Shown here: piece by piece, positions 1 to 64,000 of the stretch
Layout of the letters: every line of letters starts with the position of its first letter
Numbering within the stretch: position 1 is the first letter of the stretch
Sequence record: PZ445526.1
Reading direction: 5' to 3' (one strand)
DNA length: 64,000 bases
Source: a phage
Program-made: the position numbers and the translations under genes
Notes under the pieces: model-generated
Databases searched by the model: none
What the model saw: the letters and a program-made list of their open reading frames with translations, nothing else
Told to the model about the DNA's origin: nothing

Positions 1-682
1 CCAGTGATAAAATACCAGCATCCAAAACACCTTTAGATGAATAACTATCGAGTTCGCCAATAGTTTTACGAAAATCAGGAAAATTCTTTTTAACCAAAGC
101 TGCTACAACTTTCATATCAGCTATAGCAATTCCTTCATGCTTACAGATTTCAGTCAATCGACGAATCATCTGCTTCATCATTTCAATTTTATCTTCATCG
201 GTCGGTTGACCGAATGTAATAACTCGGCAGCGTGACTGAAGAGGTTTAATAATACCATCAATATTGTTAGCAGTAATAATAATACTACAGTTTGAACTAT
301 AAGCTTCCATAAAGGAACGAAGATGTCGCTGAGACTCTGCTAATCCTGAACGGTCAAATTCATCAATAACGATTACTTTTTGACGACCATCAAATGAAGC
401 TGCACTGGCAAAATTAGTCAAAGGACCACGAACGAAATCAATTTTACAGTCTGATCCATTCACAAACATCATATCAGCATTTACATCATGACACAATGCT
501 TTCGCTACAGTTGTTTTACCTGTTCCTGGAGAAGGAGAATGAAGAATAATATGTGGAATCTTACCTTTACTTGTAATAGATTTAAAGGTTTCTTTATCAA
601 AGGCGGGAAGAATACATTCATCGATAGTAGATGGACGATATTTCTGTTCAAGAATGTGTTCTTTTTCATTTACGGTAATCAT
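1..682 (-). CDS. 44: sliding-clamp loader large subunit (AAA+); start codon in window, C-terminus beyond window start
   Basis: Minus-strand ATG at 680-682 reads MITVNEKEHILEQKYRPSTIDE..., Walker A HSPSPGTGKTT; lies directly downstream of gene 45 as in T4. Confidence 0.85.
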   Translation of the reverse strand, partial: MITVNEKEHILEQKYRPSTIDECILPAFDKETFKSITSKGKIPHIILHSPSPGTGKTTVAKALCHDVNADMMFVNGSDCKIDFVRGPLTNFASAASFDGRQKVIVIDEFDRSGLAESQRHLRSFMEAYSSNCSIIITANNIDGIIKPLQSRCRVITFGQPTDEDKIEMMKQMIRRLTEICKHEGIAIADMKVVAALVKKNFPDFRKTIGELDSYSSKGVLDAGILSL

Positions 683-714
683 AATTTCCTCATTCAAGTT
701 TTAGTGTAAATTAT

Positions 715-733
715 AAAGGGCCGAAGCCCTTTA
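715..733 (-). terminator. GC hairpin GGGC-UUCG-GCCC between genes 45 and 44 (partial terminator / RNA stability element)
   Basis: Inverted repeat gggccgaagccc read directly; UUCG tetraloop on the transcribed strand; U-rich tail weak. Confidence 0.4.
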
Positions 734-1420
734 TTAAAAATCGTGGGTAGAATCAGCTTCAAGAGCTACTACATAATTCGCATGTTCACCTTCAAATTTA
801 GCAGCACCTTGTTTACCTTTTGCCCAGAGCAGAAGTTTATAATTTCCTGGTTGCATTTTCATATTTGCCATATTGATAATGAAATTAAATGTATTTTCAC
901 CATCATAATCACCAAGAGTCAAAGAATATTTAACACGGGTCAGAGCAGAATCTTCTACTTTATTAAAACCGTTAATTACGATTTTACCTTCTTTTACCGT
1001 GATAGCAATTGTATCAATTTGCAGACCACGAGATACACGCAACAGTTGTTGAAGGTCTTCAGCTTTAATTTCAGTAACAACAGATGCTACCGGGAATGGA
1101 ATTGGTTTATTAGGAGCAACTACTGTGCTCGGATCGGCTGCTGGCCAAAAAATTGTTGAGCGGGCATCAGCAATTTTAATATTTCCATCTTCTGACTGGG
1201 AAATTTCTGCATCATCATTAACTAGAGACAGAATACCGAGAAAACCGTTCAAATCGTAAATTGCTACATCAAAATCAATAACGTCAGAAATATTTGCTTC
1301 CGCATAAGTTGTACCATTAACTGCGCGAGTCATAATAAATTGACCGGATTTAAGCATAATACCGGAGTTAATAGTAGCGAAATTTTTAAGCAGAGCAGTA
1401 GTATCTTTAGACAGTTTCAT
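734..1420 (-). CDS. 45: DNA polymerase sliding clamp
   Basis: 228 aa, MKLSKDTTALLKNFATINSGIMLKSGQF...; length and sequence match T4 gp45 by recall. Confidence 0.95.
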   Translation of the reverse strand: MKLSKDTTALLKNFATINSGIMLKSGQFIMTRAVNGTTYAEANISDVIDFDVAIYDLNGFLGILSLVNDDAEISQSEDGNIKIADARSTIFWPAADPSTVVAPNKPIPFPVASVVTEIKAEDLQQLLRVSRGLQIDTIAITVKEGKIVINGFNKVEDSALTRVKYSLTLGDYDGENTFNFIINMANMKMQPGNYKLLLWAKGKQGAAKFEGEHANYVVALEADSTHDF

Positions 1421-1475
1421 GTAATTTCCTTCAATTCAAATGAGATTTAATTTTATAACTAATTTAATAAAGCAA

Positions 1476-1865
1476 TTAACGATTAAAATCAGCCGCAATT
1501 GTTTCCGCAACAATTTGAGCAGCAACAATTAAACGTTCATCTGCATTACCGCAATAATCATCTTCAAGGCGTTCACCACATGAAGTCATAATAAATTTAG
1601 CACCGGCGTTTAGGGATTCTGCAGTATGTTTGCGCATTAGTTCAATCCATTTATTACTTACTTCACGATCGATAGCTTCATAATACGCATGACGAGCAGG
1701 TGCAGATTTAATTTTATTCTGAATAACTTCCATTGCGTTATCAGAAAGAGACAAAACCCATGCTCGACGAATTTTATTTTGGTTTTGTGGATTTGATTCA
1801 GAACGCACGTGTTTTGGCTGAATATCTTTTACATCAACAGTATAATTCACAGTAATTTTAGTCAT
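1476..1865 (-). CDS. rpbA: RNA polymerase-binding protein RpbA
   Basis: 129 aa ORF between genes 45 and 46, position and size as T4 rpbA. Confidence 0.8.
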
Positions 1866-1874
1866 AATACACCT

Positions 1875-2063
1875 TTAGTCATAATAATCAGTAACAGTCC
1901 AAGCTTCATTTCTATTGGACATTATTTTTGTATATTCTGCTTTAAATGCATTCCTAAGCATAGATTCAGTAACTATATGCTCTTCATTAGAAAAATTATT
2001 TCTCAGAATATATCGTTTTATTTCAGGAATGGTTAATAGATGCTGTCCGGTTGAATATTCCAT
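1875..2063 (-). CDS. hypothetical protein (T4 45.2 position)
   Basis: 62 aa ORF in the rpbA-46 interval. Confidence 0.5.
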   Translation of the reverse strand: MEYSTGQHLLTIPEIKRYILRNNFSNEEHIVTESMLRNAFKAEYTKIMSNRNEAWTVTDYYD

Positions 2064-2118
2064 GTTTTTCCTCCATAGAGATTATACTCTAATAAATTAA
2101 AGCATAATCTCTTATAAA

Positions 2119-3801
2119 TTAAACCATTACAGTAAATCGACCAACTTTCTTCATTTGAAGATGCTGACCGTATGCTTGTGGGTCATGGTCTCTATGCGAA
2201 ATAACAAAAACATTAGTATTTTTTAAACTATCTAAAATAGTTGAAATAGCTTTTACACCTTCAACGTCGGTCGCTGAATCAAAAACTTCATCAAGAATCA
2301 GTGTGTTTATTTTAACACCTGAAACTTTTTCAGCAATATCACGCCAAGTAAATAAAAGAGCAATATCAATTCGCGCTTTTTCACCTTGACTAAATGAAGC
2401 ATAACTAAAATCTTCACGACCACGGGATTTAATTGTCTCATTAAATTCTTCATCTAATGTAAACACATAATCCGCTTCCATTATTTTAAGATAATGGTTA
2501 ATCTGCTTATTAAATAATGGAATGTACTTTTTAATAATAGCACCTTTAATACCAGAATCTTTGAGCATATCAGTCAAAATTCCTCGGTGGTATTTTTCCA
2601 TTACTAAATTAGTTTTTGTCTTAACAATTTTATCAAGTTCTTCTTGAAGCAGTGCTATTTCATCAGCATGGTCAATAAACTCAGAAGATGCTTTTTCTAT
2701 AGCTGCTTTAACTTTTTTAGCTTTATCTACCGTCGTGATTAGAGATTGCTTTTTATTGCGAATATCATTTGCCAACGACTGTTGGGTTTTAATATTATCT
2801 CGGTATTCATCAACAAGAACTTTTAAATTATCACGATGTGTTGAAAGCTGTTCAAACGAATGCGTACATTCAGAAACTTTATCTTTAATTTTAGAAACAA
2901 CTTTATCACCGGAACTTAATTGTGACAAACAGGTTGGACATAATCCACCTTCGTGATACATATTAATGACTTTATTATACGAGTCAATTTTTGATTTAAT
3001 TAAAACTGCTTCTTGACCGATTTTATTAAATGCATCAGTCGGGTCTTCATCCAAAACAATATTAACTAATCTTTCATTAGCTTCTTCTATTTCCGATTTT
3101 AGCGTTCTAGCTTCCTTTGCCAAATCGTCATACATATTCTGCAGACGAGTAAGGTTGTCACCAGACAATTTTTTCTGGCGTTCAACGTTATCATTATATA
3201 TTTTAATTTGTTGGATAATACTATCTTTTTTAACATCAAGCACTTGGTTCTGCGAATTTAATTCACGTATTAGTGCTTTATTAAGCTTATCCATTTCAGC
3301 TAATGTTCCTACCTCGAGCAGGTCTTCCACAAGCTTTCTTCGCGCAGGGGTCGACAAACCCATGAAAGGGGTATACCCTGCTGTACCAAGGACAACAATC
3401 TGCTTGAAACTGGCATATGACATTCCGATAAGCTGTTCAAATTCTGCTTGGAAATCTTTACTGCTGGCAGATTCATTAAGACGTGTACCGTTAACGGTGA
3501 TTTCGAAAACGTTTGGTTTTTGTCCTCTTTTGATATAGTACTTTTTCTCATCATATTCCATCCACAGTTCAACTAAAAGTTCTTTCTTATTTGTGCTGTT
3601 TATTAATTGACCTTTCTTTACATCACGGAATGGCTTGCCAAAAAGCCCAAATGTGATGGCTTCTAACATAGTAGACTTACCACCGCCATTTCGTCCAGTA
3701 ATAAGAGTTTTTTGAACCTTATCTAATTGAATGTCAATAGGATTTCCACCTACTGACATTATATTTTGATACCTAACTCGGTTTAGTTTAAAATTCTTCA
3801 C
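2119..3801 (-). CDS. 46: recombination endonuclease subunit gp46 (Rad50/SbcC-like ATPase)
   Basis: 560 aa; Walker A GRNGGGKST near N-terminus, long coiled-coil middle, CPTC zinc hook, C-terminal Walker B LILDEVFD. Confidence 0.9.
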   Translation of the reverse strand: MKNFKLNRVRYQNIMSVGGNPIDIQLDKVQKTLITGRNGGGKSTMLEAITFGLFGKPFRDVKKGQLINSTNKKELLVELWMEYDEKKYYIKRGQKPNVFEITVNGTRLNESASSKDFQAEFEQLIGMSYASFKQIVVLGTAGYTPFMGLSTPARRKLVEDLLEVGTLAEMDKLNKALIRELNSQNQVLDVKKDSIIQQIKIYNDNVERQKKLSGDNLTRLQNMYDDLAKEARTLKSEIEEANERLVNIVLDEDPTDAFNKIGQEAVLIKSKIDSYNKVINMYHEGGLCPTCLSQLSSGDKVVSKIKDKVSECTHSFEQLSTHRDNLKVLVDEYRDNIKTQQSLANDIRNKKQSLITTVDKAKKVKAAIEKASSEFIDHADEIALLQEELDKIVKTKTNLVMEKYHRGILTDMLKDSGIKGAIIKKYIPLFNKQINHYLKIMEADYVFTLDEEFNETIKSRGREDFSYASFSQGEKARIDIALLFTWRDIAEKVSGVKINTLILDEVFDSATDVEGVKAISTILDSLKNTNVFVISHRDHDPQAYGQHLQMKKVGRFTVMV

Positions 3802-4061
3802 AAAAGATTCCTTTTAATGTATCTTTTAGACCATTCTATCATATCATCATAATCTAAAAAGTATTCATCAAATTCAGCCATGCAAACAACACCTTGTGCT
3901 GTTTTTGATGTAATATAAATTATTCCAACATATCTAGAATCTTCTTCGGTATAATCAATGTTTGCTATGAATTCATCATTAATGTCAAATGTCGAAAACT
4001 TCACAGTATGCATCCTTAATACAAGATACAGCCATATCTCGTAATGATTTAGGTGTGTCAT
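3798..4061 (-). CDS. hypothetical protein (T4 46.1 position); true start may be the internal ATG at 4013
   Basis: 87 aa ORF; overlaps next ORF by 77 nt if the first ATG is used. Confidence 0.4.
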   Translation of the reverse strand: MTHLNHYEIWLYLVLRMHTVKFSTFDINDEFIANIDYTEEDSRYVGIIYITSKTAQGVVCMAEFDEYFLDYDDMIEWSKRYIKRNLL

Positions 4062-4248
4062 TATCTAAAATGTTGAAGTTAAAAGATACAGCCCAGTCAG
4101 TGCAGACCGTGACCTTTTTAATACAATTATCTTCAACCTCTAACGGTTCAAACCAATATTCAATAATTTCTTTATGTCCAATATCATCTTTTACTTCGCA
4201 TTCAAAATGCTGACTCATCATAACATTTTTAAATTCATCAAAAGTCAT
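3985..4248 (-). CDS. hypothetical protein (T4 46.2 position)
   Basis: 87 aa ORF, stop overlaps gene 47 region. Confidence 0.45.
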   Translation of the reverse strand: MTFDEFKNVMMSQHFECEVKDDIGHKEIIEYWFEPLEVEDNCIKKVTVCTDWAVSFNFNILDNDTPKSLRDMAVSCIKDAYCEVFDI

Positions 4249-5264
4249 TGTGTTGCCTCTACATATAACTGATTTGCATATTGAATAAGTGCTTCGCGAT
4301 CAGAATCAGTGATGTCTGGAATTGCATTAATGTATTCTTCCATCAATGTCTGAAGAGATTGAACTTCAACTTCTTCACTGTCATCTGACTCGACAGAGTT
4401 ATCAATCTTTGACACAACTCGTAACGAATGCACAACTTTTTCTAGTTCAGATTCGAACTTCGTCAGATTTTTGTCTACTTCAGTTACTATAACACGTACT
4501 GATAGATTTGTAAAATCTTTATAGTCAATTTTTCCTTTAAATGGATAATGAATTCTACGATGCCAGGTAGTATTGTTTGGAATAAATTCCATTCGTTCTG
4601 TTTCTGTATCAAACACCCAGAACCCACGAGGGTCATTCTCGTCACCTGCAGTTAGTGTCCATGGTGTCCCAATATATCTGACGTTTGCAGCCTCAGAGAT
4701 AGTATGGAAGTGACCAGACCACACTTCTTTATAAGTCTTAAGGAAATCAGGTTCAAGACCGTGAGATTTCATTCCTTTATAAAAATAAAATCCATTCAGT
4801 TCCCAGTGACCAACACAAAAAGAAGCAGATGAAGTTTTGATGTGCTCAAGAATTTCACCAGTATTTTCTTCACACATCCAAGGAATTAAATCAATTAAAC
4901 ATCCGTCAAAATCTACCGTAGTAGGCTTATCATATACTTTAACATTAGGATATTTAGCCAAAAGCTCAGTAGAGGCATTTGGATGCATTACATTTTTGTA
5001 GTGGAGATCGTGATTTCCTACAACAGTATGTAGGGTAATACCAGCATCATCAAGCATTTGAACTATTTCACGGGCGAACTCCATAGTTTTATGCGTGATT
5101 GCTTTTCGCACATCAAAAATATCACCGTATTGAATCCATACCGTAATTCCATTTTTCTTAGAATATTCTATCGCTTGCTTAATTCCATCAATTTGAATAC
5201 CGCGAATCCACTCATCATCAGCTTTAACGCCTAAATGCCAATCACCTAAATTTAAAATTTTCAT
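4245..5264 (-). CDS. 47: recombination nuclease subunit gp47 (Mre11-like phosphoesterase)
   Basis: 339 aa; MKILNLGDWHLG... calcineurin-like phosphoesterase motifs (GDxHxG, GDIFD, GNHD). Confidence 0.9.
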   Translation of the reverse strand: MKILNLGDWHLGVKADDEWIRGIQIDGIKQAIEYSKKNGITVWIQYGDIFDVRKAITHKTMEFAREIVQMLDDAGITLHTVVGNHDLHYKNVMHPNASTELLAKYPNVKVYDKPTTVDFDGCLIDLIPWMCEENTGEILEHIKTSSASFCVGHWELNGFYFYKGMKSHGLEPDFLKTYKEVWSGHFHTISEAANVRYIGTPWTLTAGDENDPRGFWVFDTETERMEFIPNNTTWHRRIHYPFKGKIDYKDFTNLSVRVIVTEVDKNLTKFESELEKVVHSLRVVSKIDNSVESDDSEEVEVQSLQTLMEEYINAIPDITDSDREALIQYANQLYVEATQ

Positions 5265-5401
5265 ATATCAAGAACCGTCATTGAAATGCAAAATAAAATT
5301 ATTGAAATAAATCCATCTAGAGTGCTAAAGAACCCAATCCAACATGCTCTAGTGAATAGATAAAATGCAAGAAAAAGTATCACATATCCAAGAAATATCA
5401 T
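5261..5401 (-). CDS. small hydrophobic protein (T4 47.1 position), 46 aa
   Basis: Hand-translated: MIFLGYVILFLAFYLFTRACWIGFFSTLDGFISIILFCISMTVLDI; stop overlaps gene 47 ATG (ATGA); below the ORF-track size cutoff. Confidence 0.4.
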   Translation of the reverse strand: MIFLGYVILFLAFYLFTRACWIGFFSTLDGFISIILFCISMTVLDI

Positions 5402-5424
5402 TATATCAAACTCCGTATAAAGCT

Positions 5425-5443
5425 AAAGGGCCGAAGCCCTTTA
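5425..5443 (-). terminator. GC hairpin GGGC-UUCG-GCCC at the a-gt stop codon
   Basis: Same aaagggccgaagcccttta motif as at 715-733, read directly. Confidence 0.35.
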
Positions 5444-6643
5444 TTTTGTAATAATGTCAAACTGTTCTTTAAAGCAGAAGCTTGAATCTTGGTGCTGATA
5501 CAAAAATTCATATGCTTTTTCTCGCTCACGGTCATAAAGAGCTCGGTCAGATGACAGTTCTTTAATACGCTCGAGTGTTGATTCCATATCATTTTCATCA
5601 AACCAAATGATACCGCTATCATGCGAGGTCAAAGGAGTATTATCAACACGGAATTTTAAATTTTCGCCAGTAGATTTCCAAAATACCGGAATTGTTCCAC
5701 ATGCACCAAGCTCGAGATGAGTATATTCTAAAGAACGTTGTAGATATTTTTTGTCCAACTTACTCAGCTGATAACCAAATCCGGATTTACTCATGCGTTC
5801 AAGCATTTCGCTATTTACATAACGGTCAAGAATTTGCGTTGGCAAATTAGGAGCAATTTTAATTTGGTCTACTTGATGAAGACGATAATACTCGTATGGA
5901 ATTCCTTTTTCTTTAATAGGAATGAACGCTGGAGAACGTTCCAGACCTTCCATAATAGTACTTAGTCCTGCAGGTTTAAGATGTTTTTCGTGAAAATCAA
6001 ACATCTGGTAAAAACCTTTCCATGTAGTCGTACGACCAATCCAACGGTTGATATTCATGTTAATTTCAGAAACATCTTTCCAGTAGGTTGATCGAACCTT
6101 CGCAATATCCATAGGAGGCTGAAAGTTGTATACGGTCGGTGCTTCTTCAATATCATCAAACAGAGAAACTGTTTCTGGATACCATTCTTTCATCAAAACT
6201 TTATTAAAGTCACCATTATCAGAATGGCTAAAAATAACATCAGCTCGACGAACAGTTTCTTCTAATCCCAAATTTCGACGCAAAGAAAGAGAAGAATGGT
6301 CATGTTGATAAACTACAACACGAACCGAAGGTTTAATGTTATCAATAATTTTTTTATAGTTATTAATAGTGTCTTCTTCAACTGAAGTAGCAGGAACTGA
6401 ATTGATAATTAGAATATCACAATCATTTACCAGCTTAAGTGTTTTATCGTATTCTTTTGCCAATAAAACCGGAATTGAAAATGATTTATAATCATGTGCA
6501 CAGTTACGAGTAAATGATTTATCTTTAGCATAAACCAAAGTTACTTCATGACCATTTTTAATAAACCAATCACGTTGCTCAAGAGAAAATTTAGTTACAC
6601 CGCAACCTTCAAGACCTCGAGCCATAAAAATACATACTTTCAT
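5441..6643 (-). CDS. a-gt: DNA alpha-glucosyltransferase
   Basis: 400 aa, MKVCIFMARGLEGCGVTKFSLEQRDWFIKNGHEVTLVYAKD...; matches T4 alpha-gt by recall. Confidence 0.9.
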   Translation of the reverse strand: MKVCIFMARGLEGCGVTKFSLEQRDWFIKNGHEVTLVYAKDKSFTRNCAHDYKSFSIPVLLAKEYDKTLKLVNDCDILIINSVPATSVEEDTINNYKKIIDNIKPSVRVVVYQHDHSSLSLRRNLGLEETVRRADVIFSHSDNGDFNKVLMKEWYPETVSLFDDIEEAPTVYNFQPPMDIAKVRSTYWKDVSEINMNINRWIGRTTTWKGFYQMFDFHEKHLKPAGLSTIMEGLERSPAFIPIKEKGIPYEYYRLHQVDQIKIAPNLPTQILDRYVNSEMLERMSKSGFGYQLSKLDKKYLQRSLEYTHLELGACGTIPVFWKSTGENLKFRVDNTPLTSHDSGIIWFDENDMESTLERIKELSSDRALYDREREKAYEFLYQHQDSSFCFKEQFDIITK

Positions 6644-6709
6644 TTAATATCCTCTTTGTTTTGGTTTATTTTACCAAAAATTTATAAAGCAATATAGGAG
6701 CCGAAGCTC

Positions 6710-6883
6710 CTATCCACATAATACGCCATACAGAGGCTCGTTAGAACTTCTAAATTTTCTGCGCTTATATGTTATAGTTCCTTCTGCTTTAGCTTTATCA
6801 TGAGACTCTTTAAAGCGTCTCATCATTTCCTCTTTAGAGGAACTAATTTTATTATAATCTATTTCAGAAGTCTGGGTGTTCAT
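6710..6883 (-). CDS. small hypothetical ORF (57 aa)
   Basis: Hand-translated MNTQTSEIDYNKISSSKEEMMRRFKESHDKAKAEG...; ends in a GGAGC-UUCG-GCUCC hairpin; below track cutoff. Confidence 0.25.
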   Translation of the reverse strand: MNTQTSEIDYNKISSSKEEMMRRFKESHDKAKAEGTITYKRRKFRSSNEPLYGVLCG

Positions 6884-6886
6884 CTT

Positions 6887-7093
6887 TCATAACTGCCACC
6901 ATTTTTTAACTTGATAAGAATCAACCCACACTTTCATATTAGGGTCTGCTCTTACAATAGGAGGATTAACTTCTTTAATTGAACTATCACGGTATTCTTT
7001 TTCAGAAATTTTCACACAAAGATGACCATTCAAAGATTCAGTAAATCCTGCATTAATTTTAAGACGCTTGAATTTTACGTGTGTAAGCATCAA
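6887..7093 (-). CDS. hypothetical protein
   Basis: 68 aa ORF in a-gt to 55 interval. Confidence 0.4.
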   Translation of the reverse strand: MMLTHVKFKRLKINAGFTESLNGHLCVKISEKEYRDSSIKEVNPPIVRADPNMKVWVDSYQVKKWWQL

Positions 7094-7376
7094 TCATATC
7101 CTCAATCTGCGATCTAGTAGTCTTCCAAAGAATACTAATGAGTTCATCGTTATATGGCTGTTTTAGAATATCCCGACTTTTCTTGATAGCATATTCGTAT
7201 TGAGCAAAATTATTATTTTCAGCTGCAATCTGAGCGTGCTTATAAAGACGATTCAGTTCGCGTTTGTTTTTAGACAATAACTTATTTGCTTTTCTTTCTG
7301 CTTCAAGACGGTTCTTTTCTTCAATAGAAGAAATAAGCTTTTCCACTTCATCATTAATTTCGGGTTTATCAGTCAT
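7059..7376 (-). CDS. hypothetical protein
   Basis: 105 aa ORF, charged and helical. Confidence 0.45.
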   Translation of the reverse strand: MTDKPEINDEVEKLISSIEEKNRLEAERKANKLLSKNKRELNRLYKHAQIAAENNNFAQYEYAIKKSRDILKQPYNDELISILWKTTRSQIEDMIDAYTRKIQAS

Positions 7377-7377
7377 A

Positions 7378-7596
7378 TTATTTCTCTAATATAAAATAAA
7401 AATCATCATCTGTTAAATGATACCGATAGTTTAATTCTACACCATTAGATTTAAAAGCGGTATCATACGGATTTTCTGGATCAATATCAATGTCAAGAGC
7501 TAAAACTTCCCTGAGATACATTTTAAGTAAATAGGGAATAGCTTCAACTTCAGGTATTTCTTCCAAGAATCCGGAGAGGTTAATCGTTAGCCTCAT
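7378..7596 (-). CDS. hypothetical protein
   Basis: 72 aa ORF directly downstream of gene 55. Confidence 0.45.
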
Positions 7597-8137
7597 ATAA
7601 AAAATCCAAACTAGGAGAATCGTCTACAACACTTTTCTTTTCAGCCCCCGGTGTTCTATAGGTTGATTCTTCGTAATGCGTCATTTTATCGTAGATGTCT
7701 TGAATAAAAGTTTCATCTACTAACGCAACCATATCGTCGTCACGGCTGTCATAGACATTGTGAACGAAGTAACTATATTTCTTTGCAACTTCCTTACGTT
7801 CTTTTTTAATACGTTGGACGAATGCATTAAAACAAGCTTGAGTTATATACGCATGTGGATTTTTATATTTCGTTTCATCAAAATTATGAAGCCCCTTAAT
7901 AGAAGCTTCTATACCATCTGCAATCATTTCTTGTTTCCAAGACTGGGTGTATCCTGAAAAGTTGAAACGTTTAGATAAGCCTTCTGCAATAAGCATAATG
8001 GCTAATCCGATAGTATCATTCTGACGAACTACTTTATTTGGGTCTTTATTATTTGCTAATTCTGTTTTCCAATCAATAATAGCTTGTAAAAGCTCTTTAT
8101 TGTTTACGTAATTATATTTAGGCTTAGTTTCTGACAT
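7580..8137 (-). CDS. 55: late-transcription sigma factor gp55
   Basis: 185 aa from the ATG at 8135-8137 ([23 protein letters not shown]...); track start is a GTG two codons upstream; RBS GAGGTG. Confidence 0.9.
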
Positions 8138-8215
8138 TTTCACCTCTTAGCTTAATTCATAGATCTATTATATCATAATATTTGAAGATCTATCTTAAAG
8201 CATAGAGGATATCAG

Positions 8216-8485
8216 TTATCTAAGTAAACAGTATGCTTGGAATACTTTTTCCATCATCTTTTTAAATTCATGAATATCTATATAATGACTAGTTAAATCA
8301 GCATGATATAAAAAGTCTAAAAACTTTTCATGTGTATTAACATATTCGCTTTCATTTAATTCAGAAACATGGCTTTCCCAATATCCAACACCAGTCTTAT
8401 TTGGGAAAAATGAAATTTTCATGTATTGGTCAACATAGAAAATGCCATAATTTTCAATAGTAATAGAAATATTAATAAATTTCAT
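8216..8485 (-). CDS. hypothetical protein
   Basis: 89 aa ORF, ATG start. Confidence 0.4.
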   Translation of the reverse strand: MKFINISITIENYGIFYVDQYMKISFFPNKTGVGYWESHVSELNESEYVNTHEKFLDFLYHADLTSHYIDIHEFKKMMEKVFQAYCLLR

Positions 8486-8697
8486 ACATTCATCAACTTA
8501 GCCGCTCCAAGAGCTGTATCTAGTGAATCAAATTGATCAACATATTCAATCAATTCGCCGTAATTGGCATATAACCACCATTGGCTAAATTCATACTCAA
8601 GGATGAATCCATTTCCTTCAATTTGAGTTAAACCATTGCCGTTTGTATTTACTTCATATCCGGCAAGACGCAAATCGTTAATAAGAGTTTCGTTCAT
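8482..8697 (-). CDS. hypothetical protein
   Basis: 71 aa ORF, ATG start, overlaps neighbour by 4 nt. Confidence 0.4.
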   Translation of the reverse strand: MNETLINDLRLAGYEVNTNGNGLTQIEGNGFILEYEFSQWWLYANYGELIEYVDQFDSLDTALGAAKLMNV

Positions 8698-8699
8698 AA

Positions 8700-9026
8700 T
8701 TATACCTTAGTAATTTTCAGGTCTGCAAATTTTTTCTTGCGTTGATTTTTCATGCGACGAATAGTTTTATCGGAAATTTCATGCTTTTGATAAGCTTTAG
8801 ATTCTACACCAAAAGCTTTAACATCAAATTCTGACAAGATATATTGAACCATCAATTCGCGGACAGTGTTGCGTCCAATTTTCTGATCATTCTGTTTCAT
8901 CGTCTGATGAAGCTCTTTTTCCCATTTATCCAAAATTTGAGGAGTTACAATATCGCCTTTTTCTAGCAAAGAAACTACTTTATCATATGCGTAAGAATTG
9001 ATGGCGTTTTTAATTTGAATAGTCAT
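8700..9026 (-). CDS. hypothetical protein
   Basis: 108 aa ORF, basic C-terminus. Confidence 0.45.
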   Translation of the reverse strand: MTIQIKNAINSYAYDKVVSLLEKGDIVTPQILDKWEKELHQTMKQNDQKIGRNTVRELMVQYILSEFDVKAFGVESKAYQKHEISDKTIRRMKNQRKKKFADLKITKV

Positions 9027-9063
9027 ACATTATCCCCAATTACGTTAAAATTTTATTATCCAA

Positions 9064-9080
9064 AAAGGGCCGAAGCCCTT
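9064..9080 (-). terminator. rho-independent terminator (GGGC-UUCG-GCCC hairpin plus U-run)
   Basis: gggccgaagccc followed on the minus strand by TTTTTG. Confidence 0.5.
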
Positions 9081-9279
9081 AGCTAAACTTTTTTGCACCC
9101 TTCCAGCCTTCGTACATCATTGCGACTGACAATGACAAAGCTCCTTCACATGCTGCATACTTATTATTCCAGAACCAATTTAGAAAAACTTCATCCTCAA
9201 TACCATTGTGTTTCATGTTCTGGAAAAATTTGGCGCGTTCTTCAGCAATTCGCTGCGATAATTTAGATTCAGGATTCAT
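9079..9279 (-). CDS. hypothetical protein
   Basis: 66 aa ORF. Confidence 0.4.
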   Translation of the reverse strand: MNPESKLSQRIAEERAKFFQNMKHNGIEDEVFLNWFWNNKYAACEGALSLSVAMMYEGWKGAKKFS

Positions 9280-9418
9280 TTAAATTTCCCAATTGCCATT
9301 TTCATCAATAAATTTAATCCAGTCATTTACTGACCACTTAGTTGTATCGCCTTTTGGAGTAACATTTAAAGTATATAGCCCTTGCTTAAAAAGCATTCGT
9401 TTGATATTCATATTTTCC

Positions 9419-9712
9419 TCAGCTGTAACGATAACACTCGTTTGATTTACGTTTAGCAACTCGTTGAGAAGTATTATAATCAAAATCATCATCAATGTAA
9501 ACTGATTTTTTCAACTTTCTTACTTCACCGCGTAATTGACGATTTAACTCATCTTTAACTTCTGAATCAATACCTTTCATTCTACGCCATTTATCTGAGC
9601 GAAAAATGTTTTCAACCATATCTTTATGACTTACACCATCAGGAGCTTTACGCTTTCCGAAATAGTCATAATCACGCACTTTTAAGTCTTTACGACGATA
9701 CGTTTTACCCAT
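9419..9712 (-). CDS. hypothetical basic protein (start set to internal ATG)
   Basis: Track ORF starts at a GTG; first ATG gives MGKTYRRKDLKVRDYDYFGKRK..., 97 aa. Confidence 0.4.
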   Translation of the reverse strand: MGKTYRRKDLKVRDYDYFGKRKAPDGVSHKDMVENIFRSDKWRRMKGIDSEVKDELNRQLRGEVRKLKKSVYIDDDFDYNTSQRVAKRKSNECYRYS

Positions 9713-9887
9713 GGAGTTTAATTTCCTTAGCAACTGAACTAAATGCAGCACGATCGCAAATCATGCGTTTATGTAACTTGAGTATAATATAGCAAACTTC
9801 AAAACTATTTACATGAGTAACACGAACAGCATTACCATTAATGAGATAATACTGTCCCTTTTTAATTTCTTTATCAACCATAACCAT
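9705..9887 (-). CDS. hypothetical protein
   Basis: 60 aa ORF directly downstream of an early promoter. Confidence 0.4.
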   Translation of the reverse strand: MVMVDKEIKKGQYYLINGNAVRVTHVNSFEVCYIILKLHKRMICDRAAFSSVAKEIKLHG

Positions 9888-9917
9888 ATCAATTCCTCAA
9901 AGGTAATTCATATGTTA

Positions 9918-9947
9918 ATAATACCATAGTTTGAACTTGTTGTAAAC
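9918..9947 (-). promoter_or_regulatory. sigma70-type T4 early promoter (-35 GTTTAC, -10 TATTAT)
   Basis: Minus strand reads GTTTACAACAAGTTCAAACTATGGTATTAT. Confidence 0.5.
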
Positions 9948-10028
9948 AACTTTGTGAAAAATATTTTAGGGAATGATAAGAAAGGAACGATAGCTTAGAA
10001 TGGTAATATACAGAATGTGAGAAAGAAA

Positions 10029-10041
10029 GGCCCAGAGGGCC
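10029..10041 (-). terminator. GC hairpin downstream of nrdH
   Basis: ggcccagagggcc inverted repeat just past the nrdH stop. Confidence 0.3.
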
Positions 10042-10045
10042 CGTC

Positions 10046-10354
10046 TTAATCTTCTATGATATCTCTATCATATCCAAGTGAAATGAGAGTTTCTTTGAAG
10101 TGTTTAATGTTCTTTTGTCTAGAATCATTAATGAAAATGACTGGATAACGAATGTTAAGAGATGTGAATCCAGCGCGTTTAGCAAGAGATACAATCAGCG
10201 GACGATCATACTCAATCTTACCATTATTTGTAAGAACTTTATAGAAAGTAAAAGGAGCATTGAGCTCCTTTAGAAGTTTTGTAACTGATTGACATCCAGG
10301 ACAACGACCTACTTCATCTGGAATTCCATAGACTTCAATCTTATTTTGTTTCAC
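10046..10354 (-). CDS. nrdH: glutaredoxin-like protein NrdH
   Basis: 102 aa with CPGC redox motif (VGRCPGCQSV); sits next to nrdG/nrdD. Confidence 0.75.
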   Translation of the reverse strand: MKQNKIEVYGIPDEVGRCPGCQSVTKLLKELNAPFTFYKVLTNNGKIEYDRPLIVSLAKRAGFTSLNIRYPVIFINDSRQKNIKHFKETLISLGYDRDIIED

Positions 10355-10356
10355 AA

Positions 10357-10569
10357 CTATTCCTTACTAAGAGCAGCATTCAGCTTGTTAGTAATTTTAT
10401 CCAGACGCTCACTGAACTCACTTGAAGATAAGCCCTTTTCTGGAGAAATTAAACTAATCACGAAAAATATAGCAATAAAAGGAATAAGGAAAATAGCTCC
10501 AACTGCCATAAACAGAAAGAATGTTACAGTTGTAAGAAAATCAGCTAAACCTTTACGAAATTTATACAT
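10357..10569 (-). CDS. small membrane protein
   Basis: 70 aa, hydrophobic stretch VTFFLFMAVGAIFLIPFIAIFFVISLI. Confidence 0.45.
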   Translation of the reverse strand: MYKFRKGLADFLTTVTFFLFMAVGAIFLIPFIAIFFVISLISPEKGLSSSEFSERLDKITNKLNAALSKE

Positions 10570-10687
10570 TTACCTTTACCTTTAATTGATTAACCAAGCA
10601 TTAATAAGCACTAAACTATATTGTGAATAAAATTCTGGACCAAAATGAAAAATCATATCATTTATAGTATCCATAATATAATTCAAT

Positions 10688-11158
10688 TTAATCATGTTTC
10701 CACACCCCATCGGTATTTGACCAAAGTCGCTGATTATCTGATCCTCGCCACAGCTTTTTAGTCGGAAGATTTTTCTCATACTTCCCATCAATAATAACAT
10801 CAACATATTTAAGCATTTCTAGTTGTTTAATATCTTCAAACTTATATCCTGTCCACAACCAAATGCTTTTATTGGGATAAAGATTTTTTACTGTTTGAAC
10901 AATGCAATGAACAACATCTCGATTGTCAGGATAGAGAGGGTCTCCTCCAGTTATAGTTAATCCTTCTATATAATCATTATTCAAACATTCAATCAATTGT
11001 TCTAGTGTTTCACCAGTGAATGGAATACCATTTCTAGCATTCCATGTTGATTTATTATAACACCCTTCGCATTTATGCAAACAACCTGTAACGAAAAGAA
11101 CGACCCTGCATCCAGGGCCATTCACAAAATCACAAGGATAAAATCTATCATAATTCAT
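10688..11158 (-). CDS. nrdG: anaerobic ribonucleotide reductase activating protein (radical SAM)
   Basis: 156 aa; radical-SAM cysteine motif CLHKCEGC; stop overlaps nrdD. Confidence 0.9.
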   Translation of the reverse strand: MNYDRFYPCDFVNGPGCRVVLFVTGCLHKCEGCYNKSTWNARNGIPFTGETLEQLIECLNNDYIEGLTITGGDPLYPDNRDVVHCIVQTVKNLYPNKSIWLWTGYKFEDIKQLEMLKYVDVIIDGKYEKNLPTKKLWRGSDNQRLWSNTDGVWKHD

Positions 11159-12972
11159 TGGTGTTTAACCCTATGCATGATTTCTTTATTTTTACCGAGA
11201 TTAAATCCGCGTTCGTTCGGATTTCCCAAATAACCACATGTTCTTCTTATTGTGTTCATCTTTTTAGGATCAGTTTCTCCACAAATAGAACAAACAAATC
11301 CGTTTTCAGTAGGAGTCATTTCATGGGTACTTCCACATGTAAAACATTTATCTACTGGCATATTAACACCAAAATAATCTAAATGTTGTGCAGCATAATC
11401 CCATACGGCCTCAAGACCCTTTAAGTTATTTTTCATATCAGGAAGTTCAACATAAGAAATGTGACCACCTGTCGCAATGAAATGATATGGTGCTTCACGA
11501 GAAATCTTTTCAAACGGAGTAATATTTTCTTCTACTGAAACATGGAAACTGTTAGTGTACCAGCCTTTATCGGTAACATCTTTTACGCTTCCATATTTTT
11601 CTGTATCGAGTTTACAGAAGCGATAACAAAGGTTTTCAGCAGGAGTCGAATATAAACTAAAAGCAAATCCAGTTCTTTCAGTCCACTGTTTAAGATGAGC
11701 ATTCATTTTAGTTAAAATTTCCTGTCCAATATCACGACCGACAAGAATATTCAATTCATGAATACCAATGTATCCTAGGGACACTGAACTTCTACCGTTT
11801 TTAAATAACTCAATTACGTCGTCATCAGGTTTAAGACGAACCCCGAATGCACCTTCTTGGTAAAGAATAGGAGCAACAGTCGCTTTAACTCCTTTTAAGG
11901 AACTAATTCTACACATCAAAGCTTCAAAACACAAATCCATTCGTTCATTGAATAATTCAACAAATTTATGTTCATTGAACTGTGTTCCAATATAAGAATC
12001 TAACGCGATGCGAGGAAGATTCAGTGTTACAACACCAAGATTATTACGTCCATCAAGAATTTCATTACCAGTCGAATCTTTCCATACGCTCAAGAAACTA
12101 CGGCAACCCATTGGAGAAACAGGAACAGATGAACCAGTGATAGCTTTATTATTCTTAGCTGAAATAATATCAGGATACATCCTTTTGCTTGCGCACTCTA
12201 GAGCAAGCTGCTTAATATCATAGTTCGGATCGTCTTTATAAAGATTAACGCCTTCTTCGACGAACATAACAAGCTTAGGAAAAATAGGAGTTATCCCATC
12301 ACGACCGAGACCTTTAATACGATTTTTCAGAATTGCTTTCTGAATCATTCGTTCAGTCCAGTCAGTTCCCGTACCAAATGTAATTGTTACAAAAGGAGTC
12401 TGTCCGTTTGAACTAAAGAGAGTATTTACTTCATATTCATAAGCTTGGAATGCATCGTATACGTCTTTTTCTGTTTTAGATTGAGCATAATTCAACGCAT
12501 CAGCGATTTGCCATTTTTCTGCATCCTCAATATGTTTTGCATAGGTGCGTTTAACATAAGGAGAAAGTACTTTATCTACATTCGCAAAAGTCGTTCCGCC
12601 GTATTGGTGAGAAGCAACCTGTGCAGTAATTTGTGCCATAATTGCAGTAGCAACACCGATTGATTTAGGAGTTTCAATCTGTGCATTACCAAGCTTAAAT
12701 CCATTCTCAAGCATTCCTTTTAAATCTACTAAACAACAATTAGTAAATGGAAGAGCAGGGGAATAATCAATATCGTGGAAATGGATAATTCCGCTTTCAT
12801 GCGCTTTCATAATAAAAGACGGGACCATATTTTTGGCAATGTGTTTAGACACAATACCAGCCATAAGGTCCCGTTGAGTTGGAAAAACACGAGAATCTTT
12901 ATTAGCATTCTCGTTTAAAAGGTCTTTATTAGTTTTATGAATCAATCCTTCAATTTCTTTTTCAATTGTCAT
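11155..12972 (-). CDS. nrdD: anaerobic ribonucleoside-triphosphate reductase (class III), uninterrupted
   Basis: 605 aa continuous ORF; C-terminal glycyl-radical motif RRTCGYLG and zinc ribbon CFTCGS...CSICG. Confidence 0.95.
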   Translation of the reverse strand: MTIEKEIEGLIHKTNKDLLNENANKDSRVFPTQRDLMAGIVSKHIAKNMVPSFIMKAHESGIIHFHDIDYSPALPFTNCCLVDLKGMLENGFKLGNAQIETPKSIGVATAIMAQITAQVASHQYGGTTFANVDKVLSPYVKRTYAKHIEDAEKWQIADALNYAQSKTEKDVYDAFQAYEYEVNTLFSSNGQTPFVTITFGTGTDWTERMIQKAILKNRIKGLGRDGITPIFPKLVMFVEEGVNLYKDDPNYDIKQLALECASKRMYPDIISAKNNKAITGSSVPVSPMGCRSFLSVWKDSTGNEILDGRNNLGVVTLNLPRIALDSYIGTQFNEHKFVELFNERMDLCFEALMCRISSLKGVKATVAPILYQEGAFGVRLKPDDDVIELFKNGRSSVSLGYIGIHELNILVGRDIGQEILTKMNAHLKQWTERTGFAFSLYSTPAENLCYRFCKLDTEKYGSVKDVTDKGWYTNSFHVSVEENITPFEKISREAPYHFIATGGHISYVELPDMKNNLKGLEAVWDYAAQHLDYFGVNMPVDKCFTCGSTHEMTPTENGFVCSICGETDPKKMNTIRRTCGYLGNPNERGFNLGKNKEIMHRVKHQ

Positions 12973-13442
12973 TTTAAACTCTTTCTAAGCTGCTTCTTGA
13001 ATGAAGCTATTAATTGTGTTTTGGTGTCAGATTCATTATATTCAAATCCTCTTTGAAGCATCTCAGCCATCATTTCCTCTTTTCCTAAACGAGAAAATTC
13101 CTTTGATTTATCTCCAACGAAGTTAGGGTGAATATTATTTTGGGTGTAATCGGATTTTAAATAAGTAAGTAAATTTTCTAACCATTCAAGATAATCAACA
13201 CCTTGTCCCTTTAAGCCAGAACGATTAAATTTATGCTTCATTTGACCTTCTGCGGCATTGCAGAGATTACAAAGCAATCCACGTACCTTTCCTGCTTTTG
13301 GTCCATTTAATTCATGGTCATGGTCGAGGTGATTAGCTTGAACGTCAGGATTTAGTTCTCGTTGGCAAATTAAGCATTTACCGTTTTGTGCATCATAAAA
13401 TTTCTGTTTTTCTTCTTTATATAATTTGCCAGTCAATAACAT
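12969..13442 (-). CDS. 49: endonuclease VII (Holliday junction resolvase)
   Basis: 157 aa, MLLTGKLYKEEKQKFYDAQNGKCLICQRELNPDVQANHLDHDHEL...; matches T4 gp49 by recall. Confidence 0.95.
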   Translation of the reverse strand: MLLTGKLYKEEKQKFYDAQNGKCLICQRELNPDVQANHLDHDHELNGPKAGKVRGLLCNLCNAAEGQMKHKFNRSGLKGQGVDYLEWLENLLTYLKSDYTQNNIHPNFVGDKSKEFSRLGKEEMMAEMLQRGFEYNESDTKTQLIASFKKQLRKSLK

Positions 13443-13483
13443 AATAAACCCTTACCTTAAATAGATAAGGGTATTTATTATTT

Positions 13484-13969
13484 TCAAGTATTGTAAAACA
13501 TTTGATGCAATCGCTTATATTGCCGAATCTTTTGGTCAGAAAAAGAAATTTGAGTTTCAAGCCATTCAATGTACTCTGCGGCAGCTTGCATTAAATTTCC
13601 TTCATAACCATCGTTATTTTCTTGTGCAGCTAATTTAGCTAATGCATATGAAATGCGTTCACCTTGAAAAGCGGCTTTAGGTTTATGAATAGCTTGATCA
13701 ACTCGTTCTACGACTTCTTCAATTTCGCCATTTTCTACTGATTCAGTATTCCACAAACACCAATACGTAATTGGCTTATCGTAGATGTTAATAATCTTTC
13801 CATCAGAAAGTTCAATTTCAATAATTCCAGTATCAGGTTCTATATCATCTTCACATTCTTTTGCAAGTTCACGAACTTTAAAGACAGTACCTGCACTAAG
13901 TTCCGGCCAGTAATTACATAGCCCTGTATCAGCACGATTAATTCTAAACCACTTATCTACTGTAATCAT
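13484..13969 (-). CDS. pin: probable Pin (inhibitor of host Lon protease)
   Basis: 161 aa from the ATG (MITVDKWFRINRADTG...); track start is an upstream TTG; position and length match T4 pin. Confidence 0.55.
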   Translation of the reverse strand: MITVDKWFRINRADTGLCNYWPELSAGTVFKVRELAKECEDDIEPDTGIIEIELSDGKIINIYDKPITYWCLWNTESVENGEIEEVVERVDQAIHKPKAAFQGERISYALAKLAAQENNDGYEGNLMQAAAEYIEWLETQISFSDQKIRQYKRLHQMFYNT

Positions 13970-14092
13970 GTCCCATCTCCATATCAATTAAGTCATTTAT
14001 CGTTGGTTCATTATATACTGTTTCTTCATCAGTGTAAACCGGTTCTTCCGGCTCTGGCTCTACAGTTTCCCATCTAGCCGCCCACCAAGGTT

Positions 14093-14413
14093 TTATAGCG
14101 TAATCCATTCTCGTACTGTCTGAATTACTACACGTTCTCGAAGCTCAACCAGTTCAACAGTAGGAACTGCATAATACCAGTCAGAATGGTAAGAACCTGA
14201 GCGAGATTCATTTACGGAAACATATACGTGGTGTTTTGAGCTAAAGTAAATTACTCGACGATATTGGCATTTGCCTTGTTGAGTCCATTCTTCGGATTCA
14301 ATCGGAATAAGATAGTCGGAAAAATCGAAATCATAGTTTTCCGAAAATGCATCATGGTCTTCGATGATTTCACTCAGAATTGCATCAACATCTAATTTAT
14401 TTTCAATAGTCAT
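14093..14413 (-). CDS. hypothetical protein
   Basis: 106 aa acidic ORF. Confidence 0.45.
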   Translation of the reverse strand: MTIENKLDVDAILSEIIEDHDAFSENYDFDFSDYLIPIESEEWTQQGKCQYRRVIYFSSKHHVYVSVNESRSGSYHSDWYYAVPTVELVELRERVVIQTVREWITL

Positions 14414-14424
14414 TTTTTCACCAA

Positions 14425-14634
14425 TTAATTTCGCAATTTATTAAGTTCTTCATAATCAATCCAGGATTCTAATCCTGATGGCAAATCAGATTCAATTTCC
14501 CAAAGAAGCTCTTCAATTTTCTGAAGACGATCTAGTTCTTCAGCTGGAATAGTAACCATTGATGGAGTTCTTGATACACTAATATCGTAAATCATATTTA
14601 CCCCAGTTTGACCATGCAATCGCCGTATTTCCAC
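14425..14634 (-). CDS. hypothetical protein
   Basis: 69 aa ORF. Confidence 0.4.
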   Translation of the reverse strand: MEIRRLHGQTGVNMIYDISVSRTPSMVTIPAEELDRLQKIEELLWEIESDLPSGLESWIDYEELNKLRN

Positions 14635-14813
14635 TTAGAAATAGACTTTTCACCATTAGAATAATAAACTTCGAGTTTAGCACGATTATTTTTAATTTGA
14701 ATAACCTTGGCTGTCATCAAAGTTCCATACCCATAGTAAACTGCAACTTCATCACCTACATATACCGCGCTTCCGCGGTAATCATGGATATAATCAGTTC
14801 CTTCAAGCATCAT
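14598..14813 (-). CDS. hypothetical protein
   Basis: 71 aa ORF. Confidence 0.4.
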   Translation of the reverse strand: MMLEGTDYIHDYRGSAVYVGDEVAVYYGYGTLMTAKVIQIKNNRAKLEVYYSNGEKSISKWKYGDCMVKLG

Positions 14814-15073
14814 TTAAAGTATTCCCGCAATTGGTCAAATCCACCAATATGACTTCCATCAGGAGCAAATACCTGAGGCATCGTCAGTCCAATTTGAGTA
14901 TCACGACCTAGTTTAGTCAGAAGCTCAGCGATTTTCTCATCATCAAAAACACCTTTTTCCGGCATAATGTTGATAAATTCAAATGGCTGTTTCTTCACGG
15001 TCAAAAGACGTTTTGCATTATCGCAATACACACATTTATGGATGTTGCTATCATAACCATATACTTTAAACAT
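14810..15073 (-). CDS. nrdC: thioredoxin/glutaredoxin NrdC
   Basis: 87 aa, MFKVYGYDSNIHKCVYCDNAKRLL... with CVYC redox motif; matches T4 NrdC. Confidence 0.9.
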   Translation of the reverse strand: MFKVYGYDSNIHKCVYCDNAKRLLTVKKQPFEFINIMPEKGVFDDEKIAELLTKLGRDTQIGLTMPQVFAPDGSHIGGFDQLREYFK

Positions 15074-15074
15074 A

Positions 15075-15317
15075 TTATTCCTTAATTCCTAGTACTTGTT
15101 TAAAAGTCTCGTCGTAATCAAGACTTTGGCCCGTTTGTTCTTTATGTTTGTATATAATATCACTTACTTCTGATAGCATATTTTTATATGAACGAGTTAA
15201 AGCAGATTTAAGCACGCTGTATCTATCAGGAAATTTACCATGTTCATTATAATAAGCTATTGCTAATTCACGGACTGCCTTTTCAGCAGTCTCCATATAT
15301 TCTTTACGCTTGGTCAT
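15075..15317 (-). CDS. hypothetical protein (start set to internal ATG)
   Basis: [29 protein letters not shown]..., 80 aa; upstream track extension overlaps next gene. Confidence 0.4.
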
Positions 15318-15618
15318 TTTCTTCTCGGTCAAATCGGTGTTTACAATGGCGACATTTATAACGAAGATTATTAGTCTGCCAATGGACCAATTGCACCTGT
15401 TCAGTTCCACATTCAGGGCAATTAGGAACGTTTTTAGAAGCCCTTTCGCGACGTTCAACCATGACCATTACAGAATCCCAATTAATAGGGCTGCTATAAT
15501 CATCACAACCGTGAATCTTTCCACGCATTTCCAGATCGTCTTCTTCACCAGCCATAATAATTTTAATTAGACTAGAATTACTTGAAGCTGCAATGTCTTC
15601 TAATAGACGCTTTTTCAT
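15304..15618 (-). CDS. small zinc-ribbon protein
   Basis: 104 aa; CPECG...CRHCKH four-cysteine motif. Confidence 0.45.
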
Positions 15619-16541
15619 TTCAATACCTCAATAGCATTACGTAAACCATTTGCTTTTGCATTAAGAGCTTTTAACAATTTGGTGTGTTCTGCAATTTGGG
15701 CTTCAACTTCAATCAAACGAGCATTGAGATATTCGCGTTCTTCTTTCATAGTATCATTCCCATGATTGGATTTTGGTGTAGGTTTAAATTCACTAGGGTC
15801 CTTTAATTTAATAACAAATTTAGTTTCAAACAGTGAAAGACCATAATTCGTATTATCATCAAAGGATTTGACTACATCCATATCAGATAATAACACGCGT
15901 AAATTATAAGCCAAAGAACTAATAGTTTCATTGTGTTTATTAGCTTCGCGTGGTTTCATATACGGAAGATTTTTATATATCTCGTGCGGAGCACAAATGA
16001 TAATTGACAATTCAAATTGCCCATTCTGGGACGATGGAGTGAATTTAGCCGTAACCCAGTCTTTTACATTCACATTAATAGTACGGTTATCACCATGACA
16101 AAACAGTCTACGAGAATGCTTAAAAAGCATATTCACGTTATTATTGAATTCGTGTGAAAATTCACTAGCAAATTTTTCTTTACTATCTTTAGAAAACCAT
16201 TCTTCTAAATAAGTTCTTTTCACGTCGTTAATAATATTAAATGTAACAACACTAGCATTTGATACATTAGTCTCAATGTAGCTTGGATACATAAATTTTT
16301 TAACATTATTAACAGCTATCACAGAAGATAGTAATCGGGAACGTTTGAACCACTCGAGCAAAGAACCAAGAGAATGTGAATACGCATTTTGTGTATCTTT
16401 ACAAATATGGTTTTCCCATCCAATATAGTCTAAAAAATCACGAAGAATATTATTGATTACTGCTCTGTGTCCTATCTGATAATTACGATGTTTAGTAATA
16501 AGACTGTCAAAATAATCAATATAATGTTTACGAGTTTTCAT
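15615..16541 (-). CDS. hypothetical protein, coiled-coil family member A
   Basis: 308 aa; C-terminal heptad region [33 protein letters not shown]; shares SRLLS motif with member B. Confidence 0.5.
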   Translation of the reverse strand: MKTRKHYIDYFDSLITKHRNYQIGHRAVINNILRDFLDYIGWENHICKDTQNAYSHSLGSLLEWFKRSRLLSSVIAVNNVKKFMYPSYIETNVSNASVVTFNIINDVKRTYLEEWFSKDSKEKFASEFSHEFNNNVNMLFKHSRRLFCHGDNRTINVNVKDWVTAKFTPSSQNGQFELSIIICAPHEIYKNLPYMKPREANKHNETISSLAYNLRVLLSDMDVVKSFDDNTNYGLSLFETKFVIKLKDPSEFKPTPKSNHGNDTMKEEREYLNARLIEVEAQIAEHTKLLKALNAKANGLRNAIEVLK

Positions 16542-16595
16542 GTTCTTCTCACTTGGTTAATGATTTATACTCCGAGCCATCCTTGGCTTTAAATT

Positions 16596-17597
16596 TTACT
16601 TAATTAACTGTAAAGCTTGTTCCAGACGATCAAGACGATTAACAGATTCTTCCCAAATCCTTTTAGCCTGCTCATATTCTTTCTGCGCTTTATTAGAAAT
16701 TTCTAGAACTTCTTTATAAGCTTTTTCTAATGCAATAACTTCTGGACGAATTTCTATCGGTTCAGGTGAATCATCAAGACATTCCATTAGTTCCTCAAGG
16801 GTAGTTTCTTCTTTAGGAGTATTCACAATTTCATCACATTTTTGTTGGTAAATTTCTTTATCAGTAGGTGAGTACGCGCACTTTACTTCACGAAGACTAA
16901 TTACAATTTTATATCCTTCCCAACCGCATATATTCTTAAAAGGATAAGTATGAATATTTTCTACTGTTTCCATACAAAGTAATGCGGTCTCTAATTGACG
17001 AGTTATAGTGCTAGCAATTGAGAAAAATTTATTAATATTCTTTTGGTTAGTTTCTGGTGTAAAAAATCCATAATTCACAAAAATAGATACTTTATTTTTA
17101 TCAAGTTCATATTCTTTTATGATAATCATATCAGAAGCCAAAGGATGAATTTGACGATAATCGCCATAACATAATTTAGAAGCTGATTTTAGAATCTGTC
17201 CTTTGAAAAGTCTGAAATTACTAATCCAACGACGAGTAAAAATATTCTCAGGGTCTTCTTTATTATTAAGATGATAAGAATTAACATCACCGAACCAATT
17301 ATATCCTACTACATCTTTGGTTCGTTTAATTTCTTTCCCAAAATTACCAAGAATATCCCGATTAACCAAATATGAAAGAAGACGAGACTCTTTAAAGGTT
17401 TTCTTGATAACATCTTTATCTACACGGCTAGAAATTTTACGAATTTCATGAATAAATTTAGTAGAAGAAACAATACTTGCATCAACACTATTGAGCCATT
17501 GATTGATAATAGAAAGAACGCTATTTTGGCCAAACATCGGTATAGCTTTATCATCAATAACGCTATTGAATGATTTGATATATTCGTTACGAGTCAT
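16596..17597 (-). CDS. hypothetical protein, coiled-coil family member B
   Basis: 333 aa from ATG (MTRNEYIKSF...) behind RBS GAGGAG; C-terminal coiled coil; motif FRLFKGQILKSASKL. Confidence 0.5.
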   Translation of the reverse strand: MTRNEYIKSFNSVIDDKAIPMFGQNSVLSIINQWLNSVDASIVSSTKFIHEIRKISSRVDKDVIKKTFKESRLLSYLVNRDILGNFGKEIKRTKDVVGYNWFGDVNSYHLNNKEDPENIFTRRWISNFRLFKGQILKSASKLCYGDYRQIHPLASDMIIIKEYELDKNKVSIFVNYGFFTPETNQKNINKFFSIASTITRQLETALLCMETVENIHTYPFKNICGWEGYKIVISLREVKCAYSPTDKEIYQQKCDEIVNTPKEETTLEELMECLDDSPEPIEIRPEVIALEKAYKEVLEISNKAQKEYEQAKRIWEESVNRLDRLEQALQLIK

Positions 17598-17654
17598 ATT
17601 AATCTCCTCAGTAGAAAGTAAGAACATTATACCACATCCTTGTGGCAAAGTAAA

Positions 17655-18683
17655 CTAGTTCAGTGCATTTAGTGCATTGTTCAGTTTAGAACGTTGCTTT
17701 GTCAGATTTTGAACCCTTGACTGAGCTTGTTTTAACACCTTTTCAGCTTCTAACACTTCATTAGTTGCTTTAACGAGTTCAGCATCTACTGCTTTAAGAG
17801 ACTTCTCAATCGCATCTGCATGCCATTTTTCAACAGGTTTAAGACTCGGATTTTCAATAGGAAGAAAATTCACTTTATTGAATTTCCATGCATCCTTATT
17901 ACCTGAACTATACATCCAAAATTTAGGATCGTTTGATAAGTAATTGGATAAATTTAAATTTAAGTTATCTTGTACTTCTTGCTTTTTCTCTTGTGTAACT
18001 TCGTCCTTTCTCAAAAAATCATATTTAAATGAAACAATCATATCAAGTTCATATGATGTTGTATCTAACTTAAATCGTTCAAAACGAGGTAAAATCTTAG
18101 ATTGAACAGCAGCAACAACATCCATATACTTAAATGCTTCTGTCAACTGTGATTTAAGGCATTCACAAATTGAAAGAGAATTTTTTGTATTAGGTTTAAA
18201 GCTAATTCGTGCAGTTCTATTATTTTCTTTTAACGGTCTTACTTCCATCTGAAGAGTATAACCATCAAATTTCAGGTTCTTTAAGTTAATATCAGAACCT
18301 TTTAATCGACTTGCTGTGGACAAAATTTGCTTTAATTGTTTACGGAATAGAGCAATAAATCTCCATTCAAGACGATAATGATTTGGATTAAAAAATCCTG
18401 TTGATAAATCGACCTTACTTTGACCAACGCCTTGAACAAATAGAGGATTTTTATAATCAATAGTTTTACAGAAATCGGTGAGCTGTTCACGAGCAGTCAT
18501 TTGCGTAATATACCCTGCTTTACTAAAATTACGCACCCATTCACTGCTATTCGTATACTTAAAGTGATGAATAACACGATTAACTTTATCAGGGTCTAAA
18601 TTATTTTCACACAAAAATGTCATAACATCACGAGTATAGCTGGCATTACGAACCATATCTTCAATTTGAGAACGAGTTTTCAT
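17655..18683 (-). CDS. hypothetical protein, coiled-coil family member C
   Basis: 342 aa; motif FRKQLKQILSTASRL paralogous to member B; C-terminal coiled coil. Confidence 0.5.
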   Translation of the reverse strand: MKTRSQIEDMVRNASYTRDVMTFLCENNLDPDKVNRVIHHFKYTNSSEWVRNFSKAGYITQMTAREQLTDFCKTIDYKNPLFVQGVGQSKVDLSTGFFNPNHYRLEWRFIALFRKQLKQILSTASRLKGSDINLKNLKFDGYTLQMEVRPLKENNRTARISFKPNTKNSLSICECLKSQLTEAFKYMDVVAAVQSKILPRFERFKLDTTSYELDMIVSFKYDFLRKDEVTQEKKQEVQDNLNLNLSNYLSNDPKFWMYSSGNKDAWKFNKVNFLPIENPSLKPVEKWHADAIEKSLKAVDAELVKATNEVLEAEKVLKQAQSRVQNLTKQRSKLNNALNALN

Positions 18684-18691
18684 GGTGTTCC

Positions 18692-19597
18692 TTAAGATTT
18701 AAGTAAATCAACAATTTTAATTAATTTTTCACGTTCAGATTTAGCTTTACTACTCAATCCGGATAGTCTAAAGATTTCATCGTCATATTGTTGAATAGAA
18801 ATATTCAGCTCTTCAATTTGCTTATTAAAATAATCAATTTGTTCAGAATGTTTTTCGTTACTACGAACTGGTACATGGTTTGTAGGCAATTTAGTTAAAC
18901 TGGATTCATCCGGGCGATAAATTAAAATACAACTTGAACCAATCGGACATTTAGCACCAGACACATATTCTAATGTTCCAGCTTCTTTTAAAATTTCAAA
19001 AGCTAAACAGAGATGATGACCCATATTGGCATAATCTGTAGAGTGAGCTCTGACGTAATAATCATCTCCACGAGTGCTAAATTTAAAGCATTTAAGGTCT
19101 TCTGTATTATTAGTTTTAAAAATCATTTGTTTATCTAGACCTTTAGCCAATCGAGCGCCTAATGCTAATAATCGTCGTTGATTTTCCCACAAATCCGCAA
19201 TCATTTGATCGAATGATAATTTCGGCATTAGTCGGCCATAAAGGTCATATCCTTTATTATAATTGCGAAGGATTTCACTCGCATTAATGCGAGACAACGC
19301 TCCAATTTTATTAAGGGCTTTCATGATGCGATTAGATAAACTCATTCCAGACCCGTTTGTTCGCTGTAAATGTTTTTCTAATCCAAATCCAATATCAACT
19401 TTAAATTTATCTAAAATTTTGGCATGAACGTCTCTGTCAATAACATTCAAATCCAAAGTTGGGTTAAATCTATGAAAAAATTTATCTGGCTCTCCACGAC
19501 GAAATACAGTCCATTCATTCATCATTTTTTTATTAACTAAAGATTTAATTACTGCATTGACATTATTAATTACTACTGACATATTTTCCTCACTCAA
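18692..19597 (-). CDS. hypothetical protein, coiled-coil family member D (weaker similarity)
   Basis: 301 aa; C-terminal coiled coil IEELNISIQQYDDEIFRL...EREKLIKIVDLLKS. Confidence 0.45.
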   Translation of the reverse strand: MSEENMSVVINNVNAVIKSLVNKKMMNEWTVFRRGEPDKFFHRFNPTLDLNVIDRDVHAKILDKFKVDIGFGLEKHLQRTNGSGMSLSNRIMKALNKIGALSRINASEILRNYNKGYDLYGRLMPKLSFDQMIADLWENQRRLLALGARLAKGLDKQMIFKTNNTEDLKCFKFSTRGDDYYVRAHSTDYANMGHHLCLAFEILKEAGTLEYVSGAKCPIGSSCILIYRPDESSLTKLPTNHVPVRSNEKHSEQIDYFNKQIEELNISIQQYDDEIFRLSGLSSKAKSEREKLIKIVDLLKS

Positions 19598-19991
19598 TTT
19601 TACTAATTACGCGGAATAAGATTGAACAGACTATATAAGTACCACATATAGATTGAACTAATGCCATTCCAAAGAACCAAACAATATTATCAAACCATGT
19701 CTGTTTTACGTCGAAAGGACGTAAACTTACAGTAATATTATCACCTTTTTCTATTGAAGAATACATCTCTGGTGAAATATATTCACTAAATCTATAACCG
19801 TCTTTGAGTTCATATACAGCAATAAACGATAAACTAGACCCCTTTCCTTGAGTTCCTGTAAGGGTATTAACTACAGTAACATCATAATCTTTATAATGCA
19901 TATAATCATTAATTGCGTAATAACCATATGCAATTACTATACATAAACAACATATCAATAAATTCAATCTTTTAATTATCAACTGTTTCAT
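19590..19991 (-). CDS. membrane protein
   Basis: 133 aa; N-terminal and C-terminal hydrophobic segments. Confidence 0.45.
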   Translation of the reverse strand: MKQLIIKRLNLLICCLCIVIAYGYYAINDYMHYKDYDVTVVNTLTGTQGKGSSLSFIAVYELKDGYRFSEYISPEMYSSIEKGDNITVSLRPFDVKQTWFDNIVWFFGMALVQSICGTYIVCSILFRVISKIE

Positions 19992-20046
19992 AATAATCTC
20001 AATTAAAAGGGCTTAGAACCATTATACCATCCTTGGTATAAAGCGG

Positions 20047-20574
20047 TTATGCGAGTACCGTCTTTAACCGTTCTTCAAACTTCCGAAGAGTATTTTGGCG
20101 TTCAGCTCTTTGCTTTTTGTAAGTTTCAATACGCTCTGAAATGAGAGTGTATCGTTCATTTACTGATTCTTTCATAAAATCAGGAATTTCACGAGAAGCT
20201 TTAATCTCGTCAAATTTATCAATAACAGCTTGCTCTTCAGCAATTAAGTTATCATACATCAAAATATCTTTCTTGATGAACTCAATATCTTCTTGAGTTA
20301 CGCGAGATAATTTAGATGCTTTATCCTTTTTGTACTGTTCGTTAGTATCACGAGACCAGTGTAATGTACGATTTTTATTCGTATTCTTGTAAATTTCTAC
20401 AATACCAATCTCATCAATAATAACGATCCAATTCCAACGGGATTTGTAAATTTGTCCTCCGTCAACCGTGATTTCACCTCCGATTGAGATGTCATTAAAG
20501 AACTTGCTTTGTGCTTCAGATTTAAATTTACCATCATTGTAGTTTACCAAGTTGAAAATATCTTTAGCATTCAT
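20047..20574 (-). CDS. hypothetical protein
   Basis: 175 aa from ATG (MNAKDIFNLVNYNDGKFK...); track extension is the translated promoter/5'UTR. Confidence 0.5.
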   Translation of the reverse strand: MNAKDIFNLVNYNDGKFKSEAQSKFFNDISIGGEITVDGGQIYKSRWNWIVIIDEIGIVEIYKNTNKNRTLHWSRDTNEQYKKDKASKLSRVTQEDIEFIKKDILMYDNLIAEEQAVIDKFDEIKASREIPDFMKESVNERYTLISERIETYKKQRAERQNTLRKFEERLKTVLA

Positions 20575-20602
20575 TTTCTGTTCCTCCGTAGTTGATAGTT
20601 GT

Positions 20603-20632
20603 ATAGTACCACAGAGGAACGGTCTTGTAAAC
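20603..20632 (-). promoter_or_regulatory. T4 early promoter cassette (-35 GTTTAC, TGGTACTAT -10)
   Basis: Minus strand GTTTACAAGACCGTTCCTCTGTGGTACTATACAACTATCAAC then GGAGGAA RBS. Confidence 0.55.
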
Positions 20633-20634
20633 AA

Positions 20635-20949
20635 CTAAAAGAAACTTCTTTCACAATTTTTTCCACTAAACCATGCGCTAACCGCTTTCTTAGTCTCAGG
20701 AGCAGTGTTATCCATAAACCATTCAAAAGCAGCCTTTTTATGATTCTGGAGGGCTTCTCGGGCTTTAATCTGCTCACGGTCTATTAACACTAACATATGA
20801 GCCTTTCTTGTCACCAGGGGCTTCTTATGATTTTTTGAATATTCCCAATCATTTGTCCATCGCATCGTTGTTGCGAATTGAAGTACAGCTTCTTTAATCT
20901 TAGTTTCGTAAATTTCACGAGCCTTTGAGTATAACATCATTACCTCCAT
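20635..20949 (-). CDS. hypothetical protein
   Basis: 104 aa ORF. Confidence 0.45.
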   Translation of the reverse strand: MEVMMLYSKAREIYETKIKEAVLQFATTMRWTNDWEYSKNHKKPLVTRKAHMLVLIDREQIKAREALQNHKKAAFEWFMDNTAPETKKAVSAWFSGKNCERSFF

Positions 20950-21038
20950 TTACTAGTTTAATTCTAGTCATCTTTTTGATGGCAGTCCATATAATCTATT
21001 TCTGAACTGCCTTTTTGTCATAGAAGTCCTCTTATGAA

Positions 21039-22007
21039 TTATTTCAGAAGAGTAACCTCAGCGATTTCTTCCCAACCGTTTTTGTCGGTCATAATAAAGT
21101 CAGCAAGATAAAGAGCAGTACGCAGTGAAACATTGCGTAAACGATTAACATTGACTTTCATCCATGATAATGCTTTATAAGTTTCTTCATCAGAAAGACC
21201 GCGCTTTTGCATCATGTCGGTTGAAAGAATAACATCTTCAACCCTGACCATAATTTCTTCATTAGTGTGAACACCCAAATCCAAATAAACTGAGCGGGAC
21301 ACTAATGCTTGTAAATGTGGAGCAAGTTTAGTACCACGGTCTAATTCGCGGTCAATGTCAACGTTTGTGATAAAAACAATCGTTCCTTTAAATTCAAACT
21401 CACGCTCAATGCCTTTTTCTTCTAAGTAAGAAGATGCAGTGCTCCAGCAGACTTTACGGGTCTCTCCAGTGTCCAGAGCAGCTTTCAGAAGATTAAGAAT
21501 GTCCATATCAGAGAAAACATCCACATCATCAATCAAAAGGACAGAATTCTCTTCACGATTATTCCAAAGCTGTTCATAAAGACCAATACCAGAGATTTTA
21601 CCATTAATGCTTTTATATTCAATGTATCCAATATCATTTGCTTTATTTAAAGCTTTATCTAAAGAATACGTTTTACCAATACCCGCCGCACCAGAGATAA
21701 TTAATGAACGAATGTTTCCGTTAATAATACCATTCGTCATCATTCCCATAACATTAAATCTTTTATTAATGCGGGTTTTCATATCTTCATATGATTCTTT
21801 AACTTCTTCAACTTTTACACCATCATATGAAATGTCTGATTTGTAAACCCAAACACCGCGACGTTTACCGTCAATTTCAACAAAAACTTTACCATCTCCT
21901 TGTGCATCTACCGGAGCATTATCTGGGAACCATTCACCTAAGAGCTCAAAAGTTCCAGAGATTTCTTTACCGAAGTAGATACCCTTATTGATAGTTACAG
22001 TTTTCAT
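21039..22007 (-). CDS. P-loop AAA-type ATPase
   Basis: 322 aa from ATG (MKTVTINKGIYFGK...); Walker A SGAAGIGKT, Walker B VLLIDDVD. Confidence 0.6.
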   Translation of the reverse strand: MKTVTINKGIYFGKEISGTFELLGEWFPDNAPVDAQGDGKVFVEIDGKRRGVWVYKSDISYDGVKVEEVKESYEDMKTRINKRFNVMGMMTNGIINGNIRSLIISGAAGIGKTYSLDKALNKANDIGYIEYKSINGKISGIGLYEQLWNNREENSVLLIDDVDVFSDMDILNLLKAALDTGETRKVCWSTASSYLEEKGIEREFEFKGTIVFITNVDIDRELDRGTKLAPHLQALVSRSVYLDLGVHTNEEIMVRVEDVILSTDMMQKRGLSDEETYKALSWMKVNVNRLRNVSLRTALYLADFIMTDKNGWEEIAEVTLLK

Positions 22008-22041
22008 TTTATTCTCCAAATCCGTATCAGTTGATAGTTGT

Positions 22042-22071
22042 ATAGTACCATAAAGCTTTATGCTTGTAAAC
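22042..22071 (-). promoter_or_regulatory. T4 early promoter cassette
   Basis: Minus strand GTTTACAAGCATAAAGCTTTATGGTACTATACAACTATCAAC, A/T-rich upstream, GGAGAATAAAATG RBS. Confidence 0.55.
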
Positions 22072-22097
22072 CGTTTTGTGAAAAAATTTTGAAATAA

Positions 22098-22120
22098 AAA
22101 GGGAGCCCGAAGGCTCCCTA
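22098..22120 (-). terminator. rho-independent terminator
   Basis: GGGAGCC-UUCG-GGCUCCC hairpin followed by UUUUUAUUUC, immediately after the 22121 stop. Confidence 0.65.
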
Positions 22121-23134
22121 TCATTTATAATAACTTCGGTGGTTTTCAAGATAGACCTTCTCAAGGAAGTCATCCCAGAAACCCATGTCTACTTTTTGCT
22201 GCATACCGTTCTTAGAAGCTTCAGTAGATGCTGCTTCTACTTGATCGACCACATCTTCCAAAAACTCTTGAACTGTTTTAAATGGATGTTTACCCAACTT
22301 CACGTCGAGAATAAATGGAGCATCTTGGAGTGGATAAACCAAGTCACCAGTTTTGTAAATTTCCAATAGTTGAAGTCCACCACGACAAGCATGGCTCAGA
22401 GCTTTCCAGTCAATACCTTCATTGGCTTCGGCCTTACGAGCACGTTCACCGTATTCAGCATCTAATTTGTTCAGTGACTGCTTAAGCTCAATAAGAGAAA
22501 GCGTTGTCTGATATTTACGACCCAACACAGTGTAGAACGTTTGTGGGCCTGTTTTCTCATGATTATGGAACACCCATTCACAGAATTCGTTTTCTGGAAG
22601 ACGATGCTTAATATCTTCAACTTTAGTACGACGCTGCTTAATGGAACCGTCTTCTTGGTAATCAACCCATTGCTCAGGGATTTGATTAACTACTTTCAAT
22701 ACATCGCGTAATGCAGCCAAACGAGAACCCTTGACACCGTATTTAGAAGCTTGCTTGCGAACATATCCTAAATAGGATTTCATGTTAGTCGTATAAAAAC
22801 GAGAACGGTTGTCTTGAATAAACTTCCACACATCAGGCAAATCAGATTTAACCACTAGTTCAGGTGGAGTGTGAAGCATATCCAATGCTACAGTTTCACC
22901 ATCTGCTGCTAATTTAAAGAAATATTTAAGACTGTATAGTTCATGGTCAATATCATCTTTAGTGTTTTTAGATGATGTGTTGTTAGTGTTTTTACTCATG
23001 TGCTCTTTAACATTTCCAATAAGAATATCACGAGCAGGAGGAACAAAGATTTCTTTAAAATCTACATCAGATTCTAGAGTAGAAGTTCCATAAAGATGAC
23101 TACCAAAATAGCTTTTCATTACTGTTTTCATCAT
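22121..23134 (-). CDS. predicted Pol-beta-superfamily nucleotidyltransferase
   Basis: 337 aa; N-terminal GSHLYGTSTLESDVDF fits the G[GS]x(9-13)DxD NTase signature. Confidence 0.5.
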   Translation of the reverse strand: MMKTVMKSYFGSHLYGTSTLESDVDFKEIFVPPARDILIGNVKEHMSKNTNNTSSKNTKDDIDHELYSLKYFFKLAADGETVALDMLHTPPELVVKSDLPDVWKFIQDNRSRFYTTNMKSYLGYVRKQASKYGVKGSRLAALRDVLKVVNQIPEQWVDYQEDGSIKQRRTKVEDIKHRLPENEFCEWVFHNHEKTGPQTFYTVLGRKYQTTLSLIELKQSLNKLDAEYGERARKAEANEGIDWKALSHACRGGLQLLEIYKTGDLVYPLQDAPFILDVKLGKHPFKTVQEFLEDVVDQVEAASTEASKNGMQQKVDMGFWDDFLEKVYLENHRSYYK

Positions 23135-23592
23135 TCAGCCTTATATTCAATAACAGGACATACTTTAGCTTTACGAGCTTTTAAAAATTCAACGATAACC
23201 GATTTCTTGGGTTGAATAGGAGGTAAACCTTTATACGCCCTATCAATATTTTCTACGTGTAAAGCATAATCCTTTTTCCATTTATAATCTTTATATTTTT
23301 CACGCAAATGTGCAGGAATAACAAATGAACCGATAATAAGTAAAACAACCAAAAGCGCAAGTATAAATGCTGATGGAAGCAAAGTCCATAAACTACCAAA
23401 AATAATCCAACGCTGTAGGCTTTCTGCACAAATAATTGTTAGCCCTACGAGTATAGCACATCCAAAAATAGAAACGAAAAATGTAGGAATGGCAATAGAC
23501 CAAAAATATGCGCATAGTGTCTTAGGTCGTTGCCATTCATCGTTAAACAATTTGAATAATTTATAGTGCCAAGAGTTTTCATTAATAATCAT
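23131..23592 (-). CDS. membrane protein
   Basis: 153 aa; two to three hydrophobic helices (AYFWSIAIPTFFVSIFGCAILVGLTIICA, LLALLVVLLIIGSFVIPA). Confidence 0.5.
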   Translation of the reverse strand: MIINENSWHYKLFKLFNDEWQRPKTLCAYFWSIAIPTFFVSIFGCAILVGLTIICAESLQRWIIFGSLWTLLPSAFILALLVVLLIIGSFVIPAHLREKYKDYKWKKDYALHVENIDRAYKGLPPIQPKKSVIVEFLKARKAKVCPVIEYKAE

Positions 23593-23594
23593 AA

Positions 23595-24116
23595 TTATCC
23601 TTTCATTGAAGGCGTAACGGTTGTTAAATACTTAATCATAGCTTCAGCTTCTGATTTTGATAATGAAATTTCTCCATTGTTTTGACGAATAGAAATAAAA
23701 TCCGGATGACGGTCACCACCAGCTTTTAAAACACACATATAAGTATCAACTTCGCCTTCAATATTTGAAATGATTGAAGCAGTTCCACATGAATGCGGTT
23801 TTTGATAAATCAATACAGCTTTTCTTCCGCCATTTGACTGCTCATAGGCTTTTAATACATCAAACAAATCAGTTCTTTTATCAATAGCTAAAATGTTATT
23901 TTCATCTTCAATGTTAAATCCTTCGGATACTTCATAAAGCGTTACCCATAAATCACCAATGTCAATAACAGCATTTACTTTTCCACGGCTTTCAAGGGTA
24001 TGACAAATTTTCTTGATTTCGTCATAACTCATTTTAATAATATCATCTCCTTGAATAAGGAAGATGTCATTTTTAAATTCAACACGAATTAAACCGCTTC
24101 CACTTGAAATAAACAT
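23595..24116 (-). CDS. hypothetical protein, paralog pair member 1
   Basis: 173 aa; shares EGFNIE...SEAEAMIKYLTTVTPSM architecture with next ORF. Confidence 0.5.
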   Translation of the reverse strand: MFISSGSGLIRVEFKNDIFLIQGDDIIKMSYDEIKKICHTLESRGKVNAVIDIGDLWVTLYEVSEGFNIEDENNILAIDKRTDLFDVLKAYEQSNGGRKAVLIYQKPHSCGTASIISNIEGEVDTYMCVLKAGGDRHPDFISIRQNNGEISLSKSEAEAMIKYLTTVTPSMKG

Positions 24117-24122
24117 ATTTCC

Positions 24123-24668
24123 TCACTTTGAAATCATAGTTGGAATAACAGAATCAAGATAAGTCTTTAGCGCAATAGCTTCGTCTTTGGTAAATGTGAC
24201 AATATGTGCTCGAAAATCATCAATTTGACGAATAGTTAAGACATCTCCATCTTCATAACATTTTGATACGTTTAAAACAGTTTCATCATTCTGATCGCAA
24301 GCGTTAGTAATAATAGCATTGCAATTTTTAAGCCATTTTAAACTATGTTTTCTTTCATTAGAATAATAAAAATATTTAATCTTAGTTATAAAATTATCCC
24401 AATTATTAATTGATAAGCATATTGACTCGCTTTCAATATTAAATCCTGGGCATAAAGAATAAAAATGAATTTTATGCTCATCATTAATGCTTACAATTTT
24501 ATCAGTATAAGAATTTTCAATTTGGGTTAAATGAATAATTTCGTTAGGCGTAAAATATAACATATCGTCTTCTTGTGTCAAACGATACATATTATTTACT
24601 TTTTCTATAGCCAATTCACCAAAAAGTGAACTAACTTCTAATACTAATCGTTTCGCCTCGCCCATCAT
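24123..24668 (-). CDS. hypothetical protein, paralog pair member 2
   Basis: 181 aa; PGFNIE...DEAIALKTYLDSVIPTM. Confidence 0.5.
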   Translation of the reverse strand: MMGEAKRLVLEVSSLFGELAIEKVNNMYRLTQEDDMLYFTPNEIIHLTQIENSYTDKIVSINDEHKIHFYSLCPGFNIESESICLSINNWDNFITKIKYFYYSNERKHSLKWLKNCNAIITNACDQNDETVLNVSKCYEDGDVLTIRQIDDFRAHIVTFTKDEAIALKTYLDSVIPTMISK

Positions 24669-24800
24669 TACATACTCCTCTGAATCATATCAATAATGTT
24701 GTTCACCAGATTATAAGTAAACATTGGGTAATTATATTGAATCATCACATACACAACAAACAAAACTTTCATTCTCTTCTCCTTGGCAGTTGACAAGATT

Positions 24801-24830
24801 ACTATACCATAACCTTGCCAACTTGTAAAC
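24801..24830 (-). promoter_or_regulatory. T4 early promoter (-35 GTTTAC, -10 TATAGT)
   Basis: Minus strand GTTTACAAGTTGGCAAGGTTATGGTATAGT. Confidence 0.5.
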
Positions 24831-24995
24831 CATTAAATGACGTTTTCGATAAAATTCTGAAGCTTTGTGTGAGCATCAACCATGATTTTCATTTCTTCTT
24901 TGGCGAAAGCTATACCTCTTTCCCGAGAAGAACATTCATAGTCAGAAACTGCATTAGCATATTCTTCAATTAGCTTCATTAAAAACATCTGCTTT

Positions 24996-25190
24996 TCAGT
25001 TTTCATTATTCCACCTAATCATTTCAAGATATTGAACTAACTTAGCTTTAGATTTATCCAAATCCTTTTTAGCTGCTTCTATACCGTCGTATGAATATCC
25101 TTCACAATGCTCAACTGCTAATTGATATGAATCTATTTCAATATCACGTGCTAATTTAATGATTTTTTCAAACTGTTCACGTGTTAGCAT
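24996..25190 (-). CDS. hypothetical protein
   Basis: 64 aa ORF. Confidence 0.4.
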   Translation of the reverse strand: MLTREQFEKIIKLARDIEIDSYQLAVEHCEGYSYDGIEAAKKDLDKSKAKLVQYLEMIRWNNEN

Positions 25191-25192
25191 AA

Positions 25193-25411
25193 TTAAACTC
25201 TCGTATTATGATCGATAATTTCATCAAGAAACATATCTAACGCTTCTAAAGCATTATCAACTTTAGCTTCAAATTCTTCAATACCTGATAAGGCAAAGTT
25301 AATGCGTTCCTCATCTGCTTTACGAATTAAAGCTACCAATTCCTTAATTTTATCCGCTTGTTCGATACTAATCATTATTCCACCACATATGAAAGAGAGA
25401 ATATTGCACAC
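25193..25411 (-). CDS. hypothetical protein
   Basis: 72 aa ORF. Confidence 0.4.
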
Positions 25412-25563
25412 GCCATGTGAGTTGCAACTTCATCACACATATTATAACGTTTCTTGAGAAGTTCTACAAGTTCTTCACTAGTAACTTCATCCATGTCGAC
25501 GAAAAAATCACCATTAATGATGACGTAGATATTTCCTTCTTGATTGAGTGCTTCAATTTTCAT
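25375..25563 (-). CDS. hypothetical protein
   Basis: 62 aa from ATG ([10 protein letters not shown]...); GAGGAGA RBS. Confidence 0.4.
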
Positions 25564-25591
25564 GATGTTCTCCTCTTTATCCGATAGTTGT

Positions 25592-25621
25592 ATAGTACCA
25601 CAGCTCAAACGGAAAGTAAAC
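25592..25621 (-). promoter_or_regulatory. T4 early promoter cassette
   Basis: Minus strand GTTTACTTTCCGTTTGAGCTGTGGTACTATACAACTATC. Confidence 0.55.
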
Positions 25622-25630
25622 CGGTAAAAT

Positions 25631-25655
25631 GAAAAAAGTCTCCCGAAGGAGACTA
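25631..25655 (-). terminator. rho-independent terminator
   Basis: GUCUCC-UUCG-GGAGAC hairpin followed by UUUUUUC, just upstream of the early promoter. Confidence 0.6.
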
Positions 25656-25658
25656 ATG

Positions 25659-26045
25659 TTATTCGAGGGAAAGAAGATACTTACTCTGGTAAAACATTCC
25701 AGTAATATCATCTATCGTGCTTTGGATGGCTGGAGGCATTTCTTTATAAATGCTGTTAGATTGGTCTAGTATGTGATCAATCATTTTAATTGTGTCGGTA
25801 GGAAGTTTACTGGCATCTGGAATTGAAGGCGTGTATTTTCTACCAGAATACCCCAAATATTGCTCACCAAATTTATCAATCAAATCTGGCAACTCGGAGA
25901 AAATAAAATCGTATGCTTTGTGTCTAGCATAACTTTTAGTTTCAAAATGCGCAGAATGAAAATAAGCTTGTGCAGCCATTAATAAACCTAAGTATTCATC
26001 TGCCTTTGAAGGTTTTCCACTTTGTGAAAAGTCGCTGAATTTCAT
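25659..26045 (-). CDS. hypothetical protein (T4 rI.-1 position)
   Basis: 128 aa ORF immediately downstream of rI. Confidence 0.5.
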
Positions 26046-26335
26046 TCAGTCTCCAATTTAATTTTCATAATTCTAGCGTATGATTGTGCCATCTCCGCGC
26101 CTCGCTCTATACATTCAAAATCAGAAGAGCACGGGTCATTTTTATAGGTCGTTCTCATAAAACTATAGAATTGTTCAGACGATTCTACGCTTTTATTTTC
26201 AAAAAGCATATAAACGTGCCTAATACCAGATTCCATAAATTTATCAAAATGAGGATCGACATTCGCTTCAATCGATGGAGATAAAACAAATGACAATCCT
26301 AGCATGGCAAATAGTGCCGTTGCTTTTAAGGCCAT
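26042..26335 (-). CDS. rI: lysis-inhibition regulator RI (signal-anchor periplasmic protein)
   Basis: 97 aa, MALKATALFAMLGLSFVLSPSIEANVDPHFDKF...; matches T4 RI by recall. Confidence 0.85.
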   Translation of the reverse strand: MALKATALFAMLGLSFVLSPSIEANVDPHFDKFMESGIRHVYMLFENKSVESSEQFYSFMRTTYKNDPCSSDFECIERGAEMAQSYARIMKIKLETE

Positions 26336-26347
26336 AAAGGCCTCCTA

Positions 26348-26560
26348 TCATTTTTGTCCTGTATTTACTTTATGCCGATGCACGGCCTTAACTTTATCAA
26401 GGTATTTTTCAAAATTTCGCAATCTAGTATAGTCTGCCGGAGATTGGTTGAGTGATACTTCTCGACGCAAAGCTGAAATGATATTTCCAACTTCCCTACG
26501 AATTTCATCTAATTGAAGCACAGTAAGATTGCGAAGTTGCTTTTCAGTTAATTGTAGCAT
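26348..26560 (-). CDS. hypothetical protein (T4 rI.1 position)
   Basis: 70 aa ORF. Confidence 0.45.
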
Positions 26561-26602
26561 ATATACCCCTTTAGTTAGATAAACCTATTTATAACTTTTG
26601 CA

Positions 26603-27184
26603 CTAACCGAGCTTTTTAGTTAATTCATTCCAATGTTTTCTACACAAAGAAACATAAATTTCATCACCAATACAGATTTGATTACCTTCTTTAACTGGTG
26701 TTCCATCTTCCATTAATCGAGCTGTCATAATCGCTTTTTTGCCGCAATGACAAACTGCCTTTAGTTCAATAAGTTTATCTGCAATCGCTAAAAGTTCTTT
26801 AGAACCTTCAAATAATTTTCCAGCGAAATCAGTCCTTAATCCATAAGCCATAACAGGAACATTATATGTATCAACAATTCGACTTAATTGATGCACCTGT
26901 TCAGTTTTTAAAAATTGGGCTTCATCTACAAATACGCAATGAATATCTTTTTGTGCTTCAGCCCATTTATAGAACTCGAAAATATCCATATCATCTGTGA
27001 TAATATTCGCTTCCTGCTTAATTCCAATGCGAGAAACGACTTCACAGACAGAATCGCGAGTATCAATAGCAGGCTTAAGAACTAATACACTCATTCCGCG
27101 TTCTTTATAATTATGTGCAGCAGTCAAAAGAGAAGCAGATTTTCCAGCATTCATTGCTGCATAAGTAAAAATTAAACTCGCCAT
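26603..27184 (-). CDS. tk: thymidine kinase
   Basis: 193 aa; P-loop YAAMNAGKS, zinc ribbon CHCGKK...CRKHW. Confidence 0.9.
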   Translation of the reverse strand: MASLIFTYAAMNAGKSASLLTAAHNYKERGMSVLVLKPAIDTRDSVCEVVSRIGIKQEANIITDDMDIFEFYKWAEAQKDIHCVFVDEAQFLKTEQVHQLSRIVDTYNVPVMAYGLRTDFAGKLFEGSKELLAIADKLIELKAVCHCGKKAIMTARLMEDGTPVKEGNQICIGDEIYVSLCRKHWNELTKKLG

Positions 27185-27185
27185 C

Positions 27186-27374
27186 TTAGTCCTTAGTTAA
27201 ATTTTCTAAATATGTTTCTAAATCATTTTCAGCTTTATCGATAGATTTTACTAATTCGTAATATGTTTCGGCATCTCCATAATCAGAAGATAATTCAAAA
27301 GACAAATCCTTTTCTAAACTAATAATTTCACCAACTAAAAATAATATTTCGTTCTTTTGTTCGCGAGTAATCAT
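27186..27374 (-). CDS. hypothetical protein
   Basis: 62 aa acidic ORF. Confidence 0.4.
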   Translation of the reverse strand: MITREQKNEILFLVGEIISLEKDLSFELSSDYGDAETYYELVKSIDKAENDLETYLENLTKD

Positions 27375-27556
27375 AATGAATTTATATAATCAATGAGTTC
27401 TTGTTCTTTATTATCAAATTCTTTAGAAAGTTCTTCGTATTCATTTGCGCTAAAAGGACCGCATTCATTACAAACTTTTTCCAATTCACTATTTTTATCC
27501 ATAACTTCGTGGATAAGAGAAAAGAGTTTGTCTTTTTGTTCTTTGCTTAGGCTCAT
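27371..27556 (-). CDS. hypothetical protein
   Basis: 61 aa ORF. Confidence 0.4.
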   Translation of the reverse strand: MSLSKEQKDKLFSLIHEVMDKNSELEKVCNECGPFSANEYEELSKEFDNKEQELIDYINSL

Positions 27557-27726
27557 ATATTAATTTCCAGAAGTTTTAAAATAATTCGTTTTTGCTTAAA
27601 TATTTCCATAGTTAAATGATCAGTATCTTTTTGACCAATTCCAATGGCAAAACCTTTATTAGCAGCGAGTTCAATTAAATTATCAAGTTCGCGTAACACT
27701 TCGTACTGTAACTCAGAACTATTCAT
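27553..27726 (-). CDS. hypothetical protein (57 aa)
   Basis: Hand-translated MNSSELQYEVLRELDNLIELAANKGFAIGIGQKDTDHL...; ATGA overlaps on both sides; below track cutoff. Confidence 0.35.
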   Translation of the reverse strand: MNSSELQYEVLRELDNLIELAANKGFAIGIGQKDTDHLTMEIFKQKRIILKLLEINI

Positions 27727-27935
27727 TTCGGTTTACCTTCTTTAACGAAATCTGGATAAGGATAAAATCCCGAATAAAATCCTTCACCTTTATGATTGAT
27801 GCATCCTTTATTAGAACAATAGCACCAATAATCAAAATCACAAGCCATTTCATCGTTGCATAAAGCAAAAACAACCGGCCATTTACACTTTTCACAATGA
27901 GCATTTTTAAGAATACTAGTTTGGCTCATAACCAT
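27723..27935 (-). CDS. small cysteine-rich (zinc-binding?) protein
   Basis: 70 aa with HCEKCKW...CNDEMACDFDYWCYCSNKGCINH. Confidence 0.45.
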   Translation of the reverse strand: MVMSQTSILKNAHCEKCKWPVVFALCNDEMACDFDYWCYCSNKGCINHKGEGFYSGFYPYPDFVKEGKPK

Positions 27936-28138
27936 GTCACCTTTAAGCAGTATTCTTCTACATGCTGTTTACGACCTTTCTTATCAATAAAGGTATATTC
28001 AACGAATGTTCCAATGTAGTCTTTATCGACATCATGTGGACTATTAATTGGACATTTAGTACGGCAAATGCGTTCCCATTGACGAATAATTACTGCCTTA
28101 TTCTTTGGGTCATATGGATGTGGATAATGTATATTCAT
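27926..28138 (-). CDS. hypothetical protein
   Basis: 70 aa from ATG (MNIHYPHPYDPKNK...); track start is TTG. Confidence 0.4.
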   Translation of the reverse strand: MNIHYPHPYDPKNKAVIIRQWERICRTKCPINSPHDVDKDYIGTFVEYTFIDKKGRKQHVEEYCLKVTWL

Positions 28139-28602
28139 AATAATGGTTCCCAATCAACAATCACAATTTCTAATTTAGAGGAATATGTATCTAAAATCCC
28201 CTCAATAATATCCCAGTTCCCTTTACCTATGCCTGCACCAATCCTAGGCATATAGATTGTAGGTTTAGTCAGTTTATTTTCACCAAACTCATTTAATTCT
28301 AACATACAATTCATTAAAGCGGAATACTCAAAATTTGGCCCTGGTTGAAATTGAGTATAAAGGTTGAAGCAATACGCTTTATGAGTCCTAAAGTATTTTT
28401 CATAGACTGAATAAGAACCAAGTTTAGTTACATCACCCCATTCAGTCTGTAATTTATCAGCTTCCAAAATTTTAGGGAAAGCTTTGGTTAATTGACCTGC
28501 GACTCCAGCTTTCATCGCGTGAAAACAATTACATCCATGCGCAATATTTTTACCTTCAGCGAAAAGGGCGACAATATCGCCCTTGATATATTTTACAATC
28601 AT
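28135..28602 (-). CDS. macro-domain-like protein (putative ADP-ribose binding/hydrolase)
   Basis: 155 aa; GDIVALF...AHGCNCFHAMKAGVAGQL and PRIGAGIGKGNW resemble macro-domain glycine-rich motifs; inference, no search run. Confidence 0.5.
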   Translation of the reverse strand: MIVKYIKGDIVALFAEGKNIAHGCNCFHAMKAGVAGQLTKAFPKILEADKLQTEWGDVTKLGSYSVYEKYFRTHKAYCFNLYTQFQPGPNFEYSALMNCMLELNEFGENKLTKPTIYMPRIGAGIGKGNWDIIEGILDTYSSKLEIVIVDWEPLL

Positions 28603-28946
28603 CTAGTACTCAATCCTCGATTATAAGAATCTACCAAACGGTCAACCATTGAATGACAAGCGGCTTTATCTTTCTCCTCCGCAACTGAACATTCTAAAGT
28701 ATTCCACTTTTTAGCATATCGTTTTAACAATGTATAGTTTTTGTATCTGCTTGATTTATCCCTTTCTCCGTCTTTATATGCATATATTAATTTCTGTGCA
28801 AATTCAGCTTGGCATGCTTTATTTTTCCCACAATAATCTGCCGCAGTGCGGTTTACATATTCTCTAATTTCAGTATATGATGTATCTGCTGACGCAGAAG
28901 CAGAAAATGAAATTAATCCTATACATAAAACCAAAATTTTAGTCAT
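28599..28946 (-). CDS. small secreted protein (signal peptide); positionally equivalent to T4 vs
   Basis: 115 aa; MTKILVLCIGLISFSASASA signal peptide, four Cys. Confidence 0.45.
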   Translation of the reverse strand: MTKILVLCIGLISFSASASADTSYTEIREYVNRTAADYCGKNKACQAEFAQKLIYAYKDGERDKSSRYKNYTLLKRYAKKWNTLECSVAEEKDKAACHSMVDRLVDSYNRGLSTR

Positions 28947-29484
28947 TTACTATTTCCAAAAGTTTATTATTTTTAAGGTAATTAGCCTTTTCTAGGACTT
29001 CAGAAGCATATTTAGAACCTGCTTTAACATTCCATCCCGAATTATAAGAGGATATTGCTTTTCTTATATCGCCCTTATGTATATTTAACCAATAAGAAAG
29101 TTCAATGTACGCCCAGGAAGCTGAATTGGATCGTTTATTCAACATTCTTTTTATTTCAGCATCGGTCATATTATAACCAAGTTCCTTAACTCTTGCTCTC
29201 ATAGTAGGCAAATAATTTTGGAACATTCCGTAGGCGTGATGCTTTGGTTTAGATTTTAAATTAACTCCGCCAGAGCTTTCTTGCCATAAAATGGCTGCCA
29301 TTATATGACCTAATCCGCTCTTGTGGATGTTTTTGTGTGTTTTATATTTTCCATCCTTAGAAAATTGTTCCCCGAATTGATACGCGTAACGCATGTTATC
29401 GAGTTGGACATTACTGAAAGTATGCTCGGAGCTATGTGCCATCATTGAAATGGCCAATAGACCAGCGAGTAGTGCTTTTCTCAT
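28939..29484 (-). CDS. secreted lytic transglycosylase (SLT-domain) protein
   Basis: 181 aa; signal peptide MRKALLAGLLAISMMAHS; SLT motifs AILWQESSGG, AYGMFQ, SYNSG. Confidence 0.6.
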   Translation of the reverse strand: MRKALLAGLLAISMMAHSSEHTFSNVQLDNMRYAYQFGEQFSKDGKYKTHKNIHKSGLGHIMAAILWQESSGGVNLKSKPKHHAYGMFQNYLPTMRARVKELGYNMTDAEIKRMLNKRSNSASWAYIELSYWLNIHKGDIRKAISSYNSGWNVKAGSKYASEVLEKANYLKNNKLLEIVND

Positions 29485-29491
29485 GCTTACC

Positions 29492-29953
29492 TCATTGAGT
29501 TTTAATTACTGCTTTAGAAGCCTTTCCTGGTAAACGACGACTGTTAATAATTGCCATCCTACATTGAAGTGACGGGTCTTTGAACTTTGCATTAGGTTTA
29601 CAAACTGTAAATCCAAGCCAAAGATTTCCATCTGTGATTTCTAAACGTCCAGGACGATATTCAACCCCATCAATAAAATCCTCGTCAATGTCAGGACGCG
29701 GTGGCATACTCAAGAATTCATTAACTTCTAAAACATGGTCTTTTATTTTATGGAATAATTCAAAAACATATGTCTCATCAATCTCTCGTTGAATTGCGCG
29801 ATCAAGAAGATGTTGAGAATATTTTAGATGAAACGATGAGACTCCTGCTGCTTTTGATGCCTCACGAATCTCATTGTTAATTTGACGAAACTCCGACTCA
29901 AAGTGACGACGAAGCTTATTTCGACGGATAAAAACTTCTGTATTGATAGTCAT
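29492..29953 (-). CDS. regB: site-specific endoribonuclease RegB
   Basis: 153 aa, MTINTEVFIRRNKLRRHFESEFRQINNEIREASK...; matches T4 RegB by recall. Confidence 0.85.
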   Translation of the reverse strand: MTINTEVFIRRNKLRRHFESEFRQINNEIREASKAAGVSSFHLKYSQHLLDRAIQREIDETYVFELFHKIKDHVLEVNEFLSMPPRPDIDEDFIDGVEYRPGRLEITDGNLWLGFTVCKPNAKFKDPSLQCRMAIINSRRLPGKASKAVIKTQ

Positions 29954-29980
29954 GTTATTCTCCTCTTAACTGATAGAAAA

Positions 29981-30010
29981 ATTATACCACAGTCAAGAGG
30001 AAAAGTAAAC
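29981..30010 (-). promoter_or_regulatory. T4 early promoter upstream of regB (-35 GTTTAC, TGTGGTATAAT -10)
   Basis: Minus strand GTTTACTTTTCCTCTTGACTGTGGTATAAT. Confidence 0.6.
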
Positions 30011-30012
30011 AG

Positions 30013-30291
30013 TTATTCTTTAAATCTAATCAATTTATTCATAGACTTTGAAACTTCTGCACGAACCTCATGTAGATTTTTGAGTTGTTCAAGACGCTGC
30101 GCATAGTAAGCAATTTCATCTTCTTCGAGACAGTCCTGCGAATCTTCTTTAAGATAACGTGCATAGTCCTGGAAAGCGTTACGGACTACTTCCTGGAAGT
30201 CATCAAGACTTTGAATTTTCTTAGGAGCAACAGACACACGACGAGGGGCAGTATAATACTCATAACCAAACCCTGCGCTTAATTGAGCCAT
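30013..30291 (-). CDS. hypothetical protein
   Basis: 92 aa from ATG ([13 protein letters not shown]...); track start is GTG. Confidence 0.4.
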
Positions 30292-30557
30292 TAGTATTTT
30301 TCCTCTGGTTGGAACACTGCGCGACAAGCCCACATACTGGCTTCTTTGAGTTTCGTTTTAGCAATAGTTAACTGATCGAGGCTTTCGGCATAATTCTTCG
30401 CGAATTCACAATCTTCACAATTATCTAGTGCTTCCCAGAATTCGTCATATAAAGCATCAAAGATAAGTCCTAAACGAACTTCAGCGTCTTTGATAGCATT
30501 CACTTTACCGATTTTCTCTTCAGTATGTGGCTTATAACCCTTAATATCTTCAATCAT
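30291..30557 (-). CDS. hypothetical protein; by synteny the T4 vs.4 (Acb2 cyclic-dinucleotide sponge) position, unverified
   Basis: 88 aa from ATG ([18 protein letters not shown]...) behind RBS GAGGAAG; assignment is positional only. Confidence 0.3.
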
Positions 30558-30771
30558 ATTTGACTTCCTCACCAGTGCATAAATCGTATTCAACTAAACG
30601 AATAGGTTCATGAATGCCATATCCCTGAACAGAAATTTCTGTCGTAGGATAAATTCCATCAATATCACCCATATTCAACGCTTCATTAAATTGCTGTTCG
30701 CCTGAATTACTAAACCACTCGGCGAAAGCATTTAGCACATCTTCAGAACCTTCAATAATTATCTTTGCCAT
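30550..30771 (-). CDS. hypothetical protein
   Basis: 73 aa acidic ORF. Confidence 0.4.
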   Translation of the reverse strand: MAKIIIEGSEDVLNAFAEWFSNSGEQQFNEALNMGDIDGIYPTTEISVQGYGIHEPIRLVEYDLCTGEEVKYD

Positions 30772-31133
30772 TACAAACTTTCAGTAAAGGTACGAGCGAT
30801 AACGTCGCGCTGCTGTTCCGGAGTCAGAGAGTTAAAGCGAACTGCATAACCGGATACACGGATGGTCAGCTGCGGATATTTTTCCGGATGCTTAACTGCA
30901 TCTTCCAGAGTTTCGCGACGCAGAACGTTAACGTTCAGGTGTTGACCACCTTCAATTTTAACTGTAGGTTGTGGCTCAATTTCAATTTCACGGGCATGCA
31001 AACCGTAGAAAATTTCTGGGTCTACAAAAGAGTCCTCTTTAAAGGTTTTAGAGACAATAATTCGTGCTTGAATACCATCTTCAAAATAAATAGTACCTTT
31101 ATGTGTGCCTTCAAGAATTTGATATGCTTTCAT
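30771..31133 (-). CDS. autonomous glycyl-radical cofactor (GrcA/YfiD-like; T4 Y06I-like)
   Basis: 120 aa; C-terminal glycyl-radical motif [15 protein letters not shown]; C-terminal ~60 codons visibly GC-rich. Confidence 0.8.
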
Positions 31134-31140
31134 ATAAACC

Positions 31141-31470
31141 TCAATTAGAAAATAAATTTATCCAAGATTGTTCTTTAATTAAAAATGGCTCAGAATCATA
31201 TGCCATTAAACTTTGCGTAATTAATCCTTTAAAAGGTCCATCAATAAATTCCATGGTAAAATATGGAATTTTATTCATTAGCCGTGCATTAGGAGCAGTG
31301 CACAAAACTCTGCATCCTTTGAATACGCCTTTTTGTAATTTGTATTGCTTGGGATAAAATTCGCTTAAAATGTTATTTTTTGCCAAAATTTCAAAATGAT
31401 TCACCAATTTATTTTTAATAGTTTTTGGCGAAAAATAAAGATATTCGAAAAGCTGAGTGTCTGTCATCAT
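31141..31470 (-). CDS. hypothetical protein
   Basis: 109 aa from ATG ([13 protein letters not shown]...); ATGA overlap with upstream gene. Confidence 0.4.
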
Positions 31471-32006
31471 TGCATTCCGATTACGAAAAACTGTGGACGA
31501 GTAATACCACCAATACAACATTTAATATTACAGCAGCAGTGTACAGTGTCAATATGGACACTATAAATCTTATCCATATCAGGAGATTTGACAGGCTCAT
31601 CAATTATATACAAAATTCGCGAAAGCGATAAACCTCTGAACTTGCTTCCTTTATTACCAATAAAACTGCGTACAGAATCAGTAAATAAACGAAAACGTAT
31701 ATCATCATTAGAATAACGCGAAAATTCCTTTTTGATGTTATTTGCAGAAATTTTAGCGTAAGCTGAAGTATTAGAAAGAACAATAACTGTTCCGCCATCA
31801 TACAACCAATTAGCAGCGAAGTTAGTCACAGCAATTGATTTACCAGATTGACGTCCACCATCTAGTCGAAGTGTACAATACTGTTTAAGTAAGTCTTCAA
31901 ATGGCGGGATATATTCGTTTTTACAAATTTCTTCTACTCTAGCATCAGAATGGTGTGTAAAAGCATTCATCAGGGATAGATAAGGACCAGTTAAAAATGT
32001 TCTCAT
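31467..32006 (-). CDS. small P-loop NTPase
   Basis: 179 aa from ATG (MRTFLTGPYL...); Walker A GGRQSGKS, Walker B ILYIIDE. Confidence 0.45.
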   Translation of the reverse strand: MRTFLTGPYLSLMNAFTHHSDARVEEICKNEYIPPFEDLLKQYCTLRLDGGRQSGKSIAVTNFAANWLYDGGTVIVLSNTSAYAKISANNIKKEFSRYSNDDIRFRLFTDSVRSFIGNKGSKFRGLSLSRILYIIDEPVKSPDMDKIYSVHIDTVHCCCNIKCCIGGITRPQFFVIGMQ

Positions 32007-32147
32007 TTTGTTCTCTCTAGGTTTGGGCCATTCCATGGCGCATGAATTGTCCATTTCTCTATTTACCCATTACCGCACTTGGGCTCGACCTTATTACAGG
32101 TTGGCGGGAATCCCTCACAGAATCATGAGGTCCAGGTTGTTCCCATG

Positions 32148-32621
32148 TTATTTGAACGATTTAACGTACTGAATAGAACCTTTACTATTCACAAAGGCAA
32201 TTTTACCATTTTTGTTATACATGGTAGCAGTACGTTGATAACCGTAAGTTTGTTTACCAGATTGATAACCAACTAATGCGAAATTATCTTCACCCATTTT
32301 ATTCTGCTTAGCACGAATGCGTTCATGACCATGTGCCATAAGAACCTTAGCATCACCAGTTGCAATGGATCGACGAGTTTTTTCATCTTCAACTGTATTA
32401 ACAAAGTCGTCAAATGAATCAAATTTAGCATGAGATTTATTATACAGTTTTCCATCTACTGCATAATTATATCCTTGTACATCCATCTCAACTTCTGTAC
32501 CATCATCCAATACAGCAGTGATTTTTTGACCTTTTTTAAATTTCAAAAGATCAGTAAAAGATTCAGCAATAATTTGAGAATTAATAGCTGCTTCAGTAAT
32601 AAATTCTTGATATGTTTTCAT
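32148..32621 (-). CDS. internal-protein-like virion protein with capsid-targeting leader (ipII position)
   Basis: 157 aa; N-terminus MKTYQEFITEA matches the T4 IP/Alt leader; own early promoter. Confidence 0.6.
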   Translation of the reverse strand: MKTYQEFITEAAINSQIIAESFTDLLKFKKGQKITAVLDDGTEVEMDVQGYNYAVDGKLYNKSHAKFDSFDDFVNTVEDEKTRRSIATGDAKVLMAHGHERIRAKQNKMGEDNFALVGYQSGKQTYGYQRTATMYNKNGKIAFVNSKGSIQYVKSFK

Positions 32622-32674
32622 GTGTTTCCTTTAAATGTAAATATTTTTATTATTCTATCCAAGTAATTGTGAAT

Positions 32675-32703
32675 ATATTATCACAATTCTAGGAGCTGTA
32701 AAC
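32675..32703 (-). promoter_or_regulatory. T4 early promoter
   Basis: Minus strand GTTTACAGCTCCTAGAATTGTGATAATAT. Confidence 0.5.
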
Positions 32704-32739
32704 TGCTTTTATTTATAAGCGTCCCAAGTATAAGCTTTA

Positions 32740-33321
32740 TTAAGAATTACCACGGGCTGCATTAGCAACGGCGTAAGCGTACTGAATATTAGCGTCTTTA
32801 AACTTACCTTTAGAGGTATCTATTTCTGCCTTAAAGCCGCCTTTAGTCATAACATCGGCAAATTCTTTACGGAAAGCCATTGCATCAAGACCTTTCCATG
32901 ATGATTTATGCTTGGCAAATTCAAGACCGGCAAAGTTAACAGCCTTAGCTAATTTATTATCAATAACCCATTTACCGGCTTTAGGCACAAACTTCGGACC
33001 TTTCTGTTTAGAGAACAGTTTTAAATTCCAGCGGCGAAGGTCTGCATCAGCTTTAACAAATTCTGAGTCTAAGTTACTAGCAACAACATCTTCAATATGA
33101 GCAAATTTAAGTCCGTCAACTTCAATATTTAAATCGGTACGCCAGCGAAGTCCTTCCCAAGCGAAGGCTTTAAAGTCGGAAGCCTTTGTAGCTAAGTACC
33201 GTTCAATAGGAGCTGTTTTAGGGTCAAAGCCGTTTCCCGATCGGTAGGTCCACTCATCTTTATTAATGCCTTTGGCCTTTACTACAGAAGCTTCAGCAAT
33301 AAATTCTTGATAGGTTTTCAT
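32740..33321 (-). CDS. ipIII: internal protein III
   Basis: 193 aa, MKTYQEFIAEASVVKAKGINKDEWTYRSGNGFDPK...; matches T4 IPIII by recall. Confidence 0.85.
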   Translation of the reverse strand: MKTYQEFIAEASVVKAKGINKDEWTYRSGNGFDPKTAPIERYLATKASDFKAFAWEGLRWRTDLNIEVDGLKFAHIEDVVASNLDSEFVKADADLRRWNLKLFSKQKGPKFVPKAGKWVIDNKLAKAVNFAGLEFAKHKSSWKGLDAMAFRKEFADVMTKGGFKAEIDTSKGKFKDANIQYAYAVANAARGNS

Positions 33322-33375
33322 GTGTTTCCTTTAAATATTTTAATTAGTAATCTATCTATTCAAGTAACTGTGAAT

Positions 33376-33405
33376 ATACTATCACAATTCCAAGAGAAAG
33401 TAAAC
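33376..33405 (-). promoter_or_regulatory. T4 early promoter upstream of ipIII
   Basis: Minus strand GTTTACTTTCTCTTGGAATTGTGATAGTAT. Confidence 0.5.
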
Positions 33406-33409
33406 AACT

Positions 33410-34378
<969 letters not shown>

Positions 34379-34397
<19 letters not shown>

Positions 34398-34867
34398 TCA
34401 GTGATAAAGTTATTTAAATTTTGAGCATATTTCTTTTCATCAAAAATCTTTTGTTGTCTGCGTAAACGCCATGGCATTTCAATGAACATGCGCCATATTC
34501 CTGATAATACTGCTGCTGTAAAAATATTAACAAGTATAGTTAAAAGAATCCAATCTCCTATTCTGTCCATTGGATTTTTTATAAAAAAGTAAAATACGAA
34601 TGATGATATAGGAAGACTAATGATATACCACAGAAGAACCTTCTTATCTGTGAACCAATCAGCATTCGTTAACTTAGCACGACCATTTTGAATACACACG
34701 AATTTATCATCTGTTACAGTAAATGGCTTAGCTGCTTGATATCCCATTCTAAACTCCCTAATTAATCGTTTCTTTGTATCTTCGGAACAACCATTCCAGT
34801 CAACTCTATCAACTGGAATGCCATCATCCCCATCATCTAAATCATACCAGCGAGTTTTTAAAATCAT
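34379..34867 (-). CDS. membrane protein
   Basis: 162 aa; hydrophobic helices LLWYIISLPISSFVFYFFI, ILLTILVNIFTAAVLSGIW. Confidence 0.5.
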
Positions 34868-35226
34868 CTAATTTTCCTGCAATCACTCACAAACTCTTTC
34901 ATTGCTTCATTTTCAATATAAGAAATGTAGCTATTATATTCTTTTAATTGTATTTTGTAATCCTTTTTTCTTTGCCAATTTATTTTAAAATTATCATAAT
35001 GAAAATATAAAATGATACCAAAGAATGAAAACAATGAAATAATTTTAGTATAACAAAGCTCGCTCCAAACTTCTATTATATCTACTGTACCACTGATTTT
35101 TAAAATAAAACAGTCAATTAATAGTCCAATAAGACTACCTGTAAGAGCTGCAGCCAACGCCACAGCAAAAATTAAAAATGACTCGGAAAACGAATATTTG
35201 ACTTTATTTAGTTTTGGCTTTTGCAT
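34864..35226 (-). CDS. membrane protein
   Basis: 120 aa; FLIFAVALAAALTGSLIGLLIDCFIL, ISLFSFFGIILYF. Confidence 0.5.
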   Translation of the reverse strand: MQKPKLNKVKYSFSESFLIFAVALAAALTGSLIGLLIDCFILKISGTVDIIEVWSELCYTKIISLFSFFGIILYFHYDNFKINWQRKKDYKIQLKEYNSYISYIENEAMKEFVSDCRKIR

Positions 35227-35600
35227 CGTGATTCCTTAACAAATTTCATAATTTCATTAAATTCATACTCAGCAAGTTTAAGCTGGTGTTCCTTTTTAAT
35301 CTTTTTGCATTGCACTTTCCAATCACGCACGCGTTTACGATAGTGTCTTTCTTGATACCAGTATCCTATCCAATTTACGGGTACTAATAAAAATGGAACT
35401 ACCAATGGAAGAGTTAGCATTAACATAATTATTACGCCAGATTCAATATCAGTCATAACATCTAAAACACCTCCAATAATCAATAGAATTACAAATGATA
35501 TGAGTATCACAGGACCTATTAATACGTCAGTAGGAATTAGCTGGCGCTTTAATTCATACTTCAAAGGTTTACTTGGAAGGTATAGTGATGGCTTTGACAT
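35208..35600 (-). CDS. membrane protein
   Basis: 130 aa from ATG (MSKPSLYLPSKP...); VLIGPVILISFVILLIIGGVL, IIMLMLTLPLVVPFLLV. Confidence 0.5.
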   Translation of the reverse strand: MSKPSLYLPSKPLKYELKRQLIPTDVLIGPVILISFVILLIIGGVLDVMTDIESGVIIMLMLTLPLVVPFLLVPVNWIGYWYQERHYRKRVRDWKVQCKKIKKEHQLKLAEYEFNEIMKFVKESRCKSQN

Positions 35601-36180
35601 ATTCTCTACATTCCTTAACAAATTTTTCTAGTAATAAATCACTTTCAAAATTAGGATTTTCCACTAATTTATCAAAAAGATCATCAACAATATTCAAGAT
35701 ATTTCTTTTACTAAGAATACGTTTATTTTCATGCTTCGTTTCAGAATCAACTATAAGAGTAAAGAAATATTTCTTTCCCTGAAATTTTACTGTAGTATCA
35801 ATATAGAATAAATTTGACTTTTGTAAGTTACGTTTAAACCATGCGTCACTTAAACTATAAACACCGAGATAATCAAAATCGTCGTTTAAATAACATACTG
35901 TCCATTCAGGAGAAATGAAATCAGTAAATTCAACATCAAAATCACACGTCAATGAATGAATTGATTCAATACTGTTAATAAGTATTCCAGGACGTATTAA
36001 AGACTTTTTACCTCTAGAAAATCTTCCAGAAAGACTTTCATCAGTTTCATATGAAGAACCCCAATAATAATTACGTCCTTCTGCCATACGTTTAAGAGCA
36101 TTTAATAATTGGTCTGGAACATCAACTTGTCTTTGGAATTCTTCAAACATTGAATTGAAATCAATTTGCATTCTTCTCAT
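35569..36180 (-). CDS. hypothetical protein
   Basis: 203 aa ORF. Confidence 0.45.
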   Translation of the reverse strand: MRRMQIDFNSMFEEFQRQVDVPDQLLNALKRMAEGRNYYWGSSYETDESLSGRFSRGKKSLIRPGILINSIESIHSLTCDFDVEFTDFISPEWTVCYLNDDFDYLGVYSLSDAWFKRNLQKSNLFYIDTTVKFQGKKYFFTLIVDSETKHENKRILSKRNILNIVDDLFDKLVENPNFESDLLLEKFVKECREYVKAITIPSK

Positions 36181-36199
36181 TCCTATTTACTCCAAGTAA

Positions 36200-36218
36200 T
36201 AGGGGCCGAAGCCCCTTA
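36200..36218 (-). terminator. GC hairpin GGGGC-UUCG-GCCCC
   Basis: aggggccgaagcccct read directly; no clear U-run. Confidence 0.3.
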
Positions 36219-36221
36219 TCG

Positions 36222-36815
36222 TTATTTCAGAGAATTAATGTATTCCTGAACATCGGCAGAGGTAGTTTCAACCCCAGAAATATTACCATTAAAGGTTTCA
36301 ACTCGAGCGAGAGTGTCTTCAATATCAACCTTAGTCAGTGCTGCAATTTCAACTACATCATCGGCAGTACTAATTCCAAGTGCATTCGCTGCTCGAGTTT
36401 CACGGATATATTCCAATTTAACTGCAAGTTCTTGGCGAGCATCATCCAATTCAACTACTTTCTTGGCGATTTCAATTCGCATTTCAGCATACCCATCAGC
36501 TTTAGTAGTTAACTGTTCAGCTGTTCGACGATATAGCAAGCCGAGTTTAGCATGCATTGTTACATCTTGACCTTCAGAAAGAAGCTTGCGAATTTCACGC
36601 TCTTTTGATTCGGCCTGTCGATTCTTTTCGACAATAAGTTCACGAATACGTTTTTCTTCATTAATAGATTTAACAGAAGCAGTTTTTAGGTCTTTAATTT
36701 TATCAAGCAGTTTTGCTGCTGCGGCAGTATACTGTTCTTCAACAGATAGATTTTTAGCCATAGCAGAACCAAGTTTAGTGCGAATAAACTCAACAATTTT
36801 CTTCAGTGTGTTCAT
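36222..36815 (-). CDS. coiled-coil protein (PspA-like?)
   Basis: 197 aa, highly helical with heptad-like repeats; fold assignment speculative. Confidence 0.45.
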
Positions 36816-36858
36816 AGTATTTCCTTAGGTTAATTAAGATTTAAAATCCATGAGAGTA

Positions 36859-37035
36859 TTATACTCCGGATAGTTTGTAAACTATTTCAACATCGCCTTT
36901 TGCTGCTTTATAACCTTCAGCCCAAGATACAACCGAGTTTTTATCTGAAGATTCAAATTCTGGCATTGGGCTTTCGCCAATGTTCACGCAGTATGTTTCT
37001 TCATTTTCGTCGAACCAAATAATTAAAGTAGTCAT
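36859..37035 (-). CDS. hypothetical protein (58 aa)
   Basis: Hand-translated MTTLIIWFDENEETYCVNIGESPMPEFESSDKNSVVSWAEGYKAAKGDVEIVYKLSGV; below track cutoff. Confidence 0.35.
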   Translation of the reverse strand: MTTLIIWFDENEETYCVNIGESPMPEFESSDKNSVVSWAEGYKAAKGDVEIVYKLSGV

Positions 37036-37103
37036 TTATTTCTCCGTTTCTGTATTTGTTTTGATAAGTCTATAATAACACCGTCCTTGGTGTTTGTACA
37101 CAA

Positions 37104-37367
37104 TTATTTCATATTATTGAAATATTCTTCTGCAATTTCGTCGTTATCATGGTAAACTTTAGAAGACAGTTTAACATAACCTTCAGCAGTGAACATGTTA
37201 ATCACAACCTTTACAGTATACCACTGACCATCTTCATTACCCATTACTGCATAGGTTTCAAACATCGGATGGTCAGGACCGATAACTTTAATATCATTCA
37301 CTGTACGACCAAAATCTTCTGAAACACATTTCATAAAGAAGTTGAACAGTTCGCCGTAATTATCCAT
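37104..37367 (-). CDS. hypothetical protein
   Basis: 87 aa from ATG (MDNYGELFNFF...); GGAGAATAAAATG RBS; track start is TTG. Confidence 0.45.
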   Translation of the reverse strand: MDNYGELFNFFMKCVSEDFGRTVNDIKVIGPDHPMFETYAVMGNEDGQWYTVKVVINMFTAEGYVKLSSKVYHDNDEIAEEYFNNMK

Positions 37368-37410
37368 TTTATTCTCCAAGTTGTTTTCTGTATCAGTAGT
37401 TGATATTGAT

Positions 37411-37440
37411 ATAGTACCATGGAAGAACAGGGATGTAAAC
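37411..37440 (-). promoter_or_regulatory. T4 early promoter cassette
   Basis: Minus strand GTTTACATCCCTGTTCTTCCATGGTACTATATCAATATCAAC. Confidence 0.55.
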
Positions 37441-37569
37441 AGTTTTGTGAAAAATTTTTTAAAAAGTTTTGGGGAATTCTAGGGCAGGGAGGGGCAATTA
37501 AAGGATAGGATAATATATTATAAAGGATAGAAACTAAATGATGCCTAGAGAGGCCCAGAAAGGTCTAGA

Positions 37570-37598
37570 TGCCAAAAAGCCCTATCATTTAGATAGGG
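37570..37598 (-). terminator. rho-independent terminator
   Basis: CCCUAUC-UAAAU-GAUAGGG hairpin followed by CUUUUUGG, directly after the 37607 stop. Confidence 0.55.
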
Positions 37599-37606
37599 AT
37601 TTAAAA

Positions 37607-38173
37607 TTATTTGCTTAGTTTAGTTATTATAGCTTCTGCGGCAGCTTTTAGCTTAGATGCGGTGTTAATACGATTTTTAATTTCAGTATACGCATCGCCA
37701 AGAACATCAAGGCTATCAGAATAAACACTTACACTATTGCGTTCGCTATTTGAAATAGAACCTTTAGTTTTACGATCAAAATCGGTGTATACGTCTTGAA
37801 GATCGCGTGCTGCCTTCTTTGCATCATCCAATGCATCAAGAGCTTTATTCAAAGCATTAACGTATTTTTTAGTATCGAACATATTCTTAGAAATTTTAAC
37901 AGGCGCACGTTCAGGAGTAGCTAAGGCAGATTTAGGAAGAACCTGTTTGCCAGATGCCAGTTTCTTAGAAATTTTGAAAAACGCTTTATTGAAATTATTT
38001 TCTTGACTCATCGTAAAAGAACTATTATCAATGTTATACATTTCAATAGCTTTAGCTTTCCACTTAAGAAAATCGCCACGGTCTTTTGGGTCCAAGTGGA
38101 AGAATACTTTAGTAAGATCTGCTTCAGATGGTAATTTTGCTGCTTCGGTTAAAAATTCGGCATAGGTTTTCAT
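37607..38173 (-). CDS. internal-protein-like virion protein with capsid-targeting leader
   Basis: 188 aa; N-terminus MKTYAEFLTEAAKL resembles the T4 IP leader. Confidence 0.5.
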   Translation of the reverse strand: MKTYAEFLTEAAKLPSEADLTKVFFHLDPKDRGDFLKWKAKAIEMYNIDNSSFTMSQENNFNKAFFKISKKLASGKQVLPKSALATPERAPVKISKNMFDTKKYVNALNKALDALDDAKKAARDLQDVYTDFDRKTKGSISNSERNSVSVYSDSLDVLGDAYTEIKNRINTASKLKAAAEAIITKLSK

Positions 38174-38247
38174 TTAAAATCCTTGAAATAATTTATTGGT
38201 TATTAATTATTTATTATCCGTAACAGCATTCTCTGAGTGATTCAAAC

Positions 38248-38277
38248 TAAAAAGCCCCAACCTTTCGGTCAGGGCTA
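38248..38277 (-). terminator. rho-independent terminator closing the tRNA/stable-RNA unit
   Basis: 10-bp stem (AGCCCUGACC/GGUUGGGGCU with two G-U pairs), GAAA tetraloop, then UUUUU. Confidence 0.65.
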
Positions 38278-38587
38278 AGCCTTGCGGCAACCTTGTCGGG
38301 GTTCCACCTGCTAAGGCAAGTGTTTGTACGAAACGCCGGGACTTGAACCCGGTTATTAAGTAGTTGACGCTACTCAATATTTTTAAAAGGCCATATCTCG
38401 ACCATATCCGAACGTTCCGTCAAAAACGCTACTCGGCTTACGGCAAAGATATTTCCTCGAATCGATAATTCGGTGCGCCGTTTCTGCTGTGATGTAAGGG
38501 GATATTAACAAATCGTAAAGATTTATTAAGACCAGTCCTTACTCAGGGAACATCAGTCCGACGACTTACCGGTAGCGACCCGGTTTC
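38278..38587 (-). ncRNA. candidate structured stable RNA(s), possibly counterparts of T4 species 1/2 RNAs
   Basis: No ORF of 60 aa or more on either strand; tRNA-like T-arm CCGGGUUCAAGUCCCGG at 38336-38352 with possible acceptor pairing CGGAACG/CGUUUCG; adjacent to tRNA cluster and followed by strong terminator. Confidence 0.4.
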
Positions 38588-38938
38588 TTAATATTCTTTT
38601 AAAGCATCAATCTGTTCACGGCGTTTACGCCATAAATCAATTGCTTCATACGCGGATTCAGCATTTCGAATTGGTCGGCATTTATGTAAAGACTTGTGAT
38701 TTTGATATTTTGTAGATAATGGAATTTTATCTAAAAGGTCTTTACGTTCAAAGTATTCGTAACCATCTAAACCAAATGAACGATTTTTGAGAAATTGCCA
38801 ATGACCATATTCGTTTTGGATGTAAATATAATCCGCGTGTTGATAAAGCAAATTAGTTTCACGAGATGAGATATGGTTTTCATATTCATTGAAGTAAAAT
38901 GTTAAATCATGAACTACTAAATAAACATTACCTTTCAT
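38588..38938 (-). CDS. hypothetical protein
   Basis: 116 aa ORF between the stable-RNA region and tRNA-Arg. Confidence 0.45.
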   Translation of the reverse strand: MKGNVYLVVHDLTFYFNEYENHISSRETNLLYQHADYIYIQNEYGHWQFLKNRSFGLDGYEYFERKDLLDKIPLSTKYQNHKSLHKCRPIRNAESAYEAIDLWRKRREQIDALKEY

Positions 38939-38956
38939 ATTTTCCTCACTTATAAT

Positions 38957-39032
38957 TGGTCGAGGCAGTAGGGATCGAACCTACGACCCAGGACTTAGAA
39001 GGTCCTTGCTCTTCCTTCTGAGCTATGCCTCG
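38957..39032 (-). tRNA. tRNA-Arg (anticodon UCU)
   Basis: Hand-folded cloverleaf: acceptor CGAGGCA/UGCCUCG, anticodon loop CUUCUAA, T-loop GGUUCGAUCC, encoded CCA. Confidence 0.8.
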
Positions 39033-39036
39033 GATT

Positions 39037-39111
39037 TGGCGGACGTGATAGGATTCGAACCTATAACCAATCGCTTAACAGGCGATCGCTCTGCCATTGA
39101 GCTACACATCC
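39037..39111 (-). tRNA. tRNA-Asn (anticodon GUU)
   Basis: Acceptor GGAUGUG/CACGUCC, anticodon stem AUCGC/GCGAU with loop CUGUUAA, T-loop GGUUCGAAUCC, encoded CCA. Confidence 0.75.
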
Positions 39112-39115
39112 AAAT

Positions 39116-39202
39116 TGGTGGGGAGTGATGGAGTCGAACCACCCGAGTCGCAATGACAATGGATTTACAGTCCACACCGCTACCTCTACGGGATAACTCC
39201 CC
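39116..39202 (-). tRNA. tRNA-Tyr (anticodon GUA), long variable arm
   Basis: Acceptor GGGGAGU/ACUCCCC, anticodon loop CUGUAAA, long extra arm, T-loop GGUUCGACUCC, encoded CCA. Confidence 0.7.
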
Positions 39203-39212
39203 CAAATTAATT

Positions 39213-39287
39213 TGGTGGCCCTGGGTGGAATTGAACCACCATCTGGCGATTATGAGTCGCTTGCTTGAACCTTCCAGCTACAGGGCC
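39213..39287 (-). tRNA. tRNA with CAU anticodon (T4 tRNA-Ile counterpart, or Met)
   Basis: Acceptor GGCCCUG/CAGGGCC, anticodon loop CUCAUAA, T-loop GGUUCAAUUCC, encoded CCA; same position as T4 tRNA-Ile. Confidence 0.7.
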
Positions 39288-39288
39288 T

Positions 39289-39364
39289 TGGTGCTGATTG
39301 ACGGAATCGAACCGCCGACCTTCTCATTACAAGTGAGTTGCTCTACCTACTGAGCTAAATCAGC
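39289..39364 (-). tRNA. tRNA-Thr (anticodon UGU)
   Basis: Acceptor GCUGAUU/AAUCAGC, anticodon loop CUUGUAA, T-loop GGUUCGAUUCC, encoded CCA. Confidence 0.75.
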
Positions 39365-39369
39365 AAAAC

Positions 39370-39459
39370 TGGCGGAGGCGATAGGATTTGAACCTATGAG
39401 TCGCCGGAGCGACTGCCGGTTTTCAAGACCGGTGCATTAAACCACTCTGCCACGCCTCC
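39370..39459 (-). tRNA. tRNA-Ser (anticodon UGA), long variable arm
   Basis: Acceptor GGAGGCG/CGCCUCC, anticodon stem CCGGU/ACCGG with loop CUUGAAA, long extra arm, encoded CCA. Confidence 0.75.
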
Positions 39460-39461
39460 AG

Positions 39462-39535
39462 TCTCCGTGGCAGGATTTGAACCTACGACATTCTGCTCCC
39501 AAAGCAGACGCTCTACCAAACTGAGCTACACGGAG
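39462..39535 (-). tRNA. tRNA-Pro (anticodon UGG), CCA not encoded
   Basis: Acceptor CUCCGUG/CACGGAG, anticodon stem UCUGC/GCAGA with loop UUUGGGA; 3' end reads ...GAGACUGG. Confidence 0.75.
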
Positions 39536-39545
39536 TAAATTAAAT

Positions 39546-39619
<74 letters not shown>

Positions 39620-39624
39620 AAATT

Positions 39625-39711
39625 TGGTGCGAGAAGTGGGACTCGAACCCACAAGGAAATCATTCCGCAGCATTTTAAGTGCTGTGCCTTTACCAATTTG
39701 ACCATTCTCGC
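39625..39711 (-). tRNA. tRNA-Leu (anticodon UAA), long variable arm
   Basis: Acceptor GCGAGAA/UUCUCGC, anticodon stem CAGCA/UGCUG with loop CUUAAAA, long extra arm, encoded CCA. Confidence 0.75.
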
Positions 39712-39712
39712 G

Positions 39713-39785
39713 CTGGGAATAAAGGACTCGAACCTTTGCATCCTGGAATCAAAATCCAGTGCCTTACCAACTTGGCTAATTCCCA
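39713..39785 (-). tRNA. tRNA-Gln (anticodon UUG), CCA not encoded
   Basis: Acceptor UGGGAAU/AUUCCCA, anticodon stem CUGGA/UCCAG with loop UUUUGAU, T-loop GGUUCGAGUCC. Confidence 0.75.
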
Positions 39786-39882
39786 ATTATTAACAAAGGC
39801 TCTCTAACAAGAACCCTTGATGATAGAGGGTATTAATCAGTGCGGTATGAGTTAATAATAACAAATAATTCTTAAAGCATAT

Positions 39883-40170
39883 TTACCATTTATGATGATA
39901 CATACTTACGATGCATTCAAGACCCAAAGGATTCTTGAAAATATCATATTCAAGAGGACCTTTTTCTGTTTCAATAAAGAAATCAAAATTTACTGTATTA
40001 AATTTACGGTCTTCCTTTACTAATTTAACTTGAGAAGATGAACGGTCAATGTAAACCCTTTCAACTTCAAAACATGTTAAAATGCCATAATCATCAATCA
40101 AGGCTTTAGCCGCGGATTGATCATATTTATATCCATTTTCAATGGATGATACTTTAGCATAAAGAATCAT
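39883..40170 (-). CDS. hypothetical protein
   Basis: 95 aa ORF. Confidence 0.4.
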   Translation of the reverse strand: MILYAKVSSIENGYKYDQSAAKALIDDYGILTCFEVERVYIDRSSSQVKLVKEDRKFNTVNFDFFIETEKGPLEYDIFKNPLGLECIVSMYHHKW

Positions 40171-40172
40171 TA

Positions 40173-40583
40173 TCAGCCTCTATCAACGATAGTATGAGTA
40201 TGGGCATTTACGATTTGCCACCAGTCGAAACGATTGGAACCATAATCTGGTTTATTTTCATTTTCTTTAATGATATCACGCAGCTTATCTTCTGTTTCAG
40301 CATACGCAATTAAATCATCATATCCACCACAAGGATAATAATTATCACCTGCGAATAAAAGAAAATTTACCTTAGATGGATTTACGTAATAATGGTCTTT
40401 AGGATATTTAGTTCCTCTCCAATCAGTTACTTCAACATAACGGTAAGAAAATCCATTTTTACTTTCAATCCAACTCCACGCTTCAAAAGGAGTATTAAAA
40501 ACTTTATCAGGTATTAAATTACCTTCAAAATGAGAAGGATTTGCATAATCCCCGGCATAAACATAATATTCGTTAATACTCAT
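40173..40583 (-). CDS. hypothetical protein
   Basis: 136 aa ORF, Tyr/Trp-rich. Confidence 0.45.
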   Translation of the reverse strand: MSINEYYVYAGDYANPSHFEGNLIPDKVFNTPFEAWSWIESKNGFSYRYVEVTDWRGTKYPKDHYYVNPSKVNFLLFAGDNYYPCGGYDDLIAYAETEDKLRDIIKENENKPDYGSNRFDWWQIVNAHTHTIVDRG

Positions 40584-40769
40584 TTATTCACCTTTAGAAA
40601 TTTTATCCATAACGATAGCGATTAAACCAATTAAAAATGCTACTACAAGTGAAAACACATTTTCTGCTGTAGTTAATAATCCGCATATAAATCCAGCAAA
40701 CATTGAAAAACTAAAAGCGGAAGCAGAAATTGCAATAGCAACATTTCGAATTAATTCACAGCGTTTCAT
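40584..40769 (-). CDS. small membrane protein
   Basis: 61 aa from ATG (MKRCELIRNVAIAISASAFSFSMFAGFICGLL...); track extension is translated promoter/5'UTR. Confidence 0.45.
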   Translation of the reverse strand: MKRCELIRNVAIAISASAFSFSMFAGFICGLLTTAENVFSLVVAFLIGLIAIVMDKISKGE

Positions 40770-40797
40770 TTTATTCTCCTCAGTAGTTGATAGTGTA

Positions 40798-40827
40798 ATA
40801 GTATCACAACTAAAACCGCATGTAAAC
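40798..40827 (-). promoter_or_regulatory. T4 early promoter cassette
   Basis: Minus strand GTTTACATGCGGTTTTAGTTGTGATACTATTACACTATCAACTACTGAGGAGAATAAAATG. Confidence 0.55.
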
Positions 40828-40830
40828 AAT

Positions 40831-41055
40831 TTATTCAACACCAGCGGCTTTCAAAAGTTTCTTAAGATTGGCAACACCTTGAGCAGAAAATGTGACCTTG
40901 CCACCTTTTTCACTGATAGAACCAACCAATTTAGCAAGTTTATCATTAGGAATTTTTTTAAAATCAGCCAATGTTCCATCAAAGGTTTTTGAAACAAAAG
41001 GCAGTTCATCTTCATGTCTTTTAGCTTCTACAATAAATTTTTGATATGTTTTCAT
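40831..41055 (-). CDS. internal-protein-like virion protein with capsid-targeting leader
   Basis: 74 aa from ATG: MKTYQKFIVEAKRHEDELPF...; own early promoter. Confidence 0.55.
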   Translation of the reverse strand: MKTYQKFIVEAKRHEDELPFVSKTFDGTLADFKKIPNDKLAKLVGSISEKGGKVTFSAQGVANLKKLLKAAGVE

Positions 41056-41091
41056 TTTATTCTCCAATTTCACATTTGTTTTGATAGGGTA

Positions 41092-41121
41092 ATAGTATCA
41101 CTACCCCATCTAAAAGTAAAC
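41092..41121 (-). promoter_or_regulatory. T4 early promoter cassette
   Basis: Minus strand GTTTACTTTTAGATGGGGTAGTGATACTATTACCCTATCAAAAC. Confidence 0.55.
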
Positions 41122-41131
41122 AGTTTATAAA

Positions 41132-41440
41132 CTATTTTATTCCGCGTGATGCAATTGTGTTCTGTCGTTTAACACCAGTTTGTTTAAAGTCATGATTGTC
41201 GATTTGATCGGTACGAGCAACTCCGAATGATGATTTGATCTTAGCTTTAGATCCTTTAGTTATAGAAATAAACATCTCAGAAGCCCCTTTCTTAAAGTCC
41301 GAGGCGATTACTTCAACGCCGTTCTTAGCAAGTGACTTCAGAATTGCCTCCGCGTATTCATCGTCAAGACTTGCCTGAGTATTAATAACGAATGTCTTTG
41401 GCGCAGCCGCTTCATTGATAAATTCTTTAAATGTTTTCAT
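41132..41440 (-). CDS. internal-protein-like virion protein with capsid-targeting leader
   Basis: 102 aa: MKTFKEFINEAAAPKTFVINTQ...; own early promoter. Confidence 0.55.
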   Translation of the reverse strand: MKTFKEFINEAAAPKTFVINTQASLDDEYAEAILKSLAKNGVEVIASDFKKGASEMFISITKGSKAKIKSSFGVARTDQIDNHDFKQTGVKRQNTIASRGIK

Positions 41441-41470
41441 TTTATTTTCCTAATTAATTTTGATAGGGTA

Positions 41471-41500
41471 ATAGTATCACTACCCTATTTAAAAGTAAAC
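41471..41500 (-). promoter_or_regulatory. T4 early promoter cassette
   Basis: Minus strand GTTTACTTTTAAATAGGGTAGTGATACTATTACCCTATCA. Confidence 0.55.
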
Positions 41501-41773
41501 TCATTTTAAATAAATTGCGTATTTTTTATAACCCGCTGACTCATGACGAAGACCCTTATCATTAGCAAAACGCTCAATGTTGTTAATTTGATTCTGATCA
41601 AGTTCAGAGATGTCAAACACGAAAAAGTTACGTTTGTTACCAACTGTTATATAGTCAGTTAAATCAATATCATATAGGTAATTGATGTCAGCAATCAAAG
41701 TCTTGACAGCTTTGCTAATTTTTACTTTTTCGTTAAAAGCAGCTTCAGCAATAAATTCTTGATACGTTTTCAT
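41501..41773 (-). CDS. internal-protein-like virion protein with capsid-targeting leader
   Basis: 90 aa from ATG: MKTYQEFIAEAAFNEKVKISKAVKT...; identical leader to IPIII. Confidence 0.55.
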   Translation of the reverse strand: MKTYQEFIAEAAFNEKVKISKAVKTLIADINYLYDIDLTDYITVGNKRNFFVFDISELDQNQINNIERFANDKGLRHESAGYKKYAIYLK

Positions 41774-41801
41774 TTTATTCTCCTCAGTAGTTGATAGGGT
41801 A

Positions 41802-41831
41802 ATAGTATCACTACTAAAACCCAGTGTAAAC
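41802..41831 (-). promoter_or_regulatory. T4 early promoter cassette
   Basis: Minus strand GTTTACACTGGGTTTTAGTAGTGATACTATTACCCTATCAACTACTGAGGAGAATAAAATG. Confidence 0.55.
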
Positions 41832-41843
41832 AACTTTGTGAAA

Positions 41844-42540
<697 letters not shown>

Positions 42541-42541
<1 letters not shown>

Positions 42542-43266
42542 TATAGTACCTTTAGTGTATTTTTAATTTTAGAAAAAAGTTCTTCAAGAGAACCATCGTT
42601 TGTAATTACTAAATCGCCATCACGAATTGGCAATCCAGCTTCTGTAATATGTGTATCATTGGATTTTTGACCAGGACGAACTACATGAATTACTGTAGCA
42701 CCCATCGCCCTAGCCGCATCCATTTCATGATCTTGACGGGTATCAGGAACGATATAATAATCATAACCTGAGTTAAATTTATCAAGATAATCTAAAGCAA
42801 ATAATTTTACCCAGTACATGCGGTCGAAGTTATTAACAATCAAATCCGTACCTAGGGCTTGCATCAGACGACGGACTGACCATTGATCTTCAATATTATT
42901 TATAACGTCAATAATCTTGTTAAATGCTACGGAATTAACTGATTCTTGTCCTTCGTCATCAAAAACAAACACACCCTTAATTGGGCTTTTACCATTAAGA
43001 TAGCAAAATGCTTGTTCCATAATCGTGATTACTTCTAATTTAGTCAGATTTAAATTAGTCTCACGATCATAGTCAATTCCTTCAAACTCTTTACGAGTTA
43101 AGCAAGGATAGTCAGTGTTTGCTGCAAATACTCCCCATGCATAAGCCAATGCATCCTTAATAGGACCAGCAAGTTGGTATTTAACTGCAGAATAATTGCT
43201 CATGATAAAATCAGCAGTAGTATCTTTTCCACTACGCTTTACACCGCTTAAAAAGATTAGTTTCAT
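42541..43266 (-). CDS. 1: deoxynucleoside monophosphate kinase
   Basis: 241 aa from ATG (MKLIFLSGVKRSGKDTTADFI...), P-loop GVKRSGKDT. Confidence 0.9.
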
Positions 43267-43315
43267 GTGTTTCTCCTCAAATTTAATTAAGATTATAACA
43301 CACAAAACTGAAGCA

Positions 43316-43846
43316 TTAAACTTCTGCTATAATTTTACCATCTTTTTCTACTTGAAAATAGGTGTAAGGAATCGTTGCAGTACATACTAAAGCCGGGTCT
43401 GAATCTTCTGTGTAGCTAAATTCTACTTCAGATAGGTCAGAAACCCAAGGCTTATAAAAATTTATTGACATCACGATTTCAGTTTTGCTATTATCTAAGA
43501 TGTAAAGCGTAATGTACTCAGGACCTGTTTTTTGGGCAGTATTTTCACCTGTAAGATAGTTGCTAGTTCCTAGCATCCATTCATACATTCCTATCCACGA
43601 CTTAAGTTCTTCATCAACTATAAATCTCACAATGAGTGGATCATACTCAAATGTAACACCTGGACGTTGTGCTCGGCCTAGTCCAAACGGCCCAGTCACG
43701 GTATCAGTAACAGGTATTCTAATTCCTGGAATAGGAACTGACTGAGCATTTAAAGTAAAAGCAGATGTAGTATTACTGTGCGGTATTGATACTACAAAGT
43801 TAGTTGTATTTGCTTGGTTAAAAATTTGTTGCAGAGCTTGCGACAT
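43316..43846 (-). CDS. 3: tail tube terminator / sheath stabiliser gp3
   Basis: 176 aa from ATG (MSQALQQIFNQANTTNF...); position between genes 1 and 2. Confidence 0.8.
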   Translation of the reverse strand: MSQALQQIFNQANTTNFVVSIPHSNTTSAFTLNAQSVPIPGIRIPVTDTVTGPFGLGRAQRPGVTFEYDPLIVRFIVDEELKSWIGMYEWMLGTSNYLTGENTAQKTGPEYITLYILDNSKTEIVMSINFYKPWVSDLSEVEFSYTEDSDPALVCTATIPYTYFQVEKDGKIIAEV

Positions 43847-43952
43847 ATATTCCTCATAATGCTTTATAACTGTTGGTGGTATAATGGGTCTAAGTCCCTT
43901 CCATTCAATTCCATTTAGAACAAACAACAGAAAAGAATGGAAGATAATAGAA

Positions 43953-44777
43953 TTAGATATTTGACCAGACTTTGTTTGCAGAGAAACGTTTTCCTTTTGA
44001 AACGAACTGCTGAAGTGGCATTAACACAACGTTCGCCCAGTCTTTCGGGGCGATTTCAACAAGGCTACCCATAATATTACCGGGTATATATGCCTTAATC
44101 ATTTGGTCTGCACCCCTAAATCCTTTCACTTGACTCCAATCAATTTTTAATTTCGTTTTATTAGTAATAGTAGGTGTATTTGCATATTGCTTTAAAAGCT
44201 CTTCTAGAAATTGCTGACGAGCTTTAGGTGGAATATAGTGCAAGTTTAATCCGTACATTAAATTATGCTTGCCTAAACCAAGGTAAATTATCAAAGGAAA
44301 TTTATCCCAGTAAGGAAGAGTTTCCTTGTGTTTAGCATCATAAGCAAAAGCATATATTCGTCCCGGCTGCGGGCGAACAACTTTATGTCCTTTTACTTGC
44401 TTAATAGTTTCAGCAAACCACTTTCTGGTTTTATTATTAATTGCTGCACCTTCATTACGAATTTTATCACGCAATGTTTGTCTGAATGAATTTATCATAA
44501 GCAGTTGTCTTTCTTGCTTATTGAGTTTATTCATTGGTTTTGATTCAAGCTTTTGAATCTTTTCAGCCGTTTTAATTCCTGAAGCATATTTTGACATTGC
44601 TGAAGTAAACGTAGAGTATTTGATTCCTCTTTCTTCAGCAAATTGCTTTCCTGTCATTCCTTTTGCTTTGGCCTTTTTATATTCAAGACCTATCTGAATC
44701 CATTTCTTTTCGTTTAATGATTGCTTAACCTTTGGAACTTGGGGAGTGCTTTCATTAATTATTTGAAAAATAGCCAT
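43953..44777 (-). CDS. 2: DNA end-protector protein gp2
   Basis: 274 aa basic protein; position and length as T4 gp2. Confidence 0.85.
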
Positions 44778-45229
44778 TATGCCCCCTTAAAGCCAAGAGC
44801 TCGTAATCCATCTTCTGTTAGAATTCTAAATTTTATTCCACGCTTTTCAGCTAAAGATTGTGCTGCTTTCCATTTGTCGGTATTAACAGAATATGTATAA
44901 ATTTCATTCATAAATCTTTTCTTCGCTGCAGTTGTTAGATGTGCTGGTTTAACTGGTGGTTGTGTTTCTTTTTTAGGTTTTATTTCAATAAAAAATTCTT
45001 GTCCAGAAGAATCTTTCATCCAAATATCCATGAAGTATCTACGTTTTTTCCCTTCTGCATTACAAAAATAAGGAATTACTGCTGTTTCACTACCCCATGC
45101 AATAATTTCTGGATTTTTATCTAACCATTCAAAAAAGAATTTTTCCCAATTTGATCTATACGTAATTTTTTTAGGGTCACCTCTATACTTTGATATATTT
45201 TTAGGAACCCATTTTCCAGAATATGCCAT
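44777..45229 (-). CDS. 4: head completion protein gp4
   Basis: 150 aa; ends at the divergent late-promoter region facing gene 53. Confidence 0.85.
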
Positions 45230-45240
45230 TGGATTCTCCT

Positions 45241-45248
45241 TATAAATA
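45241..45248 (+). promoter_or_regulatory. late promoter (TATAAATA) for gene 53
   Basis: Exact TATAAATA about 28 nt upstream of the gene 53 ATG. Confidence 0.6.
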
Positions 45249-45255
45249 GATAATA

Positions 45256-45263
45256 TATTTATA
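45256..45263 (-). promoter_or_regulatory. late promoter (TATAAATA) for gene 4, divergent from the gene 53 promoter
   Basis: Plus strand tatttata is TATAAATA on the minus strand, upstream of the gene 4 ATG. Confidence 0.55.
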
Positions 45264-45276
45264 AACAGGAGGGCCC

Positions 45277-45867
45277 ATGCTCTTTACATTTTTTGATCCG
45301 ATTGAATATGCGGCCAAAACGGTGAATAAAAACGCGCCGACTATTCCTATTACAGATATTTTTAGAAACTATAAAGACTATTTTAAACGCGCTCTTGCGG
45401 GATACCGTTTACGTACTTATTATATTAAAGGTTCACCACGCCCGGAAGAATTAGCAAATACTATATATGGAAATCCACAGTTGTATTGGGTTTTATTGAT
45501 GTGTAATGATAATTATGATCCGTATTATGGATGGATTACTTCACAAGAAGCTGCTTATCAAGCATCTATACAAAAATACAAAAATGTAGGTGGAGACCAA
45601 ATAGTATATCATGTGAATGAGAATGGTGAAAAATTTTATAATTTAATATCATACGATGATAATCCATATGTTTGGTATGACAAAGGTGATAAAGCTAGAA
45701 AATATCCTCAATATGAAGGAGCACTTGCTGCGGTCGATACGTATGAAGCTGCTGTTCTTGAAAATGAAAAACTTCGTCAAATAAAAATAATAGCAAAATC
45801 AGACATCAATTCATTTATGAACGACCTTATACGTATAATGGAGAAATCTTATGGAAATGATAAGTAA
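45277..45867 (+). CDS. 53: baseplate wedge protein gp53
   Basis: 196 aa; first plus-strand late gene, position as T4. Confidence 0.9.
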   Translation: MLFTFFDPIEYAAKTVNKNAPTIPITDIFRNYKDYFKRALAGYRLRTYYIKGSPRPEELANTIYGNPQLYWVLLMCNDNYDPYYGWITSQEAAYQASIQKYKNVGGDQIVYHVNENGEKFYNLISYDDNPYVWYDKGDKARKYPQYEGALAAVDTYEAAVLENEKLRQIKIIAKSDINSFMNDLIRIMEKSYGNDK

Positions 45868-47578
45868 TAACCTTAATTGGTTTGTTGGTGTTGTTGAAGA
45901 TAGAATGGACCCATTAAAATTAGGTCGTGTTCGTGTTCGTGTGGTTGGTTTGCATCCACCTCAAAGAGCACAAGGTGATGTAATGGGTATTCCAACTGAA
46001 AAATTACCATGGATGTCAGTTATTCAACCTATAACTTCTGCAGCGATGTCAGGAATTGGAGGTTCTGTTACAGGGCCAGTAGAAGGAACTAGAGTTTATG
46101 GTCATTTTTTAGACAAATGGAAAACTAACGGAATTGTCCTTGGCACGTATGGTGGAATAGTTCGCGAAAAACCGAATAGACTTGAAGGATTTTCTGACCC
46201 AACTGGGCAGTATCCTAGACGTTTAGGAAATGATACGAACGTATTAAACCAAGGCGGAGAAGTAGGATATGATTCCTCTTCTAACGTTATTCAAGATAGT
46301 AACTTAGACACCGCAATAAATCCCGATGATAGACCACTATCAGAGATTCCAACCGATGATAATCCAAATATGTCAATGGCTGAAATGCTTCGCCGTGATG
46401 AAGGATTAAGACTAAAAGTTTATTGGGATACCGAAGGATATCCGACAATTGGTATTGGTCATCTTATCATGAAGCAGCCAGTTCGTGATATGGCTCAAAT
46501 TAATAAAGTTTTATCAAAACAAGTTGGTCGTGAAATTACTGGAAACCCAGGTTCTATTACAATGGAAGAAGCGACGACTTTATTTGAACGTGATTTGGCT
46601 GATATGCAACGGGACATTAAATCACATTCTAAAGTAGGACCGGTCTGGCAAGCTGTCAACCGTTCTCGTCAAATGGCGTTAGAAAATATGGCATTTCAGA
46701 TGGGTGTTGGTGGTGTAGCTAAATTTAACACAATGTTAACTGCTATGTTAGCAGGAGATTGGGAAAAAGCATATAAAGCTGGTCGTGATTCATTGTGGTA
46801 TCAACAAACAAAAGGCCGTGCATCCCGTGTTACTATGATTATTCTTACGGGAAATTTGGAATCATATGGTGTTGAAGTGAAAACCCCAGCTAGGTCTCTA
46901 TCAGCAATGGCTGCTACTGTAGCTAAATCTTCTGACCCTGCTGACCCTCCTATTCCAAATGACTCGAGAATTTTATTCAAAGAACCAGTTTCTTCATATA
47001 AAGGTGAATATCCTTATGTGCATACAATGGAAACTGAAAGCGGACATATTCAGGAATTTGATGATACCCCTGGGCAAGAACGATATAGATTAGTTCATCC
47101 AACTGGAACTTATGAAGAAGTATCACCATCAGGAAGAAGAACAAGAAAAACTGTTGATAATTTGTATGATATAACCAATGCTGATGGTAATTTTTTGGTA
47201 GCCGGTGATAAAAAGACTAACGTCGGTGGATCAGAAATTTATTACAACATGGATAATCGTCTTCACCAGATAGATGGAAGCAATACAATATTTGTGCGTG
47301 GCGATGAAACTAAGACGGTTGAAGGTAATGGAACTATCCTAGTCAAAGGTAATGTTACTATTGTAGTTGAAGGCAATGCTGACATTACAGTTAAAGGAGA
47401 TGCTACCACTTTAGTTGAAGGAAATCAAACTAATACAGTAAATGGAAATCTTTCTTGGAAAGTTGCTGGGACAGTTGATTGGGACGTTGGTGGTGATTGG
47501 ACAGAAAAAATGGCATCTATGAGTTCTATTTCATCTGGTCAATATACAATTGATGGATCGAGGATTGACATTGGCTAA
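45851..47578 (+). CDS. 5: baseplate hub / cell-puncturing protein with lysozyme domain gp5
   Basis: 575 aa, MEMISNNLNWFVGVVEDRMDPLKLGRV...; internal lysozyme domain EMLRRDEGLRLKVYWDTEGYPTIGIGHL paralogous to e; C-terminal VxGxxxxxx beta-helix repeats. Confidence 0.95.
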   Translation: MEMISNNLNWFVGVVEDRMDPLKLGRVRVRVVGLHPPQRAQGDVMGIPTEKLPWMSVIQPITSAAMSGIGGSVTGPVEGTRVYGHFLDKWKTNGIVLGTYGGIVREKPNRLEGFSDPTGQYPRRLGNDTNVLNQGGEVGYDSSSNVIQDSNLDTAINPDDRPLSEIPTDDNPNMSMAEMLRRDEGLRLKVYWDTEGYPTIGIGHLIMKQPVRDMAQINKVLSKQVGREITGNPGSITMEEATTLFERDLADMQRDIKSHSKVGPVWQAVNRSRQMALENMAFQMGVGGVAKFNTMLTAMLAGDWEKAYKAGRDSLWYQQTKGRASRVTMIILTGNLESYGVEVKTPARSLSAMAATVAKSSDPADPPIPNDSRILFKEPVSSYKGEYPYVHTMETESGHIQEFDDTPGQERYRLVHPTGTYEEVSPSGRRTRKTVDNLYDITNADGNFLVAGDKKTNVGGSEIYYNMDNRLHQIDGSNTIFVRGDETKTVEGNGTILVKGNVTIVVEGNADITVKGDATTLVEGNQTNTVNGNLSWKVAGTVDWDVGGDWTEKMASMSSISSGQYTIDGSRIDIG

Positions 47579-47612
47579 TATACTTCCAATGAGCGCTGAT
47601 TTAGGAGAATCC

Positions 47613-48107
47613 ATGGAAGGTTCTTCTATCGACGTCACCTTTACCGCTCAATTAGAAACAGGTGAAACGTTAGTATCTATAAATATAACTAGTTACGAAG
47701 AAACTCCTGGAGTTTTAGTAGAAGAAAATCGCTTATATGGAACATATGAATCTGTATTTGGTTTCGGAAATGACGCGTTGAAATATCGTTTAGGCGATGA
47801 ATTTAAAACTGCTGCTTCATGGGAAGAACTTCCTACTGATTCTGATACTCAGTTGTATTTGTGGAAAGCTCCTCAAAACCTCCAGAAGACATTCACTTAC
47901 GAAGTAACATTAATATATGACTACCAAGAACAAAGTGAATCTGGATGTTCTGGCAGTAATTCTAGGTCATCTTCTGATACTACTGAACCGACAGATCCTC
48001 CTGCTCCAGTAAGAAAAACTCTAGTTAAAAATTATACTAAAACTATAGTTGGAAATTGGAGTCGTTGGGCTAATAAATTGAGAAGCTATGTGTATGAGAG
48101 GCCATAA
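47613..48107 (+). CDS. 5.1: hypothetical protein gp5.1 (start uncertain)
   Basis: Start set to ATG behind AGGAGAA RBS (MEGSSIDVTF...); track ORF begins earlier at a non-ATG codon. Confidence 0.55.
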   Translation: MEGSSIDVTFTAQLETGETLVSINITSYEETPGVLVEENRLYGTYESVFGFGNDALKYRLGDEFKTAASWEELPTDSDTQLYLWKAPQNLQKTFTYEVTLIYDYQEQSESGCSGSNSRSSSDTTEPTDPPAPVRKTLVKNYTKTIVGNWSRWANKLRSYVYERP

Positions 48108-48401
48108 ATGTCAGGATTAAGTTATGATAAGTGTGTTACTGCTGGCCATGAAGCGTGGCCTCCAACAGTTGTGAATGCTACACAAAGTAAAGTATTCACT
48201 GGAGGAATTGCTGTTCTCGTAGAAGGCGATCCAATTACAGAACATACAGAAATTAAAAAGCCGTATGAAACACATGGCGGAGTGACACAACCTAGAACTT
48301 CTAAGGTATATGTCACTGGAAAGAAAGCTGTTCAAATGGCTGATCCAATATCATGCGGTGATACTGTGGCTCAGGCATCATCTAAAGTATTCATTAAATA
48401 G
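48108..48401 (+). CDS. 5.4: PAAR-repeat spike tip protein gp5.4
   Basis: 97 aa, position after 5.1 and length as T4 gp5.4. Confidence 0.8.
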
Positions 48402-48409
48402 GATTTAAA

Positions 48410-50392
48410 ATGGCAAATACCCCTGTAAATTATCAATTAACAAGAACAGCAAATGCTATTCCCGAGATATTCGTCGGGGGTACGTTTGCTGAAATAAAAC
48501 AAAACCTCATTGAATGGCTTAATGGCCAAAATGAATTTTTGGATTATGATTTTGAAGGCTCAAGATTAAACGTTCTGTGCGACCTTTTGGCTTATAATAC
48601 GCTGTACATTCAACAGTTTGGTAATGCTGCTGTGTATGAAAGCTTTATGCGTACTGCTAACTTACGAAGTTCAGTTGTTCAAGCTGCACAAGATAACGGA
48701 TATTTACCTACTTCAAAATCCGCTGCGCAGACCGAAATTATGTTAACATGCACTGACGCATTGAATAGGAATTACATTACAATTCCTCGCGGAACTCGCT
48801 TTTTAGCATATGCAAAAGATACTTCTGTTAATCCATATAACTTCGTTTCTACCGAAGACGTTATTGCTATTCGTGATAAAAATAACCAATATTTTCCGCG
48901 TTTAAAATTGGCTCAGGGACGTATAGTAAGAACTGAAATCATTTATGATAAATTAACACCTATTATCATTTATGATAAAAATATTGATAGAAACCAGGTT
49001 AAATTATACGTTGATGGAGCGGAATGGATTAACTGGACGAGAAAGTCAATGGTTCATGCTGGTTCAACATCAACGATTTACTATATGCGTGAAACTATTG
49101 ATGGAAACACTGAATTCTATTTTGGTGAAGGTGAAATTTCTGTTAATGCTTCTGAAGGAGCTTTGACCGCTAATTATATCGGAGGTCTTAAACCTACTCA
49201 GAACTCTACGATTGTCATTGAGTACATCAGTACTAACGGCGCTGACGCGAACGGAGCAGTCGGATTTTCATACGCAGATACATTAACGAATATAACTGTC
49301 ATCAATATTAATGAAAATCCAAACGATGACCCAGATTTTGTTGGGGCAGATGGTGGCGGTGATCCAGAAGATATTGAGCGTATTCGCGAATTGGGTACTA
49401 TTAAACGCGAAACTCAGCAACGATGCGTAACTGCGACTGACTACGATACATTCGTTTCAGAGAGATTTGGTTCTATTATTCAAGCTGTTCAAACTTTCAC
49501 TGATTCTACTAAACCTGGGTATGCATTTATTGCTGCTAAACCTAAATCAGGATTGTATTTAACTACTGTACAACGTGAAGATATTAAAAATTATCTCAAA
49601 GACTATAATTTAGCTCCTATTACACCTTCAATTATTTCTCCTAATTATCTTTTTATTAAGACTAATTTAAAAGTTACATATGCTTTAAATAAACTGCAAG
49701 AATCCGAGCAGTGGCTTGAAGGTCAAATAATTGATAAAATTGATCGCTATTATACCGAAGATGTAGAAATTTTTAACTCATCTTTCGCTAAATCTAAGAT
49801 GTTGACATATGTAGATGATGCAGATCATTCTGTCATTGGTTCATCAGCGACTATTCAAATGGTTCGTGAAGTACAAAACTTCTATAAAACACCTGAAGCA
49901 GGTATTAAATACAATAATCAAATAAAAGATCGTTCTATGGAATCTAATACGTTTTCATTTAATTCTGGACGAAAGGTTGTAAATCCTGATACTGGTTTAG
50001 AAGAAGATGTATTATATGACGTTCGTATAGTATCAACAGACCGAGATTCTAAAGGAATTGGTAAAGTTATTATTGGTCCATTTGCTTCTGGCGATGTTAC
50101 AGAAAATGAAAACATTCAGCCGTATACAGGCAACGATTTTAACAAATTAGCAAATTCTGATGGACGTGACAAATACTATGTTATCGGTGAAATAAATTAT
50201 CCAGCTGATGTGATTTATTGGAATATCGCTAAAATTAATTTAACATCTGAAAAATTTGAAGTTCAGACTATTGAATTATATTCTGACCCAACCGATGATG
50301 TTATCTTTACTCGCGATGGTTCATTGATTGTATTTGAAAATGACTTACGTCCACAATACTTAACTATCGATTTGGAGCCTATATCACAATGA
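48410..50392 (+). CDS. 6: baseplate wedge protein gp6
   Basis: 660 aa, synteny. Confidence 0.9.
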   Translation: MANTPVNYQLTRTANAIPEIFVGGTFAEIKQNLIEWLNGQNEFLDYDFEGSRLNVLCDLLAYNTLYIQQFGNAAVYESFMRTANLRSSVVQAAQDNGYLPTSKSAAQTEIMLTCTDALNRNYITIPRGTRFLAYAKDTSVNPYNFVSTEDVIAIRDKNNQYFPRLKLAQGRIVRTEIIYDKLTPIIIYDKNIDRNQVKLYVDGAEWINWTRKSMVHAGSTSTIYYMRETIDGNTEFYFGEGEISVNASEGALTANYIGGLKPTQNSTIVIEYISTNGADANGAVGFSYADTLTNITVININENPNDDPDFVGADGGGDPEDIERIRELGTIKRETQQRCVTATDYDTFVSERFGSIIQAVQTFTDSTKPGYAFIAAKPKSGLYLTTVQREDIKNYLKDYNLAPITPSIISPNYLFIKTNLKVTYALNKLQESEQWLEGQIIDKIDRYYTEDVEIFNSSFAKSKMLTYVDDADHSVIGSSATIQMVREVQNFYKTPEAGIKYNNQIKDRSMESNTFSFNSGRKVVNPDTGLEEDVLYDVRIVSTDRDSKGIGKVIIGPFASGDVTENENIQPYTGNDFNKLANSDGRDKYYVIGEINYPADVIYWNIAKINLTSEKFEVQTIELYSDPTDDVIFTRDGSLIVFENDLRPQYLTIDLEPISQ

Positions 50393-53300
50393 CAGTAAAA
50401 GCACCTTCAGTCACTAGTCTCAGAATTTCCAAGTTATCCGCAAATCAGGTGCAAGTACGCTGGGATGACGTTGGTGCTAATTTCTACTATTTTGTAGAAA
50501 TCGCTGAGACAAAAACAAACTCGGGGGAAAAACTCCCGAGTAATCAATATAAATGGATTAATTTAGGATATACAGCAAATAATAGTTTCTTTTTTGATGA
50601 TGCTGATCCATTAACAACATACATTATTAGAGTAGCCACAGCTGCGCAAGATTTTGAGCAGTCTGACTGGATTTATACAGAAGAGTTTGAAACTTTTGCT
50701 ACAAATGCTTATACATTTCAAAACATGATTGAAATGCAATTAGCCAATAAATTCATTCAGGAAAAATTTACTCTTAATAATTCTGATTATGTTAATTTTA
50801 ATAATGACACTATAATGGCTGCATTGATGAATGAATCGTTCCAATTCAGCCCATCATATGTTGATGTTTCATCAATAAGTAATTTTATTATTGGTGAAAA
50901 TGAGTATCATGAAATACAAGGTTCTATTCAGCAAGTATGTAAGGATATTAACCGTGTTTATTTGATGGAATCAGAAGGGATTCTATATCTTTTTGAGCGT
51001 TATCAACCTGTAGTTAAAGTATCTAATGATAAAGGACAAACCTGGAAAGCTGTAAAGCTCTTCAATGACCGTGTAGGATATCCTTTATCTAAGACAGTAT
51101 ATTACCAATCTGCGAACACTACATACGTTCTAGGATACGACAAGATTTTCTACGGCCGTAAATCTACTGATGTTAGATGGTCAGCTGATGATGTCAGATT
51201 TAGTTCGCAGGATATAACATTCGCTAAACTTGGCGACCAATTACACCTAGGATTTGATGTAGAAATTTTTGCCACTTATGCGACTTTACCAGCGAATGTA
51301 TATCGCATTGCAGAAGCTATTACTTGCACCGATGATTACATTTACGTTGTCGCTAGAGACAAAGTTAGATACATAAAAACGAGTAATGCACCTATAGATT
51401 CTGATCCATTATCTCCAACATATTCGGAAAGACTTTTTGAACCTGATACTATGACTATAACCGGAAATCCTAAAGCAGTATGCTATAAAATGGATTCTAT
51501 CGGTGATAAAGTTTTTGCTCTTATTATTGGAGAAGTTGAAACATTAAATGCCAATCCGAGAACTTCAAAAATAATTGATTCTGCTGATAAAGGAATATAT
51601 GTTTTAAATCATGACGAAAAAACATGGAAAAGAGTTTTCGGTAATACCGAAGAAGAAAGAAGACGTATTCAACCCGGATATGCGAATATGTCAACTGACG
51701 GTAAATTAGTTTCTCTGTCTTCGAGTAATTTTAAATTTTTAAGTGATAATGTTGTTAATGACCCTGAAACTGCAGCAAAATATCAGTTAATCGGTGCTGT
51801 TAAATATGAATTTCCTCGTGAATGGTTAGCTGATAAGCATTATCATATGATGGCATTTATAGCGGATGAAACAACTGATTGGGAGACTTTTACTCCTCAA
51901 CCAATGAAATACTACGCAGAACCATTCTTTAACTGGTCTAAAAAATCTAACACACGCTGTTGGATAAACAACTCTGATAGAGCTGTAGTAGTTTATGCTG
52001 ATTTAAAATACACTAAAGTTATAGAAAATATTCCGGAAACATCACCAGATAGATTAGTTCATGAATACTGGGATGATGGTGATTGCACTATAGTAATGCC
52101 AAATGTTAAATTCACTGGATTTAAAAAATACGCATCAGGAATGCTTTTCTACAAAGCCTCCGGTGAAATAATTTCTTACTATGATTTTAACTATCGTGTG
52201 AGAGATACGGTAGAAATTATTTGGAAGCCAACTGAAGTATTTTTAAAAGCATTTTTACAAAACCAAGAGCATGAGACTCCTTGGTCACCAGAAGAAGAGC
52301 GTGGATTAGCTGACCCCGATTTAAGACCATTAATTGGCACAATGATGCCTGATTCTTATTTGTTACAGGATTCGAATTTTGAGGCATTTTGCGAAGCATA
52401 TATTCAGTATCTTTCCGATGGATATGGAACTCAGTATAATAATTTACGAAATTTAATTCGTAACAAATATCCACGAGAAGAGCATGCATGGGAATATTTG
52501 TGGTCAGAGATATATAAAAGAAACATTTATTTAAACGCTGACAAACGCGATGCTGTTGCAAGATTTTTTGAATCACGTAGCTATGATTTTTATTCTACTA
52601 AAGGAATTGAAGCATCATACAAATTTCTTTTTAAAGTTCTTTATAATGAAGAAGTTGAAATTGAAATTGAATCTGGGGCTGGTACTGAATATGACATAAT
52701 CGTTCAATCTGATTCTTTGACTGAAGACTTAGTAGGACAAACGATTTATACGCCAACAGGAAGATGTAATGTTACTTATATAGAAAGAAGCTATTCTAAT
52801 GGTAAATTGCAATGGACCGTAACTATTCATAATCTTTTAGGGCGATTAATTGCTGGTCAAGAAGTTAAAGCAGAAAGACTCCCTAGTTTTGAAGGCGAAA
52901 TTATTCGTGGGGTTAAAGGAAAGGATTTGCTTCAAAACAATATAGACTATATTAATAGAAGTAGATCATACTACGTAATGAAAATTAAATCCAATTTACC
53001 TTCTTCTCGCTGGAAATCTGATGTTATTCGTTTTGTTCATCCAGTAGGATTTGGATTTATAGCAATTACCCTTTTAACAATGTTTATTAATGTTGGTTTA
53101 ACTCTTAAACATACAGAGACTATAATTAATAAATACAAAAACTATAAATGGGATTCTGGATTGCCTACTGAATATGCTGATAGAATAGCTAAATTAACTC
53201 CAACTGGTGAAATTGAGCATGATTCAGTAACAGGCGAAGCAATTTATGAGCCTGGCCCAATGGCTGGTGTAGAATATCCTCTTCCTGATGACTATAATGC

Positions 53301-53487
53301 TGAAAATAATAATTCAATATTTCAAGGTCAATTGCCGTCTGAACGACGTAAATTAATGAGTCCTTTATTTGATGCATCTGGAACAACATTTGCACAATTT
53401 AGGGATTTAGTTAATAAACGTCTAAAAGATAATATAGGAAATCCAAGAGACCCTGAAAATCCAACACAGGTTAAAATAGATGAATGA
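50389..53487 (+). CDS. 7: baseplate wedge initiator gp7
   Basis: 1032 aa, synteny. Confidence 0.9.
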   Translation: MTVKAPSVTSLRISKLSANQVQVRWDDVGANFYYFVEIAETKTNSGEKLPSNQYKWINLGYTANNSFFFDDADPLTTYIIRVATAAQDFEQSDWIYTEEFETFATNAYTFQNMIEMQLANKFIQEKFTLNNSDYVNFNNDTIMAALMNESFQFSPSYVDVSSISNFIIGENEYHEIQGSIQQVCKDINRVYLMESEGILYLFERYQPVVKVSNDKGQTWKAVKLFNDRVGYPLSKTVYYQSANTTYVLGYDKIFYGRKSTDVRWSADDVRFSSQDITFAKLGDQLHLGFDVEIFATYATLPANVYRIAEAITCTDDYIYVVARDKVRYIKTSNAPIDSDPLSPTYSERLFEPDTMTITGNPKAVCYKMDSIGDKVFALIIGEVETLNANPRTSKIIDSADKGIYVLNHDEKTWKRVFGNTEEERRRIQPGYANMSTDGKLVSLSSSNFKFLSDNVVNDPETAAKYQLIGAVKYEFPREWLADKHYHMMAFIADETTDWETFTPQPMKYYAEPFFNWSKKSNTRCWINNSDRAVVVYADLKYTKVIENIPETSPDRLVHEYWDDGDCTIVMPNVKFTGFKKYASGMLFYKASGEIISYYDFNYRVRDTVEIIWKPTEVFLKAFLQNQEHETPWSPEEERGLADPDLRPLIGTMMPDSYLLQDSNFEAFCEAYIQYLSDGYGTQYNNLRNLIRNKYPREEHAWEYLWSEIYKRNIYLNADKRDAVARFFESRSYDFYSTKGIEASYKFLFKVLYNEEVEIEIESGAGTEYDIIVQSDSLTEDLVGQTIYTPTGRCNVTYIERSYSNGKLQWTVTIHNLLGRLIAGQEVKAERLPSFEGEIIRGVKGKDLLQNNIDYINRSRSYYVMKIKSNLPSSRWKSDVIRFVHPVGFGFIAITLLTMFINVGLTLKHTETIINKYKNYKWDSGLPTEYADRIAKLTPTGEIEHDSVTGEAIYEPGPMAGVEYPLPDDYNAENNNSIFQGQLPSERRKLMSPLFDASGTTFAQFRDLVNKRLKDNIGNPRDPENPTQVKIDE

Positions 53488-54484
53488 TTCAAGTGTTATC
53501 TATCGTGCGATAGTTACTTCAAAATTTAGAACAGAAAAAATGTTGAATTTTTATAATTCAATTGGAAGTGGTCCGGATAAAAACACTATCTTTATCACAT
53601 TTGGAAGATCAGAACCGTGGTCATCAAATGAAAATGAGGTGGGCTTTGCCCCACCTTATCCAACCGATTCTGTATTAGGCGTAACTGACATGTGGACACA
53701 TATGATGGGAACAGTAAAGGTTCTTCCATCAATGCTTGATGCTGTTATTCCTCGCAGAGATTGGGGAGATACTAGATATCCGGATCCATACACATTTAGA
53801 ATTAACGATATTGTAGTGTGTAACTCAGCTCCTTACAACGCTACTGAATCAGGCGCAGGCTGGTTAGTATATCGTTGTTTAGATGTTCCTGATACCGGAA
53901 TGTGTTCAATAACATCTTTAACTGATAAGGATGAATGCCTCAAATTAGGTGGAAAATGGACTCCTTCTGTTAGGTCAATGACTCCGCCTGAAGGCCGAGG
54001 AGATGCTGAAGGAACAATTGAACCTGGAGACGGATATGTTTGGGAATATTTATTTGAGATTCCGCCCGATGTATCTATAAATAGATGCACGAATGAATAT
54101 ATCGTGGTTCCTTGGCCTGAGGAATTAAAAGAAGACCCGACTAGATGGGGATATGAAGATAATCTCACTTGGCAACAAGATGATTTTGGATTAATTTACC
54201 GTGTTAAGGCAAATACTATCCGTTTTAAAGCATATTTAGATTCAGTTTATTTTCCTGAAGCTGCATTGCCAGGAAATAAAGGATTTAGACAAATATCAAT
54301 AATCACGAATCCTCTTGAAGCTAAAGCTCATCCAAATGACCCAAACGTTAAAGCTGAAAGGGATTATTATGACCCAGAAGATTTAATGAGGCATTCGGGT
54401 GAAATGATTTATATGGAAAATAGGCCACCTATTATTATGGCAATGGATCAGACAGAAGAAATCAATATTCTGTTTACATTTTAA
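53480..54484 (+). CDS. 8: baseplate wedge protein gp8
   Basis: 334 aa, synteny. Confidence 0.9.
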   Translation: MNDSSVIYRAIVTSKFRTEKMLNFYNSIGSGPDKNTIFITFGRSEPWSSNENEVGFAPPYPTDSVLGVTDMWTHMMGTVKVLPSMLDAVIPRRDWGDTRYPDPYTFRINDIVVCNSAPYNATESGAGWLVYRCLDVPDTGMCSITSLTDKDECLKLGGKWTPSVRSMTPPEGRGDAEGTIEPGDGYVWEYLFEIPPDVSINRCTNEYIVVPWPEELKEDPTRWGYEDNLTWQQDDFGLIYRVKANTIRFKAYLDSVYFPEAALPGNKGFRQISIITNPLEAKAHPNDPNVKAERDYYDPEDLMRHSGEMIYMENRPPIIMAMDQTEEINILFTF

Positions 54485-54489
54485 ATTAA

Positions 54490-54512
54490 GGGAGCCCATG
54501 GGCTCCCTTTTT
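54490..54512 (+). terminator. rho-independent terminator after gene 8
   Basis: GGGAGCCC-AUG-GGCUCCC hairpin followed by UUUUUCUUU. Confidence 0.65.
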
Positions 54513-54515
54513 CTT

Positions 54516-54523
54516 TATAAATA
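54516..54523 (+). promoter_or_regulatory. late promoter (TATAAATA) for gene 9
   Basis: Exact TATAAATA about 25 nt upstream of the gene 9 ATG. Confidence 0.6.
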
Positions 54524-54547
54524 CTATAAACTCATAAGGAAACCGCT

Positions 54548-55414
54548 ATGTTCATTCAAGAACCAAAGAAATTGATTGATACCGGCGAAATTGGTAACGC
54601 TTCTACTGGTGATATCTTATTCGACGGTGGTAATAAAATTAATAGTGATTTTAACGCAATTTATAATGCGTTTGGCGATCAACGCAAAATGGCAGTAGCA
54701 AATGGCACTGGAGCAGATGGTCAAATTATCCATGCTACTGGATATTATCAAAAACACTCTATTACAGAGTACGCAACTCCAGTGAAAGTTGGCACTAGAC
54801 ATGATATTGATACCTCTACTGTAGGTGTTAAAGTTATCATTGAAAGAGGCGAACTCGGCGATTGTGTTGAATTCATTAACTCAAATGGATCAATATCAGT
54901 TACTAATCCTTTAACAATTCAAGCTATTGATTCAATTAAAGGTGTTTCGGGTAATTTAGTAGTAACTAGCCCATATAGTAAAGTTACTTTACGCTGTATT
55001 TCATCTGATAATTCTACTTCGGTTTGGAATTATTCTATTGAAAGTATGTTTGGACAAAAGGAATCACCAGCTGAAGGTACATGGAATATTTCTACATCCG
55101 GATCAGTTGACATTCCATTATTTCATCGTACTGAATACAATATGGCTAAATTGCTAGTTACGTGCCAATCGGTAGATGGAAGAAAAATTAAAACAGCAGA
55201 AATAAATATTCTTGTGGATACTGTTAATTCAGAGGTCATTTCTTCTGAATATGCTGTCATGCGAGTTGGGAATGAAACCGAAGAAGACGAAATCGCTAAT
55301 ATTGCATTTAGTATTAAAGAAAATTATGTAACGGCGACTATAAGTTCTTCAACTGTCGGTATGAGAGCAGCAGTTAAAGTTATCGCTACGCAGAAAATCG
55401 GGGTGGCTCAATAA
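54548..55414 (+). CDS. 9: baseplate long-tail-fiber attachment protein gp9
   Basis: 288 aa, synteny. Confidence 0.9.
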   Translation: MFIQEPKKLIDTGEIGNASTGDILFDGGNKINSDFNAIYNAFGDQRKMAVANGTGADGQIIHATGYYQKHSITEYATPVKVGTRHDIDTSTVGVKVIIERGELGDCVEFINSNGSISVTNPLTIQAIDSIKGVSGNLVVTSPYSKVTLRCISSDNSTSVWNYSIESMFGQKESPAEGTWNISTSGSVDIPLFHRTEYNMAKLLVTCQSVDGRKIKTAEINILVDTVNSEVISSEYAVMRVGNETEEDEIANIAFSIKENYVTATISSSTVGMRAAVKVIATQKIGVAQ

Positions 55415-57222
55415 TGAAACAAAATATTAATATCGGTAATGTTGTAGATGATGGTACCGGTGACTACCTGCGTAAAGGTGGTATAAAAATAAATGAAAAC
55501 TTTGATGAGCTTTATTATGAACTCGGTGATGGTGATGTTCCATATTCAGCCGGTGCCTGGAAAACTTATAATGCTTCATCAGGACAAACATTAACAGCAG
55601 AATGGGGAAAATCATACGCTATTAATACATCTTCTGGAAGAGTGACTATAAATCTTCCAAAGGGTACAGTTAATGATTACAACAAGGTAATTAGAGCTAG
55701 AGACGTATTTGCTACATGGAACGTCAACCCAGTTACACTAGTAGCTGCTTCCGGTGATACGATTAAAGGGTCTGCAGTACCAGTTGAAATTAACGTTCAA
55801 TTCAGCGATTTAGAATTAGTGTATTGTGCCCCAGGACGTTGGGAATATGTCAAAAATAAACAAATTGACAAAATTACCAGTTCAGACATTAGTAATGTAG
55901 CTCGTAAAGAATTTTTAGTCGAAGTCCAAGGACAAACAGACTTTTTAGATGTTTTCCGTGGAACTAGTTATAATGTAAATAACATCAGAGTAAAACATCG
56001 CGGTAACGAATTATATTATGGCGATGTATTTAGCGAAAACAGTGATTTTGGCTCTCCAGGTGAAAATGAAGGAGAACTGGTTCCTCTTGATGGATTTAAT
56101 ATTCGATTAAGACAGCCTTGTAATATTGGTGACACTGTTCAAATTGAAACATTTATGGATGGTGTATCGCAGTGGAGAAGTTCATATACAAGACGTCAAA
56201 TTAGATTGTTAGATTCAAAATTAACGTCAAAAACTTCTCTAGAAGGAAGTATTTACGTTACTGATTTATCAACAATGAAATCAATTCCATTTTCTGCTTT
56301 TGGATTAATTCCAGGAGAACCTATTAATCCTAACTCTCTTGAGGTTCGTTTTAATGGGATTTTACAGGAATTGGCTGGCACAGTTGGAATGCCATTATTT
56401 CATTGTGTTGGTGCCGATTCAGACGATGAAGTAGAATGCTCTGTTTTAGGTGGAACTTGGGAACAATCTCATACCGATTATTCAGTTGAAACTGATGAAA
56501 ACGGCATACCGGAAATTTTACATTTCGATAGAGTATTTGAGCATGGTGACATTATCAATATCACCTGGTTTAATAATGATTTGGGTACATTATTAACAAA
56601 AGATGAGATTATTGATGAAACTGATAATCTCTATGTATCGCAAGGACCGGGAGTAGATATTTCTGGTGATGTAAATTTAACAGACTTCGATAAAATTGGT
56701 TGGCCAAATGTAGAAGCAGTTCAATCTTATCAACGCGAATTTAATGCTGTTTCAAATATCTTTGATACGATTTATCCTATTGGAACTATATATGAAAACG
56801 CTGTTAATCCAAACAACCCTGTTACATATATGGGATTCGGCTCATGGAAATTATTTGGGCAAGGAAAAGTTTTAGTTGGATGGAATGAAGATATTTCGGA
56901 TCCGAATTTTGCTCTAAATAACAACGATTTAGATTCTGGTGGAAATCCTTCGCATACTGCAGGTGGAACAGGTGGTTCTACTTCGGTTACATTGGAAAAT
57001 GCTAATCTTCCTGCAACTGAAACAGATGAAGAAGTTCTAATAGTTGATGAAAATGGATCAGTCATTGTTGGTGGGTGTCAATACGATCCAGATGAATCCG
57101 GTCCAATTTACACTAAATACCGTGAAGCTAAAGCATCTACTAACTCTACTCACACTCCGCCAACATCAATAACTAACATTCAACCATATATTACAGTTTA
57201 TCGTTGGATAAGGATTGCATAA
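55414..57222 (+). CDS. 10: baseplate wedge / short-tail-fiber attachment protein gp10
   Basis: 602 aa, synteny. Confidence 0.9.
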
Positions 57223-57881
57223 TGAGTTTACTTAATAATAAAGCGGGAGTTATTTCCCGCTTAGCCGATTTTCTTGGTTTTAGACCTAAAGCTGGTAATA
57301 TAGATGTAATGAATCGTCAATCAGTTGGGTCAGTGACAATTTCTCAATTAGCGAAAGGATTTTATGAACCAAACGTAGAATCAGCTATTAATGACGTTCA
57401 TAATTTTTCTATAAAAGACGTTGGTACAATTATTACTAATAAAACTGGTGTTTCTCCTGAGGGTGTTTCTCAAACTGATTATTGGGCATTTTCTGGAACT
57501 GTAACAGACGATTCTCTTCCTCCGGGTTCTCCTGTTACGGTATTAGTATTTGGTCTTCCAGTTTCAGCAACAACTGGAATGACGGCAATTGAGTTTGTTG
57601 CAAAAGTTCGTGTTGCCCTTCAAGAAGCTATTGCGTCATTTACTGCTATCAACTCATATAAAGACCATCCAACAGATGGTAGTAAATTAGAAGTTACTTA
57701 TTTAGATAATCAAAAACATGTATTAAGCACATATTCTACATATGGAATAACTATTTCGCAGGAAATTATTTCTGAGTCTAAACCTGGCTATGGTACATGG
57801 AATTTATTAGGCGCACAAACTGTAACTTTAGATAATCAGCAGACTCCTACAGTATTTTATCATTTTGAGAGAACAGCATGA
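57222..57881 (+). CDS. 11: baseplate wedge protein gp11
   Basis: 219 aa from ATG ([14 protein letters not shown]...), TAATG overlap with gene 10 stop. Confidence 0.9.
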
Positions 57882-59461
57882 GTAATAATACATATCAACA
57901 CGTTTCTAATGAATCTCGTTATGTAAAATTTGATCCTACCGATACGAATTTTCCACCAGAGATTACTGATGTTCAGGCTGCTATAGCAGCCATTTCTCCT
58001 GCTGGCGTAAATGGAGTTCCTGATGCATCGTCAACAACAAAGGGAATTTTATTTCTTGCCACTGAACAGGAAGTTATAGATGGAACTAATAATACCAAAG
58101 CAGTTACACCAGCAACGTTGGCAACAAGATTATCATATCCAAACGCAACTGAAACTGTTTACGGATTAACAAGATATTCAACCAATGATGAAGCCATTGC
58201 CGGAGTTAATAATGAATCTTCTATAACTCCAGCTAAATTTACTGTTGCTCTTAATAATGCGTTTGAAACACGAGTTTCAACTGAATCCTCGAATGGTGTT
58301 ATTAAAATTTCATCTCTACCGCAAGCATTAGCTGGTGCAGATGATACTACTGCAATGACTCCATTAAAAACACAGCAGTTAGCTATTAAATTAATTGCGC
58401 AAATTGCTCCTTCTGAAACCACAGCTACTGAATCGGACCAAGGTGTTGTTCAATTAGCAACAGTAGCGCAGGTTCGTCAGGGAACTTTAAGAGAAGGCTA
58501 TGCAATTTCTCCTTATACGTTTATGAATTCATCTGCTACTGAAGAATATAAAGGCGTAATTAAATTAGGAACACAATCAGAAGTTAACTCGAATAATGCT
58601 TCTGTTGCGGTTACTGGCGCAACTCTTAATGGTCGTGGTTCTACAACGTCAATGAGAGGCGTAGTTAGATTAACAACAACGGCTGGTTCACAGAGTGGAG
58701 GCGATGCTTCATCAGCCTTAGCTTGGAATGCTGATGTTATCCACCAAAGAGGCGGTCAAACTATTAATGGAACACTTCGCATTAATAACACACTTACAAT
58801 AGCTTCAGGTGGAGCAAATATTACCGGAACAGTTAACATGACTGGCGGTTATATTCAAGGTAAGCGTGTCGTAACACAAAATGAAATTGATAGAACTATT
58901 CCTGTCGGAGCTATTATGATGTGGGCCGCTGATAGTCTTCCTAGTGATGCTTGGCGTTTTTGCCACGGTGGAACTGTTTCAGCATCCGATTGTCCATTAT
59001 ATGCTTCTAGAATTGGAACAAGATATGGCGGAAGCTCATCAAATCCCGGATTACCTGACATGCGTGGTCTTTTTGTTCGTGGCTCTGGTCGTGGCTCTCA
59101 CTTAACAAATCCAAATGTTAATGGTAATGACCAATTTGGTAAACCTAGATTAGGTGTAGGTTGTACTGGTGGATATGTTGGCGAAGTACAAAAACAGCAG
59201 ATGTCTTATCATAAACATGCTGGCGGATTTGGTGAATGGGATGATTCTGGGGCATTCGGTAATACTCGTAGATCAAATTTTGTTGGTACACGTAAAGGAC
59301 TTGACTGGGATAACCGTTCATACTTCACCAATGATGGATATGAAATTGACCCAGCATCACAACGAAATTCCAGATATACATTAAATCGTCCTGAATTAAT
59401 TGGAAATGAAACACGTCCATGGAACATTTCTTTAAACTACATAATTAAGGTAAAAGAATGA
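57878..59461 (+). CDS. 12: short tail fiber protein gp12
   Basis: 527 aa, synteny. Confidence 0.9.
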
Positions 59462-60921
59462 CAGATATTGTACTGAATGACTTACCATTCGTTGACGGCC
59501 CTCCTGCAGAGGGCCAGAGCCGCATTTCCTGGATTAAAAACGGCGAAGAAATATTAGGAGCTGACACGCAGTATGGAAGTGAAGGTTCAATGAATAGGCC
59601 TACAGTTTCTGTACTAAGAAATGTTGAAGTTCTCGATAAAAACATTGGAATACTTAAAACATCTTTAGAAACCGCAAATAGTGATATTAAAACAATTCAG
59701 GGCATCTTAGATGTATCTGGTGATATTGAAGCTTTGGCCCAAATAGGTATCAATAAAAAGGATATTTCTGACCTCAAAACGCTAACCAGTGAACACACAG
59801 AAATATTAAATGGAACTAATAATACGGTTGACAGTATTCTTGCCGATATTGGTCCATTTAACTCCGAGGCCAACTCTGTATACAGAACGATCAGAAATGA
59901 TTTACTATGGATAAAGCGTGAACTTGGACAATACACAGGTCAAGATATTAATGGTCTTCCTGTTGTAGGAAATCCTAGTACAGGAATGAAGCATCGCATT
60001 ATTAATAATACTGATGTCATTACTTCACAGGGAATACGTTTAAGCGAATTAGAAACAAAATTTATTGAATCTGATGTAGGTTCTTTGACCATTGAAGTTG
60101 GTAATCTTCGTGAAGAGCTTGGACCGAAACCGCCATCGTTTTCACAGAACGTTTATAGTCGTTTAAATGAAATTGACACTAAACAGACAACATTTGAATC
60201 TGACATTAGTGCTATTAAGACCTCAATAGGATATCCAGGGAATAATTCGATTATCACGAGTGTTAATACAAACACTGATAATATTGCATCTATTAATTTA
60301 GAGCTAAATCAAAGTGGAGGTATTAAACAGCGTTTAACCGTTATTGAAACTTCCATTGGTTCAGATGATATTCCTTCGAGTATTAAAGGTCAAATCAAAG
60401 ATAATACAACTTCAATCGAATCTCTAAATGGAATCGTCGGTGAAAACACTTCATCCGGTTTAAGAGCGAATGTTTCATGGTTAAACCAACTTGTTGGAAC
60501 TGATTCTAGCGGTGGACAACCTTCTCCTCCTGGGTCTCTTTTAAACCGAGTTTCTACAATTGAAACTTCTGTTTCAGGCTTGAATAACGATGTTCAAAAC
60601 CTACAAGTAGAGATTGGTAATAACAGCACAGGAATTAAAGGGCAAGTTGTAGCGTTAAATACTTTAGTAAATGGAACTAATCCAAACGGTTCAACTGTTG
60701 AAGAGCGCGGATTAACCAATTCAATAAAAGCTAACGAAACCAACATTGCATCAGTTACACAAGAAGTGAATACAGCTAAAGGCAATATATCTTCTTTACA
60801 AGGCGATGTTCAAGCTCTCCAAGAAGCCGGTTATATTCCTGAAGCGCCAAGAGATGGGCAAGCTTACGTTCGTAAAGACGGCGAATGGGTATTGCTTTCT
60901 ACCTTTTTATCACCAGCATAA
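59458..60921 (+). CDS. wac: fibritin (whisker, neck protein)
   Basis: 487 aa; long coiled-coil segments; C-terminal foldon [27 protein letters not shown]. Confidence 0.95.
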
Positions 60922-60924
60922 CAT

Positions 60925-60940
60925 GGGGCCGCAAGGCCCC
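60925..60940 (+). terminator. GC hairpin GGGGCC-GCAA-GGCCCC after wac
   Basis: Inverted repeat with GNRA-type tetraloop read directly; U-run weak. Confidence 0.4.
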
Positions 60941-60952
60941 AAAGGATTTTAA

Positions 60953-62654
<1,702 letters not shown>

Positions 62655-62695
62655 TAAATATTATAAACTAATTAAAGCCCAGATTAGGAGAAATC

Positions 62696-64000
<1,305 letters not shown>

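Follow-up and report, generated by a model that had tools for sequence, protein, structure and literature searches.

Four tandem genes of a Tequatrovirus, nrdC.3 to nrdC.6, form one strongly diverged paralogous family with a probable role in counter-defence

The window analyzed here, a 64,000-nucleotide stretch of phage DNA (PZ445526.1), belongs to a Tequatrovirus and is 96-97% identical to T4. Within its nrdC-mobD region, among nucleotide-metabolism genes, lie four consecutive minus-strand open reading frames (ORFs) separated by gaps of 8-57 nt. These are the homologues of T4 nrdC.3, nrdC.4, nrdC.5, and nrdC.6, referred to below as members A, B, C, and D, respectively. Their lengths of 308, 333, 342, and 296 aa agree with the first-pass annotation, which had described four consecutive genes of similar size on this strand. 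The genes and a promoter-like site between two of them are as follows.

15615..16541, minus strand: member A, nrdC.3 homologue, 308 aa (ORF and synteny; 91% aa identity to T4 nrdC.3)
16596..17597, minus strand: member B, nrdC.4 homologue, 333 aa (ORF and start site; 99% identity to T4 nrdC.4)
17626..17654, minus strand: T4-early-type promoter-like site (GTTTACT, 17 nt, TGGTATAAT) in the interval from the nrdC.5 stop to the nrdC.4 start
17655..18683, minus strand: member C, nrdC.5 homologue, 342 aa (DUF7235 match; 97.4% aa identity to T4 NrdC.5)
18692..19582, minus strand: member D, nrdC.6 homologue, 296 aa from ATG (ORF; phrog_2257; 95% identity to T4 nrdC.6)

The start of nrdC.4 was assigned to the ATG at 17597, which has a GAGGAG ribosome-binding site ahead of it, and a TTG at 17648 was dropped in its favor. 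Likewise, the ATG at 19582, with GAGGAA ahead, was chosen for nrdC.6 over the TTG at 19597, the outer end in the first-pass annotation, which overlaps nrdC.7. The T4 reference copy of nrdC.6 probably carries a frameshift. By consensus scan and direct sequence reading, the promoter-like site scored 10/12 against the consensus and has an extended -10 element. Together with the published label of nrdC.5 as an early gene (PMC9391042), this putative promoter supports early expression of nrdC.3-nrdC.6.

Database assignments scatter the four proteins over separate families: PF26897/phrog_1435, DUF7235 (phrog_2351), and the nrdC.6 family (phrog_2257). Member C matched the Pfam model PF23882 (DUF7235) over residues 1-342, scoring 417.7 bits where the cut-off is 30. 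The Pfam search gave no match of members A, B, and D to this model, and therefore only C is filed under DUF7235. Member A matched phrog_1435 in full length (E 3.6e-101) and member B over the whole profile (E 6.6e-169), and PF26897 is carried by all close homologues of both, which makes them full-length members of the NrdC.3-NrdC.4 family; members C and D gave no match to phrog_1435. Many GenBank records label these genes "thioredoxin". We ruled this label out, given that none of the four proteins had a thioredoxin-family Pfam match, even at E <=1, or a CxxC motif; it was taken over from the name of the neighboring gene nrdC. No known fold, and no domain suggesting a specific activity, was found for the four proteins. 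The homologue searches yielded no clear matches in cellular organisms, and the family is restricted to T4-like phages, with genus-specific sequences. A few matches bear bacterial names, and the long contigs among these are of phage-genome size.

The first-pass annotation had proposed that the four genes are paralogs with strong divergence. Pairwise BLAST detected little similarity (A-B, the best, E 0.017; B-C, E 0.27), but profile comparisons were significant. Using hhalign, members A and B matched each other with 98% probability (E 1e-14), and C matched an A+B profile with 87-93% probability (E 4e-7 to 4e-6; 4e-6 with the coiled coil removed). Direct profile comparisons of D with A, B, and C were not significant (E 0.002-0.2). 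We compared each member to an independent profile built from eight single-copy syntenic homologues from other T4-like genera, an earlier version of which had five members. All four matched the eight-member profile with 95-98% probability (A, E 9.5e-6; B, 7e-8; A+B, 1.9e-10; C, 1.5e-14; D, 3.5e-8), and changing the master sequence did not alter the outcome. For D, the match had 95% probability over 252 aligned columns. By contrast, the control nrdC.8 did not match this profile (E 0.23). Against the earlier five-member profile, column shuffling gave z-scores of 12-56 for the four members and reversed controls gave E values of 0.02-0.6. With that version the alignment of D covered residues 46-230 only, and its link was composition-sensitive, the E value worsening to 0.056 when one profile member was removed. 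One singleton, PM2_092, also links members, matching the D HMM at 3.9e-7 and the C HMM at 1.8e-5. An hmmsearch of 314 ORFs matched only the expected genes.

Low-complexity charged terminal helices on four unrelated orphan genes might in principle produce a chance resemblance, which the poor pairwise BLAST and the capacity of coiled-coil composition to inflate profile scores could favor, but this is highly improbable given that the profile matches survive tail removal, lie in the globular part collinearly across all four proteins, score far above reversed and column-shuffled controls, and do not extend to nrdC.8, which also has a charged terminal helix. These profile comparisons thus refute a chance reading of the shared motifs and show nrdC.3-nrdC.6 to be one strongly diverged paralogous family, which nrdC.6 appears to join via the intermediate singleton profile. 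At the level of profile bridges, PF26897/phrog_1435, DUF7235, and phrog_2257 are likewise joined into one superfamily, a unification that is new here.

The four proteins appear to be built alike, with helices at the N-terminus, three motifs in collinear order, a small putative alpha/beta core, a linker that varies and is probably disordered, and a C-terminal amphipathic helix. A long predicted helix in each protein carries the motif h-L-x-x-A-x-[RK]-L-x-x-G-D, and the C-terminal helix ends in L-x-x-A-h-x-h-L-K in all four. Against the eight-singleton profile, A, B, and A+B align entirely inside the globular part; C and D align as far as the C-terminal helix. The motifs and helices map as follows.

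17340..17408, minus strand: shared motif 1 (IKKTFKESRLLSYLVNRDILGNF in B), with counterparts at 16293-16361 (A), 18471-18539 (C), and 19262-19327 (D) (alignment to singleton profile)
17145..17231, minus strand: shared motif 2 (RWISNFRLFKGQILKSASKLCYGDYRQIH in B), with counterparts at 16077-16163 (A), 18282-18362 (C), and 19121-19207 (D) (register-consistent alignment to singleton profile; spotted in the first-pass annotation)
15618..15743, minus strand: C-terminal amphipathic helix of member A, residues 267-308 (heptad score and terminal motif)
16599..16745, minus strand: C-terminal helix of member B, residues 285-333 (marginal heptad score; terminal motif RLEQALQLIK)
17661..17837, minus strand: C-terminal helix of member C, residues 283-341 (AlphaFold2 and heptad score)
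18698..18859, minus strand: C-terminal helices of member D, residues 242-272 and 278-295 (AlphaFold2, pLDDT 75-86)

Two sequence resemblances noticed at first pass proved to be part of this common pattern. The internal motif reported for B and C (FRLFKGQILKSASKL and FRKQLKQILSTASRL, respectively) is in register in the alignment to the singleton profile and is homologous, as are the corresponding segments NMLFKHSRRLF of A and QRRLLALGARLAKG of D. Similarly, the SRLLS string of A and B belongs to the second motif, which is common to all four members.

It had also been claimed that all four proteins end in coiled coils. We scored heptad a/d positions against the 95th percentile of shuffles, with a periodic stretch of 28 or more residues, lying in a long helix by prediction, as the coiled-coil criterion. 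The score was clear for nrdC.3 (0.72 vs. 0.60, segment 270-305) and nrdC.5 (0.90 vs. 0.60), but marginal for nrdC.4 (0.68 vs. 0.60) and nrdC.6 (0.60 vs. 0.57). A predicted coiled coil is therefore well supported for the first two and plausible for the last two. The terminal RLEQALQLIK of B is conserved in the Dhaka- and Gaprivervirus orthologs. AlphaFold2 modeled the tail of nrdC.5 as a single 59-residue helix (283-341, pLDDT 74-90); in nrdC.6 the tail is split at GLSS into a helix at 242-272 and another at 278-295. Overall, helices and strands follow one order in the models of C (pLDDT 57) and D (pLDDT 70), and in BFVD both models hit the syntenic singletons PM2 A0A0A0PZG4 (PM2_092, from its 309-aa length and synteny) and PS2 A0A023W506. 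Structure prediction agreed with common ancestry in element order and shared matches, but at these low pLDDT values the models are weak for fold assignment and yielded no firm fold.

Copy number at the conserved position varies between genera, as a comparison of related genomes revealed: one in six genera, three in Mosig-, Dhaka-, and Gaprivervirus, and four in Tequatrovirus. The ancestral state would be one gene of about 310-350 aa directly upstream of nrdC.2/nrdC, which may have given rise to three copies in coliphage genera and then to four in Tequatrovirus (nrdC.6, nrdC.5, nrdC.4, and nrdC.3).

The four genes also evolve faster than their surroundings. Gene-wide dN/dS, estimated from 4-6 genomes only, was 0.35 for nrdC.3, 0.24 for nrdC.4, 0.19 for nrdC.5, and 0.09 for nrdC.6, which is 2-15 times the 0.02-0.05 of genes 49, nrdC, and nrdC.8-11. 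Amino acid identity was 62-99%, compared to 98-100% for the same reference genes. In none of the four did gene-wide dN/dS exceed 1 among these 4-6 genomes, so positive selection itself is not demonstrated, and relaxed constraint could be the source of much of the elevation. The nrdC.6 tail has no non-synonymous changes among four Tequatroviruses at a dS of 0.24. Variation takes other forms as well: nrdC.3 occurs in two allele classes of about 62% identity inside one genus and exchanges alleles while neighboring genes do not; one T2 record, in which sequencing error is possible, has nrdC.4 and nrdC.6 disrupted and nrdC.3 and nrdC.5 intact; and a natural nrdC.4 deletion chimera exists. The disrupted T2 genes and the chimera are consistent with dispensability.

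A function has been reported for one of the four genes. T4 nrdC.5, classed as early and non-essential, restores plating on Dsr1-bearing cells when it is expressed; Dsr1 is a sirtuin (NAD-depleting) defence (Srikant, Guegler and Laub, eLife 2022; PMC9391042). A T4 clone without nrdC.5 still plated on MG1655, and supplying nrdC.5 alone from a plasmid was enough to rescue the T4 deletion clone on cells with Dsr1 (PMC9391042). Member C occupies the same slot between nrdC.6 and nrdC.4 and, with 97% aa identity and a full-length DUF7235 match, is by sequence and position the ortholog of this anti-Dsr1 protein; the activity was shown for the T4 allele, and the copy in the window is known from its sequence. 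Members A, B, and D are distant paralogs of NrdC.5, but lack the DUF7235 match, and the literature searched holds no reported function for nrdC.3, nrdC.4, or nrdC.6. Given that their paralog nrdC.5 is known to switch off Dsr1, all three are good candidates for immune evasion, and their designation as candidate counter-defence genes is new here. The first-pass suggestion of an arms race with the host is thereby supported directly for nrdC.5, through the 97%-identical T4 copy, and indirectly for the other three, through dN/dS, allele classes, copy number, and the T2 disruptions. Our favored reading, held with moderate confidence, is that one fast-evolving accessory gene of T4-like phages (Straboviridae) underwent a lineage-specific tandem expansion to give this block, with counter-defence as the most likely function; the experimental support comes solely from T4 nrdC.5.

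Two other functional readings were weighed against counter-defence. The four genes might instead encode host-takeover or regulatory proteins acting on nucleotide metabolism, transcription, or the cell envelope, in which case weak constraint would explain their divergence and the effect of nrdC.5 on Dsr1 would be indirect. Their location in the nrdC-mobD region amid nucleotide-metabolism genes, the dN/dS below 1 throughout, and the lack of a domain or fold indicating a specific activity fit this reading. We nevertheless regard it as unlikely, since nrdC.5 is documented to interact genetically, and specifically, with a defence gene, the proteins show no signature of a thioredoxin or another enzyme despite the GenBank labels, and the homologue searches turned up no clear cellular members of the family, whose sequences are genus-specific. 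Absence from cells combined with genus-specific sequence is the usual pattern of host-range determinants.

Distinctly improbable, in our view, is that the four proteins assemble via their similar C-terminal helices into one hetero-oligomeric machine with a single function. The genes are indeed adjacent, tightly spaced (8-57 nt), and on the same strand, every tail ends in a similar L-x-x-A-h-x-h-L-K motif, and the nrdC.6 tail is invariant among Tequatroviruses. However, six genera have one copy only, so the protein must be able to work as a homomer or a monomer. Moreover, copy number and allele type vary independently, as seen where nrdC.3 swaps alleles and its neighbors do not, and the T2 record, if free of sequencing error, retains two of the four genes without the others. 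Finally, nrdC.5 alone sufficed for rescue on Dsr1 cells, taking the extent of the T4 deletion as reported.

Under the counter-defence reading, the nrdC.3-nrdC.6 proteins would be made early in infection, each neutralizing one host immune protein. The divergent globular part would form the target-binding surface, and the conserved tail, by assumption, would make the protein oligomeric. The nrdC.5 of the window presumably cancels Dsr1 as its T4 counterpart does. No mechanism of NrdC.5 action on Dsr1 is published in the literature searched; NrdC.5 may bind Dsr1 directly, serve as a decoy, or act indirectly via NAD or capsid protein. Dsr1 senses the major capsid protein (PMC13581612); because this trigger is made late, an early-made binder of the NrdC.5 type would disarm Dsr1 in time, ahead of its trigger. 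The other three members may be directed at different defence proteins or at further sensor variants of the Dsr1/Avs7 type. In a more far-reaching and doubtful version, the whole family, from Straboviridae singletons to the four coliphage paralogs, would consist of early blockers of capsid-sensing immune receptors, in which each globular domain fills the capsid-binding cleft of a different Avs7/Dsr1-type clade before capsid protein appears and the C-terminal helix provides oligomerization and avidity. If this were true, duplication at the locus would mirror how one class of host pattern-recognition receptors has diversified.

These assignments bear on a reference phage, T4, in which three of the four genes nrdC.3-nrdC.6 have no assigned function and are filed in separate "unknown" families. 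Paralogy to an anti-Dsr1 gene and growth from one to four copies yield three specific new counter-defence candidates. The two nrdC.3 allele classes, the single-copy versions in other genera, and the natural chimera provide a natural divergent allele series for mapping target specificity. Our analysis also corrects the widespread thioredoxin misannotation and the probable frameshift in the T4 reference nrdC.6.

Known systems offer two partial parallels. By its published description, DSAD1, which Bacillus phages direct against DSR2, is functionally analogous: it disarms a SIR2-type NAD-depleting defence that senses a late structural protein. It is likened to NrdC.5 by that description only, and differs in belonging to another phage group and in targeting DSR2, a sensor of the tail tube; DSAD1 has been shown to bind directly, whereas for NrdC.5 we infer this. 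In T4 itself, the dmd-tifA-adfA "anti-TA island" and the genes for internal proteins IPI-IPIII resemble nrdC.3-nrdC.6 as grouped, non-essential, variable accessory genes, and each of them counters a specific host system and is gained or lost with host range (PMC9391042). As far as reported, those genes are not paralogs within their clusters, whereas nrdC.3-nrdC.6 appear to be duplicates of one ancestral gene.

The window belongs to a Tequatrovirus. The 5.7 kb around the four genes is 96-97% identical to T4, T2, the RB-series and related phages, and matching the ORFs to the annotated T4 genome identified them as nrdC.3 to nrdC.6. The block is flanked by nrdC.2 and by nrdC.7, which encodes a small membrane protein:

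15615-16541, minus strand, nrdC.3, ORF of 308 aa
16596-17597, minus strand, nrdC.4, ORF of 333 aa
17655-18683, minus strand, nrdC.5, ORF of 342 aa
18692-19582, minus strand, nrdC.6, ORF of 296 aa

All four ORFs of the first-pass annotation were recovered, but its outer end, 19597, falls on a TTG that precedes the true nrdC.6 start (ATG 19582, ribosome-binding site GAGGAA). Likewise, nrdC.4 starts at ATG 17597 and not at TTG 17648. Between nrdC.5 and nrdC.4, a 57-nt gap contains a sequence resembling T4 early promoters (GTTTACT, 17 nt, then TGGTATAAT), and no MotA-box middle promoter pattern was detected on the coding strand within the four-gene block. Short GC-containing hairpins lie in the nrdC.4-nrdC.3 gap (16572-16589) and in the nrdC.5-nrdC.4 gap (17630-17647), the latter overlapping the early-promoter-like site. 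Many phage GenBank records label nrdC.3 to nrdC.11 (window 15615-23134) as "thioredoxin"; no thioredoxin domain was found in nrdC.3 to nrdC.8, and the label appears to have been inherited from the name of nrdC.

Pairwise BLAST among the four proteins gave only weak matches, insufficient by themselves to establish relatedness. NrdC.3 and NrdC.4 are both full-length members of phrog_1435, and PF26897 is the Pfam family of all their database homologues; NrdC.5 belongs to DUF7235 (phrog_2351) and NrdC.6 to phrog_2257. Our local copy of Pfam returned no match for NrdC.3, NrdC.4 or NrdC.6. We performed direct profile alignments using database homologues together with orthologs taken from the genomes of Dhaka-, Gapriver- and Mosigvirus. 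By hhalign, NrdC.3 matched NrdC.4 (probability 98%, E 1e-14), and NrdC.5 matched the joint NrdC.3/NrdC.4 profile both in full (probability 93%, E 4e-7) and with the C-terminal helices cut off (probability 87%, E 4.5e-6); reversed-sequence controls gave E values of 0.2-0.6. Because direct comparisons of NrdC.6 with the other three were non-significant (E 0.002-0.2), its placement required an intermediate profile.

Such a profile was available from more distant T4-like genera (Moonvirus, Winklervirus, Kagamiyamavirus, Gelderlandvirus, Jiaodavirus, Mosugukvirus and the Acinetobacter-infecting Lazarusvirus), which carry, directly upstream of nrdC.2/nrdC, a single gene that encodes 309-348 aa and ends in the same tail. 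Built from eight of these singletons and including none of the four families, the profile matched the joint NrdC.3/NrdC.4 profile at E 1.9e-10, NrdC.5 at E 1.5e-14 and NrdC.6 at E 3.5e-8 (probability 95%, 252 columns); the neighbouring NrdC.8 gave E 0.23. This outcome was stable under any choice of master singleton. For an earlier five-member version, column-shuffled controls gave z-scores of 12-56, and the NrdC.6 link was sensitive to the omission of one member. The singleton of Pectobacterium phage PM2 was matched by both the NrdC.5 HMM (1.8e-5) and the NrdC.6 HMM (3.9e-7), and an HMM scan of 314 ORFs, drawn from every locus and from the full 64-kb window, retrieved the expected genes only. 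AlphaFold2 models of NrdC.5 and NrdC.6, the two proteins compared by structure prediction, have an identical order of elements, and in BFVD both find uncharacterised proteins from other T4-like phages (PM2 A0A0A0PZG4 and PS2 A0A023W506 for both models, Merlin for NrdC.5) that correspond to singletons as judged by length and synteny. Three motifs align in register in all four proteins, and two of them, motif 1 (SRLLS) and motif 2 (FR...QIL..AS[KR]L), are those from which the first-pass annotation had proposed paralogy. We therefore reject chance similarity: NrdC.3, NrdC.4 and NrdC.5 are homologous beyond reasonable doubt, and NrdC.6 is very probably homologous to them.

Two further candidates for membership were rejected. 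NrdC.8 (175 aa, with a charged-helix end), considered as a fifth, shorter member, gave hhalign E values of 0.1-0.2 against every profile and is also slow-evolving (dN/dS 0.03). ORFs of 257-262 aa adjoining the singletons in LC53, CGG4-1 and FRZ284 bear no relation to the family. These well-conserved ORFs lie directly upstream of the singleton in the Winkler-, Gelderland- and Jiaodavirus loci (L007 14925-15698, L008 14418-15200 and L010 15144-15932) and have no counterpart in the Tequatrovirus block.

All four proteins had been described as ending in coiled coils. A heptad test against shuffled sequences was clearly positive for NrdC.3 and NrdC.5 but only marginal for NrdC.4 and NrdC.6. The C-terminal end is predicted by AlphaFold2 to be one 59-residue helix in NrdC.5 and a pair of helices (31 and 18 residues) in NrdC.6. 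An L-x-x-A-h-x-h-L-K pattern occupies the last 8-12 residues in all families and in all distant homologues collected, and the NrdC.6 tail shows no protein-level variation despite a dS of 0.24. In the T4 reference (NC_000866; nrdC.6 at 6749-7576 of locus L001), a 1-nt deletion relative to window position ~18805 (GCTGAAT to GCTG-AT) causes a frameshift that removes the last 37 residues, comprising the terminal helix, and the annotated product is 275 aa. Other Tequatroviruses, including resequenced T4 (KJ477685), have an intact ORF of 295-296 aa; the frameshift in the reference probably reflects a mistake in sequencing or a lesion of the laboratory strain.

When very large protein collections were searched, no clear homologue of cellular origin emerged. 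A few matches bear bacterial names, but their contigs, where long, have the size of a phage genome; P0099, a weak match, looks like an assembly chimera. Copy number at the locus varies between T4-like genera: six genera have one copy, Mosig-, Dhaka- and Gaprivervirus have three (nrdC.6, nrdC.5 and one gene of nrdC.3/nrdC.4 type), and Tequatrovirus has four. Versions are genus-specific, usually with less than 30% identity to the next genus. Across six Tequatrovirus genomes, identity is 62-99% for the four proteins and 98-100% for genes 49, nrdC, nrdC.1 and nrdC.8-11. Within this genus NrdC.3 falls into two allele classes with ~62% mutual identity: relative to the window copy (15615-16541), 140 records have 90-99% and 357 have ~62% aa identity. 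In the two cases inspected, RB5 and phiD1 (nrdC.3 at 8501-9430 of both L011 and L013), the conserved flanking genes are 98-100% identical, which suggests that the nrdC.3 allele was replaced by recombination. A natural 299-aa nrdC.5::nrdC.3 chimera, P0097, occurs on metagenome contigs of up to 167 kb; it joins NrdC.5 residues ~147-272 to NrdC.3 from ~138 to the end at an N-V-N microhomology junction, with loss of nrdC.4 and parts of nrdC.5 and nrdC.3.

Pooled Nei-Gojobori dN/dS values were 0.35 for nrdC.3, 0.24 for nrdC.4, 0.19 for nrdC.5 and 0.09 for nrdC.6, compared with 0.02-0.05 for most flanking genes tested. Elevated yet below 1, these values indicate functional genes that are less constrained or locally diversifying; they do not demonstrate positive selection. 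For nrdC.6, an initial value of 0.54 proved spurious, an in-frame stop in the T2 record having thrown the codon alignment out of register; the value of 0.09 excludes T2. In that record (PV648364, locus L012), nrdC.6 (5469-6359) reads EA*TLEY for EAGTLEY and nrdC.4 (7507-8446) is split by a frameshift. Given that nrdC.2, nrdC.7 and 49.2 likewise appear split, some of these disruptions may reflect errors in sequencing, not true pseudogenes.

T4 nrdC.5 is the sole family member with experimental evidence (PMC9391042). A T4 deletion clone with lost genes does not plate on ECOR17, deletion of dsr1 in ECOR17 restores plating, cloned dsr1 shields MG1655 from the deletion clone, and nrdC.5 supplied on a plasmid rescues that clone on Dsr1 cells (PMC9391042). 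The sensor domain of Dsr1 is reported to be common to Avs7 and to recognise phage major capsid proteins (2026 study, PMC13581612). Dsr1 itself has a SIR2 domain and is presumed to deplete NAD. We propose that NrdC.5, made early, would bind Dsr1 and disarm it ahead of the late capsid protein; specificity may reside in the divergent globular part and oligomerisation in the conserved tail, and the paralogs could act on different defence proteins or on different variants of the sensor. We found no known fold, domain or solved relative offering a further mechanistic clue. A host-takeover role, with an indirect effect of nrdC.5 on Dsr1, is a less likely alternative. Still less probable is a single hetero-oligomeric complex of all four proteins, against which stand the genera with one copy, allele turnover that is independent between genes, and complementation by a single gene. 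Counter-defence is our preferred reading. The observation of a tandem family is confirmed and its interpretation as a host arms race supported: directly for nrdC.5 against Dsr1 (T4 allele, PMC9391042), and indirectly, through dN/dS, nrdC.3 alleles, copy number and the disrupted T2 copies, for the other three.

Clusters of phage counter-defence genes are well known. NrdC.5 belongs to the known anti-Dsr1 family, NrdC.3 and NrdC.4 to a catalogued, function-unassigned family and NrdC.6 to a third; DSAD1 against DSR2 is a functional analogue. Literature searches on nrdC.3, nrdC.4, nrdC.6, DUF7235, PF26897 and later nrdC.5/Dsr1 work yielded nothing beyond the 2022 eLife paper, and the literature searched contains no union of these families into a superfamily descended from a single-copy gene. 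This union makes nrdC.3, nrdC.4 and nrdC.6 testable candidate counter-defence genes in the most thoroughly studied phage.

The nrdC locus is plastic. RB5 carries a homing-endonuclease-like ORF between nrdC.10 and nrdC.9 (L011 3308-4027), and T2 (L012 2438-2923) and Moon (L006 11574-12059) carry an ORF annotated as RNA polymerase ADP-ribosylase between nrdC.11 and nrdC.10; the window has neither. The strongly conserved pair nrdC.10 (P-loop/clamp-loader-like) and nrdC.11 (nucleotidyltransferase), at window 21039-23134, has a dN/dS of ~0.04 and is far more widely spread than the four-gene family; nrdC.11 occurs in 1,505 phage records, among them phages of Vibrio and Aeromonas. Where the two genes meet, barely inside the nrdC.10 start, there is a GC-rich terminator-like hairpin (22100-22119).

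Follow-up and report, generated by a model that had tools for sequence, protein, structure and literature searches.

The early promoters of phage T4 consist of an UP element, a -35 element, a TGn motif and a -10 element, together with extra consensus regions (Hinton, 2010, PMC2988021). According to a review, the regB promoter is a typical member. An early promoter is also part of the promoter-early stem-loops (PeSLs), which are composites of an AT-rich region, an early promoter, a stem-loop, a Shine-Dalgarno sequence and a start codon and have been described for RB49/phi1 (Arbiol, 2010, PMC2839356) as well as for PST/T4 and nt-1/KVP40 (Comeau, 2014, PMC4122927). For PST/T4, the element reads TTTACW-N17-TAYWAT, followed by a Shine-Dalgarno sequence and ATG (PMC4122927). 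The idea that PeSLs and the internal-protein (IP) loci act as homology patches for gene shuffling is already published (PMC2839356, PMC4122927), and Arbiol (2010, PMC2839356) drew an analogy to integron gene cassettes.

Repoila et al. (1994) described the promoter and leader elements of the T-even IP loci (summaries in PMC2839356 and PMC4122927). As far as these summaries go, two small loci (57B to trna.4; e to vs.8/denV) contain unrelated IP genes whose number varies; every gene is preceded by an early promoter and a leader, both conserved, and opens with a shared capsid-targeting peptide. Furthermore, hairpins which sequester the ribosome-binding site and embed a promoter are known for the T4 genes e, soc, 39, 25, 26, I-TevI/II/III and segB, and for mobE of Aeh1 (PMC2988022).

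Here, a window of 64,000 nucleotides from a phage (sequence record PZ445526.1), which is a Tequatrovirus, a T4/T2-like coliphage, was analysed. A profile HMM trained on 12 copies of a repeated promoter-like motif revealed 15 copies. All of them lie on the minus (early-gene) strand, and neither the plus strand nor the late-gene half of the window gave a credible match. Two copies lie outside 20574-41840 (-35 at 17655 and 9947), and the 13 inside bear out an earlier sequence-only reading of this DNA, which had counted at least eleven. The cassettes and their associated features are as follows.

41771-41856, minus strand: cassette P41831 (-35 41831-41826; -10 TACTAT 41807-41802; ATG 41773), gene for a 90-aa internal protein (41501-41773); read-through gives TITLSTTEENKM
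41744-41773, minus strand: MKTYQEFIAE coding stretch, the capsid-targeting sequence and true common N-terminus; equivalents at 41411-41440, 41026-41055, 33292-33321 and 32592-32621
41438-41525, minus strand: cassette P41500 (-35 41500-41495; -10 41476-41471; ATG 41440), gene for a 102-aa internal protein (41132-41440); -10 bracketed by the hairpin ATAGGGTAGTG/TATTACCCTAT
41053-41146, minus strand: cassette P41121 (-35 41121-41116; -10 41097-41092; ATG 41055), gene for a 74-aa internal protein (40831-41055)
40767-40852, minus strand: cassette P40827 (-35 40827-40822; -10 40803-40798; ATG 40769), trna.4 (40584-40769); second TITLSTTEENKM read-through
37365-37465, minus strand: cassette P37440 (-35 37440-37435; -10 37416-37411; ATG 37367), e.8; 94% identity to T4 70741-70621
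37033-37126, minus strand: weaker cassette P37101 (-35 GTGTAC 37101-37096; -10 TATTAT 37077-37072; ATG 37035), 58-aa ORF (36859-37035); variable slot, occupied by e.7 in T4
33319-33430, minus strand: cassette P33405 (-35 33405-33400; -10 TAGTAT 33381-33376; 54-nt leader; ATG 33321), ipIII (32740-33321); 81% identity to P32703 over 147 nt
32619-32728, minus strand: cassette P32703 (-35 32703-32698; 17-nt gap; -10 TAATAT 32680-32675; ATG 32621), ipIV-type internal protein of 157 aa (32148-32621); 92% identity to the T4 cassette of ipII
29951-30035, minus strand: cassette P30010 (-35 30010-30005; -10 TATAAT 29986-29981; ATG 29953), regB; 100% identity to T4 62842-62738; predicted hairpin of -21.4 kcal/mol pairing the spacer with the Shine-Dalgarno sequence
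25561-25654, minus strand: cassette P25621 (-35 25621-25616; -10 25597-25592; ATG 25563), mobD.5
25654-25637, minus strand: intrinsic terminator hairpin just upstream of P25621
24770-24855, minus strand: cassette P24830 (-35 24830-24825; -10 TATAGT 24806-24801; ATG 24772), mobD.2; predicted hairpin of -19 kcal/mol around the -10
22005-22119, minus strand: cassette P22071 (-35 22071-22066; -10 22047-22042; ATG 22007), nrdC.10
22119-22100, minus strand: terminator hairpin upstream of P22071
20572-20657, minus strand: cassette P20632 (-35 20632-20627; -10 20608-20603; ATG 20574), nrdC.8; spacer GTTCCTCTGT predicted to pair with ACGGAGGAAC, which contains the Shine-Dalgarno sequence
17595-17680, minus strand: cassette P17655, outside 20574-41840, nrdC.4; 100% identity to T4 51018-50913
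9885-9972, minus strand: cassette P9947, outside 20574-41840, 60-aa ORF (9705-9887)

From 5' to 3', each copy comprises an AT-rich region, GTTTAC, a gap of 18 nt, TGn and TAnnAT, then a leader of 27-54 nt, a strong Shine-Dalgarno sequence and ATG, with weaker profile matches at P33405 (E = 5e-4), P37101 (E = 0.02) and P32703 (E = 0.11). The exact pattern GTTTAC..TGGTAYTAT matches five times in the window, compared to 0.00 expected in shuffles. The GTTTAC-N18-TAnnAT unit is real at all eight minus-strand coordinates cited in the sequence-only reading, but the 55-nt consensus given there mixes subfamilies and no single 55-mer is repeated: CAACTATCAAC occurs exactly twice even with one mismatch allowed, which is chance level, GGAGAATAAAATG five times, always within a cassette, and TGGTACTAT four times, with TGATACTAT in its place in four of the cited copies (seven minus-strand TGATACTAT sites overall). 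The statement that a cassette directly precedes most accessory genes is wrong, as this holds for 13 of the ~50 protein genes in 20000-41900, about a quarter. The false shared N-termini proposed there are confined to two ORFs, in which TITLSTTEENKM (41806-41771 and 40802-40767, its only occurrences) is the in-frame read-through of a cassette leader from an ORF call starting at an upstream TTG or GTG. This claim overlooked a real capsid-targeting decapeptide common to five genes behind cassettes; these belong to five different internal-protein PHROG families and have only MKT[YF].[EK]FI.EA in common.

The designation of the copies as early promoters with a 5' untranslated region proved right, since all sequence features of T4 early promoters are present together with near-identity to T4 at the same positions. 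TG is found at -15/-14 in 15/15 copies, the 25 nt 5' of the -35 are 75% AT (65.5% background), the seventh base past the -10 is A in 14/15, the -10 lies 27-54 nt from the ATG (exactly 28 nt in seven copies) and a Shine-Dalgarno sequence is present in every copy. All 15 copies, as well as 91/91 HMM matches in 38 related loci, are placed on the coding strand. The window copies share with the T4 promoters the UP-like AT-rich stretch, the GTTTAC -35, TGn, the TA(C/T)(A/T)AT -10, extra conserved bases around the start and an early-strand place before early genes, and they fit the PST/T4 PeSL consensus. There is no essential difference, the -10 being more often TACTAT (9/15) than TATAAT. Furthermore, 10 of 14 copies, including the regB promoter, match T4 DNA of the same map position with 92-100% identity. 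A few of the genes behind the promoters differ from those of T4: an ipIV-type gene for ipII, three IP genes for ipI and the 58-aa ORF for e.7. The T4 early promoters are reportedly listed by Liebig and Rueger in 1989, by Wilkens and Rueger, and by Miller et al. in 2003. Each T4 ortholog promoter has presumably been mapped experimentally.

It is therefore very probable that the copies are all early promoters of the T4 type, each combined with a short leader and strong ribosome-binding site, and that those at the IP loci are in addition true paralogous swapping repeats. From the sequence and the orthology to T4, we infer start sites and timing in this phage. The host sigma-70 RNA polymerase would read each cassette on injected DNA, using the AT-rich UP-like stretch, the -35 (GTTTAC, that is TTTAC[A/T] in sigma-70 register with a 17-nt spacer), the extended -10 TGn and the -10 TA(C/T)(A/T)AT. 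Transcription would start at the A ~7 nt past the -10, and a leader of ~20-45 nt would carry GGAG/AGGAG 5-8 nt ahead of the ATG. Each of the 15 copies would head a short immediate-early transcription unit (1-8 genes) on the minus strand, and the mutual likeness of the copies would stem mostly from shared functional constraint.

In addition, the promoter spacer shows complementarity in cis to the leader of the same cassette, and the predicted hairpin, with the -10 in its loop, covers the Shine-Dalgarno sequence at regB and nrdC.8. In many cassettes this inverted repeat would fold as RNA only in transcripts arriving from upstream. Tentatively, it may be a switch reading transcript origin, which would add to the promoter explanation and not replace it. 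Here, the -35/-10 spacer would form the 5' arm, the -10 the loop and the leader the 3' arm; mRNA from the own promoter would lack the 5' arm and be translated, and upstream read-through mRNA would fold the hairpin and mask the Shine-Dalgarno sequence (regB, nrdC.8, nrdC.10) or attenuate or stabilise the upstream message. In line with this, the -35-to-ATG region folds better than shuffles (mean z = -2.4; p <= 0.017 in 8/15 window copies), and among 46 non-redundant cassettes the spacer-leader duplex reaches -10.8 kcal/mol in cis and -6.9 in trans (0/5000 permutations as low). The inner stem in fixed register is paired in 61% of cells compared to 48% in shuffles, with a covariation score of 0.346 versus 0.170 (0/500 shuffles) that lies above every slid register, although relatedness among the cassettes inflates these shuffle tests and ~40% of cassettes lack this stem. 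Pairing is kept with different stems in three clades of regB orthologs (CTTGACTG/CAGTTAAG, CTAGTTG/CAACTAG, TGTAAG/CTTACA) and in two of three clades for nrdC.8. If the RNA begins at the predicted start, the Shine-Dalgarno sequence is predicted to become more accessible (0.00 to 0.34-0.41 for regB and nrdC.8; 0.05 to 0.63 for nrdC.10). The masking is, however, not general: the mean read-through accessibility is 0.40, compared to 0.42 for ordinary internal genes, and pairing between the Shine-Dalgarno sequence and the spacer is equally frequent in cis and in trans (16/46 cassettes each), which makes the anti-Shine-Dalgarno motif generic. Stem-loops over the -10 are moreover a described PeSL subclass, read as terminators or attenuators in RB49/phi1 (PMC2839356). 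At regB, nrdC.8 and nrdC.10, the promoter inside the hairpin and the Shine-Dalgarno sequence in the 3' arm resemble the sequestering hairpins of T4, a geometry in which the ribosome-binding site is free only in transcripts started at the embedded promoter. The described cases involve late (or middle) promoters and late genes, in contrast to the early promoters of the window, where the effect is a prediction for a minority of cassettes.

Homology is most extensive at the IP loci, of which one holds three and the other two IP genes in the window; compared to the T-even phages, only the combination of IP genes differs, and G4498 carries the same three IP genes at locus A. The IP-locus cassettes are true paralogous repeats of 70-150 nt which reach into the 30 nt encoding the capsid-targeting peptide, and therefore each IP gene body is bracketed by homology and would be swapped, lost or gained via homologous recombination. 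Such exchange is suggested by the junction anatomy. The homology at the shuffling sites spans 70-150 nt and runs into the MKTYQEFIAE coding sequence; the left-hand breakpoints of IP gene replacements lie at the end of this stretch (41738-41753, 32590, 33289) and the right-hand one at the next cassette, P40827 (40810-40834). As judged from alignment overlaps, indels are flanked by 47-153 bp direct repeats of the cassette, as for a 560-bp ipIII module that is present or absent between two 146-153-bp patches. Chimeric cassettes exist as well, with the P41831 promoter and a P41121-type leader. Breakpoints at cassette edges are also expected if selection keeps promoters after any type of gene replacement.

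Whether shuffling extends beyond these loci was assessed by breakpoints and gene-pair retention. Against 12 relatives, 18 of 50 breakpoint clusters fall into cassette zones, which make up 7.4% of the sequence (five-fold enrichment over random positions, p = 7e-9), in agreement with the exchange at cassette boundaries anticipated by the sequence-only reading; this enrichment is weak when set against the 5' junctions of other genes (8/13 cassettes versus 15/42, one-sided p = 0.09), and six of these eight are IP-locus cassettes. It is unlikely that all copies are PeSL-type mobile regulatory cassettes whose main role is to provide portable homology for ORF shuffling in hyperplastic regions, through exchange between neighbouring copies and mini-circle formation, as the sequence-only reading would imply if taken generally. 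The published PeSL model does cover the PST/T4 pair (PMC4122927), in T2 and HMD-9 a complete terminator-UP-promoter-ORF module is inserted ahead of nrdC.10, between ~55-65 nt repeats, KAW1E185 has a 66-aa ORF with a second promoter inserted in the nrdC.10 leader, and the gene in the slot behind P37101 varies from phage to phage. However, non-IP copies are alike at consensus positions only (pairwise alignments <=66 nt, ~75% identity, exact runs <=22 nt), and many indels lie at cassette-free junctions (mobD region, segB/tRNA region, tk.1-tk.3 small ORFs). Retention, i.e., the same gene after the same upstream gene, was counted in the matching records among ~500-600 GenBank relatives for nine cassette junctions. 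The six non-IP pairs at regB (497/502), mobD.5 (500/502), mobD.2 (492/492), e.8 (510/551; these four 93-100%), nrdC.8 (499/615, 81%) and nrdC.10 (467/526, 89%) are kept as well as or better than at a cassette-free control junction (648/786), compared to 30% of records at the P37101 slot and 7% at the two IP-locus junctions tested. Since the cassette junctions are largely stable, the presence of a cassette is insufficient for shuffling.

The same stability would fit cassettes that are promoters only, with diversifying selection by host defences acting on IP gene bodies, whatever the mechanism that replaces them, and with IP breakpoints reflecting selection for the regulatory DNA and the capsid-targeting peptide. 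Promoter, leader and targeting sequence are functionally constrained and would survive any replacement, and the IP bodies belong to unrelated families. This is nevertheless somewhat less probable still, as the direct repeats flanking copy-number changes are a signature of unequal homologous exchange, chimeric cassettes occur and the homologous recombination system of T4 is very active. If the copies were dispersed selfish repeats, MITE-like or homing-associated, with no link to transcription, this would account for short units repeated in intergenic DNA, some next to variable ORFs, but such an origin is highly improbable and already contradicted by the cassette anatomy: the copies have neither terminal inverted repeats nor target duplications in common, conservation is limited to promoter and ribosome-binding-site positions, strand and start-codon spacing are strict, the copies occupy conserved positions in T4 and the window, and the homing endonuclease genes mobD and segB are located at cassette-free breakpoints.

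The cassettes are thus classical T4 early promoters and PeSLs of the PST/T4 type (Comeau, 2014), already well described. By their sequence, true terminator hairpins lie just upstream of two copies; these hairpins and the indels next to several copies recall PeSLs, whereas most window copies are away from variable junctions and their stems are AT-rich and weak instead of polyG/polyC. With integrons they share small promoter-associated ORF modules gained or lost at defined sites, but integrase and attC/attI sites are absent and the exchange would be general homologous recombination, so that this is an analogy only. The role as homology patches holds for a part of the cassettes, gene order being stable at most others: shuffling is supported at the two IP loci, at the P37101 slot and as occasional insertions at nrdC.10, and clear points of gene swapping are limited to the IP-locus copies and one or two further slots.

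According to megablast, the DNA belongs to the genus Tequatrovirus, with vB_EcoM_G4498 as closest relative (96% identity) and T2, T4, Shfl2 and RB18 also near. Early and middle genes occupy the minus strand from 1 to 45229 (nrdC.x, mobD.x, rI, tk, vs, regB, ipIII, e, a tRNA cluster of 10 genes, internal protein (IP) genes, 57B, 57A, 1, 3, 2 and 4), and from 45277 onward late baseplate and tail genes follow on the plus strand. A search against Rfam returned the 10 tRNAs and no other match. The tRNA cluster (38957-39785) contains 10 genes compared to 8 in T4, differs from T4 in content and is also unlike the clusters of relatives with tRNA-His or segB.

A profile built from 12 copies and run over the whole window revealed 15 copies of the repeated promoter-leader cassette, all on the minus strand; neither the plus strand nor the late region gave a credible match. 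The copies are named here by the first base of the -35 element:

P41831, P41500, P41121 and P40827, minus strand: cassettes of the IP locus between 57B and trna.4, ahead of three IP genes (P41831 ahead of a 90-aa internal protein) and trna.4
P37440, minus strand: cassette of e.8
P37101, minus strand: cassette of a 58-aa ORF
P33405 and P32703, minus strand: cassettes of the IP locus between e and denV/vs.8, ahead of ipIII and an ipIV-type IP gene
P30010, minus strand: cassette of regB
P25621, minus strand: cassette of mobD.5
P24830, minus strand: cassette of mobD.2
P22071, minus strand: cassette of nrdC.10
P20632, minus strand: cassette of nrdC.8
17655 and 9947 (the latter P9947), minus strand: cassettes of nrdC.4 and a 60-aa ORF

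The sequence-only reading had counted at least eleven copies between 20574 and 41840. This range holds 13, the cassettes at 17655 and 9947 lie outside of it, and a minus-strand GTTTAC-N18-TAnnAT unit is present at all eight positions cited as examples. The strict pattern GTTTAC..TGGTAYTAT gave 5 matches against 0.00 expected, and the profile matches in 38 related loci were on the coding strand throughout (91/91). A generic sigma-70 consensus scan was rejected as a detector (98 sites versus 89 expected; 60 versus 60.5); the cassettes are singled out only by the T4-specific pattern or the profile. The described 55-nt cassette is a composite of several subfamilies: TGGTACTAT occurs 4 times and GGAGAATAAAATG 5 times, TGATACTAT is carried by the four IP-locus copies, and CAACTATCAAC has two occurrences only, which is not above chance. 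The claim that most accessory genes sit directly behind a cassette was wrong, because just 13 of the ~50 protein genes between 20000 and 41900 do so (gene set obtained by interval scheduling plus manual fixes).

Aligned on the -10 hexamer, the 15 copies give the consensus tttt.a.aaA..t GTTTAC N7 t N5 tgTG. TA.TAT ...c.TATcaAcT ... gga.aa.a. Here, the -35 element is GTTTAC in 14 copies and GTGTAC in one (TTTACa in the sigma-70 register), and the -35 and -10 hexamers are 18 nt apart in 14 copies and 17 nt apart in the remaining one (T4-type early promoters have 17 nt between the elements in sigma-70 numbering). The TG of the extended -10 (at -15/-14) is found in 15/15 copies, and T22 and G23 are invariant across 50 non-redundant cassettes. 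The 25 nt 5' of the -35 have a mean AT content of 75% compared to 65.5% in the early region (sd 9.6% per 25-mer), and base 7 after the -10 is A in 14/15. A good Shine-Dalgarno sequence (SD) is present in every copy, all copies lie on the coding strand, and the distance from the -10 to the ATG ranges from 27 to 54 nt (exactly 28 nt in seven copies). Promoter, SD and start codon form one compact unit in all copies, as described for promoter-early stem-loops (PeSLs), and a canonical intrinsic terminator lies immediately upstream of P22071 and P25621.

Three further details of the promoters were seen. Five copies of the 9-mer TTTCACAAA exist, none of them on the plus strand (41843, 37452, 26029, 22083 and 9959), and four of the five lie 3-4 nt upstream of the GTTTAC of P41831, P37440, P22071 and P9947; the 9-mer seems to be a UP-element variant that is conserved in a promoter subfamily. 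The -10 is TACTAT and not TATAAT in 9/15 promoters of the window as well as in most cassettes of other T-even genera. Across genera, the initial transcribed region is conserved as (c)TATCAA(c/a), and a portion of this region forms the 3' arm of the inner stem described below.

The earlier assignment as early promoter plus 5'UTR was borne out, as the T4-type -35, TGn, -10 and AT-rich stretch are all present and T4 has cassettes at orthologous positions. At matching map positions, 10/14 copies are 92-100% identical to T4 DNA, namely those upstream of nrdC.4, nrdC.8, nrdC.10, mobD.2, mobD.5, regB, ipII, ipIII, e.8 and trna.4 (100% for regB and nrdC.4, 99% for nrdC.10, 98% for mobD.5). T4 early promoters consist of UP, -35, TGn and -10 elements plus additional consensus regions (review, PMC2988021), and the regB promoter has been called a typical early promoter in the literature. 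The PST/T4 PeSL comprises an AT-rich region, TTTACW-N17-TAYWAT, an SD, a start codon and a stem-loop (Comeau et al., 2014; PMC4122927). According to Arbiol et al. (2010; PMC2839356), such elements based on T4 early promoters were seen earlier at two variable IP loci by Repoila et al. (1994). Termination or attenuation by the stem-loop and cassette-to-cassette mini-circles have been shown for RB49 and phi1 only (PMC2839356). Judged by sequence, the cassettes are T4 early promoters with their leaders. Published T4 early promoters, the PST/T4 PeSL and the IP-locus elements all match them, and the feature has therefore been described before. The literature search found no paper on T4 start-site mapping, and the record AF158101 has no promoter features annotated. 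For annotation this means that ORF calls crossing the leaders should be cut back to the SD-ATG and that 15 early transcription units can be marked in the window.

Such ORF calls lie behind the false shared N-termini that had been proposed. There are exactly two occurrences of the peptide TITLSTTEENKM (41806-41771 and 40802-40767), each of which arises by reading in frame through a leader from an ORF call that began at an upstream TTG or GTG; the two leaders are almost identical. The artefact is thus confined to two ORFs, but it is followed by a real shared N-terminus in five genes. Their first residues, MKT[YF].[EK]FI.EA, are the sequence that targets T-even internal proteins to the capsid, and the remainders of the five proteins belong to five different internal-protein PHROGs. 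The IP-locus repeat spans promoter, leader and ~33 nt of coding sequence, and cassettes of the T-even IP-locus type are found at both the 57B-trna.4 and the e-denV/vs.8 locus. They share 69-147 nt at 81-91% identity (P33405 and P32703, 147 nt, 81%; P41831 and P40827, 69 nt, 91%, with an exact run of 30 nt; P41500 and P41121, 89 nt, 83%), compared to at most 66 nt at ~75% and exact runs of at most 22 nt for all remaining pairs. The IP-locus cassettes are the only substantial repeats within the window.

The promoter/leader/targeting-peptide patch that drives ipII in T4 (T4 65716-65842, 92% identity) drives an unrelated ipIV-type gene in the window (32148-32728), and denV, the next gene after ipII in T4, is absent. 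A 188-aa ORF at 37607-38173 on the minus strand starts with the capsid-targeting-like MKTYAEFLTEA, has an L-x-E cleavage motif and lies outside both classical IP loci; its sole match is PHROG 2280 (unknown function). It has no early promoter and is preceded by a terminator hairpin (38276-38253). In seven related loci (L003, L034, L041-L045), a second such gene (157 aa, MKSYAQFLNEA) lies next to it, preceded by a terminator and a late-promoter motif resembling TATAAATA. This region may be a third, late-expressed IP locus.

The proposal that the cassettes act as homology patches for shuffling was checked by chained alignments against 12 Tequatrovirus relatives, with overlaps allowed inside repeated cassettes. 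These yielded 81 structural differences and 50 breakpoint clusters; 18 of the clusters fall in cassette zones that make up 7.4% of the region (p = 7e-9). In comparison to other gene 5' junctions, the enrichment is only modest and not clear (8/13 cassettes versus 15/42 junctions hit, one-sided p = 0.09), and six of the eight hit cassettes belong to the IP loci. The preferential association with indels and replaced ORFs that is described for PeSLs is therefore seen against random positions, but less clearly against gene junctions. There, the left breakpoints lie where the coding sequence of the targeting peptide ends (41738-41753, 32590, 33289) and the right ones inside the next cassette (40810-40834, 32729, 33421). 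Differences in IP copy number are bordered by repeats: the ipIII module has 560 bp between patches of 146-153 bp, and at the 57B-trna.4 locus the alignments overlap by 47-80 bp. In G4498, HMD-9 and RB18, a chimeric cassette joins the P41831 promoter to a P41121-type leader. This junction anatomy is as homologous exchange would predict. Outside the IP loci, the gene found in the slot behind P37101 varies from phage to phage.

Many other differences lie at junctions free of cassettes, among others in the mobD and segB regions, at the tk.1-tk.3 ORFs and in the tRNA cluster. The window lacks mobD and segB, which encode homing endonucleases in T4 (sites 23135-24098 and 38279-39541), and the breakpoints there are not located at early-promoter cassettes. 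Small ORFs at 27184-27380, 27557-27925 and 34408-34864 (tk.1-tk.3 and e.2 regions) are variably present among relatives; their breakpoints lie at translationally coupled gene junctions with 0-30 bp overlap and no promoter. Through these junctions, genes are gained and lost independently of the cassettes.

Insertions were also seen around nrdC.10. T2 (L001 2008-2744) and HMD-9 (L043 2308-3048) have an extra 486-bp ORF between nrdC.11 and nrdC.10 (window site 22055-22119), which is annotated as RNA polymerase ADP-ribosylase in HMD-9. The insert is a complete terminator-UP-promoter-ORF module with repeats of ~55-65 nt on either side (T-run plus ATTTCAAAAATTTTTTCACAAA..GTTTAC). In KAW1E185 (L041 2290-2700; window 22017-22031), the nrdC.10 leader contains an inserted 66-aa ORF and, after it, a second promoter-like unit (GTATAC..TATAGT), the -10 of which lies within a perfect 10-bp inverted repeat (GATAGGACTA/TAGTCCTATC). 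The longer nrdC.10 leader of the window (CTGATACGGATTT) seems to be what is left of a unit of this kind.

A larger sample was obtained from GenBank with queries of 401 nt centred on each junction; a phage record was counted if a single place in it covered at least 80% of the query. Pieces at most ~700 bp apart were merged, and therefore the counts detect replaced genes and not short insertions.

Continuity of junctions in GenBank phage records (records covered/records matched)
vs.3 / regB: 497/502
rI.-1 / mobD.5: 500/502
mobD.2a / mobD.2: 492/492
upstream DNA / e.8: 510/551
nrdC.9 / nrdC.8: 499/615 (81%)
nrdC.11 / nrdC.10: 467/526
vs.6 / vs.7, cassette-free control: 648/786
57B / first IP gene: 38/579
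e / ipIII: 46/634
e.8 / 58-aa ORF: 189/623

Three of the nine cassette junctions examined are variable, and six are kept in most of ~500 relatives (93-100% of matching records at regB, mobD.5, mobD.2 and e.8, 89% at nrdC.10 and 81% at nrdC.8). Because of these six, early-promoter cassettes as such do not appear to be recombination hotspots. The hotspots are the promoter-leader-targeting-peptide repeats of the IP loci and one or two other slots, so the shuffling proposal holds only locally. Overall, the earlier observation is real with corrections and thus partly confirmed, and its interpretation has partial support. Whether cassettes as such or the longer IP-locus repeats are hotspots are two ideas commonly treated as one; the large sample tells them apart, and this distinction bears on the exchange of anti-defence internal proteins.

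A further property of the cassettes concerns RNA folding. From just after the -35 to the ATG, predicted folding is stronger than in dinucleotide shuffles (mean z = -2.4) and reaches -19 to -21 kcal/mol at regB, nrdC.8 and mobD.2. In the predicted hairpin, the promoter spacer is the 5' arm, the loop holds the -10 hexamer and the leader is the 3' arm. The stem-loop of a PeSL, which adjoins or overlaps the promoter, is thus represented by the terminators at two copies and by the hairpin around the -10; among the PeSLs of RB49 and phi1, those with a stem-loop that overlaps the -10 have been listed as a subclass. Among 46 non-redundant cassettes from all retrieved loci, duplexes of spacer and leader average -10.8 kcal/mol in cis versus -6.9 in trans, and none of 5000 permutations was as low. 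An inner stem in fixed register, positions -10..-5 with +6..+11 counted from the first -10 base, is present in ~60% of cassettes and paired in 61% of cells versus 48% in shuffles. Its covariation score is 0.346 versus 0.170 (0/500 shuffles) and above all slid registers.

Pairing of the spacer with the SD is kept in regB orthologs of three clades with different stem sequences, and for nrdC.8 in 2/3 clades. The regB pairs were read directly; the MAFFT leader alignment had the 3' arm out of register, and therefore RNAalifold undercounts the compensatory pairs. General masking of the SD by the hairpin was considered and rejected, as predicted accessibility on read-through RNA averages 0.40 versus 0.42 for ordinary genes and SD pairing is equal in cis and in trans. 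The anti-SD motif in the spacer is generic and not cis-specific. Predicted read-through accessibility of the SD is near zero at regB, nrdC.8, nrdC.10 and e.8, and at e.8 the SD is still masked (0.08) in the predicted own transcript. An SD-pairing hairpin with an embedded promoter whose own transcripts lack the 5' arm is thus predicted for regB, nrdC.8 and nrdC.10 only and is not general.

T4 has known hairpins that leave the ribosome binding site free only if the transcript started at a promoter embedded in the hairpin, all of them at late genes (PMC2988022). The predicted hairpins of regB, nrdC.8 and nrdC.10 resemble the e/soc/I-TevI switches in that an SD-pairing hairpin encloses a promoter. 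In contrast to these switches, which have a late or middle promoter and a late gene, the embedded promoters here are of the early type. It is conceivable, although on balance we consider it doubtful, that T-even early promoters are built with a spacer-leader hairpin and that a subset is the early-promoter counterpart of the e/soc/I-TevI late-promoter switches. Here, the -35/-10 spacer would form the 5' arm and the promoter's own leader the 3' arm. In the subset (regB, nrdC.8, nrdC.10 and similar cassettes in other genera), the 3' arm would include the SD, and the gene would be translatable, with its GGAG exposed to RegB, only when the mRNA starts at the gene's own early promoter, not when it reads through from upstream.

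If this is true, selection would act at the RNA level on the promoter spacer, a stretch usually regarded as free sequence. The cis-complementarity of spacer and leader is a testable side result, and T-even phages may tie translation to the origin of the transcript.

Follow-up and report, generated by a model that had tools for sequence, protein, structure and literature searches.

The T-even phage gene tk.4 (adfM) encodes a free-standing macrodomain protein with a predicted glutamine-type active site and a putative role in reversing DarT2 modification

The window, a stretch of 64,000 nucleotides of phage DNA (record PZ445526.1), is a segment of a Tequatrovirus (T-even phage) genome. Between bases 27000 and 30000, the window shares 98.4% identity with T6 and about 98% with T2, RB14, and RB18, and several T4-like phages are about 96% identical over a 24-kb stretch of the window, none of them matching exactly. 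On the minus strand, the gene order regB-vs.1-vs-tk.4-tk.3-tk is kept (Table 1). In T4 (NC_000866), the order is tk, tk.1, tk.2, tk.3, tk.4, vs, vs.1, regB, and tk.4 is a 155-aa CDS with the annotation "contains A1pp phosphatase motif". The ORF between vs and tk.3 in the window is identical to T4 Tk.4 (NP_049723) at 151 of 155 residues (97%), with 155 of 155 residues covered, and has the same length, the same position, and the same stop/start overlaps as its T4 orthologue. The T2 and T4 Tk.4 proteins are identical to each other. The tk.3 product of the window is identical to T4 Tk.3 at 70 of 70 residues (100%), and the proteins encoded by the neighbours of tk.4 are 97-100% identical to their T4 counterparts, in unchanged order. 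Sequence and position identify the ORF as T-even tk.4, which has lately received the name adfM (anti-DarT factor, macrodomain).

Table 1. Positions of tk.4, its neighbours, and the sequence features discussed in the text
Feature	Position	Strand	Description
tk.4 / adfM CDS	28135..28602	-	155-aa single-domain macrodomain protein; starts MIVKYIKGDIVALFAEGKNIAHGCNCFHAMKAGVAGQL
tk.3	27926..28138	-	70 aa; Pfam DUF7202 1.6e-38; downstream neighbour of tk.4
vs (valyl-tRNA synthetase modifier)	28599..28946	-	upstream neighbour of tk.4; PHROG 1256; 99% identity to T4 Vs
57-aa ORF	27553-27726	-	between tk.2 and tk.3; without family match
70-aa ORF	27723-27935	-	between tk.2 and tk.3; Pfam Phage_zn_bind PF23895
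ATGA, vs/tk.4	28599-28602		vs stop overlaps tk.4 ATG
ATGA, tk.4/tk.3	28135-28138		tk.4 stop overlaps tk.3 ATG
predicted first ADP-ribose-binding loop	28495..28545	-	residues 20-36, IAHGCNCFHAMKAGVAG; holds H22, N25, G33, A35
codons 31-32	28507-28512	-	allelic positions in first binding loop
NLYTQ	28351..28365	-	residues 80-84; Gln84 at catalytic position
predicted second loop (diphosphate/distal ribose)	28213..28248	-	residues 119-130, PRIGAGIGKGNW
predicted mRNA structure at tk.4 start	28564-28640	-	stem, then 9-bp GC-rich hairpin
terminator-like site	28564-28584	+	same palindrome as the hairpin
best candidate promoter site	30009-29981		TTTACT-17-TATAAT with TG extension, before regB
tRNA cluster	38960-39785	-	ten genes (Rfam tRNA)

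The original prediction, made from the sequence without database searches, had singled out this ORF and the small ORF downstream of it. Both are present, the former with the motif stretches that had been quoted for it, including YMPRIGAGIGKGNWDIIEGIL. The accompanying remark that the tk-to-regB interval held no T4 equivalents of these genes was mistaken: the two ORFs are tk.4 and tk.3, and nothing about them is thus specific to the window phage. The ATGA overlaps at both ends of tk.4 suggest that vs, tk.4, and tk.3 form one translationally linked block. The two short ORFs between tk.2 and tk.3 are present in T2 and absent from the 10-kb T4 locus across the interval, pointing to an insertion/deletion polymorphism among T-even phages. 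Elsewhere in the window, nine genes of the tRNA cluster score 59-74 bits and one scores 30.2 bits, just above threshold; T4 is usually described with eight tRNA genes.

A search for a dedicated tk.4 promoter gave none: the σ70-like scan is at chance level (19 found, 17.9 expected), and there is no MotA-box match on the minus strand from tk.4 to about 38.8 kb, about 10 kb upstream. Across the whole window, the MotA-box-like middle-promoter pattern (TGCTTNA, 11-13 nt, TANNNT) occurs 22 times against 4.4 expected, an enrichment of about five-fold; 18 of the 22 matches are on the minus strand, and 0 of 100 shuffles reached 22. Since no promoter was found near tk.4, the gene is probably transcribed by read-through that starts further upstream, for instance at the best candidate site, before regB. 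At the tk.4 start, the GAGG Shine-Dalgarno sequence and the AUG are predicted to lie paired in a stem, which is followed by the GC-rich hairpin at codons 6-13 (z −2.45; an equally good fold in 4 of 200 shuffles). The predicted sequestration of both elements, taken with the ATGA overlap, weakly suggests that translation of tk.4 may be coupled to that of vs. The same palindrome has the form of a terminator on the opposite strand, and one related phage record has a terminator annotated beneath its tk.4 match.

Tk.4 is a free-standing macrodomain protein. A macro ("A1pp") domain was noted in tk.4 in 2006 in comparisons of T4-like genomes (PMC1524935), and the macro fold anticipated by the original prediction is borne out by sequence profiles, by structure prediction, and by a fold search. 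In particular, Tk.4 matches Pfam Macro PF01661 at 24.0 bits, narrowly above the cut-off of 22 bits, with E 3.9e-5 and coverage of positions 2-113 in the 118-position profile, and matches PHROG 335 at 1.3e-64. The single sequence searched against the PDB matches BT1257, Poa1p, TARG1, SCO6735, and DarG, and a profile built from 65 homologues matches the same proteins at 2.3e-21, 1.2e-15, 4.4e-17, 9.4e-18, and 7e-14, respectively. The AlphaFold2 model from the 65-homologue alignment has a mean pLDDT of 95.5 and a pTM of 0.90, and has a three-layer alpha/beta/alpha fold with two glycine-rich loops. A Foldseek search with the model returned macrodomains, with TARG1 (4J5R, E 7.9e-10) and Poa1p (6LFQ, E 1.6e-9) as top matches, and the best structural matches, BT1257, Poa1p, DarG, and TARG1, all belong to the ALC1-like class. 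Both stretches proposed beforehand as glycine-rich ADP-ribose-binding motifs align with the corresponding loops of TARG1, DarG, and SCO6735.

Conservation in the Tk.4 family is concentrated in the predicted active site. The loop motifs M30-x-x-G33-x-A35 and P119-x-I-G122-x-G124 are conserved. Specifically, in the alignment of 65 homologues, which extends down to 30% identity, G33, A35, G62, Q84, G88, P119, G122, and G124 are invariant, and G8, H22, G23, C24, N25, C26, M30, D49, L61, N80, Y82, T83, I121, G128, and W130 are at least 90% conserved. Among 141 newly found representatives, drawn from the best 150 profile-search matches listed, Q84 and N25 are each present in 141 of 141, and G33 and A35 in 140 of 141; Q84 is also present in 108 of 108 aligned homologues. 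Across 251 family members, Q84, N25, G33, A35, G122, and G124 show little or no variation. Position 126 is Ala or Gly only, never Asp.

HMM alignments place Gln84 at the position of TARG1 Lys84, DarG Lys80, the PhiKZ gp104 lysine, SCO6735 Gln85, and the BT1257 glutamine; Gly126 at the position of TARG1 Asp125 (in TARG1 GCGLDRLQW), which is Ala in the SCO6735/BT1257 subclass; and Asn25 at the position of the DarG asparagine, SCO6735 N27, and PhiKZ gp104 N23. Judged from these alignments, the active site of Tk.4 is of the glutamine type found in SCO6735 and BT1257, unlike the lysine type of DarG, TARG1, and PhiKZ AdfM. With Gln84 and Asn25 and without the lysine, catalysis would probably proceed through a positioned, activated water rather than through a lysine nucleophile.

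Among the characterised systems closest to Tk.4 are SCO6735 (Streptomyces coelicolor, PDB 5E3B) and BT1257 (Bacteroides, 2FG1/2AFC), which are standalone macrodomains of the ALC1-like class. They share with Tk.4 the glutamine at the catalytic position (NMIGQ85 in SCO6735, NLYTQ84 in Tk.4) and the lack of an Asp125 equivalent. On single-stranded DNA, SCO6735 frees thymidine from DarT-made ADP-ribose faster than DarG or TARG1 does; it rescues DarT toxicity, with Q85A and Q85E inactive; and its authors propose that an activated water positioned by the glutamine performs catalysis (PMC9411070). The resemblance is incomplete, however. The mobile loop of SCO6735 and BT1257 exceeds that of DarG and TARG1 by five residues (PMC9411070), whereas Tk.4 lacks this five-residue insertion after the glutamine, as do 232 of 251 family members, which have the short form; identity is about 24-29%; and the first-loop motif is HGCNC...MGxG in Tk.4 and HxCND...WGKG in SCO6735 and BT1257. 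Since Tk.4 has neither the DarG/TARG1 lysine nor the mobile loop, neither mechanism is transferable to it without reservation, and its glutamine-type site makes DarG no ready template for its mechanism. The predicted glutamine-type, short-loop anatomy of the Tk.4 active site is among the points that the present analysis adds.

Compared with DarG itself (Thermus aquaticus, 5M31/5M3E; M. tuberculosis, 5M3I), Tk.4 has Gln84 in place of the catalytic lysine K80 (FPTKKHWR) and lacks the C-terminal DarT-binding domain. The NCBIfam DarG equivalog model NF048014 gives Tk.4 23.7 bits, far below its cut-off of 250, with E 2.6e-5 and a match confined to positions 2-146 of the 338 in the model; the PADLOC DarG model matches at 9.6e-7. 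These matches are weak but specific; by its score, domain content, and catalytic residue, Tk.4 is clearly not a DarG. Human TARG1/OARD1 (4J5R) is of the same ALC1-like class and has a Lys84/Asp125 dyad where Tk.4 has Gln84/Gly126. PhiKZ gp104, from a chimallivirus, is also a standalone phage macrodomain that acts against DarTG2 and is also named AdfM; it strips single-stranded DNA of DarT2-made ADP-ribose in vitro, and its N23A substitution lowers activity (PMC13309987). Its N23 corresponds to Tk.4 N25, but it is DarG-like, with a catalytic lysine motif (FPTKDNWR) and an Mtb DarG match at 9.4e-25, and BLASTP of Tk.4 against it yields a 23-residue local match (E 0.019). On these sequence comparisons, PhiKZ gp104 and Tk.4 are non-orthologous, and two unrelated lineages share the name AdfM.

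The window allele differs from T4 Tk.4 by four substitutions: T29A, G31K, S32A, and I112T. At codons 31-32, in the first binding loop, the window reads HAMKAG (Lys31-Ala32) and T4 and T2 read HTMGSG (Gly31-Ser32). About 80% of the family carries Gly at position 31, and 11 of 251 members carry Lys; the Lys allele is common in nature, with a 122-member cluster that also has K31-A32. In DarG and SCO6735, this part of the loop reads Gly-Lys-Gly, and mutation to Glu of SCO6735 Lys34, which corresponds to Tk.4 position 32, together with Lys89, affected activity (PMC9411070). By this analogy, a basic residue in the first loop would be compatible with a DNA substrate. We considered whether the window gene is decaying and rejected this, the ORF being intact, the invariant residues kept, and the allele shared by the 122-member cluster. 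A separate observation concerns the deposited mutant T4 clone T4_7t1 (OL964745.1; locus L001, 2573-2948). Its record annotates two short macro-domain CDSs in the tk.4 region, and the tblastn match there, at 86.6% identity to the window protein, is in two pieces. This suggests that tk.4 is disrupted, and possibly recombinant, in that clone, which would fit dispensability on laboratory hosts.

Published genetics link T4 tk.4 to defence by DarTG2. T2 or T4 without adfN, and T4 without both adfA and adfN, are still resistant to DarTG2, from which the authors predicted a further anti-DarTG factor (PMC11825919). In a HIDEN-SEQ preprint of November 2025, tk.4 is reported as the single significant T4 transposon hit on E. 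coli expressing DarTG2, and a clean tk.4 knockout sensitised T4 to DarTG2; the gene was renamed adfM, structural similarity to Mtb DarG was noted, and removal of DNA ADP-ribose by T4 Tk.4 was deduced by the authors rather than measured (10.1101/2025.11.20.689424). These genetics come from one preprint and one set of conditions (T4 allele, M9 glucose, 30 °C) (10.1101/2025.11.20.689424). The T2 Tk.4 protein has been seen by proteomics in infected cells, and we found no biochemical study of any Tk.4 protein in the searchable literature. The original prediction had offered two roles for the protein. Reversal of a defence-related ADP-ribosylation fits the T4 orthologue, with its single HIDEN-SEQ hit on DarTG2 and its sensitised knockout; binding of an NAD-derived signal, or its degradation, found no support.

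Together, these data point to a mechanism. On a DarTG2 host, infection releases DarT2, which transfers ADP-ribose onto thymidines of single-stranded phage DNA and blocks replication. Tk.4 most likely holds the ADP-ribose between its two glycine-rich loops and would cleave the ADP-ribose-thymidine bond, with a water positioned and activated by Gln84 and Asn25 as the probable catalyst, so that replicable DNA is restored. We consider it probable, with good though not full confidence, that Tk.4 is such a hydrolase of DarT2-modified thymidines in phage single-stranded DNA.

A protein that binds the same ligand could also protect stoichiometrically, with Tk.4 mainly blocking DarT2, or its ADP-ribosylated DNA product, by binding rather than by catalysis. 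The catalytically dead variants SCO6735 Q85A, DarG K80A, and TARG1 K84A inhibit DarT in vitro, SCO6735 most strongly (PMC9411070), and the phage factors AdfA and AdfB have been described as direct DarT inhibitors. The 155-aa Tk.4, however, has no counterpart of the DarG C-terminal DarT-binding domain, and its ligand-binding and catalytic-position residues are invariant over hundreds of family clusters, which argues for selection on enzymatic chemistry. Binding as the main mode of action is thus unlikely, although the two modes are compatible and not exclusive.

Tk.4 could instead serve the phage's own chemistry. T-even phages encode three ADP-ribosyltransferases, and Tk.4 might reverse the ADP-ribosylation or RNAylation of host proteins by phage Alt, ModA, or ModB, or might counter a different defence based on ADP-ribosylation or NAD signals, for example CmdTAC or Thoeris. 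Alt and Mod modify arginine, and no ALC1-like-class macrodomain is known to cleave that linkage. SCO6735 does also strip ADP-ribose from auto-modified PARP1 E988Q protein (PMC9411070). Neither our analyses nor the literature search found a link of tk.4 to these systems, and among the HIDEN-SEQ systems (rexAB, rnlAB, CBASS, DarTG1, and DarTG2), tk.4 is reported only for DarTG2 in the available preprint text (10.1101/2025.11.20.689424). We regard this alternative as extremely unlikely, and hydrolysis of DarT2-modified DNA as the preferred reading.

The wider family bears on a further alternative, in which Tk.4 acts primarily on small NAD-derived metabolites (for example ADP-ribose-1''-phosphate or O-acetyl-ADP-ribose) in NAD/ADP-ribose recycling and DarTG2 protection is a side activity. 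An exhaustive profile search found 1,227 clusters at 50% identity at E≤1e-30, and 10,350 at E≤1e-10. In T4-like loci, the order regB-vs.1-(vs)-tk.4-(tk.3)-tk is kept (26-29 of 79 IMG/VR loci). In two unrelated phages, Acinetobacter phage Aci05 (locus L004, 904-4474) and Vibrio phage AG74 (locus L005, 3132-6162), a Tk.4 homologue is embedded among clustered Prs/Nampt NAD-salvage genes whose stop and start codons overlap; the homologues in such phage clusters have 33-35% identity. Of about 50 viral loci that are not T4-like, 7 have Nampt within 6 kb of the Tk.4 homologue, as do 4 of the 80 bacterial loci; the loci noted for such an association, besides those of Aci05 and AG74, are L048, L049, L051, L069, L076, L078, L079, L117, L138, L144, and L160. 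A literature search found no macrodomain linked to phage NAD-reconstitution pathways (NARP2). A role in NAD metabolism draws its support from the historical "A1pp phosphatase" annotation, from the similarity to yeast Poa1p (6LFQ), an ALC1-like-class protein that shares the H-x-C-N-C motif with Tk.4, and from this association with Nampt/Prs in other phages. Of the residues probed in Poa1p, pairwise alignment pairs H23 with the conserved H22, S30 with A29 (Thr in T4), and F152 with G126.

Against a primary role of this kind in T-even phages, their tk.4 has no adjoining NAD-salvage genes; Poa1p has a serine (LFTSSFGG) at the position of Gln84, which is invariant in the Tk.4 family; the glutamine-type relative SCO6735 is a very efficient DNA-ADP-ribose hydrolase (PMC9411070); and the sole phenotype reported for tk.4 in the available preprint text is against DarTG2 (10.1101/2025.11.20.689424). 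An NAD metabolite as the primary substrate is very unlikely, and a DNA substrate remains our preferred reading.

In bacteria, the 80 loci with Tk.4 relatives span many phyla and have heterogeneous housekeeping neighbours, and the clustered immediate neighbours are lineage-specific housekeeping genes only, for example argC-like, ABC-F, and IleRS genes. DarG adjoins the DarT toxin, whereas a tblastn search with the single query P. aeruginosa DarT2 (E ≤ 1e-3), which divergent DarTs could escape, found no DarT2 homologue near family members in 79 viral and 80 bacterial loci (within 5 kb in bacteria). Within the limited sensitivity of that single query, nothing supports a view of Tk.4 as an "orphan DarG antitoxin". 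Given the heterogeneous neighbours and the absence of DarT2 nearby, as far as that query reaches, the family has the look of a standalone macrodomain of wide distribution, not of an antitoxin that has become detached. A bolder reading, which is tentative and which we think rather doubtful, is that the family is a distinct, very large lineage (glutamine type, short loop, HGCNC...NLYTQ...PxIGxGxxGGxW) with an ancestral job in NAD/ADP-ribose turnover that was not antitoxin-like, as the recurrence of Prs-Nampt-macro modules among unrelated phages and in certain bacteria would suggest, and that T-even phages recruited it against DarT2 through a lysine-independent mechanism without the SCO6735 mobile loop.

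The idea behind the original prediction was essentially right, but the gene was already known: it is T4 tk.4/adfM, whose annotation is older and whose assignment is recent, and the window, which carries a 97% orthologue of it, adds nothing new in this respect. The residual value lies in the predicted glutamine-type, short-loop site, in the non-orthology of the two AdfM proteins, and in the recurrent Prs-Nampt-macro modules. If the family were indeed the distinct lineage considered above, it would represent a third mechanistic solution to thymidine de-ADP-ribosylation, and further substrates would be possible. For T-even phages, tk.4 is one layer of a multi-layer resistance to DarTG, in which AdfA and AdfN act against DarTG1 and Tk.4/AdfM acts against DarTG2, and it helps account for the plating of T2 and T4 on DarTG2 hosts.

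Follow-up and report, generated by a model that had tools for sequence, protein, structure and literature searches.

The gene at 30771-31133 of the window, by which we mean the whole 64-kb stretch of phage DNA analysed here, raises a question about its own origin. One half of its product resembles the host protein GrcA residue for residue and the other half is diverged, and so we asked where the two halves came from, in which direction any exchange took place, and what the resulting protein may do.

An ORF at the T4 vs.6 locus and its mosaic structure

The ORF (Table 1) is flanked by vs.7 and vs.5, as is T4 vs.6, and its protein is identical to T4 Vs.6 at 119 of 120 residues. It scores 66.8 bits for the Pfam Gly_radical family (PF01228; cutoff 22.2) across residues 61-101, and a search of the PDB matched it to the GrcA structure 6owr (E = 8.6e-42) and to residues 697-759 of pyruvate formate-lyase (PFL; E = 5e-26). 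In the PFL alignment, Gly95 (window 30849-30851) corresponds to PFL Gly734. The score for TIGR04365 (spare_glycyl; IPR011140), 153.3 bits, is under the 170-bit equivalog cutoff because the N-terminal half is diverged, and alignments with the GrcA HMM and by BLASTP begin only at residues 20-22. Judged from these matches, the ORF encodes a small stand-alone GrcA-type protein with a C-terminal PFL-type radical loop, RVSGYAV; the C-terminus quoted in the original prediction is exact in the translated ORF. The TAA stop overlaps the ATG of vs.5, the downstream ORF at 30550..30771, as TAATG. A scan for promoters and terminators gave nothing exceeding shuffled expectation, and a terminator-like stem at 30937-30951, which lies within the host-like tract on the non-coding strand, was taken as chance.

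Table 1. Coordinates of vs.6, its segments and nrdD in the window.
Feature	Position	Strand	Remarks
Complete CDS, 120 aa + TAA	30771..31133	(-)	ATG start; T4 vs.6/Y06I ortholog, GrcA-like autonomous glycyl-radical protein
Phage-type 5' part, gene nt 1-178, codons 1-60	30956..31133	(-)	AT-rich, diverged N-terminal half, putatively GrcA-like
Host-derived conversion tract, gene nt 179-356	30778..30955	(-)	Spans the entire PFL-like glycyl-radical domain
RVSGY glycyl-radical motif, codons 92-96	30846..30860	(-)	From motif position and alignments to PFL 697-759 and 6owr
Phage-type 3' end AGT TTG TAA, gene nt 357-363	30771..30777	(-)	Host has AGC CTG
Shine-Dalgarno-like GAGG, 6 nt 5' of vs.6 ATG	31139..31142	(-)	Sequence read directly: CTAATTGAGGTTTATATG
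nrdD	11155..12972	(-)	17.8 kb from vs.6

Comparison with chromosomal grcA of K-12-type E. coli revealed an abrupt shift in identity along the gene, synonymous sites included. Across gene nt 179-356 the two are identical at 178 of 178 positions, an unbroken run that covers all synonymous sites of the tract, and the mismatches directly after it, at nt 357 and 358, are both synonymous. Codon-aligned DNA identity is 178/180 (98.9%) in the 3' half and 82/174 (47%, close to random) in the 5' half (Fisher p = 7e-33). The proteins behave in the same way, with 60/60 residues identical over codons 61-120, the RVSGYAV loop among them, and 18/58 (31%) over codons 1-59; this agrees with the original prediction of a C-terminal half like that of E. 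coli GrcA and a diverged N-terminal half, and BLASTN, which it had proposed as a check, finds host identity to be far higher in the 3' half. Compared with E. coli GrcA (YfiD), the window protein is also 7 residues shorter in its N-terminal half, is phage-encoded and has phage expression signals.

By blastn, every one of 5,426 complete genomes of E. coli has a 185-bp match, in chromosomal grcA, and none matches vs.6 5' of position 179. When the whole 64 kb was compared with E. coli genomes by megablast, the tract was the only match found in every genome. The other matches were to a tRNA region in some records and a single 51-bp match in one genome, and no other protein-coding stretch within the 64 kb was generally matched.

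The base composition of the gene changes along with its identity to the host. The tract has a GC content of 0.494, compared with 0.343 for the 5' half and 0.350 for the window mean (z = 3.2; among the top 0.74% of all 178-nt windows), so that the GC-rich stretch of about 60 C-terminal codons noticed in the original prediction is real on measurement. E. coli grcA has a tail GC of 0.49, equal to that of the tract, and within vs.6 GC3 rises from 0.20 in the 5' half to 0.42 in the 3' half. The only other equally GC-high stretches within the window are at 38.2-39.6 kb; one (38943-39586) is within a tRNA cluster and the other (38252-38445) is upstream of that cluster.

These comparisons confirm that vs.6 is a mosaic, with a 3' half taken from the grcA of the host through recombination or gene conversion. 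Conversion from the host had been predicted, and it is upheld by the 178/178 identity, by the host-like composition and by the position of the tract within E. coli allele diversity.

Direction and recurrence of the exchange

In the window copy, the 3' 186 nt share 98.4% of positions with E. coli grcA, 96.8% with that of a cryptic species of Escherichia and no more than 90.3% with that of any further species in our host panel (one genome per species, best 80, K. pneumoniae not among them). E. coli and Citrobacter grcA are 88.9% identical in the head and 91.9% in the tail. Since Citrobacter grcA (~92%) lies further from E. coli grcA than the tract does, the transfer ran from host to phage. With unconverted phage lineages as the outgroup, the tract falls among the alleles of E. 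coli. The homologs carried by Karamvirus, Pseudotevenvirus, Slopekvirus, T5-like and jumbo phages have a protein tail that is nearly unchanged, yet against 105 distinct host alleles their DNA identity is at most 87% and their exact runs are at most 56 nt.

We evaluated how widely this arrangement recurs using vs.6 copies from other phages. About 1,500 phage records matched the gene; in 906 at least 80% of it is covered, and in 649 identity reaches at least 90%. Among catalogued phages, 106 records have an allele-A-type tract (95-99% identity) and 3 have a B-type tract. A scan of IMG/VR yielded about 7 close T4-type copies, and with further copies added from the phage collection, where there are about 650 close relatives, we compared 20 copies from Tequatrovirus and Mosigvirus. 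All 20 have the 5' junction between nt 178 and 179. Among the first 11 copies, the 177-nt head contains 11 differences fixed between clades, and the 178-nt tract contains none (p = 4e-4). The head splits these phages into two deep clades, 16-21 nt apart, both of which are still seen among the 20 copies. The 3' endpoint of host identity is graded among relatives, falling at 347, 350, 353 or 356, and across the 20 copies the tract differs from the nearest E. coli allele at 0-7 positions (median about 3), mostly private third-position changes. Head and tract haplotypes are incongruent among the 20, which implies abundant phage-phage recombination.

Site 219 is polymorphic for C and T in phages and in E. 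coli alike. The base is C in K-12 and T in BL21, with one T variant present in 3,039 of 5,426 E. coli genomes; the window tract is the K-12 allele at this site and the T4 tract is the BL21 allele with one private change. We considered this shared polymorphism as proof of repeated conversion but downgraded it to suggestive, since it is a single transition and one phage has G. T4 Vs.6/Y06I otherwise resembles the window copy in locus, length and possession of a host-derived tract, in its case one that matches the E. coli B-type allele. The two copies differ at tract sites 218 and 219, where T4 has A and T, and at one nucleotide of the head, and residue 73 is Arg here and His in T4. The window phage is itself distinct from T4; over 8 kb, no catalogued phage matches it at more than 96-97%.

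Evidence for separate donors came from Jiaodavirus, a group of Klebsiella phages. In one copy (L193), nt 181-338 are identical at 158 of 158 positions to a host allele encoding exactly K. pneumoniae GrcA. A second copy (L189) and the cultured phage ATCCa instead carry a Raoultella-type allele at 12 of 12 informative sites (219-315) and retain the Klebsiella state at sites 186 and 189. The Jiaodavirus heads differ at only 2-3 of 178 nt, and the junction sits at the same codon as in Tequatrovirus and Mosigvirus. KP1 had seemed just 84-88% host-like, a consequence of the lack of K. pneumoniae in the host panel that a degenerate-pattern metagenome scan resolved. In each phage genus, the tract is that of the host genus. 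Together these data indicate that in Jiaodavirus the vs.6 segment was converted independently from Klebsiella-type and Raoultella-type grcA, and that host-to-phage conversion of the grcA segment is a recurring, host-specific process.

Alternative explanations and a proposed history

We weighed these conclusions against several other accounts of the same data. The protein tail is almost invariant in all phage and host homologs, as would be expected if very strong purifying selection had kept the 3' halves alike with no transfer at all, but here the synonymous sites are identical too. Among codons for identical amino acids, the same codon as in E. coli is used at 58/60 in the 3' half and at 6/17 in the 5' half, and unconverted phages share 23/48 to 33/59 (about 50-56%). 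Unconverted phages with the same or a near-same protein tail are just 63-87% identical in DNA, and in the Klebsiella phages synonymous sites track Klebsiella or Raoultella alleles. The synonymous-site data therefore refute a reading based on purifying selection only, which we find barely credible. Sequence identity alone is symmetric as to direction, and a T-even phage could in principle have donated the 3' half of its gene to E. coli grcA; this is extremely unlikely, given that the head and tail of E. coli grcA diverge congruently from other Enterobacteriaceae (as in the Citrobacter comparison), that the GC (0.49) and GC3 of the tract suit the host and not the phage (0.35), that the match is in every one of the 5,426 E. 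coli genomes, and that tract type follows host genus in each phage genus. A chimeric assembly or contamination with host DNA would likewise give sharp junctions. We regard the chance of such an artefact as negligible, as the same in-frame mosaic recurs in the reference sequence of T4 and in hundreds of phages that were sequenced independently, and the junctions here are in frame within an intact 120-codon ORF that has phage-type ends at both sides.

The number of events is a closer matter. The E. coli phage data alone fit both a single founding conversion with subsequent phage-phage spread and repeated host-to-phage events, and cannot separate the two. One conversion in a T-even ancestor, or the uptake there of a gene already chimeric, followed by spread between phages only, with no continuing host exchange, would account for a 5' junction common to all 20 copies, for tract differences that look like those left by drift, and for incongruent haplotypes that speak of abundant recombination between phages. 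Repeated conversion, however, predicts a shared junction too, with homology ending there, and Jiaodavirus has its junction at the same codon. In addition, the E. coli allele matched at site 219 varies from phage to phage, the 3' endpoints are graded, and the sister case of Jiaodavirus, with at least two independent host donors, shows that the process can recur. A single founding event is for us a rather unlikely history. We consider it very probable, for the explanation as a whole, that this is a vs.6 ortholog in which the 3' 178 bp were replaced by host grcA, in the direction from host to phage and recurrently.

These data allow us to propose a history for the replacement. The gene vs.6 is old in T4-like phages, with an ancestral form that was AT-rich over its full length, and in this lineage its 3' 178 bp were swapped for the matching piece of chromosomal grcA. 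The likely route is homologous (at first homeologous) recombination of the phage gene with DNA of the infected host, akin to marker rescue. The tract starts at codon 61, the start of the strongly conserved radical domain and therefore of usable DNA homology, and ends within the last few codons. The phage-type last codons that are retained, such as GAGG CAC TAT AATG in Jiaodavirus, may serve as ribosome-binding site for the overlapping vs.5, which would account for tracts that end before the stop codon. Once installed, a tract would provide about 170 bp of perfect homology and so make re-conversion possible at later infections, in line with the K-12-type, B-type, K. pneumoniae-type or Raoultella-type tracts of related phages. 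Host GrcA tails have just two variable residues across Enterobacteriaceae, and conversion would therefore alter very little protein sequence. T4 breaks down host DNA and carries modified cytosine, both of which might limit exchange with the host. The conversion may be under selection or may be a neutral by-product. We suggest, tentatively and as a possibility short of probable, that the radical-domain tract is continuously rewritten from the grcA of the most recent host; such rewriting may perhaps be kept by selection for a spare part matched to the PFL and PFL-AE of the local host.

Exchange of this kind has parallels. In T4 marker rescue and plasmid-phage recombination (insertion-substitution vectors, CRISPR-assisted editing), short homologous non-phage DNA enters the genome by way of the phage's own recombination machinery; this is a laboratory process with plasmid donors, whereas the donor for vs.6 would be the host chromosome in nature. 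The closest precedent is provided by cyanophage psbA and psbD (Zeidner 2005; Sullivan et al. 2006, PMC1484495), which are likewise auxiliary metabolic genes of T4-like phages with patchy %G+C, exchange with the host copy and host-specific clustering. Unlike these genes, vs.6 gives a much sharper signal, with exact runs of 155-178 bp, a tract limited to one domain and a 5' junction set by where homology ends; transfer is evident only from host to phage, and the gene is found in enterobacterial T-even phages, the model phage T4 included.

Function of the converted domain and its meaning for T-even phages

T4 Y06I is reportedly activated by PFL-AE and able to rescue O2-cleaved PFL (Wagner et al. 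2001, BBRC 285:456, as described in PMC8683613), an activity reported there for E. coli GrcA as well. The original prediction had named this repair activity of the T4 GrcA homolog; the literature, to the extent that it is summarised in that source, agrees, and the present ORF is the ortholog. Given that 119 of 120 residues are the same as in the T4 protein, a PFL spare-part function is probable for the vs.6 product of this phage. Host PFL-AE would place the radical on the vs.6 domain, and the protein would dock on oxygen-cleaved host PFL and restore its activity. Such repair could plausibly sustain fermentative energy metabolism in an infected micro-aerobic cell after host expression has been shut off.

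It had also been suggested that the vs.6 protein serves, additionally or instead, as a spare glycyl-radical domain for the phage NrdD. Both proteins have a Pfam Gly_radical domain, and NrdD is likewise O2-sensitive. A role of vs.6 in nucleotide metabolism was also suggested by Nolan et al. (2006), and reviews, as far as these are represented by PMC8683613, consider it conceivable that other glycyl-radical enzymes have spare parts too. The spacing of about 18 kb given in the prediction is accurate (Table 1), but in a 170-kb phage genome such a distance is not linkage. BLASTP of the vs.6 protein against the window's own NrdD gave E = 4.9, and the PDB search returned no NrdD chain at E <= 1. The NrdD loop, RRTCGYLG, follows a Cys4 zinc ribbon, whereas vs.6 has RVSGYAV and no Cys. 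The vs.6 domain has also been overwritten repeatedly with sequence from host grcA, whose product partners the PFL and PFL-AE of the host. There being no significant similarity to the NrdD C-terminus and a clear match of the domain to PFL, we consider this proposal very unlikely; the sequence data favour no NrdD role for vs.6, and such a role is not supported. That the working domain is identical to the host PFL spare part argues for fermentative metabolism, not nucleotide reduction.

The vs.6 gene and its PFL-repair function were already known. The tract, its boundaries, and the direction and recurrence of the transfer come from the present analysis, and PFL repair from the literature. In the literature on vs.6/Y06I/grcA and phage gene conversion we found no description of the DNA-level mosaic, of which an earlier mention is possible, and no paper on recurrent, host-specific grcA conversion in phages.

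T4 is the reference lytic phage and is usually portrayed as trading very little DNA with its host. Clean and repeated host-specific tracts of about 160-180 bp in an auxiliary metabolic gene of the T4 group would be direct natural evidence that T-even phages recombine with the host chromosome, by the mechanism we infer, and that this leaves lasting marks. The vs.6 gene offers a simple, tractable locus at which to measure phage-host exchange, and its tract is a possible sequence indicator of the recent host for therapeutic and environmental phages. If continuous rewriting is true, the tract would record the recent host at allele resolution (K-12-type or B-type, Klebsiella or Raoultella) and would be usable for host assignment of T-even phages in metagenomes, and recombination with the host chromosome would be routine in nature for a phage that is strictly lytic and breaks down the DNA of its host.

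Mosaic structure of vs.6

The vs.6 gene is not new, and neither is its biochemical function: as relayed in PMC8683613, Wagner et al. 2001 found that the T4 protein, Y06I, like the host cofactor GrcA (YfiD), receives a glycyl radical from the activase (PFL-AE) of host pyruvate formate-lyase (PFL) and binds oxygen-cleaved PFL in a complex whose activity is restored. In the window the ORF is intact, with a GAGG ribosome-binding site 6 nt 5' of its ATG and a TAATG overlap between its TAA and the ATG of the next gene, vs.5, and it lies in a T4-type arrangement of thymidine kinase, vs, regB, vs.3-vs.8, denV and internal head proteins. It is the counterpart of T4 vs.6 (AF158101 63557-63919), the GrcA homolog that the original prediction named for T4, and the two proteins differ at a single residue (R73 in the window, H73 in T4). 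The window phage is a Tequatrovirus distinct from T4, its top 8-kb match among catalogued phages being 96-97%.

The window protein matches Pfam Gly_radical, GrcA structure 6owr (E = 8.6e-42) and PFL residues 697-759 (E = 5e-26), and carries RVSGY at residues 92-96, a sequence that fits the published PFL-rescue role of the T4 protein. Its score against the NCBIfam GrcA equivalog (153 bits, cutoff 170) falls short because of the N-terminal half. From the T4 literature the protein works like GrcA, with which its C-terminal domain is common by descent through recombination, but it forms a distinct phage subfamily.

Direct alignment with E. coli grcA divides the gene sharply into a phage-type head (nt 1-178), essentially unrelated to host DNA, and an identical tract, after which nt 357 and 358 bring two synonymous changes (phage AGT TTG, host AGC CTG). 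In a codon-guided alignment, codons 1-59 are identical at 82/174 nucleotides (47%) and 18/58 amino acids, whereas codons 61-120 are identical at 178/180 (98.9%) and 60/60 (Fisher p = 7e-33 for nucleotides). The proposed BLASTN comparison returned a 185-bp match, annotated grcA, in all 5,426 complete E. coli genomes, and nothing 5' of nt 179 in any of them. GC content is 0.494 in the tract, 0.343 in the 5' half and 0.350 in the whole window (z = 3.2, within the top 0.74% of its 178-nt windows); the 3' half also has the higher GC3 (0.42, against 0.20 for the 5' half). Given this higher 3' identity and elevated GC, the predicted mosaic, with a GC-rich 3' part encoding the C-terminal half of E. 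coli GrcA residue for residue, is confirmed; the translation also ends exactly as quoted there.

Coordinates of vs.6 and of other features in the window
Feature	Position	Strand	Description
vs.6	30771-31133	minus	ATG, 120 codons, TAA
Host-like tract (gene nt 179-356)	30778-30955		178/178 identical to E. coli grcA
nrdD	11155-12972	minus	NF006732, 909 bits
tRNA cluster	38957-39785	minus	ten genes: Arg, Asn, Tyr, Met, Thr, Ser, Pro, Gly, Leu, Gln
GC-rich stretch	38943-39586		accounted for by the tRNA cluster
GC-rich stretch	38252-38445		GC >= 0.494
E. coli match	22053-22103		51 bp, 94.3%, unannotated spot, one genome (strain BE104)

Only two other stretches are as GC-rich as the tract, both in 38.2-39.6 kb. 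One of them lies upstream of the tRNA cluster, about 500 bp outside the ARAGORN-called genes, so the cluster does not explain its GC. In a megablast search of the entire window, no stretch besides the vs.6 tract was common to E. coli genomes generally. The tRNA region matched some E. coli records (e.g. 90.5% to tRNA-Tyr on an O111:H8 plasmid record), the BE104 match was the sole one in the first 25 kb, and the last 14 kb had none.

Transfer from host grcA

As the protein tail is nearly invariant across phage and bacterial homologs, protein identity by itself is no proof of transfer. At residues identical to E. coli, the window gene shares the codon at 58/60 positions in the tail and 6/17 in the head, while phages of other genera with nearly the same tail (Pseudotevenvirus, Slopekvirus, Karamvirus and T5) share 23/48 to 33/59. 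Synonymous sites settle the matter for transfer over mere protein conservation.

We compared phage copies with a host panel of 136 grcA sequences (105 distinct 3' parts) comprising 80 species sampled by a genome scan together with alleles from E. coli and from metagenomes. The copies split into two separate classes: the converted class takes in every Tequatrovirus, Mosigvirus and Jiaodavirus copy, with at least 96.9% identity to some host allele over nt 181-339 and exact runs of 56-178 nt, and every other lineage is unconverted, with at most 87.4% identity and runs of at most 56 nt. Over its 3' 186 nt the window gene shares 98.4% identity with E. coli, 96.8% with a cryptic Escherichia species and no more than 90.3% with any other species. 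Host grcA evolves as a single vertically inherited unit, since E. coli and Citrobacter diverge similarly in tail (91.9%) and head (88.9%). The direction is therefore host to phage: the tract is nearest E. coli and the host gene is inherited as a unit, the tract's composition is host-like, and the tract of each phage genus is that of its own host genus. The predicted gene conversion from the host is accordingly upheld by the 178/178 identity, the synonymous codons and the composition.

Two observations from this comparison stand apart. A 91-kb IMG/VR contig (L113) and its relatives (L111-L116), from another phage group, encode a 130-137-aa GrcA-like protein and share with Haemophilus-type alleles (L085, L090) an exact run of 56 nt and 86% identity in the core, which may be the trace of an older or incomplete conversion with a Pasteurellaceae donor. 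The grcA of an assembly titled 'Vagococcus sp. WN89Y' is of enterobacterial type and falls in a 90%-identity protein cluster with Klebsiella and Raoultella GrcA; the assembly is probably mislabelled or contaminated.

Recurrence of conversion

Among 20 Tequatrovirus and Mosigvirus copies, heads form two deep clades, with 16-20 nt head differences from the window. Fixed differences, counted in the first 11 copies, number 11 in 177 nt of head and 0 in the 178-nt tract (p = 4e-4), or 7/59 against 0/59 at third positions only (p = 0.013). The tract is therefore younger than the phage-lineage split, or has been homogenised since. In both clades the closest copies are only 0-1 nt away from an allele found in E. 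coli today. Phages and E. coli alike vary at site 219 (C in K-12 and O157, T in BL21 and O104; of two T variants searched, one or the other occurs in 3,039/5,426 E. coli genomes); the window tract is the exact K-12-type allele and that of T4 the BL21 (B-strain) allele plus a private change. The 5' junction 178|179 is common to all 20 copies, host identity at the 3' end is graded (ending at 347, 350, 353 or 356), and 3'-end haplotypes are incongruent with head haplotypes, so recombination within vs.6 is frequent. For the E. coli phages these data favour repeated conversion, a single founding conversion followed by phage-to-phage spread being the less favoured account.

The private T4 change, at nt 218 (R73H, non-synonymous), occurs in none of the 19 other close relatives or host alleles examined. 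Escherichia phage vB_EcoM_JE01 has an in-frame 6-nt deletion at codons ~53-54, just upstream of the junction, which shortens the protein to 118 aa; the linker preceding the radical domain tolerates variation in length.

Klebsiella phages provide the decisive evidence for recurrence. The 3' part of Klebsiella phage KP1 (Jiaodavirus) has an even higher GC than the window tract, 0.54, and reached merely 84-88% identity to a first host panel. Scanning metagenomes with a wobble-degenerate pattern for a 14-residue variant gave 60 loci; the 59 analysed represent 28 distinct 3' parts, of which two belong to additional phage copies of Jiaodavirus type (L193 and L189) and most of the others to host-type genes. 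Allele A (21 contigs) encodes exactly K. pneumoniae GrcA and allele B exactly Raoultella ornithinolytica GrcA; they differ at 14 sites in nt 181-338.

Mismatches of phage copies to host alleles A and B over nt 181-338
Phage copy	Source	Allele A	Allele B
L193	metagenome	0	14
Nispero	cultured	3	13
KP1	cultured	4	15
L189	metagenome	12	2
ATCCa	cultured	13	3
Ra_O-2	cultured, Raoultella phage	7	8

L189 and ATCCa have the allele-B state at 12/12 informative sites from 219 to 315 and the allele-A state at 186 and 189, as if an older patch had received a second one within it. In the head only 2-3/178 nt separate them from L193, one and the same 3' end is found in L193, L189 and KP1, and L193 and L189 differ by ~3% around the gene and at 12/97 nt within 219-315. 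Ra_O-2 is another A/B mixture. In the phage collection, the allele A tract has matches at 95-99% in 106 records and the allele B tract in three. Both phage groups retain phage-type codon 60 (ATT, Ile), with host identity from codon 61. With E. coli-type, allele-A and allele-B tracts all present in phages, the same segment has been replaced by sequence from no fewer than three donors (E. coli, Klebsiella and Raoultella), supporting an extension of gene conversion to a recurrent, host-tracking process. The tract allele is not always that of the isolation host, as Ra_O-2 and ATCCa show; the latter was isolated on K. pneumoniae yet has a Raoultella-type tract. Its residue 77 is M (LMDAVEH), as in Enterobacter and Kluyvera hosts.

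Proposed mechanism and probable partner of the radical domain

Nolan et al. 2006 (PMC1524935) reported vs.6 across T4-like genera, and we find it present and syntenic there, so the ancestral gene would have been a grcA homolog that was diverged and AT-rich. With the protein sequence of the radical domain under strong constraint, its DNA would have stayed similar enough to host grcA to recombine in infected cells, and the diverged N-terminal half would offer no usable similarity, so that tracts start exactly at codon 61. A first conversion would leave a perfect-homology target, making later re-conversion easy. In the laboratory, T4 recombines proficiently with homologous non-phage DNA, as in marker rescue from plasmids. 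Tracts always end before the last codons of vs.6. The 3' end in Jiaodavirus retains GAGGCACTATAATG, with GAGG ~10 nt before the vs.5 ATG, and nt 354 is G (GAG) in 18/20 E. coli-phage copies and A in the window, T4 and E. coli; the phage-type end may have been kept as the ribosome-binding site of vs.5.

Only two residues vary among host tails (E/K in E. coli, L/E in Klebsiella-type hosts); at both of them, converted phages match their own host. The Slopekvirus Klebsiella phages L009 and L011 are unconverted in DNA (~85-87% to any host allele), and their protein has the Klebsiella-type L77/E81 (LLDAVEH) as opposed to the E/K of E. coli phages, which hints at either selection for protein-level host matching or an old, decayed conversion. 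Conversion may be under selection, or it may be a neutral by-product.

The original prediction also placed nrdD about 18 kb away, in agreement with the 17.8 kb measured, and raised the possibility that vs.6 also serves as a spare radical domain for NrdD, the anaerobic ribonucleotide reductase. A similar guess, of a role in nucleotide metabolism, was made by Nolan et al. (PMC1524935) from the Pfam match alone. The two proteins share just the minimal R-x-x-G-Y core and have no significant similarity (BLASTP E = 4.9), no NrdD chain is among the PDB matches to the vs.6 protein at E <= 1, and the loop differs, NrdD having RRTCGYLG after a four-cysteine zinc ribbon and the vs.6 protein no cysteine. 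Moreover, the domain has been repeatedly reset to the host PFL spare-part sequence, which indicates evolution in partnership with host PFL and PFL-AE. The NrdD proposal is thus unsupported, and we consider it highly improbable.

The vs.6 conversion is the same kind of phenomenon as that of cyanophage psbA/psbD, where host-phage intragenic recombination and patchy G+C were described (PMC1484495). In the searchable literature we found no description of a DNA-level mosaic in vs.6 or of its recurrence with host-specific donors. Together these data make vs.6 an ordinary gene holding an unusually clean natural record of recombination between lytic phages and their hosts, in the best-studied phage group, and one in which conversion is open to experimental test.
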